Part shown: piece by piece, positions 1-64,000 of the stretch
How positions within the stretch are numbered: the stretch's first letter is position 1
Layout of the letters: each line of letters opens with the position of its first letter
Assembly (NCBI GenBank): GCA_963830815.1
Contig: CAWHNN010000022.1
Coordinates: forward strand, 25,753 to 89,752
Reading direction: 5' to 3'
Length of the DNA stretch: 64,000 nucleotides
DNA from: an uncultured Acidobacteriota bacterium
GTDB taxonomy: Bacteria; Acidobacteriota; Vicinamibacteria; Vicinamibacterales; 2-12-FULL-66-21
Made by a program: the position numbers and the translations under genes
Notes under the pieces: generated by a model
The model's database searches: none
The model's input: the letters and a program-made list of their open reading frames with translations, nothing else
What the model was told of the DNA's origin: nothing

Positions 1-1019
1 CCGTTGTCCGCATAGAAGTTGTTGCGGAAGTAGTAGTGCCCGGTCACCTCGCCGCCGAAGATCGCCTGTTCCTCGCGCATCCGCCGCTTGATGAACGAAT
101 GGCCCACCTTGTTCATCAGCGCCTTGCCGCCGTACTTGCCGACGATGTCCTTGACGGCGTGGCTGGCGCGCACGTCGTAGACAATGGTCTCGCCAGGGTG
201 CTTCATCAGGAAGGACTCGGCGAGCAGGGCAGTGACGAAGTCGCCGGCGATGAACTCGCCGGTGCCGTCGATGAAGAAGCAGCGATCGGCGTCGCCATCC
301 CACGCGATGCCGATGTCGGCTTTCTCGGCGATCACGCGCTCGACGATGTCGCGGCGGTTCTCCTCGATGAGCGGGTTCGACTCGTGATTCGGAAAGCTGC
401 CGTCGACTTCGAAACAGAGGGTCGTCAGTTTCTTCGTCGGGATGCGCGCGAACAGGCGCGGCGCCACGAGCCCGGCCATGCCGCTGCCGGCATCGAGGAC
501 GACGTTGAAGGGCTTGATGGCGCTGGCATCGATGAACGACATGACGTGCTCGACATAGTCGTCGAGGACGTTCATCGTCGTCAGGGAGCCGGGCGTGGCG
601 GCCGGCGGCGGAAACGAGTTGCTTGCCACCATGTCCCTGATCTCGCCGATGCCGGCGTCGCCGCTGAGCGGAAACGCCTCGCGCCGCACCATCTTGATGC
701 CGTTGTATTCCTTCGGATTGTGCGAGGCGGTGATCTGGGCGCCGCCATCGAGGCCGTCGCGGACGACGGCGAAGTAGAGCATGTCGGTCGCCATCATGCC
801 GTAGTCGATGACGTCGGCGCCCTGCTCCCGCGCGCCTTCGATGAACGCCGCGGCAACGGTCGGCGACGACAGCCGCATGTCACGGCTGACGCCAATCCGT
901 TTGGCTCCGAGATATGCAACGTAGGCTCGGCCGATCGACCGCGCACCTGCTTCGTTGACTTCCGAGGGATAGAGGCCGCGGACGTCGTAGGCCTTGAAGA
1001 TGTTCGCGCTGATCGTCAT
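1..1019 (-). CDS. phosphomannomutase/phosphoglucomutase (alpha-D-phosphohexomutase family); C-terminus runs off the window edge
   Basis: Reverse-strand translation from the ATG at 1019..1017 reads MTISANIFKAYDVRGLYP...GAQITASHNPKEYNGIKM, which includes the catalytic TASHNP phosphoserine loop. It is missing from the ORF track because it is open at the window edge. ATGA overlap with the upstream stop codon (1019..1016). Confidence 0.85.
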   Translation of the reverse strand, partial: MTISANIFKAYDVRGLYPSEVNEAGARSIGRAYVAYLGAKRIGVSRDMRLSSPTVAAAFIEGAREQGADVIDYGMMATDMLYFAVVRDGLDGGAQITASHNPKEYNGIKMVRREAFPLSGDAGIGEIRDMVASNSFPPPAATPGSLTTMNVLDDYVEHVMSFIDASAIKPFNVVLDAGSGMAGLVAPRLFARIPTKKLTTLCFEVDGSFPNHESNPLIEENRRDIVERVIAEKADIGIAWDGDADRCFFIDGTGEFIAGDFVTALLAESFLMKHPGETIVYDVRASHAVKDIVGKYGGKALMNKVGHSFIKRRMREEQAIFGGEVTGHYYFRNNFYADN

Positions 1020-2071
1020 AGGGTGCTGTAGTCGGTGATCACGGTCTTATCGCCGAGGATCACGGGTGTTTCCAGCTGGGCGTTACGGCCGATGTGGCAG
1101 TTGCGGCCGAGGATGGAACCGCGCACCGTTGCCTCGCGCCCGATCCAGCCGTTCGGCCAGATGATCGAGCCATCGATCACGGACTGCTCGTCGATGTGAG
1201 TCTGGCGGCCGATGACAGAGTAGGGGAGCACTTTCGAGCCGGCCTTGATCACGACCCCCTCGTCGATGAAGCACGGGCCGTGGACTTCGACGCCGTCTTC
1301 CACTCGGGCTCCGGGGGCGACCCACGCCCTGTGCTCGGCGCCATCGAAGGGCGGCGCCGAATACCTGCCGTCCATGATGTCGCGGTGCACCTGGATGTAC
1401 TTGCCCGGCGTTCCGATGTCGATCCAGTAGCCGTCGTAGACGTAGGCGACAAAGGTCTCACCGCGCTCGATCAACGACGGGAAGAAGCTGCGCTCGATCG
1501 ACCACGCCGTGTCCTTGGGAATGCGATCGAACGTGTCGGGCTCGAGGATGTAGATGCCCGCGTTGATGGTATTGCAGGTGATCTCGTCCTCGCCCGGCTT
1601 CTCGAGAAAGCGGCTCACGTTGCCCTTGTCATCGGTCTCGACCAGGCCGTAGGCTCTCGGGTTCTCGACTGGTGTCAGGACGATGGTGGCCTTGGCCTTG
1701 CGCTCGCGGTGCAGCGCCAGGACCGCGCGCAGGTCGACATTCGTCAGCACGTCGCCGTTGAAGACGACGACCGACTCGGTCAGCTGATCGCCGGCATAAC
1801 GGATGGCGCCGCCGGTACCGAGCGGCACCGGCTCGACGACGTAGCGCAGCTTCATGCCGATGCCGTCGCCGTCGCCGAAAATCTCCTCGATGCGGCGAGG
1901 CTGGTAGTTCAGGCTCAGAATCGCCTCGTCGATCTCGGGGACCTGACGCAGCTGGTCGATCTGGTAATACAGGAACGGCCGGTTGAAGATTGGAACGATC
2001 GGTTTCGGCGTGTGGACGGTGAGCGGACGCAGTCGCGTCCCCTTGCCTCCGGCGAGCAAAATGGCTTTCAT
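1016..2071 (-). CDS. mannose-1-phosphate guanylyltransferase-type NDP-sugar pyrophosphorylase
   Basis: Intact 351-aa ORF. N-terminal MKAILLAGGKGTRLRPLT nucleotidyltransferase motif and a C-terminal hexapeptide/beta-helix-like region. Translationally coupled to the phosphohexomutase gene. Confidence 0.85.
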   Translation of the reverse strand: MKAILLAGGKGTRLRPLTVHTPKPIVPIFNRPFLYYQIDQLRQVPEIDEAILSLNYQPRRIEEIFGDGDGIGMKLRYVVEPVPLGTGGAIRYAGDQLTESVVVFNGDVLTNVDLRAVLALHRERKAKATIVLTPVENPRAYGLVETDDKGNVSRFLEKPGEDEITCNTINAGIYILEPDTFDRIPKDTAWSIERSFFPSLIERGETFVAYVYDGYWIDIGTPGKYIQVHRDIMDGRYSAPPFDGAEHRAWVAPGARVEDGVEVHGPCFIDEGVVIKAGSKVLPYSVIGRQTHIDEQSVIDGSIIWPNGWIGREATVRGSILGRNCHIGRNAQLETPVILGDKTVITDYSTL

Positions 2072-2132
2072 GACAATCAGCGATCTTACACTGAACTCAG
2101 GCTAGAATTCGTGTGGGCTCACGACCCCGCCA

Positions 2133-2711
2133 ATGAATCTGCCGAACGCCCTGTCCCTCGCGCGCATCTTCCTCGTACCGCTGCTCGTGCTGGTTCTGGT
2201 CACGAAATTCGAGGGACGCCTCATCTACGGCGTACGCATGGAGATCGTCGGCGCCGCCATCTTCGGCATCGCCTCTCTCACCGACTGGCTGGACGGCTAC
2301 CTCGCGCGCCGGCGCAAACAGGTCACAACGCTCGGCCAGCTGCTCGATCCGCTGGCCGACAAGCTGCTGATCACCGCGGCGTTGTTGTCGCTGGTACAAA
2401 TGGACATCGCGCCGGCGTGGATGGTGCTGGTGATTCTCGGCCGCGAGTTCGCCGTCACGGTGCTGCGCGGCGTCGCGTACTCGCGGGGCGTCGTCATTGC
2501 CGCCTCGCCGCTGGGGAAGCTCAAGATGGTGTCGCAGGTTGTCGCGATCCTGCTGCTCATCCTCGGCTACGACCACCTGCAGCGTTTCTTCATCCTCGGC
2601 CGCATCGCGCTGTGGGTCGCGGTGATCACGGCAGTGGCCTCAGGGCTCGATTATTACCGCCGGTTCAACCACGTCCTCGCCCAGCGCGGCCCGAGTTCAG
2701 GCGCTCACTGA
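2133..2711 (+). CDS. pgsA: CDP-diacylglycerol--glycerol-3-phosphate 3-phosphatidyltransferase
   Basis: Intact 192-aa polytopic membrane ORF with the CDP-alcohol phosphotransferase motif DWLDGYLARRRKQVTTLGQLLDPLADK. Confidence 0.85.
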   Translation: MNLPNALSLARIFLVPLLVLVLVTKFEGRLIYGVRMEIVGAAIFGIASLTDWLDGYLARRRKQVTTLGQLLDPLADKLLITAALLSLVQMDIAPAWMVLVILGREFAVTVLRGVAYSRGVVIAASPLGKLKMVSQVVAILLLILGYDHLQRFFILGRIALWVAVITAVASGLDYYRRFNHVLAQRGPSSGAH

Positions 2712-3592
2712 ACTTTCTTGGCCGCCTGGTTCGCGATTTCAGTCTTCAGGAGTTCCACTCGCTTCTGCGCCTCGGCCAGGTGCTCGCTGGTCTCGAACTC
2801 CTGGACGATGCGATCGAAGTAGGGCAGGGCCAGCGCCGGCTGGTTGGCCTTGGCGTAGCAGTCGCCCATGTAGAAATACACGGAGTCCCGGTGCGTGTAC
2901 TCGGGGTCCTTCTCGAGCAGCGCCTTGAAACGATCGACGGCGCCCGGGCACCAGCGCGAGCGGTAGTAGTGATAACCGACGTTGTATTCGTACTGGCTCA
3001 GGCGGTCGCGCGCCTCGCGCAGCCGCGTCTTGCCCTCTTCGATCTGCGGATCGTCGGGATAGCGCTCGACAAAGATCGTGAATTCCTTGATGGCTTCCCG
3101 CGTCTCGGTCTGATCGCGGTCGGCGCTGTGCATCTGCTTGAAATGCGCCATGCCGAGCTTGAACTGCGCGTAGCCGGCACGGTTGCTGTTCGGGTAAAAG
3201 GCGAGGAACTCCTTGAACTCGTTCAGCGCCAGGACGTAGGACTCGGCCGAGCCCTCTCCGATGTAGGTGTCGCCGATGCCGAGTTTGGCTTCCGCGCGGT
3301 TGGGCGACTGCGGATAGGTGTCGATGAGCTCGCGGAAGTATTCGCGAGAGACGAGCCAGCGCTTCTTGCCCAGCGCCTCGGTGCCGCGCTCGAACAAGAA
3401 CTTGTCGGGCTCGGGCGTCCCGGTCGGCGGTTTCATGACGCCACCGGCGCAACCTGAGGCCACGGCCGCTGCGACGAGCACCGCGAGGACGGCGTGAAGG
3501 CCGCGGCGTCGCGGTGATGAGTTCCGTTTGTGCGCTGAAGCGTTCGATTCGAAAAGCACGTTCATCTCAATTGTAGTCCACGTCTTTTTCAC
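2705..3592 (-). CDS. bamD: outer membrane protein assembly factor BamD-like TPR lipoprotein
   Basis: Intact ORF with signal peptide and lipobox (AAAVASGC), followed by a YfiO/BamD-like TPR body (KLGIGDTYIGEG, YAQFKLGMAHF, YEYNVGYHYYRSRWCPGAVDRF). The true start may be an internal Met. Confidence 0.75.
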   Translation of the reverse strand: MKKTWTTIEMNVLFESNASAHKRNSSPRRRGLHAVLAVLVAAAVASGCAGGVMKPPTGTPEPDKFLFERGTEALGKKRWLVSREYFRELIDTYPQSPNRAEAKLGIGDTYIGEGSAESYVLALNEFKEFLAFYPNSNRAGYAQFKLGMAHFKQMHSADRDQTETREAIKEFTIFVERYPDDPQIEEGKTRLREARDRLSQYEYNVGYHYYRSRWCPGAVDRFKALLEKDPEYTHRDSVYFYMGDCYAKANQPALALPYFDRIVQEFETSEHLAEAQKRVELLKTEIANQAAKKVQ

Positions 3593-3610
3593 GGCCGGTG
3601 CGGCCGTGAG

Positions 3611-4561
3611 CTACTGAACCAGCGCCGCCTGGCTGGCCAGCCACTGATATTCCCGCTCCAGGCCCTGTTCGAGGCCGACTGCCGGCGCGAAGCCGAGGTC
3701 CCGCTGCGCCCGCGATGTGTCGGCGAAGGTGTCGCGCATGTCGCCCTTCTGTTCGGGCTCCCGCCGGATGTTCAGCGGCCGGCCGTGGATGCGGGCGATG
3801 ATGTCGAAGAGCTGATTGACCGAGACGCGCGAGCCGCCGCCGATGTTGTAGACCTGCCCCTCGCCGCCGCGCTCGCCGGCAGCGATCGTCGCCGCCACGG
3901 CGTCGGTCACGAACGTGAAGTCGCGAGTCTGCTCGCCGTCACCGAAAAGCGTGATGCTCTCGTTGCGGAGCGCCGCACGAATGAAGCGATGGAACGCCAT
4001 GTCGGGACGCTGCCGCGGCCCGTAGACGGTGAAGTAGCGCACCGACGTGGCCGGCACCCCGTGATTCGCATGATAGAGATAGCAAAGCTGCTCGGCGGCC
4101 AGCTTCGTCACGCCATACGGCGACACGGGCTGAGGCAGGGCGTCTTCCGTCATCGGCAAGGTGACGTTGTCGCCATAGACCGACGAGCTCGACGCGTAGA
4201 CGAACTTGCTCAGCCCGCGCCCGACGCATGCCTCGAGCAAACGCTGCGTCGCGTCGACGTTGTTGTCGGTATAGATGCGAAAATCGCTGCCCCAGCTCTT
4301 ACGGACGCCGGCCTGGGCCGCGAGGTGAAACACATGGGTCCGGCCGTCGAGCAGCGCCGGAAGATCTGCCGACTGGAGAGCGGCTTCGACGAAGCGAAAT
4401 CCCTCCCGGCCGGAGTTCACGTCGAGATTGGCCTGCTTGATCGCCCGCGGATAGTAGTCGGTAAAACAGTCGATGCCGACGACGTCTGCGCCGCGATCCA
4501 GAAGCGCTGCCGTCAGGTGCGATCCGATAAAGCCGGCGGCTCCGGTGACCAATGCTTTCAC
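3611..4561 (-). CDS. NAD-dependent epimerase/dehydratase (UDP-sugar epimerase/decarboxylase family)
   Basis: Rossmann motif VTGAAGFIGSHL and a YxxxK-type SDR body. I prefer the GTG start at 4561 because it forms a GTGA overlap with the upstream stop. The ORF track offers an upstream ATG at 4597. Confidence 0.8.
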   Translation of the reverse strand: MKALVTGAAGFIGSHLTAALLDRGADVVGIDCFTDYYPRAIKQANLDVNSGREGFRFVEAALQSADLPALLDGRTHVFHLAAQAGVRKSWGSDFRIYTDNNVDATQRLLEACVGRGLSKFVYASSSSVYGDNVTLPMTEDALPQPVSPYGVTKLAAEQLCYLYHANHGVPATSVRYFTVYGPRQRPDMAFHRFIRAALRNESITLFGDGEQTRDFTFVTDAVAATIAAGERGGEGQVYNIGGGSRVSVNQLFDIIARIHGRPLNIRREPEQKGDMRDTFADTSRAQRDLGFAPAVGLEQGLEREYQWLASQAALVQ

Positions 4562-4962
4562 GCGAAGGCCTCCCGAACGCGCTCCGGCATCCGGCACGGA
4601 CGTCCGCTTTGATCGACCGACGCATGCGTTGTCCGGCCCGTTGCCGCGACCGTCGCGTCGGTGGTCAGACGAACCTCGTAGTTGAATTCCATTCTCACCG
4701 GCGAAAGCATCCGGCCCGTCGTCCGGATCTCGATCTCGTCGTCATACCGCGCCGGGCGCGCATACTCGCAGTGCGCCTCGATGACCGGCAGCGACACGCC
4801 TGACAGTTCCATTTCCCTGTAGCTCCAGCCGAGCGTCCGCAAGAGGTCCGTACGAGCGACCTCGAACCAGACGAAGTAGTTGGCGTAGTAGACCACGCCC
4901 ATCTTGTCGGTCTCTGCGTAGCGGACCCGCACGCTGGAAGTCGAGGTCGGAAGACTCTTCAC
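4558..4962 (-). CDS. acyl-CoA thioesterase, YbgC/4HBT hotdog family
   Basis: Intact 134-aa ORF with [27 protein letters not shown], typical of 4HBT-type thioesterases. Confidence 0.75.
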
Positions 4963-5626
4963 GCCCGGCCCCCGGCGGCGGCGCGCAGGTCGCGGAGCGC
5001 GCGCGCAGGATCGGCCTGACCGAAGATAGACGTGCCAGCGACGAGGATCTCCACCCCTGCTGCGACCACGGCGGCGGCGTTCGACTGCTCGATGCCGCCG
5101 TCAATGGCCACCACGGCGCGCGATGCCTGCTTGTCCAATAACTCACGCACCGCTCGGACTTTAGACTCGCTGCGCGGGATAAAGGTCTGGCCGCCGAACC
5201 CCGGATTGACCGACATGACCAGCACGTAGTCGAGATCGGCGGCGATGTCCTCGAGCGCGCGCGACGGGCGTCGCCGGATTGATCGCGACGCCTGCCTTGG
5301 CGCCCAGCTTCTGGATGAGGTGCACGCGTGCGGTGCAAATGGGGCAGGACCTCGAGGTGTACGGCGATGCTGTTGGCACCAGCCTCGACGAACGCCTCGA
5401 GATAGCGATCCGGCGCCTCGATCATCAGGTGCACGTCGAGCGGCAGACTGGTGACCTTGCGGACGGCCTTGACGACCAGCGGGCCAAAGGTGATGTTGGG
5501 CACGAAGTGCCCGTCCATGACGTCGAGGTGCAGCAAATCCGCGCCGCCGCGCTCGACCTTGCCGATGTCCTCGGCGAGATGGGCGAAGTCGGCTGATATC
5601 AGCGAAGGCGCGATCCGCACGCTCAA
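4959..5626 (-). CDS. rpe: ribulose-phosphate 3-epimerase; reading frame interrupted twice as assembled
   Basis: The protein is spread over three frames. The N-terminus is [17 protein letters not shown]...HLMIE (TTG start at 5626). The middle is [20 protein letters not shown] (ORF 5161..5379). The C-terminus is [19 protein letters not shown]...AIDGGI (frame ending at 4959). Confidence 0.85.
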
Positions 5627-6345
5627 CGGCTGACCTCAATCGAGATCGGTTCGCCGGGTGCGATCTGAAAGCCCGCCTGCGGGCTCTGCCGAAGGACGAC
5701 TCCTCCAGGAACTCCGGGATAGGGGTGATCGCCGACCACAGACACGCGGAATCCGCGGGCACGAAGGAGGTCGGAGGCACGGTCGCCGTTGACGCCGATG
5801 AGGTCCGGCATGACGTAGGTCGCGCCGCGCTCGCCGCGATTTACGAGCAGCGAAATCGTGTCCGACTTGCTCTTGGCTGGCGGATCCTGAGCGACCACGG
5901 TCCCCGTCGTGTAGTCGAGCGAGCGAATTTCGGCTGTCGTTCCCGTGGCGAATCCCTCTTGTGTCACTCGCAATTGCGCTGTCCGCTCCGATTCGCCGAC
6001 GAGCCCCGGAACGATGGTCGAGCGCGGTCCGGCGCTGATCCACACCCTGACGCTCCGCTGACGCCTCGTGCGCAAACCCGCTTGCGGATCCTGCACGAGG
6101 ACCTGTCCCGCCGCCACCTTCGGATCGACTTTGCGCCCGTCTTCGACCTTGAGCGTCAAGCCCGACTCCGCGAGGGCCGCTGACGCATCATTGACCGTCT
6201 TGCCGGCGAGGTCGGGCACGACCACTTCGCGAGTCTTCAGCGCCATTCGCATGGAGGCGGCGGCAAACACGACATAGGTCAGCAGCAGCGCGCCGCACAG
6301 GAAGAGCACCTTGCCGGCTCCCCACACGCGCGTCCTCAGTGGCAT
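5623..6345 (-). CDS. membrane-anchored protein with three PASTA domains and no kinase or PBP domain
   Basis: Intact 240-aa ORF. N-terminal TM helix ([18 protein letters not shown]), then three repeats of about 65 aa of the form VPDLxGktxxxAxxxLxxxGLxxxV..., the PASTA pattern. Confidence 0.75.
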
Positions 6346-6374
6346 GCAACCTCAAATTGTACCGCAAGTTGCCG

Positions 6375-7725
6375 TTAATCGGCCTTACGGAGAATGGCGC
6401 CGAAGAAGGCCTCGAGGCCGTCCCGGAAAGGGAATGTGCGCAGGTGCCCGGCGGTATTGACGAGAGGCTGCATCTGGGGCGGCAGGTCCACCGGCGCAAC
6501 CGGCCTGAAGGCCCCGCCCGACACGAACTTCGCCACCACGTCCTCGTTTTCTTCTGGTTCGCTCGAGCACGTCGAGTAAACAAGCGTCCCGCCGGGGCGC
6601 AGCACCGTAGCGGTCTCGGCAAGCAACTGCTGCTGGGCCGCGGCCAGCCGGGGGAGATCGCTCTCCGATCGCCGCCACTTGACGTCGGGATCCCGCCGCA
6701 GGGTCCCCAGGCCGGAACAGGGAACGTCGAGGAGGATCCAGTCGAACGCGGGGGTCAAAGGCAGCGCCGAGGCATCAGCCTGAACGATGCGGATCGACTT
6801 TGCGCCGGACTGCCGGACCGTGCGCGCGAGTAGATCGACGCGACGGCCGCGGACGTCGGTCGCGACGATGAGTCCGCTGTCGTTCATGGCGGCGGCAATG
6901 GCCGTGGTCTTGCCTCCCGGCGACGCGCATGCGTCGAGCACTCGCTGCCCGCTCCTGGCGCCGACCAGGCAGGCGACGAGTTGCGACGCTTCGTCCTGCA
7001 CCAGAAAGTCCCCGCTGTCAGCGATCGGCGTCAGAAGCGGGTTGCCGCTCCAGACGACGAGCGCGTCAGGCGCAAAGCGGCCGCGCGCGACGCTCACGCC
7101 GTGTCCGGCCAGCAATGCGGTAAGGCTGTCCACGTCGCCGCGCAGACGATTGGCTCGCAGCGTGAGGGCTGCCGGCTTGTTGTTGAACTGAAGCCACGCC
7201 TCCGTCGCTTCGAAGCCATATCTGTCGAGCCATCGCGCCGCCAGCCATCTGGGATGCGACAAGGCGACAGACAAGTAATCGAGCTGCGCGTCCCGGCCGG
7301 CCGCGGGATCGGGCCGAGGTGGCAGGGGCAGTTGCTCGCGCTCACGCGCGACTCGCCGCAGCAGGGCGTTGACGAAAGGGGCCGCGCTCTTCTTGCCGGC
7401 CTTCTTCGTCAGGGTGACGGCGTCGTTCACGACGGCCGAAGCCGGTACACGATCCAGATGGAGCAGCTGAAAGATCCCGCTGCGGAGGATGTCCCGAACT
7501 TCCGAATCGAGTTTCGCGACCGGGCGCCTGCCGAACGCCGCGATCACATGATCGAAGGCACCCTGCCAGCGAATCGTTCCGGTCGACGATCTCGCCGGTC
7601 AGGGCGCGATCGCGGTCGTCTGACAGGCGCGACCGCACGCGGGCGAGCGCGTGGGGCAGATCGGCAGTATCGGACGTGATCGCCTGCAGCGCCTCGAAAG
7701 CGGCGGCGCGGGCCGGCGCGATCAT
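6375..7725 (-). CDS. rsmB: 16S rRNA (cytosine967-C5)-methyltransferase RsmB/Sun; one frame interruption near 7550-7590
   Basis: The NusB-like N-terminus (MIAPARAAAFEALQAI...) is in one frame. The body is in another and carries the DACASPGGKT SAM motif and LDVPCSGLGTLRRDPD. ATGA overlap with the fmt stop at 7725..7722. Confidence 0.85.
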
Positions 7726-8706
7726 CCGCGTTCGATCCTGATGCCTGGCGGGACGTGCCTGCCAGCGAGAAACTCGCGCGCGGACATCGCGCGGCGCCCC
7801 TCCGGCTGAATCACCTTGATCCTGAGCACGTGTCCGTCGCCGGCGACGACTTCGAATCGATCGGGCTCCGCTCGCACGATCGTTCCCGGGCGGTCGGGGC
7901 TGACAGCCGGCGTCAGCTCGGTGCGGTGCAGCAGCACCCGCGTTCCCGCAATGCGGCCGGAGACGAGCGGCCACGGCTGCAGGCCGCGAACGAGGTTGTG
8001 GATGCGCTCGGCCGGAAGGCCCCAGTCGACTGCACCCTCCGCCTTGGTGATTTTCGCCGCGTAGGTGACGAGCGATTCGTCCTGCGGCGTCTCCTTTGCC
8101 TTTCCCGCCGCCATCTCGTCGAGGACTTCGACCAGAACGTCGGCGCCCATCTCGGCGAGATCGCGCTCGACCTCAACGCTCGTATCGTCCGGCCCGATCA
8201 CGCGCTTGACCGCCTTGAACGCGGCCCCGGCGTCGAGCTCCTTGACGACCCGCATGATGGTGACGCCAGTGATGTCGTCGCCGGCGATGACCGCACGGTG
8301 GACCGGAGCCGCACCACGCCAGCGCGGCAACAGCGACGCGTGGACGTTGATCATGCCCAGTCGCGGAATCTGCAGCAGCGATTCTGGCAGCAGCTTGCCG
8401 TAGGCAGCCACGACGCCGACGTCGGGCGCCAAGGACGTCATCCGCTCGCATGAAGGCCTCTTCCCGCAGGCGCTCCGGCTGCAACACCTCGATCGAATGC
8501 GCAAGGGCGAGAGCCTTTGTCGGCGTCGCGGCAAGGTGGTGGCCGCGCCCTTTGGGCCGGTCCGGCTGCGACACGACAGCGACGACGCGATGGGGAAGCG
8601 GCCTGGCAGGGTCGAGCTCGATGAGGCGGCGCAGAGTCGGCACCGCGAAGTCAGGCGTGCCGAAGTACACGATCCGCAACGGCTGGGTGGTCACGTCGTT
8701 CACCAT
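7722..8706 (-). CDS. fmt: methionyl-tRNA formyltransferase; one frame interruption near 8440-8460
   Basis: N-terminus LRIVYFGTPDFAVPTLRRL...SQPDRPKGRG and body INVHASLLPRWRGAAPVHRAVIAGD lie in two frames. Confidence 0.9.
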
Positions 8707-9210
8707 CGGCCGGAGCGCTTCATCTTCTGGATCTTCCGCACGATGAGATCGCGCTTGATGCCGCGCAGGCGATCGATGAAAACGACGCCATCGAGATGAT
8801 CCATCTCGTGCTGGAAGGCCCGCGCGAGAAGGCCCGTGCCTTCGGCGGTGCAATCGGCGCCGTCGCGATCGAGTCCCTTGAGCACCGCGCGCGCCGGGCG
8901 AACGACCGTCGCGTTGAAGCCGGGCACGCTCAAGCACCCTTCTTCCTCGAGCTGCATGCCTTCGCGCGTCGACAAACGTCGGGTTCACCATCGTGATGAG
9001 CGCGGTCCGATCGCGGCCGACGCTGGTGTCGACGACGAAGACGCGCAGCGGCACGCCGATCTGCGTCGCAGCGAGGCCGATGCCCGGCGCCGCGTACATC
9101 GTTTCGATCATGTCGTCGATCAGGCGGTGCAGATCGTCGTCGAAGACCGTGACGTCGGCGGCGGGTTGGTGGAGCGGCCGTTCTCCATAACGGAGGATTG
9201 GCCGAATCAT
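8700..9210 (-). CDS. def: peptide deformylase; one frame interruption near 8970
   Basis: GIGLAATQIGV (motif 1) is in the frame starting at 9210. EGCLSVPG and QHEMDHLDG (motifs 2 and 3) are in ORF 8700..8975. Confidence 0.9.
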
Positions 9211-9237
9211 CGAGCCTGGAATTGGGCGCGAACAGCC

Positions 9238-10422
9238 TCAGACGACTGCCGCGACCGCGCGCTCGATGTCGGCCACGGCGTCGCCGCCGAAGCGATCGAC
9301 GAGCGCATCGGCGAGGATGAGCGCGACCATCGCTTCCCCGACGACCGCAGCTGCCGTGACCGCGCAGACGTCGCTCCGCTCAATCGCCGCCGGCGACTCC
9401 GTCATCGTCGTCAGATCGACAGAGCGTAGAGGCTTCATGAGGGTCGAGATCGGCTTCATCCAGGCGGACACTCGAAGATCTTCGCCGTTGGTGACGCCGC
9501 CCTCGAGGCCGCCGGCGTTGTTCGTCGGCCGCGCAACGCTCATCGGCATGAGCTCCGGACGCGTCCGGTACGATTTCGTCGTGGACGCGCGAACCAGGGC
9601 GGACGGCAACTTCTGGCCCGAGTCCAATGCCGACAGCCTTGATTGCGGGAATAGACATCAGCGCCTGCGCGAGTCTGCCGTCGAGCTTCCGGTCCCACTG
9701 CACGTAGCTCCCGAGGCCGACGGGAAGCCCGTGAACGATCACTTCGAAAGCGCCCCCCATCGTGTCGCCAGCTTCTTTCGCGCGATCGATGGCGGCGATC
9801 ATTGCTGTTCGATTTCCGGATCGACGCAGCGCAGCGGGCTGTCGTCTGGCAGCGCCGCGGCTCGCTCGAACGGAACGACCGTCCCCGCCGGGAGCGCGGA
9901 TTCCCCGAGAACGAAGACATGGCTGGTGACGCTGGCACCGACGCGGGCCAGCAACTGCTTGGCGATCGCGCCAGCGGCGACGCGGGCGGCCGTCTCGCGG
10001 GCGCTCGCGCGCTCCAGGATGTCGCGCACATCAGCGCGGCCGTACTTGGCGATCCCGGCGAGGTCGGCGTGGCCAGGCCGCGGCCTGGTGACGGGTGCCC
10101 GTCGCGCGCCGCCGCCTTCCATCGCCGGTTCGCCCTCGACATCGGCGCCGACACGCATCGTGTACTGCCAGTTCGGCCAGTCGCGATTCTCGATCATCAT
10201 CGCGATCGGCCCGCCGATGGTTTCGCCCGTCCGCACGCCCGAGAGGATGTCCGCGCGATCCGACTCGATGGCCATGCGCCGGCCCCGGCCATAGCCGCCC
10301 TGCCGCCGGCGGAGGTCGCGTGTGATGGCATCGAGATCGAGCGCGAGCCCGGCAGGAATGCCTTCGAGAATCACGACGAGCGCGCGCCCGTGTGACTCGC
10401 CAGCTGTGAGAAATCGCACCAT
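9238..10422 (-). CDS. aroC: chorismate synthase; two frame interruptions (about 9800 and about 9600)
   Basis: [12 protein letters not shown]...RPGHADL, then [21 protein letters not shown]...PAIKAVGIG, then [16 protein letters not shown]...ERSDVCAV, in three frames. The junction at 9802..9799 reads CAA TGA / ATG ATC. Confidence 0.9.
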
Positions 10423-10534
10423 TCGTCGGTCGATTGTATCTTAAGTTTCTGCGCCGTCTCGGGCGCGACTCCGTCGATCTTCGAGCAAAACTGCGGGCGT
10501 TCTGTGCGGTGACGCTCTTGCACTTCGATCGGCA

Positions 10535-12480
10535 ATGCCCGAACTCCTCGCGGATCGCTTCATGCCCTTTGGCCGTGCGTGGGTAGACATCGCAACCGGC
10601 GCGCCGGCTCACCTGGTCTTCACGGCGGCGGGAGAGGCCTCGAGACAGATGATCTGGGACGATCAGTGCGCCGAGCGCTCGCGCCTGCGTCATCCGCTCC
10701 TCAATCCGCTCATCGACTACGGCGCGCTCGATAACGACCGGCTGTTCGAGGCCTATGCCGCTGGCGACACGGTCGCGCTCACGGCCGGTCTGGCCAGTCG
10801 GGCGCTCAGGCACGTCACACGCTTTCTCGAGTCGCGAGGTCTGCCGCTGTCGGCGGAACGATCGCGCGTGGCGCTTCGCGATATCTCGGGCGTTGTACGT
10901 GCGTCGGTCGAGCCCGACCGTACCGCCCGGCGCAAGTCGCGGTTGCGTGGGCCGACGCTGGGGATTGTCCTGCAGCCGCGTGTAATCCTCGATGCCTTGC
11001 GTGAGGCGCTCGACGGCGCCGGCCCGGGCGGCACGACCAGCCTGGAGATCTCCGGCGGCCGCGGCGCCGGTCTTCGCACAGCGCAATTGATGTCCGCTCG
11101 CATCGTCAGGCTCGCGGGTTTCGTTCCGGTTGCGAGCACGTCGATCGTGCGGCTGCCGTCGCTGCGCGACACGCTTCACAGACGGCACGTCTGCGTGTTC
11201 CTCGAAAATCACGACGCGGCCGAGCGCTGCGACGCTCGCTGCATTCCTGGCGTCGCTTGGCGTCGCCAGCTCGCGGCGGCACGTCCTGCTGCGGTTCAGC
11301 AGGAGCGAGGCCGTGCCGCGGGGCGCTCAGCCGCTTGATCGGACTGGGGATAACAGCCATGACTGCGATGGTGTTCACGGGCGAAGACGGCCCCTCCTAC
11401 GACGAGTTGTTCGATGCAGCGCGAGGAGCCGGAGGCCGTCCGGGCCTGTTTCTCGAGCGGCTGCGCGCAACACAGGTCGATCATCCGGCCGGGCGTACAC
11501 TGTCGTGCACGAGTCGGCGCCTGCCTACGTTCTCGATCCGCCGGCGCGCCCGGATCGCCACGACGTCAACCGGGTGCTGCGCGACGCGACTGAACGTGGC
11601 GCCCGGCTGGCAGCGCGCGGGCGTCACGCCGCCGCGATCCGCTTGCTGTCGAGGGCGTCGCGCGTACTGGAGGCTCGGGAGGAGCTTACGCTCGCGGCCT
11701 CCTGCGCAGAGGCGCTGGCCTGGATACTTCGCGGAAGAGGACATAGCGAGCTCGCCCTCGAGCAGTTCGAACGCGTGGAGACGTTGTTGCACCGCCTTCA
11801 GGGCGATCGGAGCGTGCAGCGGCCGAATAAAGAGGCGACAGCGCTGCAGGCCGTCATTGGCCGCGGTATCGTCTGGACCGATCAGTATCGGTTTCATCAA
11901 GCCGAGGCTGCGCTGCGCGCGGCGGTCGTATCCGCGAACGTCCTGCAGTCTCCAGGTCTGGCCGATCGCGCCTGCCTTGCTTTGGCGCGCTGCCTTTATT
12001 GGCAGGGTCGTCATGACGAGGCGGCGACACTATTGCGCGCCACGTTCGCAGATCGACAACCGGAAGAAGCGGCCGTCGAGGCGTGGGCGCTGATGTCCCG
12101 CGCTGCAGGCGGCGGGCAGCGATCTGCGCGCCGCGCTGCTGGCGGCGAACCGAGCGCTCGAGCACCTGAGCAGCGTGCGAGCCCCGCGCGTCGTCGTGCA
12201 GGTCCTCCGCACCATGGCCGTGGTCCAGCGCTGCGCGGGTGACGCCAGTCAGCAACGCCTGTGGAGCGAACGCGCTCTCCAGGCCGCGACCGATGCCCGG
12301 TTGCCGCTCGCCGCGCTGCGCGCGCGCGGACTGTTCGTCGAGGCGAGCATCGGCAGCAGCGATCCGCGGCTGGCACGCTGGCTGGCACACCTTCGAGCCG
12401 CGCTGGCCAGACGTCCGCTGCCGGAAACCGTCAGGCGCGAGATACAGGGCGTGTGCCAAGCTCGTTCGCGCGCGCCGGCC
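10535..12480 (+). CDS. large hypothetical regulatory protein (degenerate P-loop/STAND-like region plus TPR-like helices). It may be the N-terminal extension of the downstream sigma-54 activator. Several frame interruptions.
   Basis: Sense-looking segments are spread over three + frames (ORFs 10535.., 11130.., 11257.., 12175..). Examples: ISGGRGAGLRTAQLMSARIV, VCVFLENHD, and TPR-like AAIRLLSRASRVLEAREELTLAASCAEALAWIL. The boundaries and the one-gene versus two-gene call are uncertain. Confidence 0.4.
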
Positions 12481-12491
12481 GCAGATGCGGC

Positions 12492-13885
12492 ATGTTCTCC
12501 GAGCGCGCTCTTCGAGAGCTGGAGAAGCTGCTGGAGCTCGCCCAATCGGCTTCGTCCGATACCGAGGCGGCCGACGCCGTGTGTCGATTCGTCCTCGAGC
12601 GCTCGCGCGCGATAGGGGTGCAAATCGTTGCCCCATCGGGGCGCCGCGGGTTGTCGCGCGGGCAGGACGGCCGTGGTCATGCGAACCGATGACGCTGTCC
12701 CGTGCCACAGCAGCACGCCGGGTTGTCGGCGCGGCAGGGGATTGTTTCCACGACGACCATCTCGCAGCCGAAGCCGTGCGCTGGGCCGACGAAGCAGTCG
12801 CGGTGTTGTGCTGCCGCTGGGCGCTCGACGCCGGCATCGATCGCGCGAATGCGTCGGCATTGGTTCGCGCCGCGGCGCTCGTCGTTGCGCCCTCCGTACG
12901 CGGCATACTCGACACTCCCACCCTCGTCGCGACGGACGCGGCGTTCACCGACCTTATCGGCGCGAGCGAGGGCGCGACAGCGCTCCTTACGTCGATCCAC
13001 CGCGCGGCGCGAGCGCCGTATCCGGTGCTCATCGAGGGTGAGAGCGGCAGCGGCAAGGAGCTCGTTGCGAGGGGCATCCACCGGCTTGGCACGCGTCGCG
13101 ATCGGCGGCTGTGCACCCTCAATTGCGCTGCGCTGTCGGACGAACTGCTCGAAGCCGAGCTCTTTGGGCACGCGCGCGGTGCCTTCACTGGCGCAGTGGC
13201 TGAGCGCCCGGGGCTTTTCGAGGAAGCGGATGGCGGCACCATCTTTCTCGACGAAGTAGGAGAGCTGTCGGGTCGGGCCCAGGCGAAGCTGCTGCGCGTC
13301 CTGCAGGATGGCGAGGTGCGGCGTGTGGGCGAGAACCTGCCGCGACGAGTGGACGCGCGAATTGTGGCCGCAACCAATCGCCGGCTCGAAGAGGAGGTCG
13401 CGGGCAATCGGTTTCGGGCGGACCTGCGCTTTCGGCTCGACGTCATACGAATTGTCGTCCCGCCGTTGCGCGAACGCGCGACTGACATCCCGGCGCTCGC
13501 GGCCCGCTTCTGGGCTGACGCCGCGAACCGTGTCGGGACAACGGCCGTGTTGTCGACCGAGGCAGTGGCGGCGTTGGCCCGATACGACTGGCCGGGGAAC
13601 ATCCGCGAGCTGCAGAACGTGATCGCATCGCTCGCCGTGCACTCGCCACGCCGGGGCCGCATCCTGCCATCGCTCCTGCCCGCACACATCGCCAGATACG
13701 GCGCGAGCTGCGCAACCACGTTCGAGACGGCCAGGCAAGAGTTCGAGCGCCGGTTTGTACGGGCCGCGCTCGCGGGCGCCGGCGGGAAGCGCGCACGCGC
13801 CGCTCGAGCGCTCGGAGTTTCTCGCCAGGGCCTTGCCAAGATGCTCCGGCGGCTGCGGATCGATGACCAATGTCGATCGGCGTGA
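12492..13885 (+). CDS. sigma-54-dependent transcriptional activator (GAF-like sensor, AAA+ domain, Fis-type HTH); at least one frame interruption near 12640-12700
   Basis: Walker A GESGSGKE, the sigma-54 contact loop GAFTGA, Walker B TIFLDEVGEL, WPGNIRELQN, and a C-terminal HTH (RAARALGVSRQGLAKMLRRL). Confidence 0.85.
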
Positions 13886-13956
13886 GGTCAGGCAGCAGGT
13901 GCGGCATGGCCTGTAACGTCTGCCCTGGCGATGTTGAGTGATATCCTCAGTCGCCG

Positions 13957-14877
13957 ATGGGGGCGTATCTCATTCGCCGGATTCTGATGACGATTCCGGT
14001 CCTGCTCGGCGTCGCGACGCTGGTGTTCGCGCTGATCCACCTGGTGCCCGGCGATCCCGCGCAGTCGATGCTCGGCGAGGGTGCATCTCCGGAGGAAGTG
14101 GCCGCCCTGCGCCATTCGCTCGGCCTCGATCGCCCGCTGCTCACCCAATACAAGAGTTTTCTCACCGGGCTCGTCAAAGGCGATCTTGGATTGTCGTTTC
14201 GCTACGGGACGCCCGTGACGCGTGAAATCCGCGACCGGTTGTTCCGGACGGTGCAGCTCGCGGCCGCTGCGATGTTCGTCGCCATCCTCTGCGCGTTGCC
14301 GCTCGGCATCGTTGCCGCCGTCTATCGAGGCACGGCAGTCGATCACCTCGCGATGACGCTGGCGCTCGCCGGCATCTCGATGCCGAACTTCTGGCTGGGA
14401 CCGCTTCTCGCCATTCTGTTCGCCGTCAATCTCGGCTGGTTGCCGGTTGCCGGTACCGGTTCGTTCGCGCACATCGTGCTGCCGGCGGTCACGCTCGGCG
14501 TCGCCCTGGCGGCGATCCTCGCGCGGATGACGCGCGCCAGCCTGCTCGAGGAACTGCGCGAGCTCTATGTCCTCGCCGCGCGCGCCCGGGGCCTGTCGCG
14601 CTTTCGGGCCATCGTCCGGCACGCGTTCCGCAACAGCCTGATCCCGGTCGTGACGATCATCGGGCTGCAGTTCGGCGCGGTGCTCACCGGGACGATCATC
14701 ACCGAGACGATCTTTGCGTGGCCCGGCGTCGGGCGGCTATTGATCCAGGCGATCAACTTCCGGGACTATCCCCTGGTGCAGGGCTGCATCCTGTTTATTT
14801 CTCTTACGTACGTGCTCATGAATCTCGTGACGGACCTCACCTACGGTCTGCTCGATCCACGCATCCGGTACGACTGA
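13957..14877 (+). CDS. ABC transporter permease, DppB/OppB family
   Basis: Intact 306-aa ORF: MGAYLIRRILMTIPVLLGVATLVFALIHLVPGDP... with the characteristic C-terminal LLDPRIRY. Confidence 0.85.
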   Translation: MGAYLIRRILMTIPVLLGVATLVFALIHLVPGDPAQSMLGEGASPEEVAALRHSLGLDRPLLTQYKSFLTGLVKGDLGLSFRYGTPVTREIRDRLFRTVQLAAAAMFVAILCALPLGIVAAVYRGTAVDHLAMTLALAGISMPNFWLGPLLAILFAVNLGWLPVAGTGSFAHIVLPAVTLGVALAAILARMTRASLLEELRELYVLAARARGLSRFRAIVRHAFRNSLIPVVTIIGLQFGAVLTGTIITETIFAWPGVGRLLIQAINFRDYPLVQGCILFISLTYVLMNLVTDLTYGLLDPRIRYD

Positions 14878-15671
14878 TGATCCGCGTCGGAACAGCCATC
14901 GTCCTCCTCACGATCGTGGCGGCCCTGCTGGGGCCAATCGCGTCGCCGTACGATCCGGCGGCGCAGGAATTGTCGCGGCGTCTCGAAAGCCCAAGCCTGT
15001 CGCACCCCTTCGGTCTCGACGAGCTTGGCCGCGACATCCTGTCTCGGCTGCTCTCCGGCGCGCGCATTTCGCTGCTCGTCGGTCTGGCCGTCGTGTCTGT
15101 TTCTTCGGTCGTCGGCATGACGCTCGGATCGATCGCCGGGTACTTCGGCGGGCTCGTGGACGATCTGATCAGCAGGGTAGTGGACGTTCTGATGGCGTTT
15201 CCCGGAATCCTCCTGGCGATAGCGCTCGTCGCAGTGCTCGGACCGAGCCTTACCAACGTCGTGATTGCGCTGTCGGTGATCGGGTGGGTTGGCTACGCCC
15301 GTCTCGTGCGCAGCCAGGCGCTGCGCGCCCGCGAGTTCGAGTTCGTGCAGGCGGCGCGGGCACTCGGCGCGGGAGCGCCCCGGATCGTTCTGCGGCATGT
15401 CCTGCCGACGGCATTGCCTGCCGTGGTGGTCCAGGCGACGCTCGGAATGGCGGGCGCGATCATCGCGGAAGCGTCGTTGAGCTTCCTCGGTCTTGGCGTA
15501 CAACCGCCGACGCCGAGCTGGGGGACGATGCTTGATGCTGGCCGGTCGCATCTGTTCGATGCGCCGCACCTCACGATCTTCCCGGGCCTCGCGATCGCGA
15601 CGCTCGTCCTGGGCTTCAATTTTCTGGGTGACGGTCTTCGCGACCGGGTCGATCCGAAGCTGGCGAAGTAG
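14877..15671 (+). CDS. ABC transporter permease, DppC/OppC family
   Basis: ATG at 14877 overlaps the upstream TGA. HPFGLDELGRDILSRL and the binding-protein-dependent transport signature are present. Intact. Confidence 0.85.
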   Translation: MIRVGTAIVLLTIVAALLGPIASPYDPAAQELSRRLESPSLSHPFGLDELGRDILSRLLSGARISLLVGLAVVSVSSVVGMTLGSIAGYFGGLVDDLISRVVDVLMAFPGILLAIALVAVLGPSLTNVVIALSVIGWVGYARLVRSQALRAREFEFVQAARALGAGAPRIVLRHVLPTALPAVVVQATLGMAGAIIAEASLSFLGLGVQPPTPSWGTMLDAGRSHLFDAPHLTIFPGLAIATLVLGFNFLGDGLRDRVDPKLAK

Positions 15672-15708
15672 ACACGCCCACTGGCCGCCGGTTCGCCGCG
15701 GCCGCCCC

Positions 15709-17084
15709 CTATCGGATTCTCGCGCGCAGGTTGCGCGCGCCGACGTTCTCCGGATGCTTCTCGAGCAGCTTGTCGAGGATTATCTTTGCCGCATCTGGCT
15801 GGCCGGCGCGCCAGCGTGCGGCCGCGAGCTTGACGAGGAACGTTTCGTCACCTGAAAGCTGCGGCGCGGCGCGTTCGTAGTAGGTGGCGGCGACGGGGAA
15901 GTCCTCGACGCGCATCGACAGATCGGCGACGCGGATCGACAGATTGGCCCGGCGGCGGGCGTCGCTATCTTCGCCGGCGAGCGCGCTGTAGTCGATGAGC
16001 GCCTGCCGGGCGACGTCGTAGTGGGCGCGCCGTTCGGCGGCGTCAGCCAGGTAGTAGAACGCGAGCGGATCTGCGGGCAGCTTCCGGGTCGCCTGCTGCA
16101 GCATCCGTTCGGCCGAATCCGCATCGGCCGCGAGCAGGAGCGCGCGGCCATAGAGCAGGCACGCCTCGCTCGAGCTGTCGTCGTCTACTGCCTTCTCGAG
16201 CGCTTCGAGCGCCTTGTTCAGGTCGAAACGATCCGAGCGCGCCTGCGCCGACTCGAGCCACACCCGCCCGAGCGCGAGAAAAATACTGCGGTCGTGCGGA
16301 TATCGCTCGGAGGCGTGACGCAGCAGCACGACGGCGCGATCCGCCTGCCCGGCCTTGGAGTACGCCAGGCCAAGCGCAACGTCGCGGGCCGGCCCCGGCT
16401 CGAGAGCGCCGAGCGCCTCGAGTTGATTGACCCATTCAGCCGTTCGGCCAAGCCGCCCATACAGGTCGGCGAGCTCTTCGCGCGCGCGCGTCAGGCCGGG
16501 CGCGAGTGCGATTGCGCGTTGCAGGGACGTGACCGCCTCTGCCGGCTGCTGCGCGTCACGCTGGCACAGGGCCAGCAGATAGTGCGCCTCGGCGAAGTTG
16601 TCGTCGATGGCGAGTGCCTTCTGGAGCGCCTCCATGCCCAGCGTCGGCTGCCCGGCCCGGTAGCGCGCAAGAGCAAGTTTGTAGAGAACGCGCGGCGAAC
16701 GATCGTCGAGGTCCACGTACGCCTGATAGTGCTCGGCGGCCGGCATGTAGCGGTGCCGCGCCGAGTTGACGTCTCCAAGGAGCTCGCGGGGCCGCGGCGC
16801 GCCCGGGTCGAGCTGCGCCGCCTGGCGCAGGTCGCGAAGGGCCGCTTCCAGTTCGTCGCGACGGCGATAGGCGTCGCCGCGCATCAGGTACCCGATCATC
16901 GAGTCGCTTTTGAGCGCGATGGCGCCGCTGAACGCCTCGATGGCCGTGGACAGGTCTCCGGCTGCCATGGCGGCGTCGCCACTGCGTATCAGGTCGCGAT
17001 GACGGGCTTCCGGTCCGTGACGACGTAGCCATAGACGGCGGCCATCCCGACGAGCACGATCAGGCCGGCCAGAAGGCGCTTCAC
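15709..17084 (-). CDS. membrane-anchored TPR-repeat protein; probable frame interruption near 16990
   Basis: The 419-aa ORF 15709..16968 is all TPR-like repeats. Upstream, in another frame, a GTG at 17084 (AGGA 8 nt upstream) encodes a TM helix, KRLLAGLIVLVGMAAVYGYVV. It joins DLIRSGDAAMAAGDL if one indel is allowed. Confidence 0.65.
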
Positions 17085-17124
17085 CCTGGAGATCCTAGCA
17101 TTTACCGGGCATTTACTGGTTGCG

Positions 17125-17152
17125 GGAACCTCTAGCGTGCAACGGGTTCTAA
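17125..17152 (+). promoter_or_regulatory. candidate ECF (sigma-E-type) autoregulatory promoter: GGAACCT-N16-TCTAA
   Basis: GGAACCT at 17125..17131, a 16-nt spacer, then TCTAA at 17148..17152, about 47 nt upstream of the ECF sigma start. The same motif architecture recurs at 56910..56937. Confidence 0.45.
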
Positions 17153-17198
17153 TGGTGTAAGAAGCTGCCGTGATTCCTCTAAACGGTGGAGTGCTAAG

Positions 17199-17816
17199 AT
17201 GGCACAGGGACTGTCTGTGAAGCCGGTTCGAGCCATCACCTGGACGGAAGTCGGAGGGCGGGAAGCCGCTCTCATTCAGCGCTGCGCCGCACGCGACGAA
17301 GAGGCCTGCGCCGAGCTCGTCAATGAGCACCAGCGGATGGTCTATCAGCTCGCGCTGAACCTCCTCGGTGAGCATAACGAGGCCCTCGACCTCTCCCAGG
17401 AGGTGTTTCTCAGGGTCTTTCGCACGATTCATACGTTCCGGGGCCAGTCCGCGCTGCGGACGTGGATCTTCCGGATCGTCATCAACCAGGCGAGAAACCG
17501 TCAGCGGTGGTGGCGGCGGCGTCATCGCTCGCAGCAGGTATCACTCGACGAGCACATTCGCGATCACGGTGATCCGCCCGAGCGCGGCAACGGGGGATCG
17601 CCCGACCGCGTGCTGGGGCAGAAAGTGCTCGCCGATCGGATCCGGACGGCGCTCGACGAACTGCCGTTCGACCAGCGCACGGCGCTGGTGCTGCGCGAGA
17701 TCGATGGATTGAGCTACGACGAGATCGGGTTTTCACTAGGCATCGCCGTCGGGACCGTCAAGTCGCGGCTCGCAAGAGCACGCGAGGCCCTGCGGGCGGA
17801 ATTGAGGGACGTATGA
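17199..17816 (+). CDS. RNA polymerase sigma factor, ECF subfamily
   Basis: Intact 205-aa ORF with region 2 (VYQLALNLLGEHNEALDLSQEVFLRVF) and region 4 (FDQRTALVLREIDGLSYDEIGFSLGIAVGTVKSRLARAR). Confidence 0.9.
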   Translation: MAQGLSVKPVRAITWTEVGGREAALIQRCAARDEEACAELVNEHQRMVYQLALNLLGEHNEALDLSQEVFLRVFRTIHTFRGQSALRTWIFRIVINQARNRQRWWRRRHRSQQVSLDEHIRDHGDPPERGNGGSPDRVLGQKVLADRIRTALDELPFDQRTALVLREIDGLSYDEIGFSLGIAVGTVKSRLARAREALRAELRDV

Positions 17817-18577
17817 GGTTGTTGACCTGCGCGGCGGTACGTCGGCGGCTGGCAGCCTTTCACGATCGCGAACTGGGCGTGGGCGAGATGATCGCCTTCG
17901 AAAGCCACCTCAAGGACTGCCCGCCCTGCGCCGGTGAGCTGGCCGAGCTCCAGAACATCGGCGGCCTCCTGCGGATCACGGCGGCGTCCGCGCCGGCCGA
18001 CGACGAGTGGGCGGGCCTCGCGCCCGGCGTCGTGAGCCGGATGTGCGCGGAGAATCACGAGTCGCTCCGGGCGCGCATCGGCCGTGTCTTCGAAGACATG
18101 CACCTCGTCTGGATCGCGCTCGCGTCGACGACGGCGACGTTCCTGTGCGGCGCGATTGCCCTCGGCACGCTGCAATTCGCTTCTCCCAAGCGCTTCGACT
18201 CGATGGCGGCGGTGATTGCAGTGATGGCCGCGCCGTCGGGCTCTGATCTGAATCCGGCGCGTCTCGACGGCCGCTACCGCTTCCCGAGCGTGCCGCAGGG
18301 CGGAGTGGTGCAGCGGACGCTCGAAAGCACGGCGCTCGCCGACAGCGTTTCGGAAGCCGATACGATGCTGGCCGTGTCCGCGGTCGTCACGCGCGAAGGC
18401 CGGGTGTCGGATCTGTTCGTGCTCGCCAACGATCACCAGGGCCGGCAGGTGTCGAGCATTCTCGACGCGATCTCCCAGACGCGGCTGCAGCCGGCGGAGC
18501 TCGCGGGTTCGCCCGTTGCCGTGAACCTCGTCTGGCTGCTCGCCCAGACCACCGTCAAGCCCAAGAGCCGGTCGTAG
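17813..18577 (+). CDS. zf-HC2 anti-sigma factor, single-pass membrane protein
   Basis: ATGA overlap with the sigma gene. H-x3-C-x2-C motif (HLKDCPPC), a central TM helix (LVWIALASTTATFLCGAIALG) and an extracytoplasmic C-terminal domain. Confidence 0.75.
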   Translation: MRLLTCAAVRRRLAAFHDRELGVGEMIAFESHLKDCPPCAGELAELQNIGGLLRITAASAPADDEWAGLAPGVVSRMCAENHESLRARIGRVFEDMHLVWIALASTTATFLCGAIALGTLQFASPKRFDSMAAVIAVMAAPSGSDLNPARLDGRYRFPSVPQGGVVQRTLESTALADSVSEADTMLAVSAVVTREGRVSDLFVLANDHQGRQVSSILDAISQTRLQPAELAGSPVAVNLVWLLAQTTVKPKSRS

Positions 18578-18623
18578 CCGGCTCGCAGCCCCCTGAGCTT
18601 CCGCGCATGCGCGAGCGGTCGCC

Positions 18624-20933
18624 TCAACGCTGCAGCATCGCAACGGCCGTGGCGACGTTGTTCATGGCATCGGTCGCACGGATGATGACGCTCTTGCCGC
18701 CCTCGCTGTCATCGACGGCGACTTCGAAATCCTCTCGCCTCGAGTCCGGGATCCCGTCTTTCGGATAGACCATGCGCCACCGGCTGGCATCGAGCGAGTA
18801 CTCGACTCTTTGAACGGCGGACTGATCGTCCCGCACCACGAAGTTGATGGTCGACCGCGTGCCCGTTCGCGTCACCGGCTGGATCTCGATCCGCGGCGAG
18901 GTGTTGTCGATGTCGAAATTCGCGCTCTCGAGATCGCCGGCGAGCGCCGTCGTCGGGGCATTCGCCGGCGCATCCGAAGCGGTCACGCGGACGACGTAGG
19001 TGCCATCTGGAACTGACGTCGTGTCCCAGACGAAGATCGCGTCCCAGATCCCGCGCTTCAAGGCCTTCCACGCCGTGTCGCCTTCGCGCCTGTACGAAAC
19101 GTCGTACTGCAGCCGATCGCCGTTGGCGTCTTCGGCCTTCCACACGAACGTCTGCAGGCCCTTCTGGTAGATGCGCCGGCCAAGCGGAGGGGGCGGCGGA
19201 AGCGTTCCTCCCGGGCCGGTCTGACTCTGCGCCGGCGTCTTGCCGTCGGACGTGTTGTCTTCGAACCCGGCAATCTCGATCTCGCTGCCGGAGAACGGAC
19301 GTTGAAAGACCACGCCAGGCGGATGGACTGTGATGGTCGCGACCTCGGGCCTGAGGTTGCGTGGCAGATAAGCGGCTGTCACCGACGTCAGGATTGGTGA
19401 TGCGCTGTCGCCGGCGAGCGTCGCACGCCACTGGAGATAACGCGCGTTTGGACTGGCGATTTGTTCGCCTTCAGCATTGCTGTACGGCTTCGACCACGCG
19501 CTCCAGGTTTCGTCCGGCGTCGCGGTGTTGCCGGAGCGCGACAGCAGCTGGATCTGGCCAGGCTTTGCCGACGCCCGCCACCTGATAACACCCCAGCTCG
19601 CGACTGTGCCGGCATCGCGGACGTCGGACTCGTAGCTGCCCTTGGCCGCGGGGTTGGCGGACAGCGCGAAAATCTTGCCCGGATTGCTCGTCGCCCCCAG
19701 GACCCGGCCCGACGGCTCGCGCATCAGCGCGGTGATCTGTCGCGCCGCGGCGCGCGAGAGCAGAGTGGCTCGCGCCGGATCGCCGGTGACACGGAAGATC
19801 TTTCCTTCCGGGCCGGTGCCCACGAGCAGGCTCCCGCCTGGCTCGACGAGCAGATCGAATGGCGAATCCTCGCCGGTTTCCCAGTAGGTGTCCCACAGGC
19901 CGTTCGGCCGGATGCGATAGACGGCGCCGCGATTGCTCCGCCGCGACGCACCGGATATCACCGGAGTGCCGGCAGACGCTGCCGATCCGGCATCAACCAC
20001 GGAGATGGCGGTGATCTCGGTCGATACCGTTGGCACAGGGGCGCGGCCGCTCTCGGTCGTACTCGGCAGCAGCGACCGATCTTCGGTGACCGCAGTCGAT
20101 CCGCTCACCGCCGCGGCGTAGAGCGTGCCATCGTCTGCCAGCCGCAGCGCGTGAATCTCCTTGTAGGGTGAGTCGAGGAGGACGAATGCCTTGCCCGAGG
20201 CGTCGATCCGGAAGACGCGTCCAGGAGACTCGGTGCCGGCGAGCAGGTCGCCCGAGGGCGCGAACGCCAGCGAGACGACGTTGGTCGAACTGGTCTTGTA
20301 GAAGCGGGTGCCTTTGCCGTCCGGCGTGATCTTGTAGATGACGCCCTTGTCGCCGGTGGCGGCGAAGAGGTTTCCCGCGCGATCGAGCGCGAGCGCCCAG
20401 ATGTATTTGTCTTCCGGATCGAAGAACGTCCGCGAACTGCCGTCGGCATTCACCTGATAGATCTTGCCGTCGGGAGACGTCGCGACATAGAGACCGTTGT
20501 TCGGCGCGGGCACGATGGCGTGGACTTCGAGCTCGGTCGCGTCGAAGAACGTCGCGACCTTGCCGTCCTTGCCGATCTTGAGCACCTTGCCCTCGTTCCC
20601 GGTTCCCGCCCACAGCGTGCCGTCGGCGCCGGTGGCGACTGTCCACAGGAACGGCGCGGCGGTCTCGGCGACGAGCGACGTCGAGGGGCCGAGGAACATG
20701 CGGCCGTCGCTGTCGACAGAGAGATCTTCGACGTCGCCTTTCAGGAAGTCGCTCTGGGTCGAAACCGTCCAGAACGTCGGCACGGCGCCGACAAGCGCGG
20801 CGGACGCGAGCCCGACGATCCCGGCGATCGACGCGAGACGAGATCGCCGGCTTGTCGAAGAGCGGGGGAGTGCGCGCGCGCCGCGACAGACCACGACGAG
20901 AAAGAGTTCGGAACTCCATGCGCATAGCTTCAA
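18624..20933 (-). CDS. secreted beta-propeller repeat protein with a C-terminal Ig-like domain (function unknown)
   Basis: Intact 769-aa ORF. Signal-anchor-like N-terminus, then many GxDGxxY/W...G.GKV/IY..-type propeller blades. The C-terminal beta-sandwich-like region reads TYVVRVTASD...VEYSLDASRW. The start codon is uncertain. Confidence 0.6.
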   Translation of the reverse strand: MKLCAWSSELFLVVVCRGARALPRSSTSRRSRLASIAGIVGLASAALVGAVPTFWTVSTQSDFLKGDVEDLSVDSDGRMFLGPSTSLVAETAAPFLWTVATGADGTLWAGTGNEGKVLKIGKDGKVATFFDATELEVHAIVPAPNNGLYVATSPDGKIYQVNADGSSRTFFDPEDKYIWALALDRAGNLFAATGDKGVIYKITPDGKGTRFYKTSSTNVVSLAFAPSGDLLAGTESPGRVFRIDASGKAFVLLDSPYKEIHALRLADDGTLYAAAVSGSTAVTEDRSLLPSTTESGRAPVPTVSTEITAISVVDAGSAASAGTPVISGASRRSNRGAVYRIRPNGLWDTYWETGEDSPFDLLVEPGGSLLVGTGPEGKIFRVTGDPARATLLSRAAARQITALMREPSGRVLGATSNPGKIFALSANPAAKGSYESDVRDAGTVASWGVIRWRASAKPGQIQLLSRSGNTATPDETWSAWSKPYSNAEGEQIASPNARYLQWRATLAGDSASPILTSVTAAYLPRNLRPEVATITVHPPGVVFQRPFSGSEIEIAGFEDNTSDGKTPAQSQTGPGGTLPPPPPLGRRIYQKGLQTFVWKAEDANGDRLQYDVSYRREGDTAWKALKRGIWDAIFVWDTTSVPDGTYVVRVTASDAPANAPTTALAGDLESANFDIDNTSPRIEIQPVTRTGTRSTINFVVRDDQSAVQRVEYSLDASRWRMVYPKDGIPDSRREDFEVAVDDSEGGKSVIIRATDAMNNVATAVAMLQR

Positions 20934-20991
20934 TCAGTGCCACAGATAACACGGACAACACGGATAGGAGGGCAGGTGTGAATGAGGTCCA

Positions 20992-22869
20992 TCAGCGGCC
21001 GGAACCGCTGTCGACTTCGATCGTCAGCAGTCGCGACCCGGAGACCGCCGAATCCATCGGCAGCTCCCATTCGCCGACGGTGGCGCTGCGCATCGGCGTG
21101 AAACTGCCGCCGTTGCGGTCGCTCTCGAGCACCGACAGGACCGACGGCGGCAATGCCGCCATGGCTTCGCCGTTGACCACGGCGCCGGGCGTGCCGCTCA
21201 GCAGCCTGACGTAGACGCGATTGTTGCGCCGCGTGTCGTTCAGCAGCCGCAGCAGCTGGGTGACCGTCTGCGGCTCGAGCGTCCGCCGGGCGTCGCGTTG
21301 TTCGAGGACGTTGAGCTGACGGCCGTCGCTGACGAGGATCGACAAGCGGCCGGAGGCGTTCGCCGGAATCTCGATCGGAATCGTCGAGATCTTCTCCTCG
21401 CCGCGGAAGCTCTTCGTCAGGATCTTGAGCGGCGTCGTCCGGCCGGCACGCGGCCGGATGTCGTCGAGCCAGACGCGCTCGATCGTGACGCGCCGCGGCA
21501 CTTCCGCCGACGAGATCGTGACGTCCAGGCTTTCAATCGTGATCGGCTCGATATCGTTGCCGAGCAGCATTGTCAGCGGACCGGCAATGGCGGTCGAGGC
21601 GCCGAGGATCGGTGAGTCGCCGGCAAAGACATCGTCGAGCACCAGCGGGTCGTGCCCCTTGATCGTCGCGCGGCTCTTGACGGCAATCGTCGACGCGCCG
21701 AACTGGCGTTCGTACGCCGCCAGCGTATTGAACATCGACACGTAGGCGATGAGCGGCGTGAACATCTGATCGTTGACGATCGCGTACTTGAACGTCCGCT
21801 TCTGCGTGTCCTGCGCGCCGCCAGCGGGCGTCCCATCAGCCGACCGTTCGATCGTCACCGTCATCGGCACGAGAGCCGGGCCCTTGCCGAGCGTGCCGGC
21901 GATGGCCGTCGCGCGATCCTGTGTCATCGTGCCGATGGTTTCGCCCATCGACGAGATCTTGAAGGACGTCAGCAGGCTGGGCAGGATCGTGTAGACGTAG
22001 GCCCGCGTCATCGGGAACTGCGTCGGGCCCAGGTTGTAGAAAGGATGGCCGAACGCGTAGATGCGATCGCCATCGATGTGGGTGATGGTGCCGGTCGCGC
22101 CCATGTCGATGTCGCCGCTTGCGAGCGCGACGCCGATCGCGTCGCCTTCGCGCAGCGGTCCGGCGGGCGCCGCCGGCTGGCTGCCAGCCGTCATGCCGCT
22201 GACCATCGGCGTGAAGCCAGCGTCGCGAAACGCGCCTGACACGAGGTCGACAGTCTCCGGCTCGAAGCCGCCCATGATGAGCGGAACCGAGATCGGACGG
22301 AGCATCGAACCGATCTGCGCACCAGCACTTGGCGAAATGCCGATGGACTGCACGTCGGCCGGGCGGCGCGCGAATGGCGTCAGACGAGCCGATGCCGCGG
22401 CAAGAGTGGCCGCCAGACTCTCGCGCGTGATTGGCAACTCGAGCCGGGCCTGGCCGGTGCCGGCGCGGCGCGGCAGCGGTGTCGCGTCCGTCATCTCCGC
22501 GATGGGCGTGATGCCGGCGATAGGTTCCTTCGAGAAGTTGCCGATCGAATACGAGACGGCGCCGACGAGCCGGTTGTCGATGTAGACAGGGCTGCCGCTC
22601 ATTCCCTGCGCGACACCAGACTCGGCGAGCCCGGCGCCCTCGAGGCGGGCCAGAATCAGGTCCCGTCGCGGCCCTTGAATGTTGCGGAGGACGCCGAGGA
22701 TGTGGACCTTGAAATCCTTGAGCTCAGTGCCCTCGAAAACCGTTCGCCCGACGCCCACCATGCCCGGCCGTACTTCGCTGAGGGGCATCAGTGCAGTCGC
22801 CGCCGGCAAGGAAACCGTAAGCAGGCCCGCGAGCAGGCCAATGACAGCCGCCTGGATCCGTAACTTCAT
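20992..22869 (-). CDS. peptidase S55 (SpoIVB-type serine peptidase) family protein, secreted
   Basis: Intact ORF. I prefer the start at MKLRIQAAVIGLLAGLLTVSLPAATA (signal peptide); the ORF track extends to 22929. The motif GVAQGMSGSPVYIDNRLVGAVSY is typical of the S55 catalytic serine region. Confidence 0.75.
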   Translation of the reverse strand: MKLRIQAAVIGLLAGLLTVSLPAATALMPLSEVRPGMVGVGRTVFEGTELKDFKVHILGVLRNIQGPRRDLILARLEGAGLAESGVAQGMSGSPVYIDNRLVGAVSYSIGNFSKEPIAGITPIAEMTDATPLPRRAGTGQARLELPITRESLAATLAAASARLTPFARRPADVQSIGISPSAGAQIGSMLRPISVPLIMGGFEPETVDLVSGAFRDAGFTPMVSGMTAGSQPAAPAGPLREGDAIGVALASGDIDMGATGTITHIDGDRIYAFGHPFYNLGPTQFPMTRAYVYTILPSLLTSFKISSMGETIGTMTQDRATAIAGTLGKGPALVPMTVTIERSADGTPAGGAQDTQKRTFKYAIVNDQMFTPLIAYVSMFNTLAAYERQFGASTIAVKSRATIKGHDPLVLDDVFAGDSPILGASTAIAGPLTMLLGNDIEPITIESLDVTISSAEVPRRVTIERVWLDDIRPRAGRTTPLKILTKSFRGEEKISTIPIEIPANASGRLSILVSDGRQLNVLEQRDARRTLEPQTVTQLLRLLNDTRRNNRVYVRLLSGTPGAVVNGEAMAALPPSVLSVLESDRNGGSFTPMRSATVGEWELPMDSAVSGSRLLTIEVDSGSGR

Positions 22870-22959
22870 GTGTCTGCAAGGGAAAGGGAAGCTCTCTCCA
22901 GTTATAAGGAGCAACTGGTTGCAGGTCAAGGAGAAAGGTGCTATCGTTCGCTCCTCGGC

Positions 22960-23049
22960 ATGACTCTCTTTATCAGCGCGCGCCGTAACCTTGGGACGAA
23001 GGCGTCCTATTGGTGGTGGTACGCGTGCGCTGAGGGGGCCATCCGCTAG
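22960..23049 (+). CDS. candidate leader peptide MTLFISARRNLGTKASYWWWYACAEGAIR (29 aa), with tandem Tyr-Trp-Trp-Trp-Tyr codons
   Basis: ATG at 22960 and TAG at 23047. TAT TGG TGG TGG TAC occupies 23008..23022. Too short for the ORF track. Immediately followed by antiterminator/terminator elements upstream of the aro-trp operon. No clear Shine-Dalgarno sequence. Confidence 0.55.
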   Translation: MTLFISARRNLGTKASYWWWYACAEGAIR

Positions 23050-23093
23050 CCTGCCAACGGCAGGATACAGGATCTCGACAAAGCCTCCTCAGC
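23029..23093 (+). promoter_or_regulatory. candidate antiterminator pairing of a transcription attenuator
   Basis: GCTGAGGGGGC (23029..23039, inside leader codons 24-27) is complementary to GCCTCCTCAGC (23083..23093, the 5' arm of the terminator): 11 bp with one G.U. The box GCTGAGGGGGC is duplicated at 23100..23110. The hairpin CCTGCC-AAC-GGCAGG lies at 23050..23064. Confidence 0.5.
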
Positions 23094-23123
23094 CTCAGTG
23101 CTGAGGGGGCTTTTTCGCTTTTC
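23081..23123 (+). terminator. intrinsic terminator (attenuator terminator) upstream of aroDE
   Basis: 13-bp stem, AAGCCTCCTCAGC / GCTGAGGGGGCTT (one G.U), with a 6-nt loop CTCAGT, followed by TTTTTCGCTTTT. It lies 29 nt upstream of the aroDE ATG at 23152. Confidence 0.7.
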
Positions 23124-23151
23124 TGGGACTTTTTCCGGTGCTGCGACGCTG

Positions 23152-24641
23152 ATGAATAAACCGCAACTGTGCGTGACGGTCACGGGGCCGACGATGGAGG
23201 ATCTCCGGCGCAGCCGGGATGCCGCCATCGACGCCGACCTCGTCGAGCTGCGGCTCGACCTGGTGGAGCGCCCCGATGTTGCCGGAGCGCTTCACGGCCG
23301 CCGGACGCCAGTCATCGTGACGTGCCGTGCATCGTGGGAGGGCGGACGGTTCATCGGCAGCGAGGAAGAACGGCGGCGGATACTCGAATCGGCGATCGCG
23401 CTCGGTGCCGAATACGTCGACGTCGAAGCGGCCGCTGAGTTCGCGCCGCAGCTCATCGCCTCCCGTTCCGGCCGCGGCATCGTCGCGTCATCCCACATCT
23501 TCGATCCACTCCAGTCGATCTCCGTGCTCGCTTCGCCGCCGTGCGGGCTCTCGGCGCCGAGGTGTCGAAGCTTGCGGTTCAGGTCGAATCGCTTTCGAGC
23601 AGCCTGCCGCTCTTCGAAATCGGCGCGGAGGAGTCAGGACGCGACGGCCGACGGGCATGTGCTGCTGGCGATGGGCAATCAGGGCGTCGCCACGCGGATT
23701 CTTGCGGCGCGGCTGCGGAACCGCTGGACGTTTGCCGGAGACGGCGTGGCCCCCGGACAAATGCCGGCTTCGCGCCTGCTGCAGGAGTATCGATATAGGC
23801 AGATCGACGCCGAGACGGCGCTCTACGGCGTGGTCGGAAACCCGATCCTGCACTCGAGGTCGCCGGTCATGCACAACGCGGGGTTCGGCGCGCTCGGCCT
23901 GAACGCCGTGTACGTGCCTCTCGAAGCGCGTGACGCGGCCGACTTCATCACGCTTCGCCGAGCGCCTCGGACTGCGCGGCGCAAGCATCACGGCACCGTT
24001 CAAGCTCGCACTCATGCCGCGCGCTGACGAGATAGACGAGTTGGCGGTCGCGCGTCGGGCGCGATCAACACGCTGACCATTCGCGACGGCAAGTGGCTGG
24101 GCGCCAACACGGACGTCGAGGGGTTTCTTTCGCCGCTGCTTCAGCGCACCGCGCTCGCCGGGCACGCGCGTATCGATCCTCGGTTCAGGCGGCGCGGCGC
24201 GCGCTGTCGCGGTCGCGGCGGCGAGCCGGCAGGCCGTCGTGACGGTCGCGGCGAGAACGCGAGGGCGCGCGGGCCATCGCCGCACTGGTTGGCGGCACGG
24301 TCGGGGACTTTCCGCCGCAACGCGGCAGCTGGGACGTGCTCGTCAACGCCACGCCGGTCGGCAGCCACAAGATGCCCGGCACGCCAATGGCGGGTGCGGC
24401 GCTCGACGGCGACGTCGTTTTCGATCTCGTGTACGCGCCACTCGAAACCGAGCTTCTACGCGACGCACGGACTGCTGGCTGCCGCACGATCGACGGCCTC
24501 GAGATGCTGATCGCGCAGGCGGAGCGGCAATTCGAACTGTGGACCGGGCAGCGGCCGCCCGCCGGACTCTTCGCCGCCGCGGCAACCAACAGCAGTGGCC
24601 TGGCGGCAACGGCCGATAAAGCGACAGGAAAAGGACTGTGA
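23152..24641 (+). CDS. bifunctional 3-dehydroquinate dehydratase (type I) / shikimate dehydrogenase fusion; at least four frame interruptions
   Basis: AroD part: MNKPQLCVTVTGPTMEDL...LVELRLD...GAEYVDVE, with MRALGAEVSKLAVQ in ORF 23541... AroE part: YGVVGNPILHSRSPVMHNAGFGALGLNAVYVPLEA, and the C-terminus NATPVGSHKMPG...ETELLRDARTAGCRTIDGLEMLIAQAERQFELWTG (ORF 24336..24641). Confidence 0.85.
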
Positions 24642-26144
24642 AGCCGGACATGAAGCAGACAACGTACGAAGAGTTCGTGGAGCTCGCGCGGCGCGGCACG
24701 TTCGTGCCGGTCGTCAAGGAGATCATCGCCGACCTGCTGACGCCGGTCTCGGCGTTCCTCAAGATCGCCGAGCACTCCGACTACGCCTTTCTCTTCGAGA
24801 GCGTGGAGGGCGGCGAACAGGTCGCGCGCTATTCGTTCCTCGGCAAGGATCCCTTCCTCGTGCTGCGCGCCGAGGACGGTAGAACGACGATCGAGCAGTC
24901 AGGGACGACGACCGAGCAGCGAGGAAGCGTTCGTTCCGGCGCTGCGCCGGCTGATGGCCGACCTGCAATCGCCGTTCGTGCCGGGGCTGCCGCGATTCAC
25001 CGGCGGCGCCGTCGGTTTCATCGGCTATGACGCCTCGCCGATCTTCGAACCGGCGCTCGAAGGGCGCGTGGAAGGAAGCGGGCGCCAGGACCGGCGAGAC
25101 CGCTGGCAAGGAAGACGACGCCGGCTTCATGCTGTTCGACACCGTGCTGGCGTTCGATCACGTGAAGCACAGGATTCTGATCATCGCCAACGCCCGGATC
25201 ACGGCCGACGAGGATCTGCGCGCGCTCTATCAGTTCGCGTGCGCCAAGATCCAGTTCCTCGAACGCGAGCTCGAGCGCGGGTTGTCGCAGCCCGAGCCCG
25301 AAGACGCGGCCGAGCTCGACGTCCGCGCCAACCAGACGAAGGACGTCTTCGAAAGCGGCGTGCGGACGATCAAGGAGCGGATCGCCGCCGGCGACATCTA
25401 CCAGGCGGTCCTGTCGCAGCGGTTCGAGGCCGACGTCAAGGCCGATCCCTTCACCGTGTATCGCGCGCTTCGCCACGTCAATCCGTCGCCGTACATGTAT
25501 TTCATGCGCATGGGCGGCCTGGCGATCGTCGGATCGTCGCCGGAGATGCTCGTCCGCGTCGAAGGACGACGGGTGGAGACGCACCCGATTGCCGGCACGC
25601 GGCCGCGCGGCACGAATGACGAAGAGGACCTGCGGCTGGCAGAGGAGCTCAAGCGCAACGAGAAGGAGCGCGCCGAGCACGTCATGCTCGTCGATCTCGG
25701 GCGCAACGATCTCGGGCGCGTCTGCGAATACGGGTCCGTCCGCGTGCCGCAGTACATGTCCCTCGAGCGCTACTCGCACGTCATGCATCTCGTCTCCACC
25801 GTCGATGGCCGCCTCGCCGAGGATCGCGACCATCTCGACGCGCTGGTCGCGTGCTTCCCGGCCGGCACGGTGTCCGGCGCGCCGAAGATCCGCGCGATGC
25901 AGATCCTCTCCGAGCTCGAGCCGACGCGCCGCGAGATCTACGCCGGCGCCGTCGGCTACGTCGACTTTGCCGGCAATCTGGACTTCTGCATCGCGATTCG
26001 CACCATCACGATTCGAGACGGCCGCGCCCACGTGCAGGCGGGCGCAGGAATCGTCGCGGACTCGAACCCCGCGGCGGAATACGAGGAGACGCGCGACAAA
26101 GCGCGGGCGATGCTGCAGGCACTCGCTATGGCGGAAGCGGGACT

Positions 26145-26148
<4 letters not shown>
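24638..26148 (+). CDS. trpE: anthranilate synthase component I; two frame interruptions (about 24930 and about 25070)
   Basis: GTG start overlaps the aroDE stop (GTGA). LLTPVSAFLKI, FTGGAVGFIGYD, then an uninterrupted C-terminal block of about 350 aa with IAGTRPRG, LVDLGRNDLGRV and GAVGYVDFAGNLDFCIAIRT. Confidence 0.9.
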
Positions 26149-26703
<555 letters not shown>

Positions 26704-26707
<4 letters not shown>

Positions 26708-27733
26708 TGTTCGCCGCGCTGCTCGAAAAGCTCCAGCGTCGACAGGACCTCACGGTCGAGGAATCGGCCGCGGCGATGGAAGAGATCATGGAAGGCCGCG
26801 CGCAGAGCGCGCAGATTGCCGGGCTGCTCATCGGGCTCGCGATGAAGGGTGAGCGTCCGTCCGAGGTCGTCGGGCTGGCGCGTACCATGCGCTCGCGGGC
26901 GACCCGCCTGTCGCGGCAGTTCTCTGACGTCTTCGATACGTGCGGCACCGGCGGCGACCGCGCGCACACGTTCAACGTCTCGACCGTCTCCGCGCTCGAT
27001 CGTCGCGGCCTGCGGCGTCAGGGTCGCGAAACACGGCAACCGGTCGGTGTCCAGCCGCTGCGGCAGCGCCGACCTCTTCGAGGCGCTTGGCGTCAACATC
27101 AGCGCCACGCCGGCGGTGGTCGAGCGCTGCCTGGAGCAGGCCGGCATCGCGTTCTTCTTCGCGCCCACCTTCCATCCGTCGATGCGCCACGCTGGCCCGA
27201 CGCGAAAAGATCTCGGCGTGCGCACGGCATTCAATCTTCTTGGACCGCTGACGAATCCCGCGGGCGCCGAGCGGCAGCTGGTCGGCGTGCCCCGGCCGGA
27301 ACTGACCGAGCTCGTCGCGCGCTCGCTCGGGATGCTGGGATCCACGCGCGCCTGGGTCGTGCACGGCGCTGACGGGCTCGACGAGATCTCGACGACCGGG
27401 TACACGAAGGTGTCGGAGTATCGAGACGGGGCAGTCAACACGTTCTATATCCATCCGGCTGACGTCGGCCTGCCGAAAGCGGCGCCAGAGGCGTTGCGCG
27501 GCGCCGATGCCGCGGAGAATGCGCGCATTGCCCGCGACGTGCTGAATGGCACCGCAGGCGCGCCGCGCGACATCGTGCTGCTCAATGCCGGCGCGTCGCT
27601 GCTCATCGCTGGCGCGGTACCCGATCTGTCCACTGGCATCAGCCGCGCCGCCGCCGCCCTCGAGTCCGGAGCAGCCGCCGCGACACTGGAGCAGTTGACC
27701 GCGATCTCGAATGCCGCGCCGGAGGCAGCGTGA
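26704..27733 (+). CDS. trpD: anthranilate phosphoribosyltransferase; one frame interruption near 26995
   Basis: [18 protein letters not shown] in one frame, then [30 protein letters not shown]...GPLTNPAG in ORF 26849..27733. Confidence 0.9.
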
Positions 27734-28577
27734 TGTCGTCAACCGCGAGCCACAGCGCACGACCGGCCTCGAGCTCCGATCTGCTCGAGACGATCGTCGC
27801 CGCTACGCGGCATTCCGTCGAAGCCGCATGCGGACGGCATCGGCCGAGGAGCTGCTGCGTCGCAGCGCGTATGTGCCGAACGGCGCGCGCCTTTCGATAC
27901 GCGCTGCGCTCGTCTCCGGCGCCGCGGGTCATCGCGGAGTGCAAGCGCCGCTCGCCGTCGAAGGGAATCCTGCGCAAGGACTACGACGCCGGCCGCACAC
28001 GCCGCGGCATATGCGGCGGCGTGCCGCGGCGGCAATCTCGGTACTGACCGAGCCGACGTTCTTCGACGGCAGCCTCGATCACCTCGCGCAGGTCCGCGCA
28101 GCGGTCGCCGTACCGCTGCTGCGCAAGGATTTCATCGTCACATGAATACCAGCTGGCGGAAGCTGTCGCCAACGGCGCGGATGCGGTGCTCCTGATTGTG
28201 GGCGCGCTCGACGACGAGGACCTCCGCGCGCTCAGCAGCAAGGCGGCTGCGCTTGGACTTGCGACGCTTGTCGAAGTCCACGATCGGGAAGAGCTCGCTC
28301 GGGCACTCGACGCCGGCGCCGACGATCGTCGGCGTCAACAGCCGCAACCTGCGCACGTTGAGCGTCGATCAGCGGCGTCCTCGAAGATCTCGCGCCGTCG
28401 ATTCCCGCGGCTGTCACCGCCGTCGCGGAGAGCGGTATCCGCACGACCGCCGATATCGAGCGGCTGAGCGCCGCCGGCTACTCGGCGTTCCTCGTCGGCG
28501 AGCGGCTCATCGTCGAGCCGGATCCGGCGCGGCGCTGCGAGCGTTGCGGACGGCAGCGTGTCGCAGGGGCCGCATGA
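27730..28577 (+). CDS. trpC: indole-3-glycerol phosphate synthase; at least four frame interruptions, including a TGA at 28143..28145 inside the conserved KDFI..YQ motif
   Basis: [32 protein letters not shown]...[33 protein letters not shown]...[22 protein letters not shown] and [13 protein letters not shown] are each in different frames. Confidence 0.9.
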
Positions 28578-29207
28578 CGCGCGTGAAGATCTGCGGCATC
28601 CGGCGCGTTGAAGACGCGGTCCTGGCTGTCGAGCTTGGCGCGGACGCGATCGGGTTCGTCTTCTGGCCACGGAGCCCACGGTTCATCGATCCCTTCGCAG
28701 CGCGCGCGATCGTCAGGGCGTTGCCGCCCTTCGTGACGACCGTGGGGGTGTTCGTCGATCAGCCCGTGGCATTTGTCATCGGGGTGGCGCAGCTGCTGGG
28801 CCTTGGCGCCATTCAGCTGCACGGGAGCGAGGACGCCTGCGGCATATGCCGGTGCCGCGGCGCGCATCATCAAGTCGGTTGCGGTCGTCGAAGGCGGCGA
28901 CTGCATGCCGGTAGTGCGTGATGTGCCGCTCAACGCGACCGTTCTTCTCGACGCGCACGACCCGATCAAGCGCGGCGGAACCGGCCGCGCCATCGACTGG
29001 AAGCAGGCGGCCGCAGCGGCGAAGGTGCGGCCAGTCATTTTGTCGGGGGGATTGAATGCCGATAACGTCGGCGACGCGATCGCCGCGGTCTCTCCGTACG
29101 CCATCGACGTCTCGTCCGGCGTGGAGTCGGAACCGGGAATAAAGGACGCGGGCAAGTTGCGGACGCTTTTCGCCGCACTTGCTCAGCGCGAAGCCAGAAC
29201 CATATGA
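28574..29207 (+). CDS. trpF: phosphoribosylanthranilate isomerase; one frame interruption near 28840
   Basis: [36 protein letters not shown]..., then ...LLDAHDPIKRGGTGRAIDW...ILSGGLNADNV...IDVSSGVE. ATGA overlaps at both ends. Confidence 0.9.
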
Positions 29208-30479
29208 ATTCTTCTTCACCTCCTGCTCGAATCCTGTCAAGTCCTTCTTCAAGTCCTTCTTTCGGCCAGCGCGATCCAGATATCCGCGGCTACTACGGAC
29301 CCTACGGCGGGCGCTTCGTCCCCGAGACGCTCGTCGCGCCGGTGGCTGAGCTCGAAGCTGCATACTTCGCGGCGCGCAGCGACCGCTTCGTTTCGCGAAG
29401 AACTGAGCGGGCTGCTTCGCCACTATGTCGGACGCCCGACGCCGCTCTTCGAAGCCAGGCGTCTGTCGTCGGCGCTCGGCGGCGCGCGCCTGCTGCTCAA
29501 GCGCGAGGATCTGGCGCATACCGGCGCGCACAAGATCAACAACGCGCTCGGCCAGGCACTGCTCGCCAAGCGGATGGGGAAGCGCCGGGTCATCGCCGAG
29601 ACCGGAGCCGGGCAGCACGGCGTTGCCACGGCGACAGCCTGCGCGCTCCTCGGGCTCGTCGTGCGACGTCTACATGGGCGCCGACGACATGGAGCGGCAG
29701 GCGCTCAACGTTTTCCGCATGGAGCTGCTCGGGGCCACGGTTCGCAAGGTCGACAGCGGCAGCCGCACGCTGAAGGACGCGATCAACGAAGCGATGCGCG
29801 ATTGGGTGGCCACGGTGGCTGACAGCTACTACCTTCTGGGCTCGGTGCTGGGCCCGCACCCGTACCCGTTGATGGTCCGCGAGTTCCAATCGGTCATCGG
29901 CGAGGAGGCGAAGCGGCAATGCCAGGAGCTCCTCGGCGGCCTGCCCGACGTCGTCGTCGCCTGTGTCGGCGGCGGTAGCAACGCGCATGGGGATCTTCGA
30001 CGCCTTCATCGCCGAGCCGAGCGTGCGCCTCATCGGCGTCGAAGCCGGCGGCCATGGCATCACGCCGGGCGAGCACGCGGCGCGATTCGCCGGCGGCAGT
30101 TCCGGAGTGCTGCAGGGGACCAAGACCTACGTCCTCCAGGATGCCGACGGAAATATCGAGCTGACGCATTCCATCTCGGCCGGCCTCGACTACGCCGCCG
30201 TCGGTCCCGAGCATGCGTGGCTTCACGACTCGGGCCGCGCCGAGTACGCGTGGATTGGCGATGACGACGCGTTCAGCGCGTTTCAACGGCTGGCGCGGGA
30301 AGAAGGGATCATTCCGGCGCTGGAGTCGGCACACGCCATCGCGCACGCCATTCGTATCGCGCCATGGCTCGGCGCCGACGATGTCGTGCTCGTGAATCTG
30401 TCGGGGCGCGGCGACAAGGACGTGATGAGCGTGCAGAAGCGGCTGGCGACGGCGCCGCGAGAAGGCCGAGGCGCAGTGA
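29204..30479 (+). CDS. trpB: tryptophan synthase beta chain; at least three frame interruptions; no in-frame stop before trpA in the final frame
   Basis: [51 protein letters not shown] and [10 protein letters not shown] are spread over four ORF-track frames. A TGA at 30477 overlaps the trpA ATG but is out of frame with the last segment. Confidence 0.9.
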
Positions 30480-31228
30480 TGTCGCGGCTGGCACAGACGT
30501 TCGAGCGACTGCGCACTGCCAAGCGCGGCGGCCTCGTCACCTACCTGACCGCCGGCGATCCTGACGCCGATCGTTCCGTCGATCTCCTCGTCGCCGTCGC
30601 GCAGGCAGGCGCGGACGTGCTCGAAGTCGGCGTGCCGTTCTCCGATCCGCTGGCGGACGGGCCGGTGATCCAGCGCGCCAGCGAAAGGGCGCTCGCCGGC
30701 GGCATGACCTGCGCGGCGTCCTCGAGGTCGTTCGCCGCGTCCGGGCCGAGGTCGACACGCCCATCGTTCTCTTCACCTACGCCAACCCGGTCGTGCGGAT
30801 GGATCCGCAGGTCTTCGCGCGGACTGCTGCCGACGCCGGCGTCGACGGCGTGCTGATCCTCGACTATCCCGTCGAGGAGGCGGAGCCGCTGCGCACGCCG
30901 CTGCTCGACGCCGGCCTCGATCCGATCTTCCTGATCAGCCCGACGACGAGCGAAGAGCGGATTCGAAAGTCGGCCGAGCTCGGCGCCGGATTTCTCTACG
31001 TGATCTCGCGGCTTGGTGTCACGGGCGTGCGCGATCGGCTGCCCGAGGACGTCGGCGAGCTGATGGAGCGCGTTCGCGCGCTGCGCGGATCTGCCGGTGG
31101 CGCTCGGCTTCGGGATCGCGCACCCGTCGCAGGTCGCCGAAGCCTGCCGCGTGGCCGATGCCGCCGTCGTCGGAAGCGCGCTGGTCAACGTCGTGGCAGA
31201 GCACGCCGCGCTCCGCAAAGGTGAGTGA
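30479..31228 (+). CDS. trpA: tryptophan synthase alpha chain; two frame interruptions
   Basis: [11 protein letters not shown]...[20 protein letters not shown], then VLFTYANPV...[11 protein letters not shown]...[13 protein letters not shown], then LPVALGFGI...AAVVGSALV. Confidence 0.9.
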
Positions 31229-31249
31229 GCATGCAAGCGAGTATGTGCG

Positions 31250-31627
31250 GTGGCTGAAGAACAGCCTGTAGACGGCCTCGCCGAGCTGCGCCGGAAGATC
31301 GACGCGCTCGATGAGCAGCTCGTGCGCCTGCTCAACGCCCGCGCGGCCTGCGCGCTCGAAATCGGCCGCGTCAAGAAGACACGCCGGGCTGCCGATCTAC
31401 CAGCCGTCGCGGGAGACCGAGGTGCTCGGGCACGTCCAGTCGATCAATCCCGGGCCGCTCGACGACGGGGCCGTGCGGCGGCTGTTCGAGCGCATCATCG
31501 ACGAGGCCGGCGGCTGGAGCGGATTGCGGAAGGGCATGTCGGCAGAAGACGGAATCGCATCGAGCGCAAGATCGCGCTGGTAGGACGGCCGTCCATCGGG
31601 CCGGCCGGTAATGCTGTGAAACAATAG
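31250..31627 (+). CDS. chorismate mutase (AroQ class); one or two frame interruptions; 3' end uncertain (31583 or 31627)
   Basis: LAELRRKIDALDEQLVRLLNARAACALEIGRVKK, then PIYQPSRETEVLGHVQSINPGPLDDGAVRRLFERIIDEA in the neighbouring frame. Confidence 0.75.
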   Translation: MAEEQPVDGLAELRRKIDALDEQLVRLLNARAACALEIGRVKKTRRAADLPAVAGDRGARARPVDQSRAARRRGRAAAVRAHHRRGRRLERIAEGHVGRRRNRIERKIALVGRPSIGPAGNAVKQ

Positions 31628-31635
31628 AGGATCCA

Positions 31636-32719
31636 ATGGTTGTGGTGATGAAGGAACGCGCGGAACGACGAGCAGGTGCAGAAGGTGATCGCCCAGCTCG
31701 TCGAGATGGGCTTCGACGTGCATCGCTCGACGGGCGCGCTCAAGACCGTCATCGGCGCGGTCGGCGGCAATCGACAGTTCGACACCGCGCTGATCGAGGT
31801 GATGGAGCGGCGTGCAGGAAGTCCACCGGATCACCGAGCCGTACAAGCTCGCCAGCCGCACGTTCCGTCCCGAGAATACCGTCATCACCATCGGCGACCT
31901 CCGCATCGGCGGCGACGAAGTCATCGTCATGGCCGGGCCCGTGCTCGGCTGAGACCGAAGAGCAGGTCGAAGCCACGGCCGCCGCGGTGAAGAACGGCGG
32001 GCGCGAAGGTGCTTCGCGGCGGCGCGTTCAAGCCGCGCAGCTCACCGTACAGCTTCCAGGGGCTCGGCGAGGAGGGCCTGCGGATGCTGCGTTCGGCGCG
32101 CCGATCGCCACAACCTCAAGCTCGTGTCCGAGGTGATGGACATCAGCCAGCTCGAGCTCATCGAGAAGTACTCGCACATCCTGCAGGTCGGCGCGCGCAA
32201 CATGCAGAACTTCACGCTGCTGCGCGAGCTCGGCCACGCCAAGCACGCCGGTGCTGCTTAAGCGCGGCATCTCGGCGACGATCGAAGAGTGGCTGCTGTC
32301 GGCCGAGTACATCCTGGCCGGCGGCAACATGAACGTGATGCTGTGCGAGCGCGGCATCCGCACGTTCGAGAGCTACACGCGCAACACGCTCGACATCTCG
32401 GCGATTCCGGTGGTGCAGCAGCTCTCGCACCTGCCGGTGCTCGCGGATCCGAGCCACGGCACGGGACGGCGCGACAAGGTGACGCCGATGGCGCGCGCGG
32501 CGGTGGCCGCGGGCGCCGATGGATTGATCATCGAGGTCCACAACGATCCGGATCGCGCGCTGCAGCGATGGCGCACAGTCGCTCTTCCCGGCGCAGTTCG
32601 ATCGCCTGATGGCCGAACTGCGGATCATCGCGCCGGCGATCGGGCGCAGCATCTGCCTCGAGCCGGTCAGCCGGCGTGGCTGGGGCACAGCTGAGGCAAT
32701 GTTGAATGCTGAATGCTGA
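31636..32719 (+). CDS. 3-deoxy-7-phosphoheptulonate (DAHP) synthase, type I-beta, with an N-terminal ferredoxin-like/ACT-like regulatory domain; at least five frame interruptions
   Basis: MVVVMKE...[20 protein letters not shown] (regulatory domain), [46 protein letters not shown] and [14 protein letters not shown]...[10 protein letters not shown]. The stop lies inside the heptamer repeat. Confidence 0.85.
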
Positions 32720-32774
32720 ATGCTGAATGAATTCAGCATTCACTTCAGCACTCAGCATTCAGCATTCAGCATTG
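32698..32774. repeat. imperfect palindrome built from tandem GAATGCT / AGCATTC heptamers (copy 1 of 2)
   Basis: AATGTT(GAATGCT)x3 GAATGA | ATTCAGCATTCACTTCAGCACTC(AGCATTC)x2 AGCATTG. Core stem TGCTGAAT-GA-ATTCAGCA at 32721..32738. AT-rich relative to its surroundings. A related copy lies at 45751..45832. Confidence 0.8.
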
Positions 32775-32777
32775 CAC

Positions 32778-33652
32778 ATGTTTCACAAGATCGCGATCGT
32801 CGGGCTTCGGGCTTATCGGCGGATCGGTCGCGCTGGCGCTGTCGTGAGGCCGCGGCCGGCGTGCCGGATCGTCGCGATCGATCGCGCGGCGGTCGTCTCG
32901 GAGGCGCTGGGCGCGGGCGCGGCTGACGCCGGAGGGGACGACCTCGCACTCGCGGACGGGGCCGATCTGATCGTGCTGGCAGCGCCGGTCCGGCAGAACA
33001 TCGGCCTGCTCGCACGATCTGCCGTCGTGCGTTCGCGGTAACGCGCTGGTCACGGATGTCGGCAGTACCAAGCGTGCCGATCGTCGCGGCCGCGAGCCAC
33101 CTGCCGCCGCGCCTGCGATTTGTCGGCGGGCATCCGCTCGCCGGCGCCGCTACTGGCGGCTTTGACGCCGCACGCGCCGATCTCTTTCGCGGCCGGCCGT
33201 GGATTTTGACGCCCGCACGGGACAGTCAGCGAGGGAGCGTGACGTCGAGCGGCTGACGGCATTCGTGTCGCAGTTCGGCGCGCTCCCGAAAGCGATGGAC
33301 GCCGATCGCGCACGATCGGCTGATGGCCTATATCAGCCACCTGCCGCAGCTCGCCGTCAGCGCGTTGATGCAGGTCGTCGGGGAGCGCGCCGGACGCGAG
33401 GGGCTGCGCCTGGCCGGGACGGGACTTGCGTGACACGACGCGGCTGGCGTCGAGCCCTGCTGGCACCTGGCGCGACGTCACCGCGACCAACGTCGACGCG
33501 CTGCGGCGCGGCCATCGACGACCTCACCCGGCCCTGCAGCGCCTGAAGACCGACTTCACGGACGGCCTGGAGCTGGAGCATGTGTTCGACGATGCCGCGT
33601 CCTGGAAGCGGACGCTCGACGAGTTCAGACGGACGAGCGCGGCGAATCATGA
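32778..33652 (+). CDS. tyrA: prephenate/arogenate dehydrogenase; at least six frame interruptions
   Basis: MFHKIAIVGL, then (skipping c32808) GLIGGSVALAL, which restores the GxGxxG motif. Further segments: RIVAIDR...ADLIVLAAPV, VTDVGSTK, FVGGHPLAG, ISHLPQLAVSALM and GLRDTTRLASS. Confidence 0.85.
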
Positions 33653-34217
33653 GGCGGAAGGTCATGGCCACGCGCACGTATCTCGAGATGACGGACCGGT
33701 CGCGCGCTGCGCCCTGGCGCGGGTGCCGGTGAGCACCATTGCAGGTGACGCACGCCGCGAGCCTTGCGAGCCCGAATTCTGGCGCTACCTGTATTCGACC
33801 GTCGGTGAGGCCTATCGCTGGGTGGACCGGCTGCCATGGTCCGAGGACGAGATCCGCGCCTACCTCGACGATCCGGCCGTATCGCTGTGGGTGATGACAG
33901 TGGACGATGCCATCGCCGGCTATTTCGAGCTGCGCATGCGAACGAGGACGCGAGCATGGAGATCGTCTATTTCGGGCTGCTGCCGCAGTTCACCGGACGC
34001 GGACTCGGCGGATTTCTGCTGACCGGGCCGTCGAGCGCGCATGGACCGCCGGCGCTCGCCGGGTCTGGTTGCACACGTGCAGCTTCGATCACCCGCTGGC
34101 CGTCGCCGAACTACACTGGCCCGCGGCTTCGCGATCTTCAAGACCGAGCAGTCACGTCGCACAGGCCCCGCCAGCCGCCAGCACCGCCCGGATCTGACCT
34201 GCATCCGACCCGGCTAG
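33649..34217 (+). CDS. GNAT family N-acetyltransferase; at least three frame interruptions; 3' end uncertain
   Basis: The ATG forms an ATGA overlap with the best tyrA stop. Segments: EFWRYLYSTVGEAYRWVDRL, MEIVYFGLLPQFTGRGLGGFLL (acetyl-CoA-binding Q/RxxGxG-like motif) and RVWLHTCSFDHP. Confidence 0.6.
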
Positions 34218-34237
34218 AGTCTCCGTCATGATCGCAC

Positions 34238-36181
<1,944 letters not shown>

Positions 36182-36192
<11 letters not shown>

Positions 36193-37399
36193 CGGCGCCG
36201 AGCAAGCCGCGCCCTGCGAGGTTCTGCATCAGCGCCGTCGTCCCGAACGTCCACGGCGCGATCTTGTCGGTGTGATTGACGCGGTTCACGAGCGCGCCGA
36301 GCCGCGGCGTCGTGACGGTGACGATGTCGCCGACGACGTGGGTGAAGCCCTTGCCCGGGGCGAAGCGATCGAGCGTTGGCGCGAACATCGTTCCGAGGAA
36401 CAGCAGCAGCCCGTCCGGGTACTGGTGATTCGGGCCGATCGTGTGCTCGACGATCTCGAGCGGATCGCGGCTGATCTGCGACATCGAGCTCTTGCCGGTA
36501 AAGGCGAACCCATCGGGACCGTGCATGTGCAGCGCGAGGTCGCACTGCCGCACATCGTCCATGGTGAACTGCTCGTCGAAGAGCCGGATGAACGGACCGA
36601 TGGCACAGGACGCGTTGTTGTCTTTCGCTTTGCCCAGCAGTAACGCACTGCGGCCTTCGAAGTCGCGCAGGTTGACGTCGTTGCCAAGCGTCGCGCCGAC
36701 GACGCGGCCGGTGGTGATTCACTGCCAGGACGATTTCCGGCTCCGGGTTGTTCCACTCCGACTTCGGATGGATGCCGACTTCCGCGCCCGTGCCGACGGC
36801 GGACATCGGCTGACGCCTTGGAGAAGATCTCCGCGTCGGGACCGATGCCGACCTCGAGGTACTGCGACCACACGCCTTGCGCGATGAGCACGTCCTTGAG
36901 CCGCCGCGCTTCGTCCGAGCCAGGGCGGACGCGCTGCAGGTTGTCGCCGATGATGGCCGTGATCGACTGCGCGCAGGCCCTCGGCCTTCGCCGCGTCGCC
37001 ACGTGCCTGTTCTTCGATGACCCGCTCGAGCAGGCTGGCGACGAACGTCACGCCGCTGGCCTTGATCGCCTGGAGATCGCACGGCGCGAGCAGGTACGGC
37101 AGCGTCGGACACCGGCGGCCGCCGCGGCTGAGTTCGCCAGGACGTTGAGCCGAGCTCCGCGATCCGGGGCAGCGGAGCCCGCACTTCTGAATCGCACGCG
37201 ATCGGATCGTCGAGATTGAAGAGCTGACTGGCCGTTGCGGCGACGGCTCGACAGATCGTCGAGGTGGCCGCCGCGCACGCGGACGAGCGTCGGGCCCTCG
37301 CACGGCCGGCTTCCAGATGCGGCCGATGAGCTCGGCCTTGTCGATGATCTTCCGGCAGCGCTTTCTCGACGTCAACCACTCCGTCAACGTGTGCTTCAC
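36182..37399 (-). CDS. fumarylacetoacetate hydrolase (FAH) family protein, candidate 2-keto-3-deoxy-pentonate dehydratase (XylX-like); at least four frame interruptions
   Basis: GTG at 37399, 7 nt after the upstream dehydratase stop. Segments: [60 protein letters not shown], and an intact C-terminal ORF of 126 aa ([21 protein letters not shown]...[20 protein letters not shown]). Confidence 0.7.
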
Positions 37400-37406
37400 G
37401 TTCGCG

Positions 37407-39381
37407 TCATCCTTCGAGGGCCCTCCTGCCAGCTGCCAGAGCTTTCACGATGGCGTCGACGTCGAACACGCACCCGCCCCACGTGCCCCCGCTGGCGTCC
37501 TGCAGCGCCGCCCACAGCCGTGTGTCGTCGGGAAGCGCCGGATCGGGCGCGAGGTCGGATCTGGCGGCCGACGGCTGGCGAGCAGCGCGCTCCCAGCCTC
37601 GACGCCGGCGAGCACGCCGTTTTCGCCGACCAGGTCGACCGAGCCTTCGAGCTTGACCCGATCGACCACGATCTGGACGAGGTCGCCGTCACGGAGCTTT
37701 CCGATCGGACCGCCCGCCAGCGCCTCCGGCGAGACGTGGCCGATGCAGGCGCCAGTCGAAACGCCGCTGAAGCGCGCGTCGGTCAGGATGGCGACGTGCT
37801 TGCCGAACGGGCAGATAGCGCAGCGCCGATGTGAGCTGATAGGTCTCTTCCATCCCCGCGCCCATCGGGCCGCGGCAGATGAGCACGAGGACGTCACCGG
37901 CCTGGATGCGCCCTTCCTTGATCGCCGCCATTGCCGCTGGCTCGGTGGTGAACACCTGCGCCGGTCCGGTGAATCGATAGACGCCATCAGGCGACGAGCA
38001 CCGACGGATCAATCGCCGTGCTCTTGATGACCGCGCCCTCGGGAGCCAGGTTGCCGATGGGGAAGCAGACCGTGGACGTCAGGCCGCGCGCCGCCGCGAC
38101 ATCCGGCGCCATGATCACGTCGTCGGCATTCGACGCCGTCTCGCGCTGAGAGCTCGGCGCGAAGCGCGGCGGCGGCGATCGGACGACTCCCACTCGTCGA
38201 GCTGCTCGCCAAGCGTGACGCCGCTTGCCGTCAGCGCTCCGGTCTCGAGCAGTCCCGCGCGGCGCAGGTGGAGCATGACTTCGGGAACGCCGCCGGCCAG
38301 GAACACCTGGATCGTCGGATGGTGCCGCGGTCCGTTCGGCAGCGCGTCGACTATGCGCGGCACGCGGCGGTTGATGTCGGTCCAGTCGCGTGCGGTCGGC
38401 CGGCGCAGACCCGCGGCGTGCGCGATCGCCGGGCAGGTGCAGGATCAGGTTCGTCGAGCCGCCAAACGCCGCGTGCGTCACCATCGCGTTGTGCATCGCG
38501 GCGTCGGTCAGGATGTCTTTCATCCTGATGCCGCGTCTGCTCGAGCGCCATCAGCGCGCGGGCGGACCGTCGCGCCATGTCCAGCCAGATGGGATGCCCG
38601 GACGGGCGCGAGCGCAGAGTGGCCCAGCGACATGCCGAGCGCTTCGCCGATCACCTGCGACGTCGCCGCCGTGCCGAGGAACTGGCAGCCGCCGCCGGGT
38701 GAGGCGCAGGCGCGGCACCCGAGCTCGGATGCTTCCTCGAGCGAGAGCTCGCCGTGCACGAAGCGCACGCCAATCGTCTGCACGCGTCCGGCGTCGTCGC
38801 CTTCGACGGGCAGGAGCGTCACGCCTCCCGGAACGAGCACGCAGGGAAGATCGTGGCTCCCGGCGAGCGCCATCATCATCGCCGGCAGGCCCTTGTCGCA
38901 CGTCGCGACGCCGAGGACGCCGCTACGCGTCGGGAGCGACCGAATCAGTCGTCGGAAGACCGTCGCCGCATCGTTGCGGTAGGCAAGGCTGTCGAACATG
39001 GCCGGCGTGCCCTGCGATCGGCCATCGCAGGGATCGGTGCAGGACGCGGCGAACGGAACGGCGCCGCGCGCTCTTGAACTCGCGCGCTGCAGCCTCCATC
39101 AGCAGGCCGACTTCCCAGTGCCCGGTGTGGTATCCGAGGGCGATCGGCGTGCCGTCGGGCGCGCGGATGCCGCCGTGCGTCGACAGGATCAGGAACTCCT
39201 TGCCGCCGATCGCGGCCGGCTCCCAGCCCATCCCGGCGTTCTGCGTCCAGCCGAAGACGTCACCCGACGGACGCGAGCGCAGCATCTCTGCCGTCAGGGG
39301 CAACGCCCCTGCCGGGCCGGCAACGTGCGTCGCGATCTCGTAGAGCGAGGGATCGGTGGTATCGAACTGTTTGAAACTCAC
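37407..39381 (-). CDS. IlvD/Edd family sugar-acid dehydratase (xylonate/arabinonate dehydratase-like); at least five frame interruptions
   Basis: N-terminus [20 protein letters not shown]...[20 protein letters not shown]. Further segments: [32 protein letters not shown], and the C-terminus [31 protein letters not shown] ending at the TGA at 37409..37407. Confidence 0.8.
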
Positions 39382-39591
39382 GATGGCTCAACTGACAGGA
39401 ACGAGGACATCCCGACGAGGGTAGCAGACAGGCTGCGTCTTTTCGTGGTACGCTTTCGCGCGGCGACCTTGTTCGAGTCGCAAACAATATCAATCGGGTC
39501 GAGCAGCATGCAAGTTGTTCAGGCTCCGCGTGCGTGTTCACGCCCTGACCGCCGATGCCGTGCGCGCCTGGCTCTGACACAAGGAAGGTTC

Positions 39592-40629
39592 ATGCGACCG
39601 GAGCAGTGGGACACATTCAAGCGGGCGGCGCGTCTGGAAAAGCTCGACAAGATCCCGATGGCCCTCATCGTCGACAGTCCATGGATTCCCGGCTACCTCG
39701 GGATCAAGCACATGGACTACTACCTCGATCCCGAACTGTGGTTCCAGTCGAACCTCAAGATCATGCGGGAATACCCGGACGTGATCATGGTGCCGTCGTG
39801 GTGGATGGAATACGGCATGGCCGCCGAGCCGTCGGTCCTCGGCGCCAAGATCAAATTCTGGCAGGACAACACGCCGAGCGAGTATCACACGCTCTATCGT
39901 CTCGAGGACATCGACCAGTTCCCGGAGTACGAGGTCGAAGCCGACGCGTTCGCGGCGATGACACTGCACCGGATCGGGATGCACAAGCAGCGCATCCTCG
40001 ATGAAGGCTACATCCTGCCGATGGTGACCTCCCGCGGCCCGCTGTGCACGGCGGGCTTCGTGCGCAGCACCACGAACCTGATGATCGAGCTGGTGGAGAA
40101 TCCTGACGGCTGCCACAAGCTGATCGACCTGTGCACGCGCGTCATCATCGACTGGCTCAAGGCCCAGCACAAGGTGATGGGCGATACCGTCGAAGGCATC
40201 TTCATCCTCGACGACATCGTCGGCTTCATCAACGAGGAGCACTACAAGGAGTTCGCCCACCCGTATCTCAAGCGCATCTGCGATGCCTTTCCCGACGACT
40301 GGGTGAAGGTCTACCACAACGATGCCGAAGTCGACGCCTGCCTCGACCATCTGCCGGACGCCGGCTTCAACGTCCTCAACTGGGGCAAGCAGAAGGACAT
40401 CCGCGAGGTGAAGGCGCGCGTCGGCAAGCGCATGTGCCTGATGGGGAACGTCAATCCTCTCGAAATCGCGGTTCGCGGCACGCCCGGCGGAAGTGCGCGC
40501 CGCGACGCTCGACGTGCTGGAGGGTTCGGGCGGCGAGGGGATCATCCTTTCGGTCGGCGGCGGCGTGAGCCCGGGCATGCCCGGCGAGAACGTGCGCGCG
40601 ATGCTCGAAGCGCTCGAGACCTTCAATAG
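39592..40629 (+). CDS. uroporphyrinogen decarboxylase (URO-D) superfamily protein, MtaA/CmuA/O-demethylase methyltransferase-like rather than HemE; one or two frame interruptions near the 3' end
   Basis: About 300 aa are uninterrupted: MRPEQWDTFKRAARLEKLDKIPMALIVDSPWIPGYLG...ILDDIVGFINEEHYKEFAHPYLKRI...MGNVNPLEI, then GIILSVGGGVSPGMPGENVRAMLEAL in the next frame. It lacks the HemE N-terminal PVWxMRQAGRY motif. Confidence 0.7.
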   Translation: MRPEQWDTFKRAARLEKLDKIPMALIVDSPWIPGYLGIKHMDYYLDPELWFQSNLKIMREYPDVIMVPSWWMEYGMAAEPSVLGAKIKFWQDNTPSEYHTLYRLEDIDQFPEYEVEADAFAAMTLHRIGMHKQRILDEGYILPMVTSRGPLCTAGFVRSTTNLMIELVENPDGCHKLIDLCTRVIIDWLKAQHKVMGDTVEGIFILDDIVGFINEEHYKEFAHPYLKRICDAFPDDWVKVYHNDAEVDACLDHLPDAGFNVLNWGKQKDIREVKARVGKRMCLMGNVNPLEIAVRGTPGGSARRDARRAGGFGRRGDHPFGRRRREPGHARRERARDARSARDLQ

Positions 40630-40636
40630 CCGCTCG

Positions 40637-41925
40637 ATGATCCGCGCGTATCCGAGGTCTCCGCTGGTGGATGATCAGCCTGCTGATGCTGGGCGCGATC
40701 ATCAACTACCTCACGCGCAGCACGCTGGCGGTCGCGGCGCCGACCGATCATGGGCGATCTCGGGATCACGACGCGCCAGTATTCCTGGATTGTCGGTGCC
40801 TTCCAGGGCGCCATCATGCTGCAGCCGATCTGCGGCTACGTCATGGACGTCATCGGCCTCAAGTTCGGCTTCGCATTCTTTGCCCTCTCGTGGTCGGTCA
40901 TCAGCATGGCCCATGGCCTGGCCGGCAGCTGGACGGCGCTCTTCTGGCTGCGCGGGCTCCTCGGGCTCGCTGAGGGTTCGGCCAATCCCGCCGGGATGAA
41001 GGCCACATCCGAATGGTTCCCGGCACAGGAGCGGGGCCTCGCGGGAGGCGTCTTCAATATCGGCGCATCTTTCGGCTCGATGCTGGCGCCGCCGCTCGTG
41101 GCATGGGCGATCATCGCTCACAGCTGGCAGGCGGCGTTCGTGCTGACGGGTGCGCTCGGCCTCGTGTGGGTGGTGTTGTGGCTCTGGCTCTATCATCCGC
41201 CGGCGACGCATCCCGCGCTTTCGGAGACGGAACGGCAGCACATCCTGTCGGGGCAGGAGCAGCACCTCAAGAGTGATGGCCGCGCCCATCGATCGGCAGG
41301 ATTCTCACGCAACGCAACTTCTGGGGGATCGCCCTGCCACGATTCCTGGCCGATCCGACCTGGGGCACGCTGACGTTCTGGCTGCCGCTGTATCTCACGA
41401 CCGTGCGGCACTTCGACCTCAAACAGATTGCGCTCTTCGCGTGGCTGCCGTTCCTGGCGGCCGATCTCGGGTGCCTGTGCGGCGGGACCATCAGCCTGGC
41501 GCTCCAGAAGCGCTTCGGCATGAGCCTCATCAACGCCCGCCGCAGCGCGTTCACGGTCGGGGCATGTCTGATGGTGGGCGTGGCGTTTGTCGGGTTCGTC
41601 GACAGTCCCTACGTGGCGATCGCGCTCCTCAGCCTGGCCGGCTTCGCGCACCAGACGCTGTCGGTCACCGTCATCACGATGTCGTCGGATCTTTTCAAGC
41701 GCAACGAGGTCGCCACCGTCGCCGGCATGGCTGGTACCTGCGGCAACGCTGGGGTCCTGATCTTCTCGCTCCTCATCGGGTCGCTCGTCGACCAGCATCG
41801 GGTACTCGCCGTTCTTCGTCGGCCTGGCGGCGCTCGATCTGCTGGGCGCCGTCCTTCTGTGGACGCTCGTGCGCGAGCCTCGCCCGTCGGGACCGGCCAG
41901 CAGTCCGGCGGCGGCTGTCGCCTGA
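40637..41925 (+). CDS. exuT: MFS transporter, hexuronate (ExuT-like, ACS family); at least three frame interruptions
   Basis: [109 protein letters not shown] and [18 protein letters not shown]. Confidence 0.8.
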
Positions 41926-41929
41926 TCCC

Positions 41930-43603
41930 ATGGCCTCGCCACGCCGCGTCATCCGCAATCCGATTCTCCGCGGGCTTCAATCCCGATCCGTCCATCGTCA
42001 GGGTCGGCGACGACTACTACATCGCGACTTCGACGTTCGAGTGGTTCCCCGGCGTCCAGATTCACCACTCGCGGGATCTCGTCCACTGGCGTCTCCTGAC
42101 GCGACCGCTGACGCGCGCCAGCCAGCTGAACATGCTCGGCGATCCGGACTCGTGCGGCGTCTGGGCGCCGTGCCTGACATACGCCGATGGCCTCTTCCAT
42201 CTGATCTACACCGACGTCAAGCGCTACGGCCGCACGTCACAAGCCGGCGCCGCCGGCGCGTCGCTCCGCGATTTCCACAACTACCTCGTCACGAGCGCTC
42301 GTATCGACGGGGACTGGTCCGATCCTGTCTACTTGAACAGCAGCGGCTTCGACCCGTCGCTTTTTCACGACGACGATGGGCGCAAGTATCTCGCTGAACA
42401 TGTTGTGGGACCACCGCCCGGGTCAGAATCGCTTCGCCGGCATCGTGCTCCAGGAGTACTCGGCCTCCGAGCGGCGGCTGGTCGGTGACCGCAGAGTGAT
42501 TTTCGAAGGCACCTCGATCGGCTTCACCGAGGCGCCGCACGTCTACAAGCGCAACGGTTACTACTACCTGATCACCGCGGAGGGGGGAACGGGCTGGGGG
42601 CATGCCGTGACGATGGCGCGCTCGCGCAGTCTTCTCGGACCGTATGAGCTGCACCCCGACACCTACATCCTGACGCGCACGCCACCGGCCGGACGTCGAG
42701 CTCCAGCGGGCGGGGCATGCGGACCTGGTCGAGACGCAAAGCGGAGAAACATTCATGGTTTACCTCTGTGGCCGGCCACTTCGTAATCGCGGCCGGTGCG
42801 TGCTTGGTCGCGAGACAGCCATCCAGCGGATGGCGTGGTCCGCCGACGACTGGCTGCGCACTGAGGACGGGCAGGGGATTCCCGTCAGCGAGGTGACGGC
42901 GCCCGCGCTCCCGCCACACCCGTTTCCGAGCGATGCACCTGCGCGAAGACTTCGATGGGCCGCGACTGCCGACGGCCTTTCAATGGCTGCGCTCGCCATT
43001 TCCGGACGAGCTCTTCAGCCTGGCCGCCCGTCCCGGCCACCTTCGACTGTACGGGCGAGAAACCATCGGCAGTCAGTTTCGCCAGGCTCTCGTCGCACGT
43101 CGTCAACAGGCGTTCTGCTACAGCGCCGCGACGGCTGTCGAGGTAGAGCCGCAGCACTTCCAGCAGATGGCGGGTCTCGTCTGTTACTACAACAGCAGCA
43201 AGTTCCACTACCTCCACATCTCTCACGACCCGGCTGTCGGCAAACACGTGCGCGTCATGAGCTGCCTGCCTGACCAGGTTCAGTCCGACGCTTTCACGGC
43301 GCCGATCGCGATTCCTTCGGACCGTCGCGTGCACCTGAGAGTCGAAGTAGATTACGAACGCCTCCGCTTCGCCTATCGGGTCGAAGGCAGCGCCTGGCAG
43401 TGGCTGCCGCAGCAGTTCGACACGAGTATCCTCTCCGACGAAGCCACGGCCCCGGGACTGCCGAACTTTACCGGAGCGTTCGTGGGGATGGCCTGTCAGG
43501 ACATGGCGGGAACCGGGCATGCCCGCCGATTTCGACTACTTCGAATATCAGGAACGCGACTACCGGCAAGATCCCGCTCCGATTTCCTTATCGCTGCGAG
43601 TAG
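41930..43603 (+). CDS. glycoside hydrolase family 43 beta-xylosidase/alpha-L-arabinofuranosidase (XynB-like); at least four frame interruptions; 3' end uncertain
   Basis: [92 protein letters not shown], and a C-terminal beta-sandwich domain ([15 protein letters not shown]...[12 protein letters not shown]). Confidence 0.85.
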
Positions 43604-43627
43604 TCACCCGGCGTTGGAGGCGCACCG

Positions 43628-45765
43628 ATGGAGTTTTCGCGCAGAGATTTCGTCTCGACGGGACTGGCCGGAGCGGCAGGCATGCTTGCATCGAAGGCGA
43701 CGGCCGTTCATCTGAGCGCAGCCCCCCGCAGTTGGCCGACGAAGACGGCTACAAACTGTGGCTGCGGTTCGCGCCGCCGGGTGACGCTGCGACGCAGTAT
43801 CGCCAGGCCATTCGACAGATCGTCGTCGCGGGCACGTCGCCAACCTCCCGCATCATCAGGGACGAACTGACGGCGGCGACGACAGCGATGTTCGGCAGTG
43901 CTGTGCCCGTAACCGAGGCGGCGCAATTGCCAGCCGTCATCGTCGGGACGCCAAAAACGTCGTCAGTGATTCGCGATCTGAAGTGGGATGCTGAGCTGAC
44001 GAAGCTCGGTGGGGAAGGGTATCGCATCAGAACCGTTCGCCTGGCCAATCAGCCGACGGTGGTCGTTGCGTCCGAGGGCGACATCGGCGCCCTCTATGGC
44101 ACGTATCACTTCCTGCGGTTACTGCAGATCGGCAGTCCCATCGATAGGCTGGACGTCACGGAGCGGCCGAAGGTTCAGCTCCGGATGCTGAACCACTGGG
44201 ACAACATGGACGGCACGATCGAGCGCGGCTACGCCGGGCCGATCGCTCTGGCAGTGGAGCGAGTTACCCGGCACCCTCAGCCCGCGCTACGTCGACTATG
44301 CGCGGGCGAACGCGTCGATCGGCATCAACTGCACGGTCGTCAACAGCGTCAACGCCAACGCCATCATCCTGACGCCGGAGTACCTGCCGAAGGTGGCGGC
44401 CCTGGCGGACCTGTGGCGGCCGTATGGGCTGCGCGTCTATCTGTCTGCAAACTTCGCGGCGCCGATGAGGATCGGCGGCCTGAAGACGGCAGATCCGCTC
44501 GACCCAGGCGTCATCGCGTGGTGGAAGGCCAAGGCCGGCGAGATCTACAAGCTGATTCCTGATTTCGGCGGATTTCTCGTCAAGGCAAATTCTGAAGGCC
44601 AGCCCGGTCCCAAGGACTACGGCCGCAATCACGCCGAAGGCGCGAATTGTCTCGCCGACGCCGTCGCCGCAAACGGCGGCAACGTCATCTGGCGGGCGTT
44701 CATCTACGACGAAGACGTCGATCCCGACCGCGCCAAGCGTGCCTACATCGAGTTCACGAAGCTCGACGGCCAGTTCAAGCCGAACGTCCTCGTCCAGGTC
44801 AAGAACGGCGCCATCGACTTCATGCCACGCGAGCCGTTCCATCCGCTCTTCGGCGCGCTGAACAAGACGCCGGTCGTTGCCGAGATCCAGGCCACCCAGG
44901 AATACCTGGGCCAGGCCAAACACCTCGTCTATCTCGGGACGATGTGGGAAGAGTTTCTCGAGGCGGACACTTACGCGAAGGGCAAGGGATCAACAGTCGG
45001 GAAGGTGCTCGAGGGCAACGTGCATCCCTCAGCGAGTCACGGGAATCGTGTCCGTGCTCAACCCCGGCCTCGACCGCAACTGGTGCGGGCATCACTTCTC
45101 TCAGTCCAACTGGTACGCGAGCGGGCGGCTGGCATGGAACCCCGAGCTCTCGGCGCAGCAGGTTGCTGACGAGTGGACCCGGATGACGTTCAGCAACGAC
45201 GCCAAGCACCGTCGAGACGATCCGGACGATGATGATGGGCTCGCGCGAGGCGTTCGTGAACTACACGATGCCGCTCGGCCTGCATCACCTCATCGGCGGC
45301 AACCACTACGCGCCGATGCCCGACAACGCCAAGGCGCCGCGCGCCGACTGGACGGCCACCTACTACCATCAGGCGTCAGCCGAAGGCGTCGGCTTCGACC
45401 GCACGATGCGCGGCAACAAAGCCGTCGGCCAGTACTTTCCACCTGTGCGCGACATGTTCGACAGCCTCGACACCTGTCCCGAGATGTTCCTGCTGTGGTT
45501 TCACCGCTGCTCGTGGGATTACAAGCTCAAGTCCGGCAAGACGCTGTGGGCAGGATTGTGCGAGAAGTACCCGGAAGGGGCCCGGCAGGCGGCGGCCATG
45601 CAGTCAACGTGGCAGTCGCTGGCGGGGAAGATCGATCCGCAACGCCATCGCGAAGTCGCCGAGCGCCTGGCGATCCAGGTCGCGGACGCCAACAAATGGA
45701 GCGGAGAGATCCTGCGCTACTTCCAGACCTTCAGCAAACTGCCGATCAGCAATGCTGAAGTCTGA
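43628..45765 (+). CDS. aguA: glycoside hydrolase family 67 alpha-glucuronidase with a twin-arginine signal; at least four frame interruptions
   Basis: Tat motif [21 protein letters not shown]. Further segments: [74 protein letters not shown], and an intact C-terminal ORF of 178 aa. Confidence 0.85.
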
Positions 45766-45832
45766 ATGCTGAATGCTGAATGAATTTGAGGTCAGCCTTA
45801 CATTCAGCATTCAACATTCAGCATTCAGAATT
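45751..45832. repeat. imperfect palindrome built from GAATGCT / AGCATTC heptamers (copy 2 of 2), at a convergent gene junction
   Basis: AATGCTGAAGTCTGAATGCTGAATGCTGAATGAAT - 16-nt loop - ATTCAGCATTCAACATTCAGCATTCAGAATT. The stop codons of both convergent genes (45763..45765 on the plus strand, 45827..45825 on the minus strand) lie within the arms. Confidence 0.8.
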
Positions 45833-46678
45833 GCCCGAACGGTTCTCCCGCCGGAATCAGCTCGACCGGAACTTCGGTGATGAACGTCTTCAGCCAGTCG
45901 GCACAGACTTTCATCCCTGGCTCCTCTGATACTGCGTGGCCCATGACGATGACGCCTTTCGGGCGGCCGGCCGCGATGGCGTCATGCGCGTAGAAAAGTC
46001 CCTCCCACTCGCGCTGCTCGCCCGTGAACACGAGATCGGCGTCGGCCATCACTCGCATCATCGCCGGTAATTGTCCGTAGCCCGGCATGTAGCCGACCTT
46101 GGTGATCTTCGTCGCGGGATCGCCCATGAGGCGGAGCGCCTTGATCCCCATCTTCTCGCGCGTGAGCTTCGCTGCCGCCTCCAGCGTGATCTCCGGAATG
46201 GTGACGATGCGGCCCTGCGGCTGCACGTATTTCTCCCACCCCATCGCCTGATAGAAACCCTGCGCCATCGGCTCCGGGCCGGCGCATGTGCCAGTGGTCG
46301 TGGAAGCGCCAGACCACGAGGTCGTGCTTCTTGATCAGTTCGGCCTTGCGCTGATAGATCGGGTCGTTCTCGATCTCGGTGGTGCTGTCGGTGTGACCGT
46401 AGAACGTCGGTTCGTGGCTGATGATGAAGTTGCGGCCCGCGGCGGCCGCGCGCTCGAGGACCGACATCGTCGCCATCACCGTCGTGGCGATGCCACGCAC
46501 GGTCGTGTCCGGGTTGCCGGCCTTGAACGTGTCGACCGTCTCGGTTCGCCACGTCACGCCAAGGTTCGACTGGATGCGCTCAACGACCCGTTTCGGTGTC
46601 AGTGCAGATTGTGTTGCCTCGCCACTGTTCCCAAAAGCACCGCGCCGGCGCCCTGGCCACGAACTTCCGCCTCGTCAT
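45825..46678 (-). CDS. NIF3-family (dinuclear metal centre) protein with an apparent twin-arginine signal; at least three frame interruptions
   Basis: MTRRKFVA, then GAGAVLLGTVA in an adjacent frame. The body reads VDTFKAGNPDTTVRGIATTVMATMSVLERAAAAGRNFIISHEPTFY, and the C-terminal ORF of 147 aa reads ...VFTGEQREWEGLFYAHDA...VIVMGHAVSEEPGM. Confidence 0.65.
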
Positions 46679-48221
46679 GTCGCCCATGGCTGACTATCGT
46701 AGCGCCGTAGCGCGCGGCGCGAGAAGTAGCGCTCGGCGAACGTGATGAACGTCGGCCACGTCGGCTCCGGCGTGTGGCCGGCGGTGTGCTGGCGGAAGCC
46801 GAGATCGCCCTCGAGGATTGCGGTGTCGATCGGCGGAAACTCAGTCGTGCCGAGGTCTTTCTTGCCGAGCAGCTTGTAGACGGGACCGGCGCCGACAGCG
46901 GCAAGGAAGCTGCCCTTGGCGTCGACCCATGCGTCGTTGACGGCGACGGTGCCATCCGGCTGCACAGGGCCAGGGCCGGCGCCGGCGCTCAGGAACACCG
47001 GGCGCGGCGCGCACAACGCGATGAGCTCGTGCGAATCGACCGGCATCGTGTCCCAGCGCGCGGTGTACTTCAGATAGTTGCCCGCCATCCAGTGATAGAA
47101 CGAATTGGCGACGTTCTCGATCGTCTCGCCGTACTTGCGCCGATTGAGCTTGGCGCCACCCTGGCCGGAAGAGCTGATGTATCCGATCGCGAAGCGCTCG
47201 TCGAAAGCCATGGCGACGAGCGCGGCCTTGCCGGAGCGTGAATGGCCCTGGACGCCGACTCGCTTCGCGTCCACTGCCTTGTCGGTTTCGAAGTAGTCGA
47301 GCAGGCGGCTGGCGCCCCAGCCCCAGGCGGACAGCGCGCCCCAGTCGTCCAGTGCGCGCGGCTGGCCCTTGTTGACGAGGCCGATGATGCCTGACGTCAG
47401 CCCGGCGCCGCAGTCTCGCCTGCACGCTCCCGGTATTCAAGTTCGCGTAGCCCCAGCCCTTTGCGAGCAGCTGCTGCTGCCACGTCGGCCCCGTTGCCGC
47501 CGGCGGGCCTCCTGGCCCACGACCACCAGCAGGCGCCGCGCCTCGTCCACCTGCCGCGCCGAAACCTCCCGGCGGCGCGCACGGATTCGGCGGCGCTTCG
47601 ATGCCGGGAGCCGGCGGAAAGCCGCCGCCGCCAAAAATCACGATCACCGGGACGGGACCCGACGCGTTCGCGGGTGTATTCAGCGTCGCCTGGATCTCCA
47701 CCTTGATCGCCGGATACGCGGAATTGTCTACCGTGCCCAGCAGCTGCTTCGTGACGATCGGCGTATCGCCGTTCGTGCCCTTCGTCGTCGAGACGACCGC
47801 CCACGTGACCTTCGGCGTCTTCGGCGTGCGGCCGTAGATCTCGCGCTGGAAGTCTTCCAGGAGCTCCGCGCGCCGCTTGCTCCGCCACACCGCGGCCGTC
47901 GTCACCTTCTGGCCGCTCTTGAGCGTGAGCGGGTCGGGGAGGTTCGGATACGGATTGGCCGTCGCTTCGTTGTAGGTGTCGGGGCTCGAGCTCACTGCGC
48001 CAGGCGGGATCGCGGAGATCTTGAGCTGGTTCATGATCCGCTGCCGCTCGGCCTGATTCGCGAGCTGCACGGGCGTCGGCGGCGCTGGCGCCGCTGGAGG
48101 ATGCCGGCGCTGGCGTCTGTGCGGGCGCCTGCCCGGTTCCTTGCGCGACTGGGGAAACGCCAGAGGCCACGAGCACGAGGCCGAGAGACCACAGGATTCC
48201 GCGAGTCAAGCTTACTGACAT
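46675..48221 (-). CDS. carbohydrate esterase family 15 (glucuronoyl esterase)-like protein, secreted; at least three frame interruptions
   Basis: Signal peptide MSVSLTRGILWSLGLVLVASG. N-terminal domain ...PNLPDPLTLKSGQKVTTAAVWRSKRRAELLEDFQREIYG. Catalytic block VGVQGHSRSGKAALVAMAFDERF (GxSRxGK nucleophile motif) with a HTAGH-containing C-terminus. Confidence 0.75.
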
Positions 48222-48282
48222 CGATGCCTCGTCTTTCTATGCCGAAGGGGTGTTGCTGGCTCGCGCTACGATCCGCTGCGGG

Positions 48283-49165
48283 TTACGGCTCGCGCACCGC
48301 GCGGAATCCGATCATCCTGTGGCCTTGAAACGATGGCCACGCGGCCGATCGTCGGTAGGCGCGCAGGTCGAACGTCTCGACGAAGAACGATCCGCCGCGA
48401 ACCACGCGGTAGGCGCCCGTCGCCGGACCACGGGGATTCTTGCGCGGGGAGCTGGCGTAGTAGTCGCGGCTGTACCAATCCTGGCACCACTCCATGACGT
48501 TGCCCGCCATGTCGAGCGCGCCATACGGCGACGCATTACTATGCGTCTCGAGATCTCCTCGCTTGCTGCCGTCGAAGAATCCGGCGGGGCGCCCGGTGTC
48601 ATAGGTCTGTGCACCCACGAAGTTCGCGAACGACCGATCGATCGTGTTCCCCCACGGATAGCGGCGCTGATCGGTTCCGCGCGCGGCCTTTTCCCACTCG
48701 GCCTCCGTCGGCAGCCGGTACTTCTTGCCGGTTTTCGCGCTCAGCCAATTGCAGTAGGCGACCGCCGCGTCCCAGTTGACGCCGAGAAGGGGATAGCCGT
48801 CGCTGTCGGGAGTGCCTGCCGCCATGATTGTTCGCCTGCGTCCAGTACGGCACCTGATCGCGTGGCACGACACGCCCCTCGGGCCAGAAGCGCGGATCGT
48901 CGTAGCCGGGATCGTCGCGGAATTTCTTCCACTCGCCGTTGGTCATCTCGAGACGCGCGACGTAGAACGCGTCGAGCTCGACGGTGTGCACCGGCCGCTC
49001 ACGCGCATCGCCGTCGCCGAAGGAATCGCCCATCTGAAAGGCGCCGGGCGGCACGTAGAGATAGTCGCCGTGCCCATCGTTCACGACTTTGGCGGGCTGG
49101 GCGCTGGCCGCCATGACGACGAAGACAGTCGCAAATGCCGCGGCGGGGAAGGCGATTCGTTCCAT
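48283..49165 (-). CDS. formylglycine-generating-enzyme (SUMF1/FGE-sulfatase) domain protein, secreted; one frame interruption near 48830
   Basis: [23 protein letters not shown] (signal peptide), [20 protein letters not shown], then [13 protein letters not shown]...[15 protein letters not shown]...[11 protein letters not shown]...RVVRGGSF. Confidence 0.75.
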
Positions 49166-49169
49166 GTGG

Positions 49170-50039
49170 CTACTTGCTCGACAAGAAGCCGCCGAGTTTG
49201 AGGAATCGCTCGAGATCGGACATCCAGCCGCCAAACTCCGGGCTGCCGAAGCCGCTGCCGAAGCCGTGACGGCCTTTCTGGTAGACGTGTATTTCGGCCG
49301 TCGCTCCCGCCCGCGTCAGATCCATGAAGAGTTGCGCGTTGCCGAGTGACGGCCCCTGATCGCCTGCGGCTGAAACGAGGAACGTCGGAGGAAAACTCTT
49401 CAGGGACTCGCCCGGCGTTGCTCTGCCAGCGCCGTAGACGAGCGCGAGATAGTCTGGTCTCGAGCTCACGCGCTCGAGTGCGTCCGCCGCCTCGGAATCA
49501 CTGGCCCGCGCGTTTGCAACGACCGTGCGCCCCATGTTCGAGCCCGCCGAGAAACCGATGTAGCCAATCTTCGCGGGATCGAGCTTCCACGCGGCGGCAT
49601 TGCCACGTACGACCTGGATGGCACGCATGCCGTCGAGAGTCCGCGCGTCGTCGCCGTAGCGCGGCGACAGGCGATAGGTCAGCACGAACGCCGTGACACC
49701 CCAGTCGTTGTAGCGCTCGGCAATCTCGAGACCCTCGGCGCCGTACATCAGCATGATGTTCGCGCCACCGGGCGCAATGACGACGGAGCCACCGTTCCGC
49801 TTTCCCTCCGGCGGCAGGAAGGCGGTCAGGAAAGGCGCGTCGAGCGGACCGTCTCCCTTTGCGAGCGGAACCTTGCCCGCGTCCCACAACGGAACGTTGC
49901 GGTACTGCGTCAGCGCTCCGTTCTCGGACGGCGCAGCGGCACCGCCGCTGGAACTCGCCGCAAGGGACGTTGGGATCGTGTGAAGAACAACGAGGAACGA
50001 CGCCACACAGATAACAGGCTTGATCATCTGTCCTTGCAC
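49170..50039 (-). CDS. secreted alpha/beta hydrolase (esterase/lipase fold; possible acetyl-xylan or feruloyl esterase)
   Basis: Intact 289-aa ORF with a signal peptide and the nucleophile elbow GFSAGS in IGYIGFSAGSNMG. It lies in the same minus-strand run as CE15. Confidence 0.65.
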   Translation of the reverse strand: MQGQMIKPVICVASFLVVLHTIPTSLAASSSGGAAAPSENGALTQYRNVPLWDAGKVPLAKGDGPLDAPFLTAFLPPEGKRNGGSVVIAPGGANIMLMYGAEGLEIAERYNDWGVTAFVLTYRLSPRYGDDARTLDGMRAIQVVRGNAAAWKLDPAKIGYIGFSAGSNMGRTVVANARASDSEAADALERVSSRPDYLALVYGAGRATPGESLKSFPPTFLVSAAGDQGPSLGNAQLFMDLTRAGATAEIHVYQKGRHGFGSGFGSPEFGGWMSDLERFLKLGGFLSSK

Positions 50040-50094
50040 CCAGGATGGCTCGGAACGTTTCCCGCAGACGCGCGCCGGCGATTTGTTCGCGACG

Positions 50095-50122
50095 TGGACA
50101 AAAGCGAAAAAGATAATAGAAT
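50095..50122 (+). promoter_or_regulatory. candidate sigma-70 promoter TGGACA-N16-TAGAAT for the corrinoid operon
   Basis: TGGACA (50095..50100), 16-nt spacer, TAGAAT (50117..50122), in an AT-rich gap. GGAGA at 50156..50160 precedes the ATG at 50170. Confidence 0.4.
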
Positions 50123-50169
50123 GAAGGGCTTACGATTGCAACTATCGCTCGCTGTGGAGACGACACGGG

Positions 50170-50813
50170 ATGCCTGACTACGCGTTGATGAATCAGCACC
50201 TCTACGAGGGCAAGGCCAAGGAGGTCGAGCAGATGACGCGCGACGCCCTGGCTGAAGGGCGCCCGGTGCAGGAGGTCCTGACCGATGGACTCATTGCCGG
50301 CATGAGTGTCGTCGGCGAGGACTTCAAGCACAACGTGCTCTACGTTCCCGAGGTCCTGATTGCGGCGCGCGCGATGAAGGCCGGCATGGCCGTGCTCAAG
50401 CCGCTCCTGAGCGCACGCGAAGGGCGAATCGTCTCGCACCGGCGTGCTCCTGATGGGTACCGTTCGCGGCGACCTGCACGACATCGGCAAGAACCTCGTG
50501 CTGCATGATGGCCGAAGGCGCCGGGTTCGAAGTGCACGACATCGGCGTCGACCAGAGCGTCGAGAAGTTCATGGCCGCGGCGGACAAGTGCCAGCCGACG
50601 ATCATCGGCATGAGCGCGCTCTTGACGACGACGATGACGTACATGAAGACGGTCATCGACGGCTTCGAGAGCGCCGGCCGCGGCAGCATCAAGATGGCTG
50701 TCGGGGGCGCGCCCATCAGCCAGATGTTCGCCGATGAGATCGGCGCCGACGGCTACGGTCAGAATGCGTCCGCCGCGGTGGACCTGTTCCTGCGCCTGTC
50801 GCGAGAAGCGTGA
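50170..50813 (+). CDS. corrinoid (cobalamin)-binding protein, MtaC/MtbC/MetH-B12-domain type; two frame interruptions
   Basis: B12-cap helix bundle (LYEGKAKEVEQMTRDALAEG...VPEVLIAARAMKAG), then GTVRGDLHDIGKNLV (DxHxxG), then MSALLTTTM and VGGAP (SxL...GG). The three parts are in three frames. Confidence 0.85.
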
Positions 50814-50817
50814 CCGC

Positions 50818-51078
50818 ATGCTGACGACCTACAAGATCCTCTGCTGGCAGGAGATTCCCTCGCAGATCAAGGCCGAAGACGAAAGGGAAGAGGTCACTGT
50901 CAACCTCTCGCCGCGCTTCATGGAGCGCATCGATCAACTCGCGGCGAAACGCGGGCTGCAGGGATCGGACGACTATCTCGCGCAGTGGCAGTGGAGCGAC
51001 GAGCAGCAGCGCGAGGGCGCGGCGCCTGACGTCGCGGAAGCACTGCGGCTGGAACTCGAAGCGAAGGCCGACTGGTAA
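50818..51078 (+). CDS. small conserved protein of the kind commonly found next to RACo/corrinoid methyltransferase genes (function unknown)
   Basis: 86 aa from the ATG at 50818: MLTTYKILCWQEIPSQIKAEDEREEVTVNL... The family assignment is from memory only and has not been searched. Confidence 0.55.
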   Translation: MLTTYKILCWQEIPSQIKAEDEREEVTVNLSPRFMERIDQLAAKRGLQGSDDYLAQWQWSDEQQREGAAPDVAEALRLELEAKADW

Positions 51079-51088
51079 AACCCGCAGC

Positions 51089-52735
51089 ATGCTCTCGGTC
51101 ACGATCAACGGAACACACGTCGAGATCCCCCCGGGGACGTCCATGTTCGACGCCGCCAGTCAGGCCGGTGTCCGTGTGCCGACGTCGTGCGTCGCCCAGG
51201 GCAAATGCAAGGAGTGCATCGTCGAGGTGACACGCGGCGCAGAGCTTCTGAACGCGCGGACGGAGTGCGAGCAACACCTCACGGGAGCCTTCAGGCTGTC
51301 CTGTCAATGCCGGCCGACGACGGAGTCGGGCGCCATCGACTGTCACACGATGCGCCGGGGCCACATGCGCATCGAACGCCACGCGCTCAATCTACCCGCA
51401 AGCCAGACGCGTCTCCCGCTCGATCCGCCCGTTATCCGCGACGGCTCGCGCATCGTCGATCGTGTCACTGGCACTGTCCTGGCGGAGTCTGACGGCCCGA
51501 TTCATGGGCTCGCCATGGACATTGGAACGACGACGGTCGTCATACGGCTGCTCAATCTCGAGACGGGCGAGCTCGTTGCCGATGCCTCGTTGGAGAATCC
51601 GCAGCGCTTTGGCGGCTCCGACGTGATGTCCCGCATTCACTACGACACTGAGCACCGCGGCAAGCTGCTACGGCGAACACTCGCGGGCTACCTCACGCAC
51701 GCGATCGAGGAGTTTCCCGTCGATCCAGCGACCATCTACGAGGCCGTCGTCGTCGGCAACGCCACGATGCGCGATCTGTTCTTCCGGCAGAGCGTGTATT
51801 CAATCGGCCAGAATCCGTATCGATCCATCACCGAGATCGAGATGGCAGCAGGAACGCGCGCGACGACGAGCCTGACGGAAACTGGTCGCCGCTGCCTCCT
51901 GCCGATTCATCCCCGCGCGCGCGTCTATGGACTGCCGGTGATCAGCGGCCACGTCGGCGCCGATGCTGCCGCGTGCATGCTCGCGGTCGGGCTCGCTGAC
52001 GAAGAGCGGCTCGTCGCCATCATGGACATCGGAACAAACACCGAGCTCATCCTCGGAAACAGGCACCGCATCGTTGCTGCGTCCTGCCCGGCGGGTCCCG
52101 CGTTCGAGGGCGGAGCGATCGCCTGTGGCATGCCCGGCCTCGAAGGCGCGATTGAGGATGTCCGGCTGAACGATCGCGGCGGCTTCGATTGCGGCGTGAT
52201 CGGCGGTGGCCGCGCAGAAGGCATCTGCGGCTCGGGCCTCGTCGATCTCATGAGCGAGCTGCTTCGCGCCGGGCACATGAACGCGATGGGGCGATTCGAC
52301 GACGGCGTGTCGCGCATGACGATCGATGCCGCGAACGATATCTATTTCCTCGAGAGCGACGTCAACGAGCTGGCGCAGGCCAAGGGCGCCAACGTCGCCG
52401 GCCTGCACGTCGTCTTCAGCAGCTTTGGTATCTCCTTTGATGCCGTCGATGTGTTCTATCTCGCGGGCGGCTTCGGACGGCACTTGAAGAAGGAAGCATC
52501 GCGGCGTATCGGCCTGATCCCCAACCTGCCCGACGGCAAGATCGTGCAGGTGGGCAACGCGGCCATCGAAGGCGCGTGTATCGCGCTTCTGTCGCTGGAG
52601 CAGCGGGCGGTCATCGAATCGCTCGTGCGCAAAGTCGAACACTGCCGCCTCGAAACGCATCCCGACTTCTTCGACTTCTTCGTTGACGGGTGTCAGTTCA
52701 AGCTCGTGGAGTCGAGCGATTCGGTACCGCGATGA
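51089..52735 (+). CDS. reductive activator of corrinoid proteins (RACo-type: 2Fe-2S ferredoxin domain plus ASKHA ATPase domain)
   Basis: Intact 548-aa ORF. N-terminal plant-type ferredoxin cysteines (SCVAQGKCKECIVEV...LSCQC), then ASKHA motifs (GLAMDIGTTTVV, IMDIGTNTELIL, CPAGPAFEGG, ICGSGLVDL). Confidence 0.85.
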   Translation: MLSVTINGTHVEIPPGTSMFDAASQAGVRVPTSCVAQGKCKECIVEVTRGAELLNARTECEQHLTGAFRLSCQCRPTTESGAIDCHTMRRGHMRIERHALNLPASQTRLPLDPPVIRDGSRIVDRVTGTVLAESDGPIHGLAMDIGTTTVVIRLLNLETGELVADASLENPQRFGGSDVMSRIHYDTEHRGKLLRRTLAGYLTHAIEEFPVDPATIYEAVVVGNATMRDLFFRQSVYSIGQNPYRSITEIEMAAGTRATTSLTETGRRCLLPIHPRARVYGLPVISGHVGADAAACMLAVGLADEERLVAIMDIGTNTELILGNRHRIVAASCPAGPAFEGGAIACGMPGLEGAIEDVRLNDRGGFDCGVIGGGRAEGICGSGLVDLMSELLRAGHMNAMGRFDDGVSRMTIDAANDIYFLESDVNELAQAKGANVAGLHVVFSSFGISFDAVDVFYLAGGFGRHLKKEASRRIGLIPNLPDGKIVQVGNAAIEGACIALLSLEQRAVIESLVRKVEHCRLETHPDFFDFFVDGCQFKLVESSDSVPR

Positions 52736-54000
52736 TCGAGATCATCGACACGTCCCCGGATATCGACGTCGCTGCTGTCGAATACAAGCGGCTGCTGGGA
52801 TACCCGCGCGACTCGGTCGTCAGCGATCGGGCGCAGGAATTGATGGATTTGGCGCGCGGGTGGTACCGAACGCACGGACGTCCGTGGGTACAGGCACGGC
52901 AGGCCGACGGCCTGGAACTGTCTGGCAATGCCGTGACGATCGATGGCGTGCCTTTCTCCAGTCCCCGGCTGTCGCAAACGCTCAGGAACGCGACCGCCGA
53001 CAGCGCCATCGTCGTCGCCGTGAGCGCCGGACCCGAGCTCGAGGCCGAGGCGCAGCAGCTGTGGCGCGACGGTAAGCCCGACGAGTACTTCTTCCTCGAA
53101 GTGTATGGCTCGGCGGTCGTCGAGCATCTGGTGACGATGACCGGGGCGCGGCTGTGCGCGTGGGCGGAGTCGAGGCACATGGCCGTGCTGCCGCACTACA
53201 GTCCTGGCTACCCGGAGTGGTCGATTGAAGAGCAGCCGCGGCTCCTGGATCTGATCAATCGGCTGCAGCCGGCAATGCCGGCACCTGTCGAAGTGATGGA
53301 TTCGGGGATGCTGCGCCCGAAGAAGTCGCTGCTCGCAGTGTTCGGGATCACGAGACACGTCGACCGCGTGCAGCGGCTGACCGCTCTCACCCCGTGCGAG
53401 AACTGTTCGTACTTGCCGTGTCAGTATCGGCGCGCGCCGTACCGGCGGGCACCGCTGCCAGCGAACCCCGAGTTGTCGGCGCTCTCACGGGAAACAAGCG
53501 TTGAAGCGGCGAGGCCGAGGCCGGCGCTGCACCGGCTACAACTCTCGACCATGGCCACTACACCGTGAACCTCAAGGCCCTGCAGCGGTGGAGCGAGGAG
53601 CGTCTGTCGCTTTCCCGGCGCGCCGACGGCGGCGTCGACGCCACGTTCCGCTACGAAGGGACGACGTGCACGAACATGGGCAGGGCACTGAAGTTCGACT
53701 ACCGGGTGACGCTTGGTCCGCCGCAGGACGGCTATCCGATCAGGGAGCAGCGGTGCGCGCCTGCCGAAGGCGACACCGGGTACACCTACATGTGCCGTTA
53801 CCTGAGCAACCGTGAGCAACTGCTCGTGGCGATCGATCGACGAGCAGCCGTTGAACGGCAAGCCGCTGAACGACGTGCTCGGGTGGACGCGGGCGGCGAG
53901 CGGCGCCGGCTGCTACTGCGAGCCGGAGAGCCGGCAGCACAAGTGGGGCCTGGTGCTCGAAACCATTCATTTCGCGCTGGCGCGGGAAGGCGGAGACTAG
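52732..54000 (+). CDS. methionine synthase activation (AdoMet-binding, Met_synt_B12-like) domain protein with a Cys-rich C-terminal extension; probably two frame interruptions (about 53540 and about 53830)
   Basis: ATGA overlap with the RACo stop. EYFFLEVYGSAVVEHL...LPHYSPGYPEWSIEEQPRLLDLI resembles the MetH reactivation domain. The extension reads HYTVNLKALQRW...TCTNMGRAL...YMCRYL, then GAGCYCEPESRQHKWGLVLETIHFAL. Confidence 0.65.
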
Positions 54001-54943
54001 GTGGAGGCGCAGAAACAACGGTTGCAGGACAAAGTCAGGGAGCGGCCTCTGCTCGGCGACGGCGCCATGGGCACGCAGTTGATGATTGCCGGCCTCGAGC
54101 AGGGCAATTGCGGCGAGGCATGGAACCTGACTCACCCCGAGCGCGTGCTGGCCATCCAGCGGCGCTACGCCGAAGCCGGCTCGGACTGCATCATCACGAA
54201 CACGTTCGGCGGGTCGCGCATCATGCTCAATCGGCATGGTCATGCCGGCGACGTCGCCGCGGTCAATCGTGCCGGTGTCGAGATCGCGCGCGAGGCGTTC
54301 GACGGCCGCGAAGGGTGGGTGCTCGGCGACATCGGTCCCTTCGGCGGACTGATGGAGCCATACGGCGACTTCACCGAGGACCAGGTACGACGGGCGTTCG
54401 CCGAGCAGGCCGAGGCGCTCGTTGGCGCCGGGGCCGACGCGCTCATCATCGAGACCCAGACATCGCTCGAGGAATTGCAGCTCGCCATCGAAGCGGCGCG
54501 GAATGCCGGCGCACCATGCGTCATCGGCTCGATGGCCTACGACGTCACGCTCGACGGTTCGACGTTCCGCACGATGATGGGCATCGATCCGGAACGCGCG
54601 GCCGACGTTCATGGGCGAACACGGCGCCGACATCGTGGCGCTCAACTGCGGCACGGGCATGGATATGGAGCGCGCGCGGCAGGCCGTGCGGCGCTATAAG
54701 GACACCACCGGCTTGCCGGTGATGGCGCAGCCAAACGCGGGTCAGCCCAAGCTCGTGGCGATGAAAGTCGTGTACGACGAAACACCAGAGCAGATGGTGT
54801 GCGGCGTCGTCCCTCTCCTCGAAGCCGGAGTCGACATCGTCGGCGCGTGTTGCGGGAGCACTCCCGAACATATCCGGGCGTTTCGCAACGCCATGGACCA
54901 CTACCTGGCCGGGCGGGCGAGCCGGCAGGAACTTTCACGATAG
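54001..54943 (+). CDS. homocysteine S-methyltransferase domain protein (MetH N-terminal module-like); one frame interruption near 54600
   Basis: GTG immediately after the upstream TAG. LLGDGAMGTQL, DCIITNTFGGS, ADALIIETQTSLEE, then ADIVALNCG...VGACCGSTPEHI (zinc-binding Cys motifs). Confidence 0.85.
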
Positions 54944-54950
54944 GCAGGGC

Positions 54951-55298
54951 ATGAAGGTAAAGATTTGCGACGTCAACCCGGCGGCTGTCGAGAAACTGCC
55001 GCGTCTCACCGACGACAAGTCAGGGATTGGCGTGCACTACGTCGACGCGTACCTGAAGCCGATGAACGTGCAGCTTGGTGACGGCACGTTCGTGAAGTGC
55101 AAGCGCCGCGGTCTCAAGATCGCGCTCGCCATCGGCAGCCGAAAGGGCGAGGGCCTGATGCGACGGCTCGACGTGAGCACCGATCCCGTGGCGATGCTCG
55201 ATGCCGCGTTGCAGGAAGCGGCGCGCGGCGCGGGTGTCGAGCTCGCGGTCGAAGATGGCGGCCTCTATGTGACCCTCGCGGACGCGGCAAACGGGTAG
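54951..55298 (+). CDS. hypothetical protein (115 aa), last gene of the corrinoid operon
   Basis: Intact ORF 8 nt after the Hcy-methyltransferase stop, with sense-like composition (MKVKICDVNPAAVEKLPRLTDDKSGIGVHYVDAYLKPM...). I recognise no motif. Confidence 0.55.
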   Translation: MKVKICDVNPAAVEKLPRLTDDKSGIGVHYVDAYLKPMNVQLGDGTFVKCKRRGLKIALAIGSRKGEGLMRRLDVSTDPVAMLDAALQEAARGAGVELAVEDGGLYVTLADAANG

Positions 55299-55391
55299 CG
55301 GGATCGTAGATTCGGCTGAAATCGCAGATTACGAATCTGACACCGGTTCCTGCCCGGCGCGCCGACTGAAATTCTCTATAATTGAAGGCAT

Positions 55392-56908
55392 ATGATTCGG
55401 TCTGCTGTGAGCCCAACGGTGGCGCTCGCCACTTCGCCTGTCGCCGAGATCGAGACAGATCTCCTTGTAATCCCGTTCGTCGAAGGCGAACAGCTCCTGC
55501 AGGCAATTCCAGGCCTCGCTGAGGCGACGGGGGGCGCGATCGAGCGCGCGCTCGCTTCGAAAGAAGTCCAGGGAAAGCCCTACGAGCTATTTCTGACGCC
55601 TGTCCTGAAGGGCTGGAAGGCGACGCGCGTGGCGCTCATCGGCGCCGGACCCGCCGCTGGCGCGAACCTCGAACGTCTGCGCCGGCTGGCGACCACCGCG
55701 GCGCTGGCGGCACGCCAGCGTCACGTCGCGCGAATCGCGTTCGTGCAGCGCCTGCCTCTCGATCCCTTCGAAGGTGTACAGGCCGTCACCGAAGGGTTGA
55801 CCCTCGCGGCGTTCAGCGGCGATCGCTACAAGAGTCAGGATCGAAGCGGCGCGGCGCCGGAACAGATGCTCGTAGTTGCCACGGCGGCGCAAGCCTCTGC
55901 GGCGACGCTCGAGAAGGCTGTCGAACGCGGCCGCATCCTCGGCGAGTCGTCGAACATGGCGCGCGATCTCTGCAACGAGCCGGCGAATGTCTTGACGCCG
56001 TCTGTGTTTGCCGAGCGCGGCGCGGCCATCGCGCGCGAGGCCGGACTCGAGGTCGAAGTTCTCGACGAAGACGAGATCGAACGGCTGAGCATGGGGCTGC
56101 TGCTCGGTGTCGCCCGCGGCAGCGCCGAACCGCCGCGCGTGATTGTCATGACGCACAATCCGCCTGGCGCGCCTGCCTCTCCCGTCCTCGGACTCGTGGG
56201 CAAGGGCATCACGTTCGACACCGGCGGCATCTCCATCAAGCCCGCGGAGGGCATGGAGCGGATGAAGGACGACATGGCGGGCGGCGCAGCAGTCATCGGC
56301 GCCATGCGCGCCATCTCGCTGCTGAAAGCGCCAATCAAAGTCGTCGGCATCGTTCCGGCCTCCGAGAACATGCCGGGGGACGCGCGACCAAGCCTGGCGA
56401 CGTCCTGACTGGCGCCGGCGGTAAGACCGTCGAGGTGCTCAACACCGACGCCGAGGGCCGGCTGATTCTCGGTGACGGCCTCTGGTACGCCCAGCGCCTC
56501 GGAGCGACGCACCTGATCGATGTCGCAACGCTGACCGGCGCCTGCGTCGTCGCGCTCGGCAAGGTCGCGTCGGGACTTTTCGGCGAGCCGCAGTCCTGGG
56601 TGGCGAGCGTGTCGCAGGCGGCCGCCCGTGCCGGCGACCGCGCCTGGCCGATGCCGCTCTACGACGAGTACTTCGAGCAGATGCGCAGCGAAATCGCCGA
56701 CATGGTCAACACCGGCGGACGCGCCGCTGGCGCCTGCACCGCGGCGAGCTTCCTCAAGGAATTTGCCGGCGGCCTGCCGTGGGCGCATCTCGACATCGCC
56801 GGCACGGCCTGGGCGGACGAGACCAAGCCCTGGCAGCCAAAGGGGCCGACGGGTGTCGCGGTGCGCACGCTGGCGGAGTTGGCCTTCACCAGCGGAGAGT
56901 GGAAGTAA
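55392..56908 (+). CDS. pepA: leucyl aminopeptidase (M17); one frame interruption near 56385
   Basis: VGKGITFDTGGISIKP, DDMAGGAAV, then in the next frame NTDAEGRLILGDGLWYA...HLDIAGTAW. TATAAT at 55375..55380 lies just upstream. Confidence 0.9.
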
Positions 56909-56909
56909 G

Positions 56910-56937
56910 GGAACTTCAGGGCGGGCGGGGGTTCAAA
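56910..56937 (+). promoter_or_regulatory. candidate ECF (sigma-E-type) promoter GGAACTT-N16-TCAAA
   Basis: GGAACTT (56910..56916), 16-nt spacer, TCAAA (56933..56937), 41 nt upstream of the ATG at 56978. Same architecture as the site at 17125..17152. Confidence 0.45.
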
Positions 56938-56977
56938 CGAGCCAGAGCGCTGCGCGCCGCGTCAAAGTCAGGCTGAC

Positions 56978-57211
56978 ATGCAACCGCCGCCAGATTCCAT
57001 CATCGTCAGGGTCGTCCAGGAGCCTGTGCGCTCGACGACGATCGTCGACGTGCTGCTGGGCTCCCTGGGCCTGGTCGGTGCGCTGCTCTTCGCGGCGCTC
57101 GTCCTCGGCGTCATCCTCGGCGGCGGAATGATCGCCTTGAAGCTTCTGCGGGCACGTTACAGCCTCGAACCGACACCCGATTCCGAGTCCTTGCGCGTTA
57201 CGCCGCACTAG
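56978..57211 (+). CDS. small single-pass membrane protein (77 aa), function unknown
   Basis: Intact ORF with one hydrophobic helix, VDVLLGSLGLVGALLFAALVLGVILGGGMIAL, followed by KLLRARY. Confidence 0.5.
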   Translation: MQPPPDSIIVRVVQEPVRSTTIVDVLLGSLGLVGALLFAALVLGVILGGGMIALKLLRARYSLEPTPDSESLRVTPH

Positions 57212-57229
57212 CCGTCGGCCCGCCGGGCG

Positions 57230-59174
57230 CTACTCCTCACGCGACGCGATCGTCGCCCTCGCCTTCAGCGATTTCTGATACTTCAAGATGGCATCGAGCA
57301 GCGCTTCAGCGATCTGCTGGCGATAGGCTGACGTCTTGAGCAGGGCGCCTTCCTGCTTGTGGCTGACAAACGAGATCTCGGCGAGCACGCTGGGCATGCC
57401 GGCGCCGATCAGCACCACGAAGGGCGCCTGTTTGACGCCGCGGTCCTGCAGCTCGCCGTTCTTGCTCGACAGGCTGCGCACCATCGACTTCTGCACCGTG
57501 TCGGCAAAATCCCTCGACTCGTCGATCTTGTTGTTCAACGTAATCGCGCGCACGATGTCGGGCAGCCGGTGCATCGTCTGGCCGGAGGCTGAGTTCTCGC
57601 GCGCGGCGACGGCTTCGGCTTCCGGGTTGGCGGCGAAGTTCAGGAAGTAGGTCTCGATACCGCGTGCCTTGATGTTGCGGCTGGCGTTGGCGTGAATCGA
57701 CAGGAAGAGGTCAGCGCCCTCACGGTTGGCAATCGCCGTGCGCTGCTCGAGCGGAATGAAGACGTCGGTGTCGCGCGTCATCACGACTTCCATGCCTGGC
57801 TGCTTCTCGAGCAGCTTCTGCAGGCGCTGCGACACGTCGAGCACGAGCTCGGATTCGTTGATGCCGTTGCCGCGGACGCCCGGATCGTGCCCGCCGTGAC
57901 CGGGGTCGATGACGATGCGATTGATTCCGAGACCGAGCTGCCGCGCCAGCGAGAACTGCCCATTGGAGTTTGCCAGCGGCACCGTTGGCGCCGGCGGACT
58001 GGGCGGAACGACTGAACGAGAAGGCAGCGGCGCGAGCGGCGAAGATGTCGCCACGACTGGCGCTTTCGGCGCCGGCGGCAGCGGCTTTGGTGGAACCGGC
58101 TTCGACTCGGCCCGCATCTTGTTCAGGCTGACGCCCGCAACCACCTTCGGCGCGTTGAGCGGCAGCGGCGGTGGCGGCGGAGAGGTCAGCGGTGCCATCA
58201 CAACCGCCTCGGCGACGGGAACCGGTGGCGGCAGGGGAGTCACTGCGACTTTAGGACGCGCGGGCGGCATTGCCGGCGGAGCCGCTGGCGCAGGCGGCGC
58301 GGCAGCAGGCGGCGGGGCGGTCGTTGCCGCTGACGCGTTGATCGTCGTCTTGCGGCGAAAATCGACGACGACCCGATACGGGTTGTAGAGCGTGAATACG
58401 CTGTAGGTGTCGACGCCCTCCAGATCCATCACGACGCGAGTGGTGTTCTGCGGCTGGCGGCCAAGCCTGATCTCCTTGACCATGTCGTCATTGAAGTTGA
58501 GGTTCTTGGCACGCAGCCCGGGAGACAGATAGGCGCCGCGCAGATCGAAGAAGAGCCGCTTCGGGTTGTCGAGGCGCTCCTGCCGGAAGAGCACTTCGCG
58601 GTCCATCTCGATCGAGACCCGGATGCCGTCGGGCATCGCCGTGCCGATTGATCGCTCGCACCGTCACGACGCCGTTGGGAACCGTTTCAGAGGTCTCAGC
58701 CCTTGCCGTGGTCGTGACGGGCCGCGGCGATGAGCTCGTCGGGCGCACGACGCCGCTGCCGCTTCCCGTGGTTGCCATCGCCTTCGTCGTCTCGAAGGTC
58801 GCGAGCGCCTGGTCGACACCGGAGATCAGCGAGCTGGCCGGGTAGCCGGCCTGCAGCTGCCTGAGCAGCCGAACGCCGGTTCGCTTGTCGCTTTCTTCAC
58901 CGAAGCGATCCCAGGCGAGGCGTGATAGTTCGCTTGCCTGCCACAGGGCGTTGTCGGCGTAGCCACTCGCTGGGTATTTGTGCACGACCCGCTCGTAGGC
59001 TGCGACGGCAGCACGAATCTGGCGCAGGGTCGCCGATTGTCGCGCGTCACGTACGCTGCGATCGCGGGCGAGCGCCTGGGTATAGAGCTGTCGTGGCGGC
59101 TGTGCCGCGGCAATGGAGCCGCAGCCCAGAACCAGACCAACGGCGAGGATGGTTGCTCGAGCGTTGAACGTCAT
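57230..59174 (-). CDS. N-acetylmuramoyl-L-alanine amidase (TPR/YbgF-like N-terminal region, AMIN domain, Pro-rich linker, Amidase_3 domain); one frame interruption near 58640
   Basis: The 468-aa ORF has an AMIN-like start (GIRVSIEMDREVLFRQERLDNPKRLFFDL), a Pro/Ala-rich linker, and IVIDPGHGGHDPG...HANA (Amidase_3). The upstream ORF 58488..59174 supplies the signal peptide and a helical repeat region, and runs into the same gene. Confidence 0.8.
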
Positions 59175-59177
59175 AAA

Positions 59178-61625
59178 TCACCTGAGCTGAGCGTCGACTT
59201 CTTCGAAGTAATCCTTCTTCACGAGCACTTCGCGCGCTTTGCCGCCGGCGCCCGGCGACACGATACCTTCCGCTTCCATCATGTCTACGAGGCGCGCCGC
59301 ACGGCTGAACCCGATGCGAAGGCGCCGCTGCAGATACGAAATCGACGCCTGGCCGCTGCCGACGACGATGCGCGCGGCCTCGTCGTAGAGATCGTCCTTG
59401 TCGAAATCGAGGTCGCCGCCGGCGGCCTGCTTGTCGTCGGCCGTGATCGTCTCGTCGTAGGTCGGCTTGCCCTGCTTGCGCAGGAAGCTGGCGAGCCGGG
59501 CGCTCTCCTGTTCGGAGATGTACGGGCCGTGCAGGCGCACGAAACGCGACGAGGCCGGCGGCAGGTAGAGCATGTCCCCCTTGCCGAGCAGTTGCTCGGC
59601 GCCGTTGCCGTCGAGAATCGTCCGCGAGTCGATCTTCGACGAGACGCGGAACGAGATGCGCGCCGGCAGGTTGGCCTTGATGAGGCCCGTGATGACGTCG
59701 ACTGATGGCCGCTGCGTCGCAAGAATGAGGTGGATGCCGACGGCGCGCGCCATCTGCGCGAGGCGGCAGATCGACTCTTCGACCTCGTTGCTCGCCACCA
59801 TCATCAAGTCGGCGAGCTCGTCGATGAGCACGATGATGAAGGGCAGCGTCTTGACCTCGAGGCCGTTCTTATCGAGGAGCGGCCCGTTGCTCTCGGCCAT
59901 CGCCGTCTTGATGTTCCGGTTGTACTGCTCGATGTTCCGCACGCCGACGGCGGCCAGCGTCTTGTAACGCTCTTCCATCTCACGCACGGCCCAGCGCAGC
60001 GCGTTGGCGGCGAGCTTCGGATCGACGACGACGGGCGTCAGGAGATGCGGAATCTCCTCGTACATCCCAAGCTCGAGGCGCTTGGGATCGATCATGATGA
60101 GCCGCACTTCGTCCGGGCTCGCCCGGAAGAGGATGCTCGAGAACATCGCATTGACGCTGACCGACTTGCCGGTGCCGGTCGAACCGGCGATCAGAAGGTG
60201 CGGCATCGTCGCCAGGTCGCTGACGAAAGGTTCGCCGTGGATCGTCTTGCCCAGCGCCAGCGTCAGCCGCGACGTAGAGCGGCGGTACGCTTCCGATTCG
60301 AGCAGCTCGCGCATCGAGATCTGCTCGCGGTTCGGATTGGGGATCTGGATCCCGACGGTGGACTTGCCGGGGATGCGGTCGATGAGTACGGACTCGGCCT
60401 GCATGGCGAGGCAGAGGTCATCGGCGAGCCCCGTGATCTTGCTGTACTTCACGCCGGCGTCGGGTTTGAACTCGTAGGTCGTGACGACCGGGCCGGGGTG
60501 AATCTGCACCACGGTGCCCTCGACCGAGAACTCCCGGCATTTCTCCTCGAGGTGCCTGGCGCCGTCCATGAGCTCCCGTTCGTCAACCTTCTGCTCGCCC
60601 CTGGGGGCGTCGAGCAGGGCCAGCGGCGGCTGCGCGTAGGCGCCGTTGCGCTTCTTTTCGGCGGGGACTTTCTCCGGGTCCGACAGCGGCAACGTCGGCT
60701 CGACCGCGAAAGGCGCCGGACGTTTGATCGCCGGCGGCGTCGGCCGCGAGGCTGCCGCGCGCAACGCTGCTGCCGCGGCGCCGACAACAGCGGCGGCACG
60801 TGAGGGTTTGGGCGCTTCGTCGGCGGGCGGTGCCTTGGCCGCGGCCTTTGCGCGCAGCGGCGCCGCCATCGGCAGATCGCGGTCGTCGTCTTCTTCTTCG
60901 CGTTCCTCGCTTGCGGCGGCCACGCGTGGGGTGACCTTGGCCGGCTTCACTTCTTTCGTCGCCTTGTCAGCACCGGACTTCTCGAGATGCTTCTTCACGA
61001 CTTCCTGACGCTGCTGCTCGCGCCGGCGCTCTTCTTTCCGCGCCCGCATGCCGTCGAGCATGCTCGCCCAGCGATCGCGCGCCATCTGGAAGAGCGCGCC
61101 AAACAGGCGTCCGAATGAGAACTGCGTGGACAGGACGATTGAAAGGAAGAGGAGCGTCAGGATCAGGATGATCGAGCCGGTCTTGTTCAAATAGTCGGCA
61201 AGAAATGCCGCCAGGCCGCGGCCGAGATAGCCTCCGGCGAGGATTTCCCGGTTGGCGACGCGGAGAGTGCCAAACGCCAGTGACAGGAATGACGACACAC
61301 AGGCGAAGAGCAGAGCGGCGCCCACGAGCTTCGTGTACGCGGCGTCTGGCGTGCGGCACCAGAAGTAGTGCCAGCCGCTGACGACGAGAACGATGGGCAG
61401 CAGGTAGGCGGAGTAGCCGAGCATCTGGTAGGAGAGCTCGGCCAGAAATGCTCCGACCCGGCCGCCAAAATTGAGCGGCACCGCGCCGTCGGCGCCGGTC
61501 GTGAAGAACCAGACGGGATCGGCCGGCGTGTAGCTCGCCAGCGAGATCAGCCACATCAGGGCCAACGCGAAGAAGGCGACGCCCACGAACTCGCTGACAC
61601 GGCGGGAAAGGAAGGATCCCCCCAA
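59178..61625 (-). CDS. ftsK: DNA translocase FtsK
   Basis: Intact 815-aa ORF. N-terminal TM helices, an Ala/Pro/Glu-rich linker, a motor domain with Walker A GSTGTGKS and Walker B IIVLIDELADL, and a C-terminal gamma (winged-helix) domain, SISYLQRRLRIGFSRAARLVDMME. Confidence 0.95.
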   Translation of the reverse strand: MGGSFLSRRVSEFVGVAFFALALMWLISLASYTPADPVWFFTTGADGAVPLNFGGRVGAFLAELSYQMLGYSAYLLPIVLVVSGWHYFWCRTPDAAYTKLVGAALLFACVSSFLSLAFGTLRVANREILAGGYLGRGLAAFLADYLNKTGSIILILTLLFLSIVLSTQFSFGRLFGALFQMARDRWASMLDGMRARKEERRREQQRQEVVKKHLEKSGADKATKEVKPAKVTPRVAAASEEREEEDDDRDLPMAAPLRAKAAAKAPPADEAPKPSRAAAVVGAAAAALRAAASRPTPPAIKRPAPFAVEPTLPLSDPEKVPAEKKRNGAYAQPPLALLDAPRGEQKVDERELMDGARHLEEKCREFSVEGTVVQIHPGPVVTTYEFKPDAGVKYSKITGLADDLCLAMQAESVLIDRIPGKSTVGIQIPNPNREQISMRELLESEAYRRSTSRLTLALGKTIHGEPFVSDLATMPHLLIAGSTGTGKSVSVNAMFSSILFRASPDEVRLIMIDPKRLELGMYEEIPHLLTPVVVDPKLAANALRWAVREMEERYKTLAAVGVRNIEQYNRNIKTAMAESNGPLLDKNGLEVKTLPFIIVLIDELADLMMVASNEVEESICRLAQMARAVGIHLILATQRPSVDVITGLIKANLPARISFRVSSKIDSRTILDGNGAEQLLGKGDMLYLPPASSRFVRLHGPYISEQESARLASFLRKQGKPTYDETITADDKQAAGGDLDFDKDDLYDEAARIVVGSGQASISYLQRRLRIGFSRAARLVDMMEAEGIVSPGAGGKAREVLVKKDYFEEVDAQLR

Positions 61626-61626
61626 G

Positions 61627-63254
61627 TCAGATCTCCATGATCACCGGCACGACGAGCGGCCGGAGTCCTGAACGCTTGCGGAAGAACCGCTGCAAGTCCA
61701 CTCGAATCTTCTCCTTGATGAGACCCGGATCGGTCCGTTCTTCGACCCCGGCTCCCTCGATCGATGCCGCAAGCAGGGAAGGGATCTCCTTCAGCAGCCC
61801 CTCGGTGCGGGCATCGAGCACGAACCCACGCGTAATCACGTCCGGTGTTTCCTCCAGGGTGCCCGACTGACGCCCGATGACGACCACCGGCACGACCAGC
61901 CCGTCTCCTGCCAGATGCCGGCGATCTCTCAGGACCTCGTCGCCGACCTCGCCGCTCCGCGTTCCGTCGATGAGGATGCGCCCCGCCGGGACCTTGCCCG
62001 CCAGCCGCCCTCCGATCTCATCGAACCGGACGACGTCGCCGTTCTCGGCGAGGATGACCTTCGTGCCCCTGGACACGCGGCCGGCGATCCTCGCGTGCCG
62101 GGCAAGCTGGCGGTACTCCCCGTGTATCGGCACGAAGTAGCGCGGTCTGACCAGGGAGATCATTAATTTCAGTTCTTCCTCGCTCCCGTGTCCAGAAACG
62201 TGGACATGTTTGAGGCCTTCATAGATGAGCTCGGAGCCGCGCTTGGCGATGTGGTTCATCACCCGGCCAATCGCCTTCTCGTTGCCCGGAATCTCACGCG
62301 CCGAGAAAACGACCACATCTTCAGGGTCCAGCCGGACATGGCGGTGATCGTTGATGGCAATCCGGGGAGTGCCGCCTGCGGCTCGCCCTGCGACCCCGTG
62401 CACATGCAGACGACGTCCTGCGCGGGGAAATTGCGCACGTCGCTGTCCTTGATCAGGACGCCCGCCGGCACGCGGAGATACCCCAGCCGTTGAGCAATCT
62501 CGGAGTTGTCGATCATGCCGCGGCCGATGAACGCCACGCGGCGATCGAACTGGGCCGCCAGATCGACGACGATCTGCATGCGGTAGATGCTGGAGGCGAA
62601 TGTCGCCACGACGATCTTGCCGTCGGCGTTCGTGAAGATCTCTTCGAACGCGTCGGTGACGTCGACTTCCGACCCCGTGAAGCCGCGGCGATCGACGTTC
62701 GTGCTGTCGGCGAGGAGCGCGAGGACACCGGAAGCGCCGAGTTGCGCCAGCCGGTGGACGTCGACGCCCTCGCCGTCGATCGGCGTCTGGTCGATCTTGA
62801 AGTCGCCGGTGTGGATGATGACGCCCTGCGGCGTCTCTACAGCGACCGCGACACAGTCCGGGATGCTGTGCGTGACTCGCAGGAACTCGATCGTGAACGA
62901 GCCGACGGTGACACGCTCTCGCGGACGAACGGTCGTGAGCCGTCCGCGCGACTCGTGATCGTTCTCCGCAAGCTTCGACTCGACGAGCGCAAGCGTGAGG
63001 GCCGTGCCGTAGACGGGCCCCTGGAAAACCTTGAGGACGTGCGGCACGGCGCCGATGTGGTCCTCGTGCCCATGCGTCAGGATCAGGGCGGCGATGTTGT
63101 ACTGCTGCAGCTGGCGCAGGTCCGGGATGATGAGGTCGACCCCGAGCAGCTCGGGCTCGGGAAACATCACGCCAGCATCGATGAGGATGGCAGTGTCGCC
63201 GCAGGCGACAACCATCATGTTCATGCCGAACTCGCCCAGGCCCCCGAGAGGCAC
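61627..63254 (-). CDS. rnj: ribonuclease J; one frame interruption near 62370
   Basis: PLGGLGEFGMN, the metallo-beta-lactamase motif LTHGHEDHIGA, and the beta-CASP region. The C-terminal ORF of 258 aa contains HVSGHGSEEELKLMISLVRPRYFVPIHGEYR. Confidence 0.9.
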
Positions 63255-63500
63255 GAGCTCGAGCGGCGCGTCAGTTCCGTGAGTCGACAGAAGACCCCCG
63301 CGTTACGGTTGCAATGGAATGCAGCGGCGCATGCGCCCGGTCCTGTCAGAGAGCGCGACGACCTTCGGCAGTCGCACCCGGGAGGGTGTCGCCGTCCGGT
63401 ACTGCGCGGCAGGCGCCACGCGTCTCGCACTCCACCTGCGCGTCTGCTGGGACAGGCACTCAGGGACAGGGAAAATTCGTGCAAACTATAGCACAGCTCG

Positions 63501-64000
63501 TCACAATCCAGAAGCAAAGACGTCCGCAAGCTGCGCCAGTTCTGTGAGTTGCAGCTGCTCGGGCCGCCGCATGCCGTCGAAGCCCGCGCGGGCCAGCGCC
63601 GCGCGCGCGTCGGCGCCCCGTTCTTCGGCGAAGGGCTTGAGCGCGTTCGCCACGGTCTTTCGGCGCTGGGTGAAGATCGTGCGCACCATCCGTTCGAAGA
63701 CAGCCTCATCAGCCATGCTGACCTTCGGATCGCGAAACCGCAGGCTCAACACGGCAGAATGCACCTTCGGCATGGGCCGGAAAGCTCCTGGAGGCAATTC
63801 GAGCAGGCGGCGCACGTCGGCGCGCAGTCCGACGAAAATCGCCAGCGTCCCATAGTCCTTGGTGCCAGGCTTGCCCTCGATGCGGTCGGCCACTTCCCGC
63901 TGCACCATCAGCGTCGCGTCGACGAGGCGCGCGCCGTCACGCCGCGCCCGCAACAGTGCGAAGAGGATGGGCGAGGACAAGTTGTAGGGAAGGTTGCCTG
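63501..64000 (-). CDS. rsmA: 16S rRNA (adenine1518/1519-N6)-dimethyltransferase RsmA/KsgA; N-terminus lies beyond the window end
   Basis: The frame is open to the window edge: (G)NLPYNLSSPILFALL...MVQREVADRI...YGTLAIFV...VPPGAFRPMPKVHSAVL. Confidence 0.85.
   Translation of the reverse strand, partial: GNLPYNLSSPILFALLRARRDGARLVDATLMVQREVADRIEGKPGTKDYGTLAIFVGLRADVRRLLELPPGAFRPMPKVHSAVLSLRFRDPKVSMADEAVFERMVRTIFTQRRKTVANALKPFAEERGADARAALARAGFDGMRRPEQLQLTELAQLADVFASGL

Follow-up and report, generated by a model that had tools for sequence, protein, structure and literature searches.

Indel and frameshift errors have reportedly been described in long-read assemblies, together with truncated-protein tests of the IDEEL type that expose them. 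In Nanopore-only and other long-read assemblies such single-base indels split conserved genes, are specific to one assembly, become worse at low depth and do not recur when the same taxa are assembled from short reads (Sereika et al., 2022, PMC9262707); for R10.4 reads a depth of about 40x has been given for near-finished assemblies, and indels lead to frameshifted gene calls (PMC9262707). The DNA described here, a 64,000-nucleotide stretch of a contig from an uncultured Acidobacteriota bacterium (the window), resembles them in its split genes and in the assembly specificity of its indels, and may do so on depth and on short-read copies. However, such errors are classically associated with homopolymers and prone to deletion, whereas in the window about 78% of the insertions lie outside homopolymers, insertions predominate 3:1, and many of them repeat the other allele of a SNP right beside them.

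A second described system is the strain-collapsed contig. Flye merges close strains into consensus contigs, and contigs assembled with Flye --meta are mixtures of close strains (the Strainberry paper, PMC8302730). The Microflora Danica catalogue was built from Nanopore reads alone, with Flye --meta as assembler and a single round of Medaka polishing (PMC12313526). The literature on strain collapse stresses mosaic SNP consensus and fragmentation (PMC8302730), whereas for the window we infer, from sequence comparison, a step from a SNP to a 1-nt insertion. The likeness extends to two relatives of the window, L089 and L086, in which stretches with a jump in private substitutions coincide with dense indels, as mosaic paths predict.

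Genomes rich in genuine pseudogenes, such as those of Mycobacterium leprae and of recent host-restricted symbionts, likewise hold many frameshifted genes, biosynthetic operons included. Real decay is common to related genomes, deletion-biased and accompanied by nonsense mutations and relaxed constraint, and it spares essential genes; bacterial mutation and decay are reportedly deletion-biased in general. The window differs from real decay on every one of these traits.

Results

Frameshifts are frequent and unevenly distributed

Frameshift-aware protein-to-DNA alignment (DP) against intact orthologues was applied to 53 genes in 1-62.7 kb of the window, and 34 of them were found to be broken, by 131 frameshifts in all (Table 1). 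The original prediction, that more than 35 genes can be read only by hopping between frames, was right about the phenomenon and slightly generous in its count. Both +1 and -1 events occur. Genes singled out as readable only across several frames (rpe, trpG, trpB, DAHP synthase, AACS, IlvD/Edd, GH43 and GH67) carry between two and 14 frameshifts each, and the essential single-copy genes def, fmt, aroC and rnj are affected as had been claimed.

The spread expected to be uneven proved to be so far beyond chance, as counts in 2-kb bins are non-random (chi-square 135.6, df 30, p = 2e-15; variance/mean 4.5). All five intervals described as uninterrupted (1016-4962, 13957-15671, 17199-22929, 50818-52735 and 59178-61625) contain no frameshift, and in a multiple alignment with L087-L089 the first private indel of the window stands at 5259. 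Local clusters had been noted in the dense region; in 23173-41922 the median spacing between frameshifts is 131 nt, with 30 gaps of <100 nt. Step changes in rate had been placed near 23 and 49 kb: the first is sharp, whereas the next lies nearer 50.8 kb than 49 kb.

Table 1. Segments of the window and genes broken by frameshifts (fs), with window coordinates; rates are per coding kb.
Feature	Coordinates	Strand	Frameshifts and remarks
Clean segment	1..4950		0 fs (0/kb); pgm, NTP-transferase, CDP-OH transferase, YfiO, epimerase, 4HBT
Moderate segment	4951..13870		15 fs (1.7/kb); rpe, rsmB, fmt, def, aroC, 527-aa gene, sigma-54 activator; PASTA gene intact
Nearly clean segment	13957..23172		single fs (17012, TPR gene) in 8.7 kb coding sequence (0.12/kb); intact: two ABC permeases, ECF sigma, anti-sigma, beta-propeller protein, S55 peptidase
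Dense segment	23173..41922		87 fs (4.8/kb); 16/16 genes affected
Intermediate segment	41930..50812		20 fs (2.3/kb); GH43, GH67, NIF3, FGE-sulfatase/GCE, B12-binding gene; esterase intact
Sparse segment	50818..62690		8 fs (0.7/kb); 416-aa gene, S-methyltransferase, pepA, amiC, rnj; intact: RACo-like protein (51089-52735), FtsK (59178-61625)
rpe	4951..5616	-	2 (5259, 5326; both +1 nt)
rsmB	6375..7714	-	1 (7584, +1)
fmt	7711..8694	-	1 (8448, +1)
def	8690..9199	-	1 (8970, +1)
aroC	9196..10410	-	3 (9246 +1, 9544 +1, 9804 -1)
527-aa protein, function unassigned	10523..12106	+	4 (11228, 11340, 11497, 11793)
Sigma-54-dependent activator	12017..13870	+	3 (12105, 12490, 12636)
TPR protein	15709..17083	-	1 (17012, -1)
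aroD/aroE fusion (dehydroquinase + shikimate dehydrogenase)	23173..24660	+	6
trpE	24657..26165	+	2 (24914, 25059)
trpG	26162..26722	+	4 (26223, 26266, 26340, 26365)
trpD	26722..27747	+	1 (26998)
trpC	27747..28589	+	8
trpF	28598..29219	+	1 (near 28841; polarity uncertain, L081 broken there too)
trpB	29216..30478	+	4 (29384, 29658, 29986, 30458; all +1)
trpA	30478..31270	+	3 (30707, 31081, 31211)
DAHP synthase	31612..32690	+	7 (all +1)
tyrA (prephenate dehydrogenase)	32779..33650	+	10
GNAT acetyltransferase	33650..34150	+	6
Acetoacetyl-CoA synthetase-like AMP-binding enzyme (AACS)	34232..36189	+	14
FAA-hydrolase family gene	36185..37411	-	8
IlvD/Edd dehydratase	37415..39387	-	9
URO-D-like protein	39583..40637	+	1 (40483, +1)
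MFS transporter	40650..41922	+	3 (40746, 41281, 41790)
GH43	41930..43600	+	5 (41969, 42393, 42676, 42938, 43515)
GH67 alpha-glucuronidase	43602..45763	+	4 (43721, 44236, 45023, 45207)
NIF3/DUF34	45826..46695	-	3
FGE-sulfatase/GCE protein (822 aa in L084)	46699..49165	-	6
B12-binding protein	50170..50812	+	2 (50422, 50501)
416-aa protein, function unassigned	52732..53985	+	2 (53524, 53841)
S-methyltransferase	53990..54932	+	2 (54002, 54604)
Leucyl aminopeptidase (M17, pepA)	55410..56905	+	1 (56376)
AMIN + amidase_3 (AmiC-like)	57230..59177	-	2 (58306, 58643)
RNase J (rnj)	61627..63300	-	1 (62369, -1) in comparable part, up to 62690

Removal of the private indels restores full-length conserved proteins

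When the private indels of the window were removed, long open reading frames returned and the stitched proteins were full length, 92-99% identical to their contig_12589 orthologues and with no internal stops, spanning whole Pfam models; the claim that the interrupted segments are still conserved is borne out. In tyrA position 32808 is indeed the C that the prediction had proposed to skip, and omission of one base at 32800-32808 brings back MFHKIAIVGFGLIGGS; once stitched, its product aligns with PDH_N (1-150 of 154) and with PDH_C. The TGA at 28143-28145 that was said to split a conserved motif of trpC results from a private extra base at 28140 and interrupts a 15-residue stretch of the protein, and after correction the IGPS match covers Pfam positions 1-254 of 254. 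The predicted aroC junction at 9802..9799 contains CAATGATC and carries a private 1-nt deletion at 9803/9804. Likewise, stitched DAHP synthase matches DAHP_synth_1 at 4-261 of 270, and stitched IlvD/Edd matches ILVD_EDD_N at 14-315 of 316 together with its C-terminal domain. The truncated rsmB frame encodes 390 aa, as against 449 aa in orthologues.

Of the mismatches to a close relative, the share on codon position 3 is 74% for broken genes as against 79% for intact ones (p = 0.06). Neutral decay expects several substitutions per indel, whereas broken genes exceed intact ones in mismatch rate at positions 1 and 2 by only about 0.5 percentage points, despite 0.5% indels. Judged from these substitutions, the broken genes are still under purifying selection. 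Relaxed selection, as a test of decay, was rejected on 0 in-frame stops with close references and a position-3 share that is kept.

Each related assembly has private indels of its own

The sister-genome comparison that had been proposed was made with 14 loci from ten other assemblies, whose nucleotide identity to the window is either 91-97% or about 80%. Every one of these is a long-read 'contig_N' assembly (Flye-style name) from ENA: L001-L006, from a sister species at the lower identity of about 80%, bear the names of Microflora Danica MAGs, and L081-L089, the closest relatives, belong to the ENA ERZ250394xx-395xx assemblies. In 30-41 kb of the window the sole usable relatives are those at about 80% identity. 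Indel polarity was set by majority rule and open reading frames, among references that apparently come from one pipeline and each carry errors of their own.

The window has 146 private indels whose length is not a multiple of three and the relatives 1-77 each, mostly of 1 nt in every assembly; all positions differ, and the relatives are patchy too. L086 has 38 private indels inside 42.5-47.5 kb, and in L089 they crowd into 0.5-6 and 14-17.4 kb and leave 6-14 kb clean. The sets of broken genes differ among assemblies of populations that share 94-97% nucleotide identity: FtsK is intact in the window and split in L085 and L086, and the trp operon is split in the window and L082 but unbroken in L081 and L083. 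No frameshift of the window is common to all three same-species assemblies, and a handful coincide with one noisy relative. Three 1-nt insertions (in ftsK, amiC and rnj) are common to L085 and L086, which come from different samples; if these are errors, this comparison would show that not every error is random.

In two 90% protein clusters all short-read members (JGI, Logan) reach the full 548 or 449 aa, and truncation affects 4/7 RsmB and 5/9 RACo members that lie on long ENA contigs. A metagenome scan for short-read DNA returned relatives at <=84% identity. The 548-aa product of the window and its truncated RsmB product are exact matches to P0121 and P0378 in public protein collections, both of which lie on one 99,542-bp contig in NCBI and ENA.

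In the window, indel-dense stretches lack a consistent excess of private substitutions (partial at 7-14 kb, absent at 41-51 kb), and because of this inconsistency the comparison does not establish, for the main dense zone, a mosaic assembled in part from a divergent strain.

Insertions often place both alleles of a neighbouring site in tandem

Insertions outnumber deletions 108 to 38 in the window (binomial p = 6e-9) and 169 to 55 in the pooled relatives. The original prediction had raised the question of homopolymers; insertions avoid them, as about 22-23% adjoin an identical base, vs about 50% expected at random. Inserted bases are G or C in 74-81% of cases, and 75/87 insertions (86%, p = 5e-4) abut a third codon position, a bias that could come in part from a sequence-context preference of the basecaller, the third positions of this genome being mostly G/C. 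For 47/101 insertions of the window, where 17.7 would be expected (p = 2e-11), the added base is identical to the allele found in a relative at the adjoining site, as at 41789 (CG vs G or C), 45022 (GC vs G or C) and 50500 (GC vs C or G), and the same holds for 46/146 of the relatives' own insertions (10.7 expected, p = 8e-18). Insertion bias, non-homopolymer context, third-position association and tandem alleles are thus found in the window and its sister assemblies alike.

One explanation for the breaks would assign no role to strain mixture: plain Nanopore read errors, surviving polishing where coverage is low. We regard this as possible but doubtful. The indel density of the dense zone, 0.48%, is close to single-read error at about 99% modal accuracy (PMC9262707), lower-coverage MAGs have reduced coding density according to the authors of the catalogue (PMC12313526), and the tandem-allele signature is limited to about half of the insertions. 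However, random read errors predict neither the 3:1 excess of insertions nor their depletion beside identical bases, neither the association with third codon positions nor a 2.7- to 4.3-fold excess, in the window and relatives, of insertions that copy the other allele at the adjoining polymorphic site. The signature points instead to a putative Nanopore-only Flye/Medaka consensus in which strains living side by side were collapsed. Among the three technical options first offered (uncorrected indel errors, uneven polishing or coverage, and a strain-mixture consensus), it is therefore the last that the tandem-allele excess specifically supports.

Discussion

The frame breaks in the window are, with high confidence, consensus errors of long-read metagenome assembly and not mutations. 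The preference for artefact over pseudogenes agrees with every test run: private indels, restored genes, selection and spectrum.

The source population would be a soil Vicinamibacterales-like Acidobacteriota in which the genes are intact. Its assembly was most probably Nanopore-only, made with Flye --meta and one round of Medaka, a platform and pipeline that we infer for this contig. Within the window the deposited 99.5-kb contig has about 150 spurious indels, almost all a single nucleotide long, and insertions make up roughly three-quarters. At the sites of a large share of these insertions the strains collapsed into one contig would differ by a SNP, and the consensus may retain both alleles in tandem ('allele stacking'), adding one base and shifting the frame; the stacked alleles would presumably arise in polishing. 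The remaining indels would be ordinary low-depth read errors. Patchiness may reflect the number of strains or reads that support each stretch of the contig, with depth or strain mixture probably shifting at about 5, 14, 23 and 51 kb; clean stretches would presumably be one well-covered haplotype, and 23-42 kb presumably poorly covered or mixed.

There is a slim chance that a minority of the breaks is real, either because the collapsed mixture includes an auxotroph strain with inactivated aromatic amino-acid or xylan genes, or because the indels shared by L085 and L086 are a reproducible sequence-specific event. Slimmer still is the case for real, recent and massive pseudogenisation with loss of def, fmt and further genes and of the capacity to use xylan and to make Trp and other aromatic amino acids. 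The indels do stand in the sequence as deposited, their clustering in biosynthetic operons might in principle represent auxotrophy within a community, and three frameshifts are common to two independent assemblies of a relative. However, essential single-copy genes are struck (def, fmt, rsmB, aroC and rnj), ten related assemblies each have a private set in other genes, and the short-read versions in two protein clusters are intact. In addition, broken genes hold no nonsense codons and remain under purifying selection, the insertion-biased spectrum is the opposite of natural, deletion-biased decay, and the tandem-allele signature has no mutational explanation. We conclude that this reading is close to refuted. 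Expression despite the indels, by programmed ribosomal frameshifting, transcriptional slippage or RNA editing, is so improbable as to be negligible, since it has the conservation of the stitched proteins in its favour and nothing more, and would have to accommodate up to 14 shifts per gene, shift positions that are not conserved among relatives, 77% of insertions outside a repeated base with no slippery motif found, and events of both +1 and -1.

Taking the breaks as consensus errors, the annotation of this contig is unreliable, with 34/53 genes miscalled as fragments, and such fragments, for example the 390-aa RsmB piece P0378, are already in public protein collections. The error spectrum departs from the textbook picture of homopolymer deletions, dominated as it is by insertions, outside homopolymers and beside third codon positions, and if confirmed in reads it could help to detect and mend the errors that strain collapse leaves in Nanopore-only MAG catalogues. 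The window offers no new biology: the Trp and aromatic amino-acid pathways, the genes for xylan use and the housekeeping genes of this organism are to be treated as intact.

Frame interruptions and their distribution

Reading frames in the window are interrupted. We wrote a frameshift-tolerant protein-to-DNA alignment and ran it on 53 genes against intact orthologues from relatives, the references being chosen by coding-potential selection together with manually specified intact orthologues. After calls due to errors in the reference itself were taken out (the SGL gene, and 48537 in fge), 131 frameshifts remained, in 34 of the 53 genes. The original prediction had put the number of interrupted genes above 35; many genes are indeed affected but the number is 34. 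It had also placed step changes in density near 23 and 49 kb, the second of which lies nearer 50.8 kb, and these small points are the only corrections to it. The examples that it had read from the sequence are all present, namely c32808 in the start region of tyrA, the TGA at 28143-28145 that splits the IGPS motif, and the aroC junction CAATGATC. The genes that it listed as interrupted match the per-gene counts, every interval that it called uninterrupted has 0 frameshifts, and the uneven distribution that it described is strongly over-dispersed (chi-square p = 2e-15, variance/mean 4.5). At 30-41 kb the relatives share only ~80% identity, so that frameshifts there are placed to within a few bases, and a small number may have escaped detection or been given the wrong polarity; the calls in trpF and in the FAA-hydrolase gene are the least certain.

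A frame plot based on codon usage and a Viterbi frame caller with seven states gave many switches and were too noisy at 66% GC for placing or counting frameshifts, which is why comparison with relatives was adopted.

Frameshift densities, frameshifts per gene, related loci and other features (positions in the window unless a locus is named)
Feature	Position	Frameshifts or private indels	Identity to window	Remark
Region	1-4.95 kb	0 per coding kb
Region	4.95-13.9 kb	1.7 per coding kb
Region	13.96-23.2 kb	0.12 per coding kb
Region	23.2-41.9 kb	4.8 per coding kb
Region	41.9-50.8 kb	2.3 per coding kb
Region	50.8-62.7 kb	0.7 per coding kb
rpe		2
trpG		4
trpB		4
DAHP synthase		7
AACS		14
IlvD/Edd		9
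GH43		5
GH67		4
def		1
fmt		1
aroC		3
rnj		1
tyrA		10
trpC		8
contig_12589 (loci L081, L084, L088)	1-31 and 41-62.7 kb	L084, 10; L088, 9	93.7-95.3%	567 kb
L085		23	96.7%
L086		50 in 21.6 kb	95.3%	38 inside 42.5-47.5 kb
L087		2	94.5%
L089		77	91%	dense 0.5-6 and 14-17.4 kb, clean 6-14 kb
L082		37	84%
L083			79%
URO-D-like gene	39583-40637			beside MFS, GH43 and GH67 genes
MacB/FtsX insertion	L081 12310-14812; absent between 18577 and 18613			2.5 kb; between beta-propeller and anti-sigma genes
GAATGCT palindrome	32695-32775			between DAHP synthase and tyrA
GAATGCT palindrome	45757-45833			between convergent GH67 and NIF3 genes
GAATGCT palindrome	L002 2788-2870 and 16164-16243			recurrence in a relative

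Relatives and source of the window

The window has a GC content of 64-69% along its whole length and carries housekeeping genes and genes for aromatic amino acids and xylan use; no RNA genes were found in it by Rfam and tRNA scans. A search of contigs from one genome per species, using the uninterrupted portion (39.6-40.5 kb) of a URO-D-like protein, recovered six syntenic Acidobacteriota MAGs (L001-L006), which match 29.7-51 kb at 80-82% nucleotide identity and are all named 'MFDxxxxx.bin...', with contigs named 'contig_N'. Much closer relatives, from other samples, came from protein searches and look-ups of the contigs that these hit; all lie in ENA assemblies within the range ERZ25039469-ERZ25039565. 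The 548-aa RACo-like protein of the window is exactly the public entry P0121 and its truncated 390-aa RsmB ORF is exactly P0378, and protein cluster listings place both on one 99,542-bp contig at NCBI and ENA. From the names and sources of the nearest relatives we infer that the window derives from the Microflora Danica long-read data. That catalogue was built from Nanopore reads only, using Flye --meta --nano-hq and one Medaka round, and its authors report that coding density is reduced in lower-coverage MAGs (PMC12313526).

Three further features were seen in these comparisons. The MacB/FtsX ABC-transporter genes carried by contig_12589 and lacking from the window are a genuine gene-content difference between populations of ~94% identity. 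The URO-D-like protein is unusually conserved across phyla, with 88-98% amino-acid identity among Acidobacteriota, Planctomycetota (Tepidisphaerales, Phycisphaerae, Pirellulales) and Limnocylindrales MAGs, which suggests strong constraint or horizontal spread of this sugar-use cluster. A palindromic element consists of inverted arms, each of 3-4 tandem GAATGCT heptamers; the palindromes fold into long hairpins (-56 and -41 kcal/mol, z = -10 and -7) and have no Rfam match, and the element resembles a family of REP-like or terminator-like repeats in these Vicinamibacterales-like genomes.

Indels private to each assembly

The window and its relatives were aligned blockwise with MAFFT, and indels present in one sequence and absent from all others were taken as private. 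In the window, 146 private indels have a length not divisible by three and only 3 have one that is. The relatives, all apparently assemblies of the same kind, are not clean references, as they have private indels of their own, mostly of 1 nt, patchy, and at positions other than those of the window. Different genes are therefore broken in each assembly, among populations of 94-97% nucleotide identity. L085 and L086 have a split FtsK where the window has an uninterrupted 815-aa ORF; L081 and L083 have an intact trp operon where that of the window and that of L082 are split; and RsmB has 449 aa on four long contigs and 240-390 aa on four others. In the two 90% protein clusters examined, short-read (JGI/Logan) members not cut by a contig end were all full length, and members inside long ENA contigs were often truncated. 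When same-species short-read contigs were sought in JGI metagenome contigs with corrected TrpB as the query, the best match had 84% identity among the matches listed.

Three 1-nt insertions are common to L085 and L086, which come from different samples: 57766 in amiC, 60276 in ftsK and 62466 in rnj, each breaking its gene. They are absent from the window and L084, and FtsK of the window reads through with a conserved LTLALGK motif. They may reflect an error that recurs at particular sequences, or a true variant common to both assemblies. A relatives-only majority consensus was dropped as a reference, since at these three sites the shared errors outvote the other sequences, and greedy ORF picking also missed genes. 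The longest ORF among relatives gave false frameshifts when the noisy L089 or an off-frame high-GC ORF was picked. Two 'private deletions' in the multiple alignment, at 55880 and 60276, proved to be states in common with other sequences and not frameshifts.

Spectrum of the errors

Insertions outnumber deletions in the window (108 versus 38, p = 6e-9), and the pooled relatives have the same spectrum (169 versus 55, with 87% of indels being 1 nt). As it is common to the window and all relatives, this spectrum reflects the data or the pipeline, not the locus. An identical base adjoins only 23% of insertions in the window and 21% in the relatives, where ~50% would be expected for a random base at a random site; this is not the classic homopolymer error, and slippage in homopolymers was rejected as an explanation. 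The inserted bases are G or C in 74-81% of cases, and 75 of 87 insertions adjoin a third codon position (two-thirds expected, p = 5e-4). Insertion-flanking sites are polymorphic among assemblies far above phase-matched controls. Of 101 insertions in the window, 47 add exactly the base that at least one relative has as its allele at the neighbouring site, the window base there being different, against 17.7 expected from phase-matched controls (p = 2e-11); among the private insertions of the relatives the count is 46 of 146 against 10.7 (p = 8e-18). At 41789, for example, the window has TCGT-CG-ACC and relatives have TCGT-G-ACC or TCGT-C-ACC, and the pattern recurs at 45022 and 50500.

The simplest reading of these alignments is that reads of two co-assembled strains would differ by a SNP and the consensus would keep both alleles in tandem, giving one extra base. 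Flye collapses close strains into one consensus (PMC8302730), and R10.4 assemblies are reported to become near-finished only at ~40x depth (PMC9262707). The errors seem to arise by conversion of SNPs into insertions in a strain-collapsed Nanopore consensus, the stacked alleles presumably being produced by the polisher. The roughly half of insertions that lack this signature may be ordinary low-depth errors, or SNPs unsampled by the relatives used. Pure random low-coverage error would account for the density of indels but not for their spectrum, as it leaves unexplained why insertions predominate, why they avoid identical neighbours and favour one codon phase, and why tandem alleles are in excess.

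Patchiness along the contig

Private substitutions rise in the indel-dense stretches of L089 (70 versus 3 per kb) and L086 (33 versus 5 per kb), jumps expected if the contig path moved into a divergent strain of thin coverage. In the window, an excess of private substitutions accompanies the indels at 7-14 kb; the same excess was looked for at 41-51 kb and was absent, and a mosaic with a divergent low-coverage strain was rejected on this ground as the general cause of the patchiness. No same-species relative covers 31-41 kb. We therefore take changing depth and/or strain mixture along the contig to be the likely cause.

Between 7000 and 14000 the window diverges from all three same-species relatives by 6-11%, compared with 2-5% on either side, with hardly any difference among the three themselves. 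Recombination, or a different source for this part of the contig, could explain the rise.

Gene decay

Real pseudogenisation fails on every defining feature tested, with no inheritance of the breaks, relaxed selection, deletion bias or sparing of essential genes. The stitched window proteins align end to end with close references at 92-99% identity with 0 in-frame stops, and the stitched forms of DAHP synthase, prephenate dehydrogenase, the AMP-binding enzyme, IlvD/Edd and IGPS each span their Pfam model from about the first to the last position. Compared with contig_12589, third codon positions hold 74% of mismatches in frameshifted genes and 79% in intact genes (p = 0.06), and at codon positions 1 and 2 broken genes exceed intact ones by only ~0.5 percentage points in mismatch rate; neutral decay yielding 0.5% indels would be expected to bring several-fold more substitutions than this. 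The insertion-rich spectrum is also wrong for natural decay, bacterial indel spectra being deletion-biased, as Mira and colleagues in 2001 and Kuo and Ochman in 2009 are said to have found. We conclude that the broken genes are not decaying. The absence of motifs and of positional conservation, together with the sheer density of the breaks, excludes programmed frameshifting or editing. Assembly artefact, the explanation favoured by the original prediction, is supported.

Truncated proteins in public collections

Public collections list the shortened products of frameshifted genes on these long-read contigs as if they were ordinary proteins (clusters of the entries P0121 and P0255; window 6375-7547). 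For RsmB these have 240, 295, 299 and 390 aa compared with 449 for the full protein, and for the RACo-like protein 165, 275, 387, 406 and 450 aa compared with 548. There is no biological novelty in the interruptions, which are an assembly artefact; the sole modestly interesting aspect is the methodological point, with truncated products already in the public protein collections.

Follow-up and report, generated by a model that had tools for sequence, protein, structure and literature searches.

A probable leader-peptide attenuator ahead of an aro–trp supraoperon in Vicinamibacterales (Acidobacteriota)

A short leader upstream of the aroDE–trpEGDCFBA–(CM)DAHPS–tyrA operon in a Vicinamibacterales (Acidobacteriota) MAG is very probably a classical ribosome-mediated (leader-peptide) transcription attenuator, as judged from its sequence and from that of related loci. 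The stretch analysed, referred to here as the window, is 64 kb in length. In it, a short ORF with clustered Trp (and Tyr) codons lies upstream of an operon for the synthesis of those amino acids, and an intrinsic terminator is placed between this ORF and the first structural gene. A competing antiterminator helix uses the 5′ arm of the terminator, such that the two structures are mutually exclusive, and the spacing of these parts (61 loci, together with masked folds of the window) is such that the antiterminator box would be free when a ribosome stalls on the regulatory codons and occluded when the ribosome is at the stop codon. The original prediction, made from the window alone, had read the region as an attenuator of the trpL/pheL type, and the comparative data on conservation, covariation, reading frame, spacing and operon content support that reading.

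The Vicinamibacterales, which we take to be Acidobacteria subdivision 6 (one related record is labelled gp6), are among the most abundant soil bacteria and are little studied; to our knowledge, almost nothing is known of their gene regulation. Vicinamibacter silvestris and Luteitalea pratensis are members of the order that have been cultured. The element provides a well-supported cis-regulatory RNA for this lineage. Its presence suggests a further phylum for classical leader-peptide attenuation, which would have arisen in Acidobacteriota with a geometry of its own: the regulatory codons are placed between regions 1 and 2, region 2 is inside the ORF and initiation is of the leaderless type. As a mechanism, attenuation of this kind is textbook knowledge, and Actinobacteria already provide examples of leaderless and of mixed-aromatic leader peptides; the element overturns no concept and opens no long-standing question. 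The literature searched, with the survey of Lopatovskaya et al. (2010) lying outside it, yielded neither a description of a trp attenuator in Acidobacteria nor a paper describing this element.

Organization of the leader and the operon

The leader occupies a 282-nt gap between aroDE on the plus strand and a divergent S55 peptidase gene on the minus strand (ATG at 22869), an arrangement that matched the sequence, as did every other feature of the original prediction in its place. The leader peptide ORF (22960..23049, plus strand) consists of 29 codons and a stop, with its ATG at 22960 and a TAG at 23047–23049, and encodes MTLFISARRNLGTKASYWWWYACAEGAIR*. The run of regulatory codons TAT TGG TGG TGG TAC (Tyr-Trp-Trp-Trp-Tyr) is present as claimed at 23008..23022 (plus strand), and the sequence TAYTGGTGGTGGTAY occurs once in the 64 kb compared with an expected 0.00 occurrences. 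The region 22955–23125 folds with an energy of −87.6 kcal/mol (z = −6.2), and none of 200 shuffled sequences was as stable.

Two small hairpins (both plus strand) accompany these elements. The first, GGGACGA-AGGC-GUCCUA (22992..23009), is a 7-bp helix in the MFE fold with its 3′ end in the first Tyr codon; it is also part of the consensus structure of near relatives and is possibly a pause or spacer hairpin. The second, CCTGCC-AAC-GGCAGG (23050..23064), begins directly after the stop codon as had been described, is seen in both the sequence and the MFE fold, and falls within the antiterminator loop. Its CCTGC...GCAGG halves recur by eye in near relatives and are absent from distant clades. Since RNAalifold applied to the segment from box to 5′ arm returned the 11-bp antiterminator helix only, without an inner hairpin at 23050–23064, we treat this spacer hairpin as clade-specific.

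The regulated operon (23152..33623, plus strand) comprises an aroD–aroE fusion, trpE, trpG, trpD, trpC, trpF, trpB, trpA, a chorismate mutase/DAHP synthase gene and tyrA, in agreement with the original description of the supraoperon. It was identified by Pfam domains and by tblastn of the intact proteins of one relative (L021) against the window, and its gene order is intact in L021 and in a second relative, L081. In this assembly the operon carries about 20 frameshifts; the many indel errors or frameshifts lie downstream, while the leader is in agreement with both L081 and L001. The content of the operon (trp, DAHP synthase, chorismate mutase and tyrA genes) matches the codons of the leader. 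Because L021 has a gap of ∼300 nt ahead of its DAHP synthase gene, a second attenuator was sought there and rejected, as trpA of the window runs directly into the CM/DAHPS gene with no terminator. Between 23000 and 36000 the terminator scan reported only one strong terminator-like site, which is that of the leader.

Promoter and initiation of the leader peptide

The leader promoter TTGCAG-N17-TATCGT spans 22919–22947 on the plus strand, with the −35 hexamer TTGCAG at 22919..22924 and an extended −10 element, TGC-TATCGT, at 22939..22947. The −10 pattern TGnTAnnnT is kept across loci, while the −35 position reads TTGACA in most relatives other than the nearest, which have TTGCAG, TTGCGG or TTGCCG, and the spacer is 17–18 nt. 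The near-leaderless promoter that had been suspected here is therefore a conserved feature of the related loci. A generic promoter scan of 22000–24000 reported no promoter, because TTGCAG and TATCGT together score 8/12, below the cut-off.

The first in-frame start codon is found 9–12 nt 3′ of the −10 element in 51 of 67 loci, and TTG serves as the start codon in 22 of the 67 relatives. The start codon shares its frame with the Trp run in 54 loci, as against 7 and 1 for the other two frames. We agree with the original prediction that the leader ORF has no Shine–Dalgarno sequence; with the −10 box only 9–12 nt before the start codon, there is no room for one. A sigma-70-type promoter of the form TTGCAG-17-TGcTATCGT would place the 5′ end of the transcript only slightly 5′ of the ATG at 22960, with a 5′ UTR of an estimated ∼2–6 nt, so that the leader would be translated near-leaderless and without a Shine–Dalgarno sequence. 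Such a short 5′ UTR combined with TTG starts is atypical of the leaderless-type initiation known from E. coli. The loci in this way give indirect evidence on the promoter and initiation signals of the lineage, namely TTGACA-18-TGnTAnnnT, a start 9–12 nt past the −10 element and frequent use of TTG.

Competing RNA structures

The terminator scan located an intrinsic terminator with a 14-bp stem (23080–23113; 13 bp in the original prediction) and a loop of 6 nt. The T tract behind it, TTTTTCGCTTTT (23111..23122, plus strand), stops 29 nt short of the aroDE ATG at 23152. The 5′ arm of the stem (region 3; 23080..23093) is common to the terminator and the antiterminator, and the core of its 3′ arm (region 4; 23100..23113) is an exact copy of the antiterminator box. 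This box, GCTGAGGGGGC (region 2; 23029..23039), lies within leader codons 24–27 and is identical to 23100–23110, which verifies the proposed duplication; it forms 11 consecutive pairs with GCCTCCTCAGC at 23083–23093, the antiterminator pairing that had been put forward. A T-rich tail follows the terminator in all relatives. Of 61 loci folded at full length, 58 have the terminator as their MFE structure; over the 61 loci, the mean duplex energy of box and 5′ arm is −15.7 kcal/mol compared with −23.6 kcal/mol for the terminator hairpin.

The one element for which we depart from the original prediction is region 1. The proposed segment at 23001–23008 is outdone as a partner of the box by the pyrimidine-rich early part of the ORF (22964..22983), which is assigned here as the putative anti-antiterminator strand. 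In the MFE fold of the window it forms helices through 22964–22968 and 22973–22983 with 23023–23038. Consensus folds of two sub-clades also pair the early ORF with the box, and in nascent-leader folds of 61 loci a mean of 8.4 of the 11 box bases are paired.

Both competing helices are maintained in relatives with compensatory changes, as the original prediction would have it, each with more than 92% of cells paired. Across 61 sequences, pairing of box and 5′ arm reaches 92.6% of cells compared with 40–56% for a slid partner, and 0 of 500 shuffles attain 92.6%, with the qualification that G–U tolerance reduces the stringency of such pairing counts. The terminator helix is 94.9% paired in the same sequences, with changes on both sides at seven pairs. 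Antiterminator pairs 38–106 and 39–105 switch from A–U to G–C with zero unpaired cells, these compensatory changes being phylogenetically clustered, such that the G–C state of 39–105 occurs in 16 sequences from essentially one near clade. The covariation is three-way, in that a C in the 5′ arm is always accompanied by a G in both the box and the 3′ arm.

Folds with ribosome-masked bases are in keeping with these assignments. When a ribosome is placed on the second or third Trp codon (W2 or W3) of an RNA that does not yet reach the 3′ arm, the MFE structure is the antiterminator, with 11 bp for W2 and 10 bp for W3; with a ribosome on the stop codon the antiterminator is lost, and the complete window RNA forms the terminator in the constrained folds. 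With no ribosome and a transcript that stops short of the 3′ arm, the antiterminator is already part of the MFE structure, both in the window and in 37 of the 61 loci, so that the outcome on untranslated RNA depends on folding kinetics.

Conservation among related loci

The comparison set consisted of the best 80 of 301 aroDE loci, all from Vicinamibacterales and all with upstream DNA. A covariance model of the element (R1) gave one full-length match per locus, directly 5′ of aroDE, in 80/80 loci with scores of 34.7–103 bits; about 20 of these loci were outside the training alignment and scored 35–94 bits. A search with the model found no second copy in the 1.46 Mb of loci or elsewhere in the window. 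The matches of R1 on the minus strand, considered as extra copies, were rejected since they represent only the palindromic terminator stem. The complete architecture lies upstream of aroDE in all 80 loci, the outcome anticipated for an alignment of orthologous regions; its conserved parts include a purine-rich box and 2–4 Trp codons, usually mixed with Tyr. Between the window and its closest relative, L081, the leader shows four differences in ∼450 positions (22860–23309) compared with a divergence of ∼3–10% in the flanking genes, which may be counted as a sign of selection.

The homologous leader ORFs are 24–45 codons in length. The box starts 19–31 nt after the first Trp codon and at least 10 nt after the last one (61 loci), and the stop codon is at most 13 nt beyond the 3′ end of the box in 61/61 loci; the codon-to-box and box-to-stop distances are both within ribosome-footprint limits, as the ribosome logic of the original prediction demands. 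In 59 of 61 loci the first Trp codon and the box are 19, 22, 25, 28 or 31 nt apart, so that indels come in threes. The Tyr positions alternate between TAT and TAC among relatives. Translation of the leader ORF is suggested by the in-frame start, which keeps its distance to the −10 element, by the triplet indels and by the synonymous TAT/TAC exchanges.

Proposed mechanism

Four RNA segments, regions 1–4 (22964–22983, 23029–23039, 23080–23093 and 23100–23113, the last followed by the T tract), would compete during transcription. When charged Trp-tRNA is scarce, a ribosome would stall at the three TGG codons, perhaps also at the Tyr codons on either side of them, in a position between regions 1 and 2 that ends just before the box. 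The free box would pair with region 3 once the latter is transcribed, no terminator would form and transcription would read through into aroDE. When Trp-tRNA is plentiful, the ribosome would reach the TAG at 23047 and hide the greater part of the box, upon which regions 3 and 4 would form the terminator, with transcription ending at about 23115–23123. If the leader is not translated at all, region 1 may pair with the box, which would favour termination.

Alternative explanations

Sensing of Trp by this attenuator is very likely and sensing of Tyr is plausible, as far as codon content can tell. The same attenuator might instead respond to Trp only, with the Tyr and Phe codons carried as passengers for reasons of RNA structure or peptide context, and we regard this as a serious possibility that is nevertheless rather less than evenly probable. 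Trp codons are universal in the relatives (2–4 per leader), whereas 11 of 73 leaders have a run without Tyr. In addition, the last Tyr codon is just 10 nt from the box, as is the distal Tyr codon in many loci, and since stalling at that point would leave part of the box under the ribosome, this codon may contribute little. In C. glutamicum, transcription governed by the aroR leader (Phe-Tyr-Phe) is unaffected by Tyr availability (PMC11802643). Against a passenger role, Tyr is in or adjoins the Trp run in 62 of 73 leaders compared with a background frequency of ∼2% in genes (Phe is in the run in 8 of 73), and it survives in the rearranged patterns YWWWY, WWYW, WRWYW and WRYW, such that the mixed Tyr/Trp run ahead of a matching operon, as originally proposed, is retained as a codon pattern. 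Furthermore, the operon takes in tyrA and genes of the shared pathway, and the leader Tyr codons favour TAT (62 versus 33 TAC, counts that are phylogenetically non-independent) whereas genes use ∼73% TAC. A wider claim is that the near-leaderless and often TTG-started peptide acts in Acidobacteriota as a combined aromatic sensor for the whole supraoperon, which we consider unlikely on present comparisons. Trp and Tyr codons would then both cause productive stalls in the stall window, and stalls in the Phe-rich early ORF, which overlaps region 1, could mask region 1 and add Phe sensing. Phe accounts for 8.4% of the N-terminal leader residues compared with ∼3.5% in genes.

A reader other than the ribosome is extremely improbable. 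In such a case, a TRAP-like protein or, T-box-like, an uncharged tRNA would bind the UGG-rich segment as the selector and the ORF would be incidental. The window segment GGUGGUACGCG superficially resembles GGUGGNACCGCG, the conserved T-box sequence, but the ACGCG part of this resemblance is lacking in distant clades, and the ∼55 nt from the likely transcription start to the Trp codons leave no room for a T-box stem I. No T-box or other Rfam family matched even at E values of up to 10, and a T-box leader was rejected on this ground. TRAP does control the aro–trp supraoperon of B. subtilis; a TRAP site (9–11 (G/U)AG repeats spaced 2–3 nt apart) was nevertheless not found in 22954–23100, where only two such triplets occur, unchained (longest chain 1), and therefore cannot make up a site. 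Maintenance of the frame, the start fixed relative to the −10 element, the triplet indels and the bounded position of the stop codon would all go unexplained without translation. Also very improbable is that the element is no amino-acid switch and is instead a free-standing small gene or sRNA with a terminator of its own, or a uORF that does no more than raise downstream translation through reinitiation. Precedents exist in Sinorhizobium, where an attenuator-derived RNA (rnTrpL) and a leader peptide (peTrpL) can act in trans (PMC6614838, PMC7298713), and leader genes near structural genes have been proposed to help reinitiation (PMC4833913). However, the peptide is poorly conserved in relatives apart from the aromatic run and the box-encoded residues, and the covariation of box and terminator arm would be superfluous for a simple gene with a terminator. 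The 102 nt from the leader stop to the aroDE ATG, with a strong terminator in between, contrast with the 10–16 nt spacing discussed for reinitiation (PMC4833913), and the element is found always, and only, ahead of the aro–trp operon (80/80 loci).

Comparison with known attenuators

The attenuator proposed here resembles E. coli trpL in its short ORF with tandem Trp codons, its four competing segments (2:3, 3:4 and, as a putative pairing here, 1:2), its intrinsic terminator immediately 5′ of the first structural gene and a stop codon from which a terminating ribosome would occlude region 2. Rfam detected no homology in sequence or structure between the two: the 64-kb window gave no match at gathering score, a search of 22800–23250 at E values of up to 10 gave only chance-level matches to unrelated families, and membership of Trp_leader (RF00513) was rejected because it did not match even at this level. 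The element is thus absent from the Rfam catalogue, and our 80-sequence alignment and model could fill this entry. Its geometry also differs. The Trp codons are in the loop between regions 1 and 2, whereas those of trpL are inside region 1, and region 2 is upstream of the stop codon rather than downstream. Unlike trpL, the leader has three Trp codons together with Tyr codons and a near-leaderless transcript lacking a Shine–Dalgarno sequence, and the operon adds genes of the shikimate pathway and of Tyr synthesis.

Parallels in initiation are provided by trpL and aroR of C. glutamicum and by Streptomyces trpL, where leaderless transcripts of high-GC hosts are translated into leader peptides; for C. 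glutamicum this is the account of Neshat et al. (2014) given in PMC11802643 and PMC8079986. There, trpL stands before trpEGDCFBA and aroR, with its mixed run, before a DAHP synthase operon, and Tyr supply was without effect on aroR transcription (PMC11802643). Those hosts are Actinobacteria, whereas the element described here is from Acidobacteriota and shows no detectable homology to theirs. In contrast to C. glutamicum, a single leader with Trp and Tyr codons would govern a merged aro, trp and tyrA operon, and many relatives start with TTG. The aro–trp operon of B. subtilis likewise has its trp genes inside a larger aromatic operon with tyrA and aro genes, and its leader chooses between antiterminator and terminator. 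The sensor there is Trp-activated TRAP bound to 11 (G/U)AG repeats, whereas here a conserved leader ORF takes this place and such repeats are lacking.

The trpL of S. meliloti is similar in being a ribosome-dependent Trp attenuator of a soil bacterium with a terminated product that is a discrete small RNA. Roles in trans are documented there for both the released RNA and the peptide (rnTrpL and peTrpL; PMC6614838 and PMC7298713). By analogy with rhizobial rnTrpL, the terminated RNA of ∼160 nt could also act in trans.

Leader architecture

The leader is situated in a window of 66% G+C, between the gene of an S55 (SpoIVB-type) peptidase, which reads on the minus strand from an ATG at 22869, and an aro–trp operon on the plus strand that starts with an ATG at 23152. 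The leader ORF (22960–23049, on the plus strand like the features that follow) encodes MTLFISARRNLGTKASYWWWYACAEGAIR ahead of its stop codon and contains the Tyr-Trp3-Tyr codons TAT TGG TGG TGG TAC at 23008–23022. It is followed by the hairpin CCTGCC-AAC-GGCAGG (23050–23064) and by a terminator-like stem of 14 pairs with a 6-nt loop (23080–23113), located by a terminator scan and succeeded by TTTTTCGCTTTT. An 11-nt box, GCTGAGGGGGC (23029–23039), is exactly repeated as the terminator 3′ arm (23100–23110) and is complementary to the 5′ arm (23083–23093). All of these elements can be read from the sequence where the original prediction had placed them. Their signals exceed chance expectation: the folding of the leader region has a z-score of −6.2 relative to shuffles (0 of 200 as good), and the Tyr-Trp3-Tyr codon string occurs once in the window, with an expectation of 0.00.

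The Pfam domains of the operon are ordered AroD–AroE fusion, TrpE, TrpG, TrpD, TrpC, TrpF, TrpB, TrpA, chorismate mutase/DAHP synthase and prephenate dehydrogenase. These domains, and the intact order aroDE–trpEGDCFBA–DAHPS–tyrA in two relatives (L021 and the nearest relative, L081), agree with the supraoperon, including tyrA, DAHP synthase and chorismate mutase, that had been proposed downstream of the leader.

Conservation and predicted translation of the leader

Relatives were collected through the AroDE protein as 80 species-level loci (the best 80 of 301), to which L081 was added. In almost every relative, translation of the 350 nt upstream of aroDE revealed a short ORF that contains a Trp-rich run and ends in a similar C-terminal tail; six loci missed by our first regular expression carry variant runs, e.g. 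W-R-Y-W and W-R-L-Y-W. A covariance model trained on 61 aligned elements gave one full-length match per locus in 80/80 loci with upstream DNA, directly upstream of aroDE in every locus, so that the small ORF and its box are conserved as the original prediction implied. The ~20 loci outside the training set scored 35–94 bits, and no additional copies were found by the model in 1.46 Mb of loci or in the rest of the window. Between the window and L081, the leader region (22860–23309) differs at 4 of ~450 positions and the flanking genes by ~3–10%.

A σ70-type promoter is conserved across the loci, as TTGACA-18-(TG)TAnnnT in most and as TTGCAG-17-TGcTATCGT in the sub-clade of the window, where TTGCAG-N17-TATCGT had already been suggested as a near-leaderless promoter. 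The first in-frame ATG, GTG or TTG lies 9–12 nt past the −10 element in 51/67 loci, and starts so placed share the frame of the Trp run in 54 loci (7 and 1 in the other frames). The first Trp codon and the box are 19, 22, 25, 28 or 31 nt apart in 59/61 loci, i.e. indels occur in threes, and the Tyr codons of the run alternate synonymously between TAT and TAC across relatives. Promoter, start position, frame, indel lengths and synonymous variation together provide comparative evidence that the leader ORF is read by ribosomes. The lack of a Shine–Dalgarno sequence, regarded earlier as the weak point, is accounted for by a start 9–12 nt past the −10 element, which leaves a few bases at most between the transcript 5′ end and the start codon. 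This near-leaderless arrangement parallels the leader peptides of Corynebacterium and Streptomyces, which are described as being translated from leaderless transcripts (PMC8079986; PMC11802643).

The leader starts, just 9–12 nt past the −10 element, are TTG in 22/67 and GTG in 19/67 loci. Non-AUG starts on a near-zero 5′ UTR are unusual relative to the leaderless mRNAs of E. coli and may hint at the initiation mode of this lineage. The S55 peptidase gene has a canonical divergent promoter, TTGACC-17-TATAAC (22901–22929, minus strand), which shares one base with the −35 element of the leader promoter; this overlap and the retention of the shared block AGTTATAAGGAGCAACTGGTTGCAGGTCAAGGAGAAAGG in relatives indicate back-to-back overlapping promoters for peptidase and leader. 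In one sub-clade (L002, L004–L006, L008, L010, L013, L014, L017–L019 and L023), ~55 nt are inserted at ~60 nt before the leader start, between the conserved divergent-promoter block and the −10 element. The insertion brings a new consensus TTGACA −35 element, suggesting a rebuilt leader promoter in this group.

Alternative RNA structures

In the 61-sequence alignment, 94.9% of cells are paired in the terminator helix, seven pairs of which show changes on both sides. For the antiterminator (box with 5′ arm) the figure is 92.6%, compared with 40–56% if the partner is slid; shuffling never matched the observed pairing or covariation score of the antiterminator. Its pairs 38–106 and 39–105 switch between A-U and G-C with zero unpaired cells. 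Wherever C replaces T in the 5′ arm, the box and the 3′ arm each carry G, as would be predicted for a strand that switches between two pairing partners. The compensatory changes are clustered on the tree and therefore represent few independent events. The competing helices of the original prediction are thus both maintained. The antiterminator is the weaker of the two (mean −15.7 versus −23.6 kcal/mol), owing to frequent G-U pairs in the box pairing where the terminator has Watson–Crick pairs.

A different region 1 emerged, superseding the weak pairing originally proposed. The window fold and the consensus folds for two sub-clades pair the pyrimidine-rich first codons of the ORF (22964–22983 in the window) with the box and its immediate 5′ neighbours; nascent-leader folds of the 61 loci have a mean of 8.4 of the 11 box bases paired.

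Ribosome position and proposed mechanism

The box starts 19–31 nt past the first and at least 10 nt from the last Trp codon in the 61 loci, and the stop codon lies no more than 13 nt past the box end, or within the box in three loci. A ribosome is taken to cover ~15 nt on the upstream and ~12 nt on the downstream side of its A-site codon. With this assumed footprint, a ribosome stalled on the Trp codons would free the box and one at the stop codon would overlap it. In constrained folds of window RNA truncated ahead of the 3′ arm, the antiterminator is the most stable structure with the ribosome on the second (11 pairs) or third (10 pairs) Trp codon and is lost with the ribosome on the stop codon, in line with the original ribosome logic; with the ribosome on the first Trp codon it forms only in part. 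The full-length window RNA folds with the terminator present.

We infer a classical ribosome-mediated attenuation mechanism from sequence comparison and modelling. When Trp-tRNA is scarce, the ribosome would stall, the antiterminator would form and transcription would read through; when it is plentiful, the ribosome would reach the stop codon and cover the box, and the terminator would halt transcription. An untranslated leader would adopt the region 1–box and terminator helices. This is the weakest step of the proposal: in ribosome-free folds of RNA that stops short of the 3′ arm, 37/61 loci already show the antiterminator, and the untranslated default would thus depend on folding kinetics.

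Amino acids predicted to be sensed

All leaders contain Trp codons, two to four in each, and 62/73 have Tyr within the run (patterns YWWWY, WWYW, WRWYW and WRYW), compared with a Tyr frequency of ~2% in genes. Since tyrA and genes of the shared pathway belong to the operon, combined sensing of Trp and Tyr is plausible. The Tyr codons of the run (23008–23022 in the window, and relatives) are TAT in 62 and TAC in 33 cases, whereas genes use ~73% TAC (Fisher p ~8e-11, from phylogenetically non-independent counts and uncorrected for phylogeny). Against a role for Tyr, little distance separates the distal Tyr codon from the box, and for the aroR leader of C. glutamicum Tyr supply is described as having no effect (PMC11802643). 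Phe is also over-represented towards the N terminus of the leaders (8.4% versus ~3.5% in genes), and only 24/83 of its codons overlap region 1, whose need for a pyrimidine-rich composition may explain part of this enrichment as a by-product.

Comparison with known attenuators

The leader would work in the same mode as the trpL attenuator of E. coli, from which it differs in having its regulatory codons between regions 1 and 2, its region 2 (the box) within the ORF and leaderless-type initiation. In function it comes nearest to the leaderless trpL and aroR leaders of C. glutamicum and to the Streptomyces trpL; the closest operon analogue is the aro–trp supraoperon of B. subtilis. The latter is controlled by the protein TRAP, a site for which was sought in the leader and is absent. 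The segment GGTGGTACGCG (23014–23028) resembles the conserved T-box sequence GGUGGNACCGCG; it matches no T-box model and is lost in distant clades, and the likeness is probably coincidental. The leader belongs to no curated RNA family in Rfam at gathering or permissive thresholds, and our search of the Acidobacteria literature, with the broad survey of Lopatovskaya et al. (2010) lying outside it, found no publication on such an element. We conclude that the element is real, that its conservation is strong and that its parts fit a coherent mechanism; it represents a familiar class of regulator, in a phylum for which we found none catalogued or described. Attenuation itself will not surprise a specialist; the near-leaderless and TTG starts, the supraoperon setting and the run that mixes Trp with Tyr are noteworthy, and the element is a candidate for addition to Rfam.

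Operon sequence and assembly

Every gene of the window operon (23152–33623) is broken across reading frames, with ~20 frameshifts relative to the intact L021 proteins, to which the aligned pieces are 45–98% (mostly 55–90%) identical. Alignment with L081 opens 128 gaps over 15.4 kb; in 150-nt bins across 20760–25259, gap density is near zero in the S55 peptidase gene and ~1 per 150–200 nt in aroDE–trpE. Most of the extra bases in the window are Cs or Gs inserted one at a time and not within homopolymers. The pattern is more suggestive of a long-read MAG polished unevenly than of decaying genes. L021 has a ~300-nt gap (18050–18353) between trpA and the DAHP synthase gene, whose N-terminal domain is FXD; in the window this domain is chorismate mutase and the gene directly follows trpA, without such a gap.

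The nearest proteins and loci all derive from Acidobacteriota MAGs, the majority labelled Vicinamibacterales. Four GTDB records (L029, L033, L036 and L043) are titled Bifidobacteriaceae or Bifidobacterium breve; their organism names look wrong, as their aroDE loci and leaders match Vicinamibacterales, and the L033 leader, for instance, hardly differs from the L028 and L030 leaders.

What the first reader, a model, noticed from the sequence alone, without database searches (positions are those of the whole stretch)
37407..54943. Hypothesis: a corrinoid-dependent demethylase for 4-O-methyl-glucuronate embedded in a glucuronoxylan locus, passing the methyl group to homocysteine
What the locus encodes:
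- GH67 alpha-glucuronidase, which releases (4-O-methyl)glucuronic acid from xylo-oligosaccharides.
- CE15 glucuronoyl esterase, GH43 xylosidase and an ExuT-type hexuronate importer.
- A URO-D-superfamily protein (39592..40629) immediately upstream of exuT. It lacks the HemE signature. It resembles the MtaA/CmuA and O-demethylase methyltransferase branch, whose members move methyl groups between substrates and corrinoid proteins.
- About 9.5 kb downstream, bordering the same locus: a corrinoid-binding protein, its ATP-dependent reductive activase (RACo), a MetH-type reactivation domain protein and a stand-alone homocysteine S-methyltransferase.

Together these supply every part of a three-component methyl-transfer system (MT1, corrinoid protein, MT2, activator) except a known methyl-donor module.

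The sugar released and imported by the neighbouring genes carries an O-methyl ether that must be removed before uronate catabolism. As far as I know, no such bacterial pathway is established. For comparison, demethylation of another O-methyl sugar in a polysaccharide locus is known to use P450s, and anaerobic aryl-O-demethylases use the URO-D-like MT1 / corrinoid / RACo design.

The proposed system therefore demethylates 4-O-methyl-glucuronate and makes methionine from the methyl group. This rests on gene content and proximity only. The two parts are separated by a minus-strand esterase operon.
Basis: inference. Interest (0 to 1): 0.8.

Follow-up and report, generated by a model that had tools for sequence, protein, structure and literature searches.

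The report
Candidate B12-dependent methyl-glucuronate demethylase cassette
Two gene groups about 9.5 kb apart in this window are halves of one highly conserved vitamin-B12-dependent methyl-transfer cassette that, across many soil bacteria, sits next to genes that release and burn glucuronic acid from xylan, making it the best current candidate for the unknown step that removes the 4-O-methyl group of that sugar.

Summary
**Observation.** It is confirmed. All listed genes are present, though many carry frameshifts that also hit housekeeping genes.

**Interpretation.** It is supported by comparative genomics and unproven biochemically.
- The URO-D-like gene and the corrinoid module are one unit. 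In 71 of 80 Acidobacteriaceae genomes, seven genes lie contiguous in fixed order: URO-D-like, corrinoid protein, small "Virulence_fact" protein, RACo, a MetH-activation-like protein, homocysteine methyltransferase, and a 116-aa unknown.
- URO-D is followed directly by the corrinoid gene in 133 of 136 loci.
- Only the window's lineage (three species) has a xylan block (MFS, GH43, GH67, CE15, esterases) inserted between them.
- In 76 diverse metagenomic loci, GH115, GH67, CE15 and UxuA-family genes occur at 9.0 per 100 kb within 2 kb of the cassette. At 2–10 kb the density is 0.7–0.9.
- One KSB1 genome embeds the cassette in a different GH115-based xylan locus.

**Variation.** The acceptor module is homocysteine, tetrahydrofolate, or both.

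**Limits.** The methyl donor is inferred, not shown. The Acidobacteriaceae clade shows no xylan link. Methanol or another donor is not excluded.

**Novelty.** No paper describing this system was found.

The parts
36185..37399 (-). FAH-family gene (XylX-like 2-keto-3-deoxy-pentonate dehydratase candidate), fragmented
   Evidence: PF01557 hit on 36185-36718. Colinear with the intact 397-aa FAH gene of L102. An FAH gene paired with an IlvD/EDD-family dehydratase gene recurs beside the cassette in L087, L120 and L103; L010 has the FAH gene with aldehyde dehydrogenase and SDR genes but no dehydratase hit.
37448..39387 (-). IlvD/EDD-family D-xylonate dehydratase (YjhG/YagF type), fragmented by frameshifts
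   Evidence: PF00920 and PF24877 hits. TIGR03432, E 2.7e-45. The intact 654-aa homologue is in L102.
39592..40645 (+). URO-D-superfamily protein, the proposed methyl-donor:corrinoid methyltransferase (MT1). One frameshift near 40483.
   Evidence: PF01208, E 2.5e-29. Below the cutoff of the HemE, MtaA/CmuA, MtaA and MtbA models. 84-98% identical to intact homologues. Followed directly by the corrinoid-protein gene in 133 of 136 other loci.
40646..41950 (+). MFS transporter of the D-galactonate/ExuT (anion:cation symporter) type, frameshifted
   Evidence: PF07690. TIGR00893 is the best hit on both halves. The N-terminus [23 protein letters not shown] resembles ExuT (sequence reading). Its start lies about 10 nt after the URO-D C-terminus.
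41934..43600 (+). GH43 beta-xylosidase/arabinofuranosidase with GH43_C2 domain, frameshifted
   Evidence: PF04616 and PF17851.
43700..45765 (+). GH67 alpha-glucuronidase (N, middle and C domains), frameshifted
   Evidence: PF03648, PF07488 (E 5.7e-119) and PF07477. The intact 675-aa homologue is in L102.
45828..46334 (-). NIF3-like fragment ORF, absent from the colinear relative L102. Probably not part of the system.
   Evidence: PF01784, E 5.4e-10. TIGR00486 far below cutoff. No counterpart between GH67 and CE15 in L102.
46678..48282 (-). CE15 glucuronoyl esterase, frameshifted
   Evidence: PF22244, E 1.1e-28. Colinear with the 530-aa CE15 of L102.
48286..49200 (-). FGE-sulfatase-domain protein, role unknown
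   Evidence: PF03781, E 4.6e-40. Conserved in L102.
49173..50129 (-). alpha/beta-hydrolase esterase (BD-FAE/Abhydrolase_3; acetyl-xylan or pectin acetylesterase-like)
   Evidence: PF07859 and PF20434. Weak NCBIfam hits to PaeX and AxeA1.
50170..50813 (+). Corrinoid (cobalamin-binding) protein with cap and Rossmann domains and a DxHxxG motif. Two frameshifts.
   Evidence: PF02607 and PF02310. NCBIfam MtgC, MtbC and pyl_corrinoid hits, all below cutoff. GDLHDIGKNLV is read directly from the sequence.
50818..51075 (+). Small 'Virulence_fact' (PF13769) protein, a conserved cassette member of unknown role
   Evidence: PF13769, E 5.2e-15. Present in 76 of 80 Acidobacteriaceae loci. Fused to the corrinoid protein in Phycisphaerales L008.
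51089..52735 (+). RACo/RamA-type ATP-dependent reductive activase of corrinoid proteins (2Fe-2S ferredoxin domain plus ASKHA domain). Intact ORF.
   Evidence: PF00111, PF17651 and PF14574 (E 5.7e-67). The L002 homologue hits AcsV and RamA models. The exact protein is in public collections.
52732..54000 (+). Protein of about 420 aa: N-terminal MetH activation (AdoMet-binding) domain-like fold plus a Cys-rich C-terminal domain. Two frameshifts.
   Evidence: No Pfam, NCBIfam or PDB sequence hit. AlphaFold model of homologue P0121, pLDDT 77.6. Foldseek hits: TM0269 activation domain at E 1.4e-9 and TM 0.81, plus other MetH activation domains. Invariant PHYSPGYPEW and CxxCxxxxC motifs.
54001..54943 (+). 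Homocysteine S-methyltransferase (MetH Hcy-domain / BHMT type), the proposed MT2. One frameshift.
   Evidence: PF02574, E 1.7e-38 and 3.1e-18. The NCG and GACCG zinc-ligand cysteines are read from the sequence. The L002 homologue matches Hcy-MT models.
54951..55298 (+). Conserved 115-aa protein of unknown function, the last gene of the cassette
   Evidence: No family hit. 62-72% identical to its Korobacteraceae, Phycisphaerales and KSB1 counterparts, and present in 72 of 80 Acidobacteriaceae loci.

Best explanation
**Proposed system**

The URO-D-like gene (39592-40645) and the corrinoid module (50170-55298) are the two halves of one conserved cassette. It encodes a multi-component, cobalamin-dependent methyl-transfer system.

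**Proposed path of the methyl group**
1. The URO-D-like TIM-barrel protein acts as MT1. It takes a methyl group from a substrate onto the Co(I) form of the corrinoid protein.
2. The zinc-dependent homocysteine S-methyltransferase acts as MT2. It passes the methyl group on to homocysteine, making methionine.
3. In relatives, a Pterin_bind methyltransferase plus MTHFR send the methyl group to tetrahydrofolate instead, or as well.
4. When the cofactor oxidises to Co(II), it is rescued by the RACo ATP-dependent reductive activase. The MetH-activation-like/Cys-rich protein and the two small conserved proteins probably help.

**The window's arrangement**
In the window's lineage a glucuronoxylan block (ExuT-type MFS, GH43, GH67, CE15, esterases) was inserted exactly between MT1 and the corrinoid-protein gene. 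MT1 therefore now heads the MFS-GH43-GH67 operon.

**Most likely donor**
The most likely methyl donor is the 4-O-methyl ether of 4-O-methyl-D-glucuronate released by GH67 or GH115. A 4-O-methylated downstream intermediate, such as 4-O-methyl-mannonate or 4-O-methyl-KDG, is also possible.

**Shown versus inferred**
- Shown: gene content, unity of the cassette, predicted folds, and the genomic association with glucuronate genes.
- Inferred: direction of transfer, donor identity, and chemistry.

My confidence is about 0.9 that this is a single corrinoid methyl-transfer system feeding homocysteine or THF. It is about 0.5 that the donor is methyl-glucuronate or a derivative.
For: **Unity of the cassette**
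- The seven genes lie contiguous in the same order in 71 of 80 species-level Acidobacteriaceae genomes. The other nine are cut by contig ends or assembly errors.
- The same set occurs in Phycisphaerales, in rearranged form in KSB1, and in many metagenomic loci.
- URO-D is followed directly by the corrinoid gene in 75 of 75 and 58 of 61 loci.

**MT1 role**
- KSB1-type loci have URO-D, corrinoid protein, Pterin_bind and MTHFR but no Hcy-MT. That arrangement only makes sense if URO-D is the donor-side enzyme.

**Component identities**
-.

**Link to glucuronate**
- In the window lineage, URO-D is operonic with the ExuT-type MFS, GH43 and GH67. This holds in three genomes that are only about 80% identical at the DNA level.
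- KSB1 L099 embeds the cassette among GH8, FGGY, GH115, CE4, esterases and GH88, all on one strand.
- KSB1 L010 has UxuA 4 bp after the cassette's amidohydrolase gene.
- L126 has a CE15 gene inserted between the corrinoid and Virulence_fact genes, and L114 reads GH115-UROD-B12-CE15.
- L028 (Acidobacteriaceae set; record titled Granulicella) has GH115 directly upstream and co-directional.
- An unbiased Pfam census of the 120 ORFs nearest the cassette in 76 dereplicated loci ranks UxuA (5), GH115 (4), CE15 (4) and MFS (4) at the top.
- The 114 more distant ORFs fall back to background.
- Marker-gene density is 9.0 per 100 kb within 2 kb of the cassette, against 0.7-0.9 at 2-10 kb.

**Precedent for the architecture**
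- Ruegeria MtgBCDE (PMC12478193).
Against: - There is no biochemical or expression evidence of any kind.
- In the best-sampled clade (78 Acidobacteriaceae genomes) marker genes are at background density, 0.3-0.7 per 100 kb. Flanks there are highly variable.
- Relatives 87-88% identical to the window's protein have no xylan genes nearby.
- One subclade pairs the cassette with a LacI-type regulator and a GluP/FucP-like neutral-sugar MFS. That hints at a different or broader O-methyl sugar.
- Bryobacteraceae L101 places MtaB, the methanol MT1 family, next to URO-D and the corrinoid protein. Methanol-related or MT2-type readings therefore stay open.
- Known URO-D-type MT1 enzymes act on aryl methyl ethers or methyl halides. 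An alkoxide is a much poorer leaving group (general chemistry, not tested).
- The loci in the enrichment statistics are not phylogenetically independent.
- The predicted fold does not discriminate between HemE and MtaA.
Confidence: 0.55

Rival explanations
1. The cassette is a general-purpose split methionine synthase or methyl-scavenging system. Its URO-D-like MT1 uses some other donor: methanol, lignin-derived methoxy-aromatics, methyl halides, methylated sulfur compounds, or a different O-methyl sugar. Its position near xylan genes reflects shared plant-litter ecology or chance, not the methyl-glucuronate substrate.
For: - The cassette is self-contained and sits in highly variable contexts in 78 Acidobacteriaceae genomes, with no xylan link.
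- Characterised URO-D-type MT1s use aryl methyl ethers or chloromethane (PMC13222342).
- CdmB is nominally the best PDB profile hit, at E 1.6e-11.
- MtaB lies next to URO-D and the corrinoid protein in L101.
- A LacI regulator plus a GluP-like MFS lies upstream in one subclade.
- CE15 also acts at the lignin-carbohydrate interface (general knowledge).
Against: - The immediate-neighbour enrichment is specific to glucuronate genes (UxuA-family, GH115, GH67, CE15, acid-sugar MFS). It decays within 2 kb.
- No aromatic-ring catabolic family appears among the top neighbour families.
- CE15 and xylan genes are inserted inside the cassette in two independent arrangements, the window lineage and L126.
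- MtaB in L101 would already cover methanol, which makes URO-D redundant for that donor.
Confidence: 0.3
2. The URO-D-like protein is not the donor-side enzyme. It would be either an MT2 that passes the methyl group from the corrinoid protein to an unknown acceptor, as MtaA or MtoA do, or a folate/pterin methyltransferase that replaces the missing MetH folate domain. On the second reading the cassette is simply a complete, disaggregated MetH.
For: - Archaeal MtaA, MtbA and MtoA are URO-D-family MT2 enzymes (PMC10418091; PMC13222342).
- L101 has the archaeal MtaA/MtaC/MtaB domain content.
- The window cassette contains MetH-like Hcy, B12 and activation modules but no Pterin_bind domain.
Against: - KSB1-type loci already carry Pterin_bind and MTHFR beside URO-D and lack Hcy-MT. 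On this reading they would have two acceptor or folate modules and no donor.
- About 10% of Acidobacteriaceae loci, and Phycisphaerales, carry Pterin_bind and URO-D together.
- The family consensus shows YHND and GGG where, from memory, MtaA has its His/Cys zinc ligands. This was not checked against an explicit alignment.
Confidence: 0.1
3. The window copy is a decaying remnant. The xylan-block insertion broke the operon, the many frameshifts mark pseudogenes, and nothing functional links the two halves here.
For: - Frameshifts occur in URO-D, the corrinoid protein, the 420-aa protein and Hcy-MT.
- The otherwise near-universal URO-D/corrinoid adjacency is interrupted.
Against: - Frameshifts also break housekeeping genes in the window, namely pepA and RNase J.
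- Close relatives come from assemblies with the same fragmented gene calls (L001).
- The colinear relative L102 has intact genes for xylonate dehydratase, GH67, CE15, the corrinoid protein and RACo.
- The arrangement is kept in three genomes about 80% identical at the DNA level, while the URO-D protein stays 97-98% identical.
- GC3 remains coding-like throughout.
Confidence: 0.05

Closest known systems
MtgBCDE split methionine synthase / glycine-betaine methyltransferase of Ruegeria pomeroyi and Phaeobacter inhibens (PMC12478193; PMC5764234)
   Same: - Separate polypeptides for a substrate-specific MT1, a shared corrinoid protein, a pterin methyltransferase and a homocysteine methyltransferase.
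- A RamA/RACo-type activase.
- It operates in aerobic bacteria.
- The methyl group can go either to methionine or to the folate pool.
   Different: - MT1 there is an MttB-family enzyme acting on glycine betaine. Here it is a URO-D-superfamily protein.
- The accessory protein there is DUF1638. Here it is a MetH-activation-like/Cys-rich protein plus two small conserved proteins.
- The genes there are scattered. Here they form a tight, portable operon.
- The genomic association here is with glucuronoxylan and uronate genes.
Corrinoid-dependent O-demethylases and haloalkane methyltransferases of anaerobes (OdmB/VdmB/MtvB/MtoB; CdmBCA of Acetobacterium dehalogenans, PMC13222342)
   Same: - A URO-D-superfamily TIM-barrel MT1, a MtaC-like corrinoid protein, an MT2 and an ATP-dependent activating enzyme.
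- CdmB is the top PDB profile hit (E 1.6e-11).
- No canonical zinc motif is needed in CdmB or MtvB.
   Different: - Sequence relationship is only remote. CdmB, HemE and MtaA are about equally distant.
- The known donors are aryl methyl ethers or methyl halides.
- The hosts there are strict anaerobes.
- MT2 there is always a pterin methyltransferase, never a homocysteine methyltransferase.
Cobalamin-dependent methionine synthase MetH
   Same: - The Hcy-binding, B12-cap plus B12-binding, and activation (AdoMet-binding) modules all have counterparts here.
   Different: - The modules are separate proteins.
- The window has no folate (Pterin_bind) module. A URO-D-like protein takes the donor position.
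- A RACo activase is added.
- The activation-like domain has H in place of the R of the RxxxGY motif (motif recalled from memory) and carries an extra Cys-rich domain.
Cytochrome P450 6-O-methyl-D-galactose demethylase of marine Bacteroidetes polysaccharide loci (PMC6292453)
   Same: - A dedicated demethylase for an O-methyl sugar, encoded within a polysaccharide-utilisation locus.
- It solves the same metabolic problem: the methyl ether blocks downstream catabolism.
   Different: - That enzyme uses oxidative chemistry. It needs O2 and redox partners and releases formaldehyde, so the methyl group is lost.
- Here the methyl group would be transferred and conserved as methionine or methyl-THF.
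Type 1 mlp gene clusters (PMC10418091)
   Same: [quoted passage not shown]
   Different: - Those clusters need two or three distinct Mlp paralogues.
- They occur only in obligate anaerobes, mostly Firmicutes.
- They are proposed for methyl-sulfur or methyl-selenide metabolism.
- They carry no Hcy-MT and no MetH-activation-like protein.

Membership tests
URO-D superfamily (Pfam PF01208) | Significant match to the URO-D profile and a TIM-barrel fold | tested here: met
   PF01208 at 102.8 bits against a cutoff of 23.9. AlphaFold model with pTM 0.83. Foldseek TM 0.70-0.79 to HemE and MtaA structures.
HemE, bona fide uroporphyrinogen decarboxylase (TIGR01464) | Score above the equivalog cutoff, and the N-terminal Arg-rich substrate-binding motif (RQAGR) | tested here: not met
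   62 bits against a cutoff of 303. In the alignment to P. aeruginosa HemE, WMMRQAGRYLPEY aligns to ALIVDS-PWIPGY, so the arginines are absent.
MtaA/CmuA family methyltransferases (TIGR01463; MtaA NF040654; MtbA NF041608) | Score above the family cutoff | tested here: not met
   100.4 bits against 235.4, 74.8 against 400, and 68 against 600. The PDB MtaA structure 4ay7 is hit only at E 2e-8 to 7e-8.
MtaA/MtbA-type thiol methyltransferases | His-x-Cys ... Cys zinc site that activates the thiol acceptor | tested here: inconclusive
   The family consensus shows invariant YHNDA and VGGG(T/V)SPG where I expect the ligands. The MtaA ligand positions are recalled from memory and no residue-level alignment to 4ay7 was printed.
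Multi-component corrinoid-dependent methyltransferase system (MT1 / corrinoid protein / MT2 / activase) | Corrinoid protein with cap and Rossmann domains and the DxHxxG motif | tested here: met
   PF02607 and PF02310. GDLHDIGKNLV is read in the window.
Multi-component corrinoid-dependent methyltransferase system (MT1 / corrinoid protein / MT2 / activase) | ATP-dependent reductive activase (RACo/RamA) encoded with the system | tested here: met
   Fer2, Raco_middle and RACo_C_ter. Conserved in the cassette in 76 of 80 loci.
Multi-component corrinoid-dependent methyltransferase system (MT1 / corrinoid protein / MT2 / activase) | Conserved operonic linkage of the candidate MT1 with the corrinoid protein | tested here: met
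   URO-D is followed directly by the corrinoid gene in 75 of 75 and 58 of 61 loci. The window lineage is the exception because of the inserted xylan block.
Multi-component corrinoid-dependent methyltransferase system (MT1 / corrinoid protein / MT2 / activase) | Demonstrated methyl transfer from substrate to Co(I) and on to the acceptor | not testable with these tools
   This needs purified proteins and an anaerobic spectrophotometric assay.
MetH (including split MetH) | Homocysteine-binding S-methyltransferase module with zinc-ligand cysteines | tested here: met
   PF02574. NCG and GACCG are read in the sequence. MetH N-terminal region hit.
MetH (including split MetH) | Pterin-binding (methyl-THF) module | tested here: not met
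   No Pterin_bind segment was found in the scanned parts of the window (36185-63254) or in 50 of 56 long Acidobacteriaceae loci. It is present next to the cassette in KSB1, Phycisphaerales and a minority of other loci. The whole genome was not available.
MetH (including split MetH) | Activation (AdoMet-binding) domain | tested here: met
   Met at the fold level only. Foldseek to TM0269 (1j6r) gives E 1.4e-9 and TM 0.81, with further hits to 8sse, 6bm5 and 1msk. There is no sequence-profile hit. AdoMet binding was not tested.
Glucuronoxylan utilisation locus | Alpha-glucuronidase (GH67 or GH115) together with xylosidase, esterases and an acid-sugar transporter | tested here: met
   GH67 N/M/C domains, GH43 plus GH43_C2, CE15, a BD-FAE-type esterase, and a D-galactonate/ExuT-type MFS.
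Type 1 mlp gene cluster (Kountz and Balskus) | [quoted passage not shown] | tested here: not met
   Only one URO-D-family gene is present per cassette in the loci annotated. Definition taken from PMC10418091.

The most novel reading that the evidence does not exclude
This is the first cobalamin-dependent O-demethylase for an aliphatic sugar methyl ether. It removes the 4-O-methyl group of xylan-derived methyl-glucuronate, or of a downstream 4-O-methyl sugar acid, and conserves it as methionine or methyl-tetrahydrofolate. It is carried on a portable cassette found in at least about 585 species-level genomes of mostly aerobic soil and peat phyla (Acidobacteriota, Planctomycetota, KSB1). The cassette includes a previously unrecognised repair module: a MetH-activation-like domain fused to a Cys-rich domain, plus RACo.
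Probability: 0.45. Interest if true: 0.9.

Novelty: new variant of a known kind. Interest (0 to 1): 0.8.

Why it matters
- **A gap in hemicellulose catabolism.** 4-O-methyl-glucuronic acid decorates the main hemicellulose of hardwoods and grasses. As far as I could find, there is no established bacterial route for removing its methyl ether, although the ether should block the uronate pathway.
- **A new carbon link.** A B12-dependent transfer of that methyl group to homocysteine or folate would close this gap. It would link plant cell-wall decay to methionine and one-carbon metabolism, and to B12 demand, in abundant soil and peat bacteria.
- **New chemistry.** It would extend corrinoid methyltransferase chemistry from aryl ethers and methyl halides to aliphatic sugar ethers.
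- **Value even if the donor differs.** The cassette is a very widespread, extremely conserved and uncharacterised methyl-transfer system in lineages regarded (general knowledge, not tested here) as largely aerobic. It contains three protein families with no annotation.

Tried and rejected
- **HemE identity.** Rejected, because the scores are below cutoff and the signature motif is missing.
- **Membership of the mlp clusters of Kountz and Balskus.** Rejected, because there is only one URO-D gene, the hosts differ, and Hcy-MT is present.
- **Pseudogenisation of the window copy.** Rejected, because frameshifts are window-wide and include housekeeping genes, and relatives are intact.
- **Homopolymer test for the frameshifts.** I tried to classify them by aligning the window to L102. 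The two are only about 80-83% identical at the DNA level, so the 410 indels are uninformative.
- **Chance adjacency of the xylan genes.** This first looked likely, since only 1 of 80 Acidobacteriaceae loci had GH67 and CE15 and glycoside hydrolases are, from general knowledge, abundant in Acidobacteria. It was then contradicted by the diverse metagenome set and its distance-decay control.
- **Fold comparison of the URO-D-like model.** It does not separate HemE-like from MtaA-like structures.
- **Promoter and terminator scan.** The number of hits was at chance level, so it was used only as a weak hint.
- **Literature.** Six searches found no description of this cassette or of corrinoid-dependent O-methyl-sugar demethylation. 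The library omits most subscription journals.

Full report
**1. What is in the window**

The window is about 66% G+C. Reading frames switch often inside obvious genes, so I scanned GC3-selected stop-to-stop segments against Pfam and NCBIfam. The resulting map, left to right:

| Coordinates | Strand | Gene |
|---|---|---|
| 36185-37399 | - | FAH-family gene |
| 37448-39387 | - | YjhG/YagF-type xylonate dehydratase |
| 39592-40645 | + | URO-D-superfamily gene |
| 40646-41950 | + | D-galactonate/ExuT-type MFS |
| about 41934-43600 | + | GH43 with GH43_C2 |
| about 43700-45765 | + | GH67 |
| 45828-46334 | - | NIF3-like fragment |
| 46678-48282 | - | CE15 |
| 48286-49200 | - | FGE-sulfatase-like gene |
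| 49173-50129 | - | alpha/beta-hydrolase esterase |
| 50170-50813 | + | corrinoid protein |
| 50818-51075 | + | Virulence_fact protein |
| 51089-52735 | + | RACo |
| 52732-54000 | + | unknown of about 420 aa |
| 54001-54943 | + | homocysteine S-methyltransferase |
| 54951-55298 | + | 115-aa unknown |

- To the right lie housekeeping genes: pepA, an amidase, ftsK and RNase J.
- To the left lie aromatic amino-acid biosynthesis genes, judged by colinearity with L102.
- The frameshifts also break pepA and RNase J, and relatives carry intact copies. I read them as sequence noise, not decay.

**2. The two halves are one cassette**

- The repaired URO-D-like protein has thousands of relatives. They are more than 80% identical across Acidobacteriota, Phycisphaerales and KSB1.
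- In Korobacteraceae the gene order is URO-D, corrinoid protein, Virulence_fact, RACo, a 429-aa unknown, Hcy-MT and a 116-aa unknown. All are contiguous and no xylan gene is near.
- A scan of species-representative genomes found at least 585 carriers.
- Of the 80 loci kept, 71 have all seven genes contiguous in that order. The other nine are cut by contig ends or assembly errors.
- URO-D is followed directly by the corrinoid-protein gene in 75 of 75 of these loci, and in 58 of 61 diverse metagenomic loci.
- The split is peculiar to the window's lineage. It recurs in L001 and L102. Those are colinear with the window over about 22 kb but only 80-83% identical in DNA, so it is neither an assembly artefact nor very recent.
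- Relatives at 87-88% protein identity have an unsplit cassette and no xylan genes.

**3. What the parts are**

*The URO-D-like protein*
- It matches PF01208.
- It falls far below the cutoffs of the HemE, MtaA/CmuA, MtaA and MtbA models.
- In an alignment to HemE the Arg-rich N-terminal motif is missing.
- With a family profile, the chloromethane MT1 CdmB (E 1.6e-11), HemE (4.6e-11) and MtaA (7e-8) are about equally distant.
- A predicted structure (pLDDT 74.6, pTM 0.83) matches HemE and MtaA equally well.
- In an exhaustive search, the full-length family collapses into one 50%-identity cluster. The next full-length relatives are at most 41% identical.
- It is therefore a tight, isolated and uncharacterised clade of the superfamily.

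*The unknown of about 420 aa*
- It has no Pfam, NCBIfam or PDB sequence match, and its more than 3,000 homologues are all labelled 'hypothetical'.
- In its model (pLDDT 77.6), the N-terminal half matches the MetH AdoMet-binding activation domain: TM0269 at E 1.4e-9 and TM 0.81, plus Thermus, E. coli and human MetH.
- The C-terminal half is rich in conserved cysteines and has no structural match.

*The other components*
- The corrinoid protein has DxHxxG.
- The Hcy-MT keeps its cysteine ligands.
- RACo is intact.

**4. Direction of transfer and acceptors**

The cassette comes in several arrangements.

| Arrangement | Where seen |
|---|---|
| Seven-gene form, with Hcy-MT | Acidobacteriaceae |
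| Seven-gene form plus a divergent MTHFR/Pterin_bind/amidohydrolase trio | Phycisphaerales; about 10% of Acidobacteriaceae |
| RACo, unknown, small unknown, URO-D, corrinoid protein, Virulence_fact, MTHFR, Pterin_bind, amidohydrolase; no Hcy-MT | KSB1 |
| URO-D followed directly by Hcy-MT alone | L096, L097 |
| URO-D, corrinoid protein, MtaB | Bryobacteraceae L101 |

- The KSB1 form makes sense only if URO-D is the donor-side enzyme and Pterin_bind with MTHFR drain the methyl group into the folate pool.
- If URO-D were a folate or acceptor methyltransferase, that operon would have no donor.
- The closest functional precedent is the Ruegeria/Phaeobacter system. There one corrinoid protein serves a substrate-specific MT1, a pterin methyltransferase and a homocysteine methyltransferase, with RamA (PMC12478193).

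**5. Is it linked to methyl-glucuronate?**

Within Acidobacteriaceae the answer at first looked negative.
- Flanks are highly variable.
- GH67 and CE15 occur beside the cassette in one locus, and GH115 directly upstream in another.
- Marker density is 0.3-0.7 per 100 kb.

Wider sampling changed the picture.
- KSB1 L099 embeds the cassette, all on one strand, among GH8, a xylose-isomerase-like gene, FGGY, GH115, two esterases (one of them CE4), two aldo-keto reductases, a further esterase and GH88. This is a different phylum and a different alpha-glucuronidase family from the window.
- KSB1 L010 has canonical UxuA 4 bp after the cassette's amidohydrolase gene.
- A metagenome scan gave 80 further loci with 34-73% G+C. 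Ten of them carry GH115, GH67 or CE15 within only 432 kb of total flank.
- In L126 a CE15 gene sits inside the cassette, between the corrinoid-protein and Virulence_fact genes. L114 reads GH115, URO-D, corrinoid protein, CE15.

Two controls support a real association.
- An unbiased Pfam census of the 120 ORFs nearest the cassette in 76 dereplicated loci ranks UxuA (5), GH115 (4), CE15 (4) and MFS (4) first. Aldose epimerase, GH43, GH10, GH3 and FGGY follow.
- The 114 more distant ORFs show GH115 and GH67 once each, and no UxuA or CE15 in the families listed.
- Marker density is 9.0 per 100 kb within 2 kb of a cassette gene, against 0.7 and 0.9 at 2-5 and 5-10 kb in the same loci.
- A divergent UxuA-family gene lies directly beside URO-D in five loci.

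In the window lineage the MFS start codon lies about 10 nt after the URO-D C-terminus. MT1 therefore heads the transporter-GH43-GH67 operon. The common denominator of GH67, GH115, CE15, the acid-sugar MFS and UxuA is (methyl)glucuronate.

**6. Caveats**

- The loci are not phylogenetically independent, and I could not compute a genome-wide background.
- The largest clade shows no association.
- One subclade of seven species has a LacI-type regulator and a GluP/FucP-like MFS directly upstream. This hints at neutral O-methyl sugars.
- L101 has MtaB.
- An IlvD/EDD dehydratase, an FAH protein and, in several loci, an aldehyde dehydrogenase and an SDR recur beside the cassette: the window, L087, L120, L103 and L010 (L010 shows the FAH, aldehyde dehydrogenase and SDR genes but no dehydratase hit). 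The link may therefore be to oxidative sugar-acid catabolism more broadly.
- Chemically, an alkoxide is a poor leaving group compared with a phenolate or chloride. Some activation would be required, or the substrate may be a downstream intermediate. This is inference.
- Six literature searches found no description of such a system. The known precedent for sugar O-demethylation is a P450 (PMC6292453).

**7. Verdict**

I put about 0.9 on a single corrinoid methyl-transfer system feeding homocysteine or folate. I put about 0.5 on methyl-glucuronate, or a 4-O-methylated derivative, as the donor.
- It is a new variant of a known kind of system, with a new MT1 clade, a new accessory protein family, and possibly a new substrate class.

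Noticed in passing
window 52732-54000; homologues P0121-P0240; L002 13651-14940: This is an unannotated protein family with more than 3,000 members, all labelled 'hypothetical'. It has a MetH-activation-domain-like N-terminal fold with an invariant PHYSPGYPEW motif. The C-terminal domain has an invariant CxxCxxxxC and many further conserved Cys and His residues, and no structural match. It nearly always travels with RACo and the protein of about 115 aa, which suggests a new corrinoid repair module.
   Followed up: partly
window 54951-55298 and 50818-51075: Two small conserved cassette proteins have no known function: an unknown of about 115 aa that is 62-72% identical across phyla, and the PF13769 'Virulence_fact' protein. 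The latter is fused to the corrinoid protein in Phycisphaerales L008.
   Followed up: no
L101 10001-13185 (Bryobacteraceae MAG GCA_052325345.1): Here the URO-D-like gene and a corrinoid-protein gene are followed by an MtaB-family (methanol:corrinoid methyltransferase) gene. This is the domain content of the archaeal MtaABC system, in a bacterium, with SHMT nearby.
   Followed up: no
L126 4098-6822; L114 1-4030: A CE15 glucuronoyl esterase gene with a type IX secretion tail is inserted between the corrinoid-protein and Virulence_fact genes of the cassette in L126. L114 reads GH115, URO-D, corrinoid protein, CE15-like. These are further within-cassette insertions of glucuronoxylan genes, independent of the window's.
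   Followed up: partly
L117 5137-6390, L125 1487-2566, L130 8665-9741, L152 8747-9808, L177 2429-3649: A divergent UxuA-family gene lies directly beside the URO-D-like gene in five diverse loci. Its Pfam UxuA E-values are 1e-48 to 1e-53, but in the four of these loci that gave a tblastn match it is only 25-28% identical to canonical UxuA. It may act on a methylated or demethylated sugar acid.
   Followed up: partly
all loci L002-L182: The URO-D-like protein stays at least about 74% identical across hosts whose loci range from 34% to 73% G+C and span several phyla. The next full-length relatives are at most 41% identical. Either constraint is extreme or horizontal spread of the cassette is recent and wide.
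   Followed up: partly
window 40600-40760; L102 10001-11404; proteins P0001, P0002, P0032: In the window and in three related assemblies, the URO-D reading frame has no stop at the usual position. It runs on for about 115 codons out of frame over the start of the MFS gene, giving products of 467-469 aa. L001 has a normal 349-aa product. It is unclear whether this reflects indel errors or a real consequence of the insertion junction.
   Followed up: partly
window 36185-39387; L087 17677-20432; L120 6805-12789; L103 1685-6692; L010 195-6132: A recurring set lies next to the cassette in several unrelated loci. It comprises an IlvD/EDD-family dehydratase and an FAH-family protein, often with an aldehyde dehydrogenase and an SDR. 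It looks like a Weimberg-type or oxidative sugar-acid pathway.
   Followed up: no
L027, L029, L031, L033, L035, L075, L081 (about 7.3-9.8 kb in the long loci): In one syntenic Acidobacteriaceae subclade, a LacI-family regulator and a GluP/FucP-like MFS transporter lie directly upstream of the cassette and co-directional with it.
   Followed up: partly
L095/L096 10001-11973; L097 10001-12009; L177 3821-5799: A minimal two-gene form exists: the URO-D-like gene followed directly by Hcy-MT, with no corrinoid protein or activase nearby. It sits next to TonB-dependent receptor, GH3 and ROK genes (L096) or GH67 (L177).
   Followed up: no
window 48286-49200; L102 17845-18726: An FGE-sulfatase-domain gene is conserved inside the xylan block, between CE15 and the esterase. 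It has no obvious role in xylan breakdown.
   Followed up: no
window 45780-46700: About 0.9 kb, including a NIF3-like fragment ORF, is present in the window but absent from the colinear relative L102, between GH67 and CE15. L001 in turn lacks the FGE and esterase genes. The inserted block therefore varies among close relatives.
   Followed up: partly
window-wide (for example pepA 55392-56908, RNase J 61627-63254): Frameshifts break many genes across the window, housekeeping genes included. The related ENA 'contig_N' assembly L001 shows the same fragmentation, whereas L102 has mostly intact gene calls. The sequence probably comes from an error-prone long-read MAG. The contig is 99.5 kb in NCBI/ENA.
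   Followed up: partly
L008 3053-8539 (Phycisphaerales): A cytochrome P450 gene lies next to the amidohydrolase/Pterin_bind/MTHFR trio that is divergent from the cassette. This is of interest because the only known sugar O-demethylases are P450s.
   Followed up: no

Follow-up and report, generated by a model that had tools for sequence, protein, structure and literature searches.

What supplies the methyl group to a MetH-like system whose modules are encoded by separate genes, and how is its corrinoid kept active? Both questions are raised by an operon in a 64-kb stretch of DNA (hereafter the window, meaning the whole stretch analyzed) from an uncultured Acidobacteriota bacterium. The operon spans positions 50170 to 55298 of the plus strand and comprises six genes, coding for a B12 carrier, a Virulence_fact protein, RACo, X419, a homocysteine S-methyltransferase (SMT) and a 115-aa protein (p115). 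The features considered are collected in Table 1.

Table 1. Positions in the window of the operon genes, the distal URO-D gene and the candidate regulatory elements.
Feature	Position	Strand	Basis or remark
Inverted-repeat operator candidate TTGTTCGAGTCGCAAACAA	39469..39487	+	105 nt 5′ of the URO-D start codon
URO-D/MtaA-CmuA-family methyltransferase, proposed donor:corrinoid methyltransferase (MT1)	39592..40642 (end approximate)	+	tblastn, Pfam
Second operator candidate copy TTGTTCGCGACGTGGACAA	50083..50101	+	Overlaps the -35 box of the B12 promoter
Sigma-70-like promoter TGGACA-N16-TAGAAT	50095..50122	+	10 of 12 consensus positions matched
Corrinoid (B12) carrier, cap and Rossmann domains, DxHxxG	50170..50813	+	Pfam B12-binding_2 and B12-binding
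86-aa Virulence_fact (PF13769) protein	50818..51078	+	Pfam, E = 1.4e-15
RACo/RamA-type ATP-dependent reductive activase	51089..52735	+	Pfam Fer2, Raco_middle, RACo_C_ter
X419, unannotated 419-aa protein	52732..54000	+	Frameshifted twice by assembly errors (near 53507; at 53837)
MetH-type SMT, proposed methylcorrinoid:homocysteine methyltransferase (MT2)	54001..54943	+	Pfam S-methyl_trans
p115 (109 aa, p109, in most relatives)	54951..55298	+	Always the last operon gene

Organization and distribution of the operon

The B12 protein, small protein, RACo, homocysteine S-methyltransferase and 115-aa unknown that had been predicted as separate products were all detected, mostly through Pfam, which assigned the small protein to Virulence_fact. 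In L001 and L002, relatives in which the genes are intact, they are separate polypeptides just as in the window. The predicted promoter was also found, and its -35 and -10 boxes are kept in five of six related loci, the -10 stretch being absent from L007 in the alignment.

Several operon genes carry single-base indels. The window has 1-nt insertions at 50422 and 50500 in the B12 gene, at 53837 in that of X419 and at 54607 in that of SMT, and a probable 1-nt deletion near 53507, where both the window and the L088 assemblies are broken. At all four insertions the reading frame is unbroken in L088, a 95%-identical relative, which has another indel at a place where the window is intact. Since L088 reads in frame at these sites and split housekeeping genes were also found elsewhere in the window, the five operon frameshifts are, judging from the sequences compared, assembly errors rather than gene decay.

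At least 452 species-level genomes, from Acidobacteriota, Planctomycetota and Methylomirabilota, carry the operon, which is also found in complete form in the cultured Gemmatirosa kalamazoonensis. The gene order URO-D, B12, Virulence_fact, RACo, X419, SMT, p109 is constant across the three phyla. Among 83 related loci, RACo and X419 are present in all, SMT and p109 in 81, the B12 gene in 74, the Virulence_fact gene in 73 and URO-D in 68. Most misses are due to contig ends; URO-D is missing within range in L004 to L006 and L008, and SMT and p109 are missing in L025.

A URO-D-family gene as the candidate donor-side component

The methyl donor had been described as not obvious. The window indeed has no pterin module, but that description overlooked the URO-D/MtaA-family gene located 10.5 kb upstream of the B12 gene and its promoter, whose counterpart is the first operon gene in 68 of the 83 loci. 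The window gene, which has one assembly frameshift near 40485, is 98% identical by tblastn to that of the syntenic locus L001 and 84% identical to a planctomycete gene, and it matches Pfam URO-D (PF01208) with an E value of 3e-42. NCBIfam scores place it closer to the MtaA/CmuA models than to HemE (mtaA_cmuA TIGR01463, 104 bits for a cutoff of 235, versus 64 bits for hemE, both sub-cutoff). In an alignment to UroD rather than MtaA, YHND and SVGGG stand at the positions expected for the HxC...C motif, the zinc site of the thiol-methylating members MtaA and MtbA, so that this site may be missing.

Conservation of this protein across phyla is high, at 83 to 98% identity, so that a universal metabolite would fit better as the donor than a niche substrate. 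The URO-D subfamily is exchanged in the variants L086, L090 and L091 while the core is kept, as expected for the substrate-specific component, and in L086 URO-D and the B12 protein are fused into a 645-aa polypeptide of CmuA-like architecture. URO-D is thus probably the donor-side enzyme of the B12 carrier.

The promoter regions provide a further link between URO-D and the operon. The inverted repeat TTGTTC-N7-RRACAA has exactly two matches in the window (0.00 expected), one at the URO-D promoter and one at the B12 promoter. The copy at the B12 promoter is kept in L001 and L004 to L008, a near-identical operator candidate lies 5′ of URO-D in L001, and related TTGT...ACAA palindromes precede URO-D in Acidobacteriaceae and planctomycete loci. 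This common operator candidate suggests that URO-D and the B12 operon are co-regulated in the window. The URO-D gene may have been parted from the operon in this lineage by insertion of a xylan-debranching cluster, with the operator kept.

Corrinoid carrier, homocysteine methyltransferase and accessory proteins

The B12 carrier has the motifs DLHDIG, SALL and GG and is 88 to 95% identical to the intact 213-aa protein of L001. Its best NCBIfam models are the methylotrophic corrinoid proteins MtgC (176 bits) and MtbC, both sub-cutoff, and it is 36% identical to the corrinoid domain of CmuA. In planctomycetes and Gemmatirosa (L002, L087), the Virulence_fact domain is fused to the C terminus of the corrinoid protein.

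PF02574 was detected on both pieces of SMT, and the zinc motifs NCGTG and ACCG are present. The intact L001 orthologue matches the homocysteine domain of Thermotoga maritima MetH (1Q7M) with an E value of 1e-45, versus 4e-15 for BHMT. Together with a genuine RACo, this MetH-type domain bears out the view of the original prediction that the system is disaggregated, MetH related and corrinoid dependent. In NCBIfam, BHMT (PRK07534, 224 bits) is the best-scoring model class, though sub-cutoff. As SMT is closest to the homocysteine domains of MetH, which activate the thiol acceptor, it would set the direction of methyl flow, toward homocysteine.

For p115, neither Pfam nor NCBIfam gave a match, none of its 6,363 homologues has a Pfam domain or a name, and a fold search with its AlphaFold2 (AF2) model (pLDDT 74.6) retrieved no PDB match (best E value, 0.33).

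RACo and X419

The 548-aa RACo has the full architecture of N-terminal [2Fe-2S], middle and ASKHA domains (E values of 2.6e-10 for Fer2, 2e-33 for Raco_middle and 4e-67 for RACo_C_ter); its NCBIfam scores (AcsV, 282 bits; RamA, 139 bits) are under the equivalog cutoffs. The start of X419 overlaps the RACo stop codon (ATGA), indicating translational coupling. In X419, a CxxCxxxxC linker joins an N-domain (about residues 1 to 215) to a C-terminal domain (about residues 270 to 419), and the protein belongs to a family of more than 4,000 homologues (1,464 representatives after clustering at 50% identity), the intact ones being 415 to 430 aa long.

This protein had been predicted to be a homologue of the MetH reactivation domain, and the claim held at the level of the fold but failed at that of sequence profiles. 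X419 has no match in Pfam or NCBIfam, or among PDB sequences searched with a family profile. Met_synt_B12 was not retrieved by Pfam searches with 4 close homologues at E values up to 10 or with 10 distant homologues at E values up to 1, and comparisons with Escherichia coli MetH by HMM and hhalign gave nothing significant. Foldseek searches with the AF2 model, by contrast, found 1J6R for the N-domain with an E value of 1.4e-8 and a target-normalized TM score of 0.83 over 207 columns, and the top 17 matches were all MetH activation domains. According to the model, the N-domain has the helmet-shaped MetH activation-domain fold. Overall model confidence is medium (pLDDT 74.8), with the N-domain mostly at 80 to 95, but the Cys loops are its worst parts.

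The predicted Cys-rich extension is real and conserved. In homologues down to 31% identity, C310, C352, C391 and C393 of the C-domain are invariant, and C142 and C222-x2-C225-x4-C230 are nearly so. The two conserved Cys clusters of X419 probably hold metal or Fe-S centers.

RxxxGY was reportedly described by Dixon et al. in 1996 as the AdoMet-binding motif of the MetH activation domain. At the corresponding place in X419, P158 and G159 do not vary and S157 and Y160 hardly do, and the Tyr of this SPGY stretch may be the counterpart of the Tyr over cobalamin in MetH. The Arg position is occupied by His in most members, and by Pro, Gln, Phe or Arg in others.

These data bear on the proposal of two independent repair routes in one operon, AdoMet-dependent reductive methylation and an ATP/ferredoxin route of the RACo type. 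Both RACo and a MetH-activation-fold domain are indeed there, and by eye SPGY...SGML.PKKS in X419 parallels PGYPACP...ESFAMWPGASVSG in E. coli MetH. Nevertheless, the AdoMet-motif Arg is not conserved, the family adds approximately eight conserved Cys that MetH lacks, and the RACo-X419 pair also occurs in systems without any homocysteine module. X419 follows RACo in 83 of 83 loci and in every distant variant examined, and the two are fused in one variant (P0173; L086, 948 aa). Two separate routes thus appear improbable; being always adjacent and once fused, RACo and X419 look like parts of one composite repair machine rather than two rival systems, and they may well cooperate. To our knowledge, known reductive activases work alone on their corrinoid protein.

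The folate branch is separately encoded

No Pterin_bind or MTHFR gene was detected in the window, either by tblastn with a related pterin protein or by Pfam searches of the GC3-supported ORFs, which covered all but a few pieces, and no pterin homologue was found on the Gemmatirosa plasmids. The absence noted in the original prediction was thus correct for the window but does not extend to the operon type, because a module of MTHFR, pterin methyltransferase and amidohydrolase adjoins the operon in 11 of the 83 related loci, in three different arrangements, the pterin gene always being accompanied by the other two. In one distant variant, L091, the pterin methyltransferase is inside the operon. 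The low frequency of the adjoining module suggests that folate is an optional, separately encoded branch; the window lacks the pterin module either because its genes lie elsewhere or because this branch is optional.

The same 11 loci can be read the other way, with methyl-tetrahydrofolate as the main donor everywhere and URO-D otherwise employed. The operon would then be a split MetH as in Rhodobacterales, receiving methyl-tetrahydrofolate through an unlinked pterin methyltransferase, and URO-D would be a side branch or not the methyltransferase of the carrier at all. Experiments in Phaeobacter inhibens and Ruegeria pomeroyi have established a split MetH that works with a RamA-like activase (PMC5764234, PMC12478193), and the present SMT and B12 protein are similar to proteins of the MtgE/BHMT and MtgC types, respectively. 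We nevertheless consider this reading doubtful, given that URO-D accompanies the operon in 68 of 83 loci and the pterin gene in only 11, and that URO-D forms a fusion with the corrinoid domain in L086 and appears co-regulated with the operon in the window, where, as on the Gemmatirosa plasmids, no pterin homologue was found.

This split-MetH reading overlaps with the URO-D-based one that we favor, as both flows may coexist, as they do in MtgBCDE.

The variants also raise the possibility of a catabolic demethylase, in which the methyl group of a growth substrate would pass mainly to tetrahydrofolate, as in the cmu system and O-demethylases, and homocysteine would be a minor sink. In L091, URO-D, B12, MTHFR, pterin methyltransferase and RACo-X-p109 form a single AraC-controlled operon without SMT, X being encoded by two genes, and the fusion in L086 displays the CmuA architecture. 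Expression of corrinoid methyltransferase genes, for methanol and for methoxylated compounds, is on record for peat Acidobacteriota (PMC10805028). For the window-type operon such a role is unlikely: SMT is found in 81 of the 83 loci whereas the folate module adjoins only 11, no conserved transporter or AraC regulator is found beside it, and its URO-D is unusually conserved. The lack of a homocysteine module in L091 suggests that RACo, X and p109 form a repair and accessory set of general use and that the acceptor module is exchangeable.

Proposed mechanism

Our preferred reading, to which we give a probability of roughly 0.55, is a three-component cobalamin-dependent methyl-transfer system with methionine as its end product, in which methyl groups pass from URO-D to the carrier and on to SMT and repair is ensured by RACo-X419. 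The URO-D-family methyltransferase would load a methyl group from its donor onto the Co(I) corrinoid of the carrier, and the zinc-dependent SMT would hand it to homocysteine. When the corrinoid is oxidized to Co(II), it would be repaired by the composite machine, RACo giving an ATP-driven electron from its [2Fe-2S] cluster and the MetH-activation-like domain of X419 docking on the upper corrinoid face in the manner of its MetH counterpart. The Virulence_fact protein and p115 would be further accessory subunits. In genomes that have it, the separate pterin methyltransferase-MTHFR-amidohydrolase module could link the carrier to methyl-tetrahydrofolate.

A bolder version, which we put forward only tentatively, is that the operon encodes a folate-independent B12 methionine synthase of abundant soil phyla, using a non-folate donor through URO-D and repaired in aerobes by a two-protein machine of a novel type, RACo and an Fe-S-containing X419, with this machine being a general, hitherto overlooked partnership in many corrinoid methyltransferase systems. 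The donor might then be a methoxylated plant compound, a methyl halide or an unrecognized metabolite.

Comparison with known systems

The closest parallel is the split MetH/MtgBCDE system of Rhodobacterales, in which homocysteine methyltransferase, carrier and RamA/RACo-like activase are likewise separate (PMC5764234, PMC12478193). There too, several methyltransferases act on a single carrier, the system functions in aerobic hosts, and the pterin methyltransferase is paired with an MTHFR paralogue as a separate module. The donor-side enzyme differs, however, being the MttB-family MtgB in that system and a URO-D-family protein here, and the present operon has X419, the Virulence_fact protein and p109 but no DUF1638. 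Neither DUF1638 nor MttB-family proteins were found in the window ORFs or in Pfam-annotated related loci, and tblastn and Pfam searches detected no MtgD pterin methyltransferase with MetF2 in the window. The operon is also one tight gene set, is found in other host phyla, and has NCBIfam scores that are all sub-cutoff.

With canonical MetH (E. coli, Thermus thermophilus, human), the operon shares the same type of homocysteine domain, a cap and B12-binding domain with DxHxxG, and the activation-domain fold. Canonical MetH is a single polypeptide, whereas the operon modules are encoded by separate genes, the locus has no folate domain, and RACo is present for ATP-dependent reduction. At the sequence level no similarity of X419 to MetH could be detected, and X419 differs further in its additional Cys clusters and in a C-terminal domain of 150 aa. 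The stand-alone MetH activation protein of the TM0269 type (1J6R), to which the X419 N-domain is structurally closest, at 16% identity, is a separate polypeptide like X419. Unlike it, X419 has C142, CxxCxxxxC and, in most cases, the Cys-rich C-domain, and it is coupled to RACo, not to a MetH that lacks the domain. RACo itself has the full [2Fe-2S]-middle-ASKHA architecture of RACo, RamA and O-demethylase activating enzymes but differs from them in its obligate neighbor or fusion partner X419.

In the CmuA/CmuB system and UroD-family O-demethylases (OdmB, VdmB, CdmB), a URO-D-fold methyltransferase also loads a corrinoid domain. Similarity of the window-type URO-D to CmuA of pCMU01 is marginal (E = 1e-4, 21% identity). 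The cmu system further resembles the present one in its folate branch of pterin methyltransferase and MTHFR, in the amidohydrolase of its cluster and in the CmuA-like fusion of the L086 variant, although the operon-linked and cmu amidohydrolases did not match when compared. The cmu system has neither homocysteine as an acceptor nor the RACo-X419-p109 set.

Implications

The operon type is widespread among soil bacteria. Corrinoid methyltransferases and split MetH are already known, but a description of this architecture was not found in searchable papers. No function is assigned to three of its seven proteins: X419 and p109 belong to no family, and the Virulence_fact domain has no known role. 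The operon would probably escape pathway prediction tools that search for MetH, MetE or split MetH.

In the variants examined from several phyla, X419 always accompanies RACo. If it is needed for reactivation, current in vitro models of ATP-dependent corrinoid repair lack a component of such systems, and X419 would show how oxygen-sensitive Co(I) chemistry is kept up in aerobic soil bacteria. Acidobacteriota and Planctomycetota are dominant, poorly cultured soil phyla. If the donor is an environmental methyl compound, methyl scavenging would be tied directly to methionine supply in both, and the complete operon of G. kalamazoonensis KBS708 makes the question approachable by experiment.

Gene content and repair of the reading frames

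The six plus-strand genes of the original prediction were borne out by ORF listing and Pfam searches, and the promoter-like sequence assigned to them, TGGACA-N16-TAGAAT, was present and is kept with both flanks in six related loci. The genes for the corrinoid (B12) protein, the 419-aa protein without annotation (X419) and the S-methyl_trans protein (SMT) are each interrupted; their homologues at 73-93% identity are intact, with lengths of 213 aa for B12, 419-420 aa for X419 and 319 aa for SMT. We aligned the window with the DNA of its closest related locus, L088 (95% identity, identical gene order). The window has single-base insertions at 50422, 50500, 53837 and 54607, and L088 carries an indel of its own at the equivalent of 51476, where the window is intact. 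Near 53507 there is a fifth break, within a linker that is disturbed in the window and in L088 alike. L088 also comes from an ENA assembly, and its set of frameshifts differs from that of the window. Other window genes are split as well, including those for chorismate synthase, TrpE and PepA, and so is a gene of the URO-D/MtaA methyltransferase family (URO-D), by a single-base frameshift at 40485.

A pseudogene or decaying operon was excluded, since the indels are peculiar to the window, different ones are present in a relative at 95% identity, and housekeeping genes are split too. Judging from these comparisons, the operon frameshifts are assembly errors. Given the intact homologues, the differences from L088 and the split housekeeping genes, the operon proteins can be read in repaired form. 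As the assembly is error-prone, any ORF-based reading of the window needs such repair.

Features of the operon and its surroundings in the window
Feature	Position	Strand	Basis
Chorismate synthase gene, split	9241-10440		
trpE, split	24620-26145		
Inverted repeat TTGTTC-N7-RRACAA, copy 1	105 nt upstream of URO-D		
URO-D gene	39592-40642		
Xylan side-chain cluster	40687-50039		
Inverted repeat TTGTTC-N7-RRACAA, copy 2	over B12 promoter -35 box		
Promoter	50095-50122		
5' leader	50123-50169		
Corrinoid protein (B12-binding_2 + B12-binding)	50170-50813	+	Pfam
Virulence_fact protein (VIR), 86 aa	50818-51078	+	Pfam
RACo-type activase, 548 aa (Fer2 + Raco_middle + RACo_C_ter)	51089-52735	+	Pfam
X419, long ORF set, zero Pfam matches	52732-54000	+	ORF listing
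S-methyl_trans protein (SMT), in two pieces	54001-54943	+	Pfam
115-aa ORF (p115)	54951-55298	+	ORF listing
pepA, split	55392-56908		

A conserved operon in several phyla

Repaired X419 has more than 4000 homologues, none of them named and none with Pfam domains, and public sources yielded no name for its relatives. Gene contexts were compared for two homologues and 80 loci from species-representative genomes (452 genomes matched). They revealed one conserved operon, in the order URO-D, B12, VIR, RACo, X419, SMT and p109, the mostly 109-aa counterpart of p115. RACo and X419 occur in all 83 loci, SMT and p109 in 81, B12 in 74, VIR in 73 and URO-D in 68, the gaps being mostly contig ends. The operon occurs in Acidobacteriota (Vicinamibacterales, Acidobacteriaceae, Bryobacteraceae), Planctomycetota (Tepidisphaeraceae, Phycisphaerales, Lacipirellulaceae) and Methylomirabilota. 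A complete copy sits on the 1.1-Mb plasmid 1 of Gemmatirosa kalamazoonensis KBS708, an aerobe in culture.

One locus alone, L025 of a Humisphaera sp., departs from this gene set: it has URO-D, B12, VIR, RACo and X419 and no S-methyl_trans or p109 gene within 10 kb downstream. The metagenome-assembled genome CAWCQI01 has two operon copies (L004 and L042), one of the window type with no URO-D gene next to it and the other with a more divergent URO-D (67%), reflecting either paralogy or bin contamination. Behind the operon, and on the other strand, the close relatives L001 (12825-13340, minus strand), L004-L006 and L008 encode a conserved, Pfam-less 171-aa protein; it was undetectable in the window.

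The X419 N-domain has the fold of MetH activation domains

X419 had been predicted to be a homologue of the MetH reactivation domain. Searches with Pfam (E up to 10), NCBIfam and a family profile against PDB sequences gave no match to Met_synt_B12, and hhalign and a family HMM gave none to E. coli MetH. A phmmer search with the E. coli activation domain did not find TM0269 either, so the negative sequence result for X419 is weak evidence. The AF2 model (mean pLDDT 74.8; N-domain mostly 80-95) matched best 1J6R, the structure of TM0269 (E 1.4e-8, target-normalised TM 0.83), with an rmsd of 3.2 Å over 207 columns, and PDB matches 2-17, all 16 of them, were MetH activation domains. The predicted homology thus held for the fold and failed for the sequence match.

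By eye, the X419 motifs VAVSAGPE...PDEYFFLE...SPGYPEW...DSGMLRPKKSLLAVFG parallel FAVTGGLE...DDYNKIMV...PGYPACP...ESFAMWPGASVSGWYF in E. coli MetH. The SPGY Tyr is nearly invariant in the X419 family and would be the counterpart of the MetH Tyr lying over the upper cobalamin face (Tyr1132 in T. thermophilus). RxxxGY is an AdoMet motif; its Arg is unconserved in the family. In addition, the family has a nearly invariant C142 and a CxxCxxxxC motif, both retained in N-domain-only relatives of 237-247 aa, and a C-domain of 150 aa with four invariant Cys. The conserved Cys fall in the loops modelled with the lowest confidence, as would be the case at a metal site missing from the model. The C-domain gave nothing but weak NTF2/OCP-CTD-like PDB matches (E about 0.2), and it is encoded by a separate gene in the distant variants L090 and L091.

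RACo and X419 are encoded as a pair

The ATP-dependent reductive activase RACo and the MetH-type domain had been read as two separate reactivation systems. This view is unlikely, because the RACo gene directly precedes that of X419 in 83/83 loci (stop and start codons overlap in the window) and the two are fused into one 948-aa protein in the distant variant L086. The adjacency extends to the distant variants L085, L090, L091 and L092. A homocysteine methyltransferase is missing from L090 and L091, and the pair is therefore not specific to methionine synthesis. RACo-X419 serves URO-D-type corrinoid methyltransferase systems in general as an accessory set, joined by p109 in L086 and L091. The L090 and L091 variants contain AraC regulators and URO-Ds of other subfamilies, a change that would follow from a role of URO-D as the substrate-specific enzyme on the donor side. 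L086 has URO-D fused to the corrinoid domain, as in CmuA.

In L090, a low-GC variant (34%), a CobW-family metallochaperone GTPase gene (10259-11161) lies by a second URO-D paralogue and the corrinoid protein, which suggests that metal insertion is part of some URO-D corrinoid systems.

A separated URO-D gene with a shared candidate operator

The URO-D of the window shares 98% identity with its counterpart in the syntenic locus L001 and 84% with a planctomycete one. Genes for an MFS transporter, GH43, GH67, NIF3-like, glucuronoyl-esterase, FGE-sulfatase-like and esterase proteins separate it from B12. The window contains exactly two copies of the inverted repeat TTGTTC-N7-RRACAA (0.00 expected by chance), one at each of the URO-D and B12 promoters. 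Both sites are present in L001, and related TTGT...ACAA palindromes lie upstream of URO-D in other lineages. With the repeat at both promoters, the separated URO-D gene still seems to be part of one regulon with the B12 operon.

MtaA and CmuA models outscored HemE on URO-D, all scores being below cutoffs, and its PDB neighbours were true UroDs, CdmB and MtaA (E 1e-12 to 1e-9). In an alignment to UroD, it has YHND and SVGGG at what we take to be the MtaA zinc-ligand positions, which suggests that a thiol-activating zinc site is absent.

The intervening xylan side-chain cluster includes a CE15-type glucuronoyl esterase and the alpha-glucuronidase GH67; in L001, GH67 alone is inserted at this gap. 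The GH67 product, 4-O-methylglucuronate, is a methyl ether, which may be a coincidence or a hint at the methyl donor in the window's lineage.

In the window and four related loci, no Rfam family other than tRNAs exceeded the gathering threshold, leaving control by a SAM or B12 riboswitch unsupported. The 5' leader after the -10 box (GGGCTTACGAWTGCAACTG) is kept in the close relatives L001, L004-L006 and L008, with zero Rfam matches at that threshold.

Methyl transfer proteins and an optional folate module

SMT is most similar to the homocysteine domains of MetH (1Q7M, E 1e-45, versus 4e-15 for BHMT and 4e-10 for HMT) and retains the zinc Cys motifs; its NCBIfam scores (YitJ-type, BHMT/MtgE-type and MetH) were all below cutoff. 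By NCBIfam, the carrier is closer to the methylotrophic corrinoid proteins MtgC and MtbC than to the MetH domain. The p115/p109 protein has 6363 homologues and no family, and its medium-confidence structure model had no PDB match (best E 0.33).

As predicted, no pterin module was found in the window: tblastn with a related pterin protein and Pfam on GC3-supported ORFs from across it gave neither a pterin-binding nor an MTHFR gene. A three-gene module (MTHFR with DUF5981, a 319-aa Pterin_bind protein and an amidohydrolase) directly adjoins the operon in 11/83 loci, divergently in planctomycetes and co-directionally upstream in L032 and downstream in L046. In L091, it lies within the operon, with B12 and RACo on either side. 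The folate branch is thus real but modular. On the Gemmatirosa plasmids, no pterin gene was found at E below 1e-10.

The three genes always occur together as a triad (L002 2148-5950, L009, L012-L015, L032, L036, L046, L058, L091). An amidohydrolase gene also lies beside cmuA in the pCMU01 cmu cluster; its sequence is unrelated to that of the triad.

Comparison with known systems and proposed mechanism

Among described systems, the split MetH/MtgBCDE of Rhodobacterales, which includes a RamA-like activase and DUF1638, comes closest (PMC5764234, PMC12478193). The logic is common to both, whereas the window operon differs in donor enzyme family and accessory proteins. Canonical MetH, stand-alone TM0269-type activation proteins, RACo, CmuAB and UroD-family O-demethylases each resemble a single part. 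Orthology with the cmu chloromethane cluster was excluded, the parallel being one of architecture only. Type 1 mlp clusters are different, as they contain several Mlp paralogues, lack a homocysteine module and are confined to obligate anaerobes (PMC10418091). We found no account of the window operon or X419 in the literature searched.

Beyond what was observed (architecture, conservation, fusions, folds and the shared candidate operator), we infer the following mechanism; the known chemistry of the homocysteine domain sets the direction of methyl flow. The URO-D methyltransferase would pass the donor methyl to the Co(I)-carrier, yielding methyl-Co(III)-carrier, from which the zinc-dependent MetH-type methyltransferase would methylate homocysteine to methionine. 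Exchange with methyl-tetrahydrofolate would be optional, via the pterin methyltransferase and MTHFR. Co(II) would be repaired by RACo (ATP, [2Fe-2S]) with X419 as corrin cap and possibly as electron relay or Co(I) trap.

In a peatland study, corrinoid methyltransferase genes for methanol and methoxylated compounds were noted to be expressed by Acidobacteriota (PMC10805028), a finding compatible with the operon and not specific to it. The predicted operon held as a whole, and its interpretation in part. The operon is widespread and uncharacterised, and its repair module is testable and moderately surprising.
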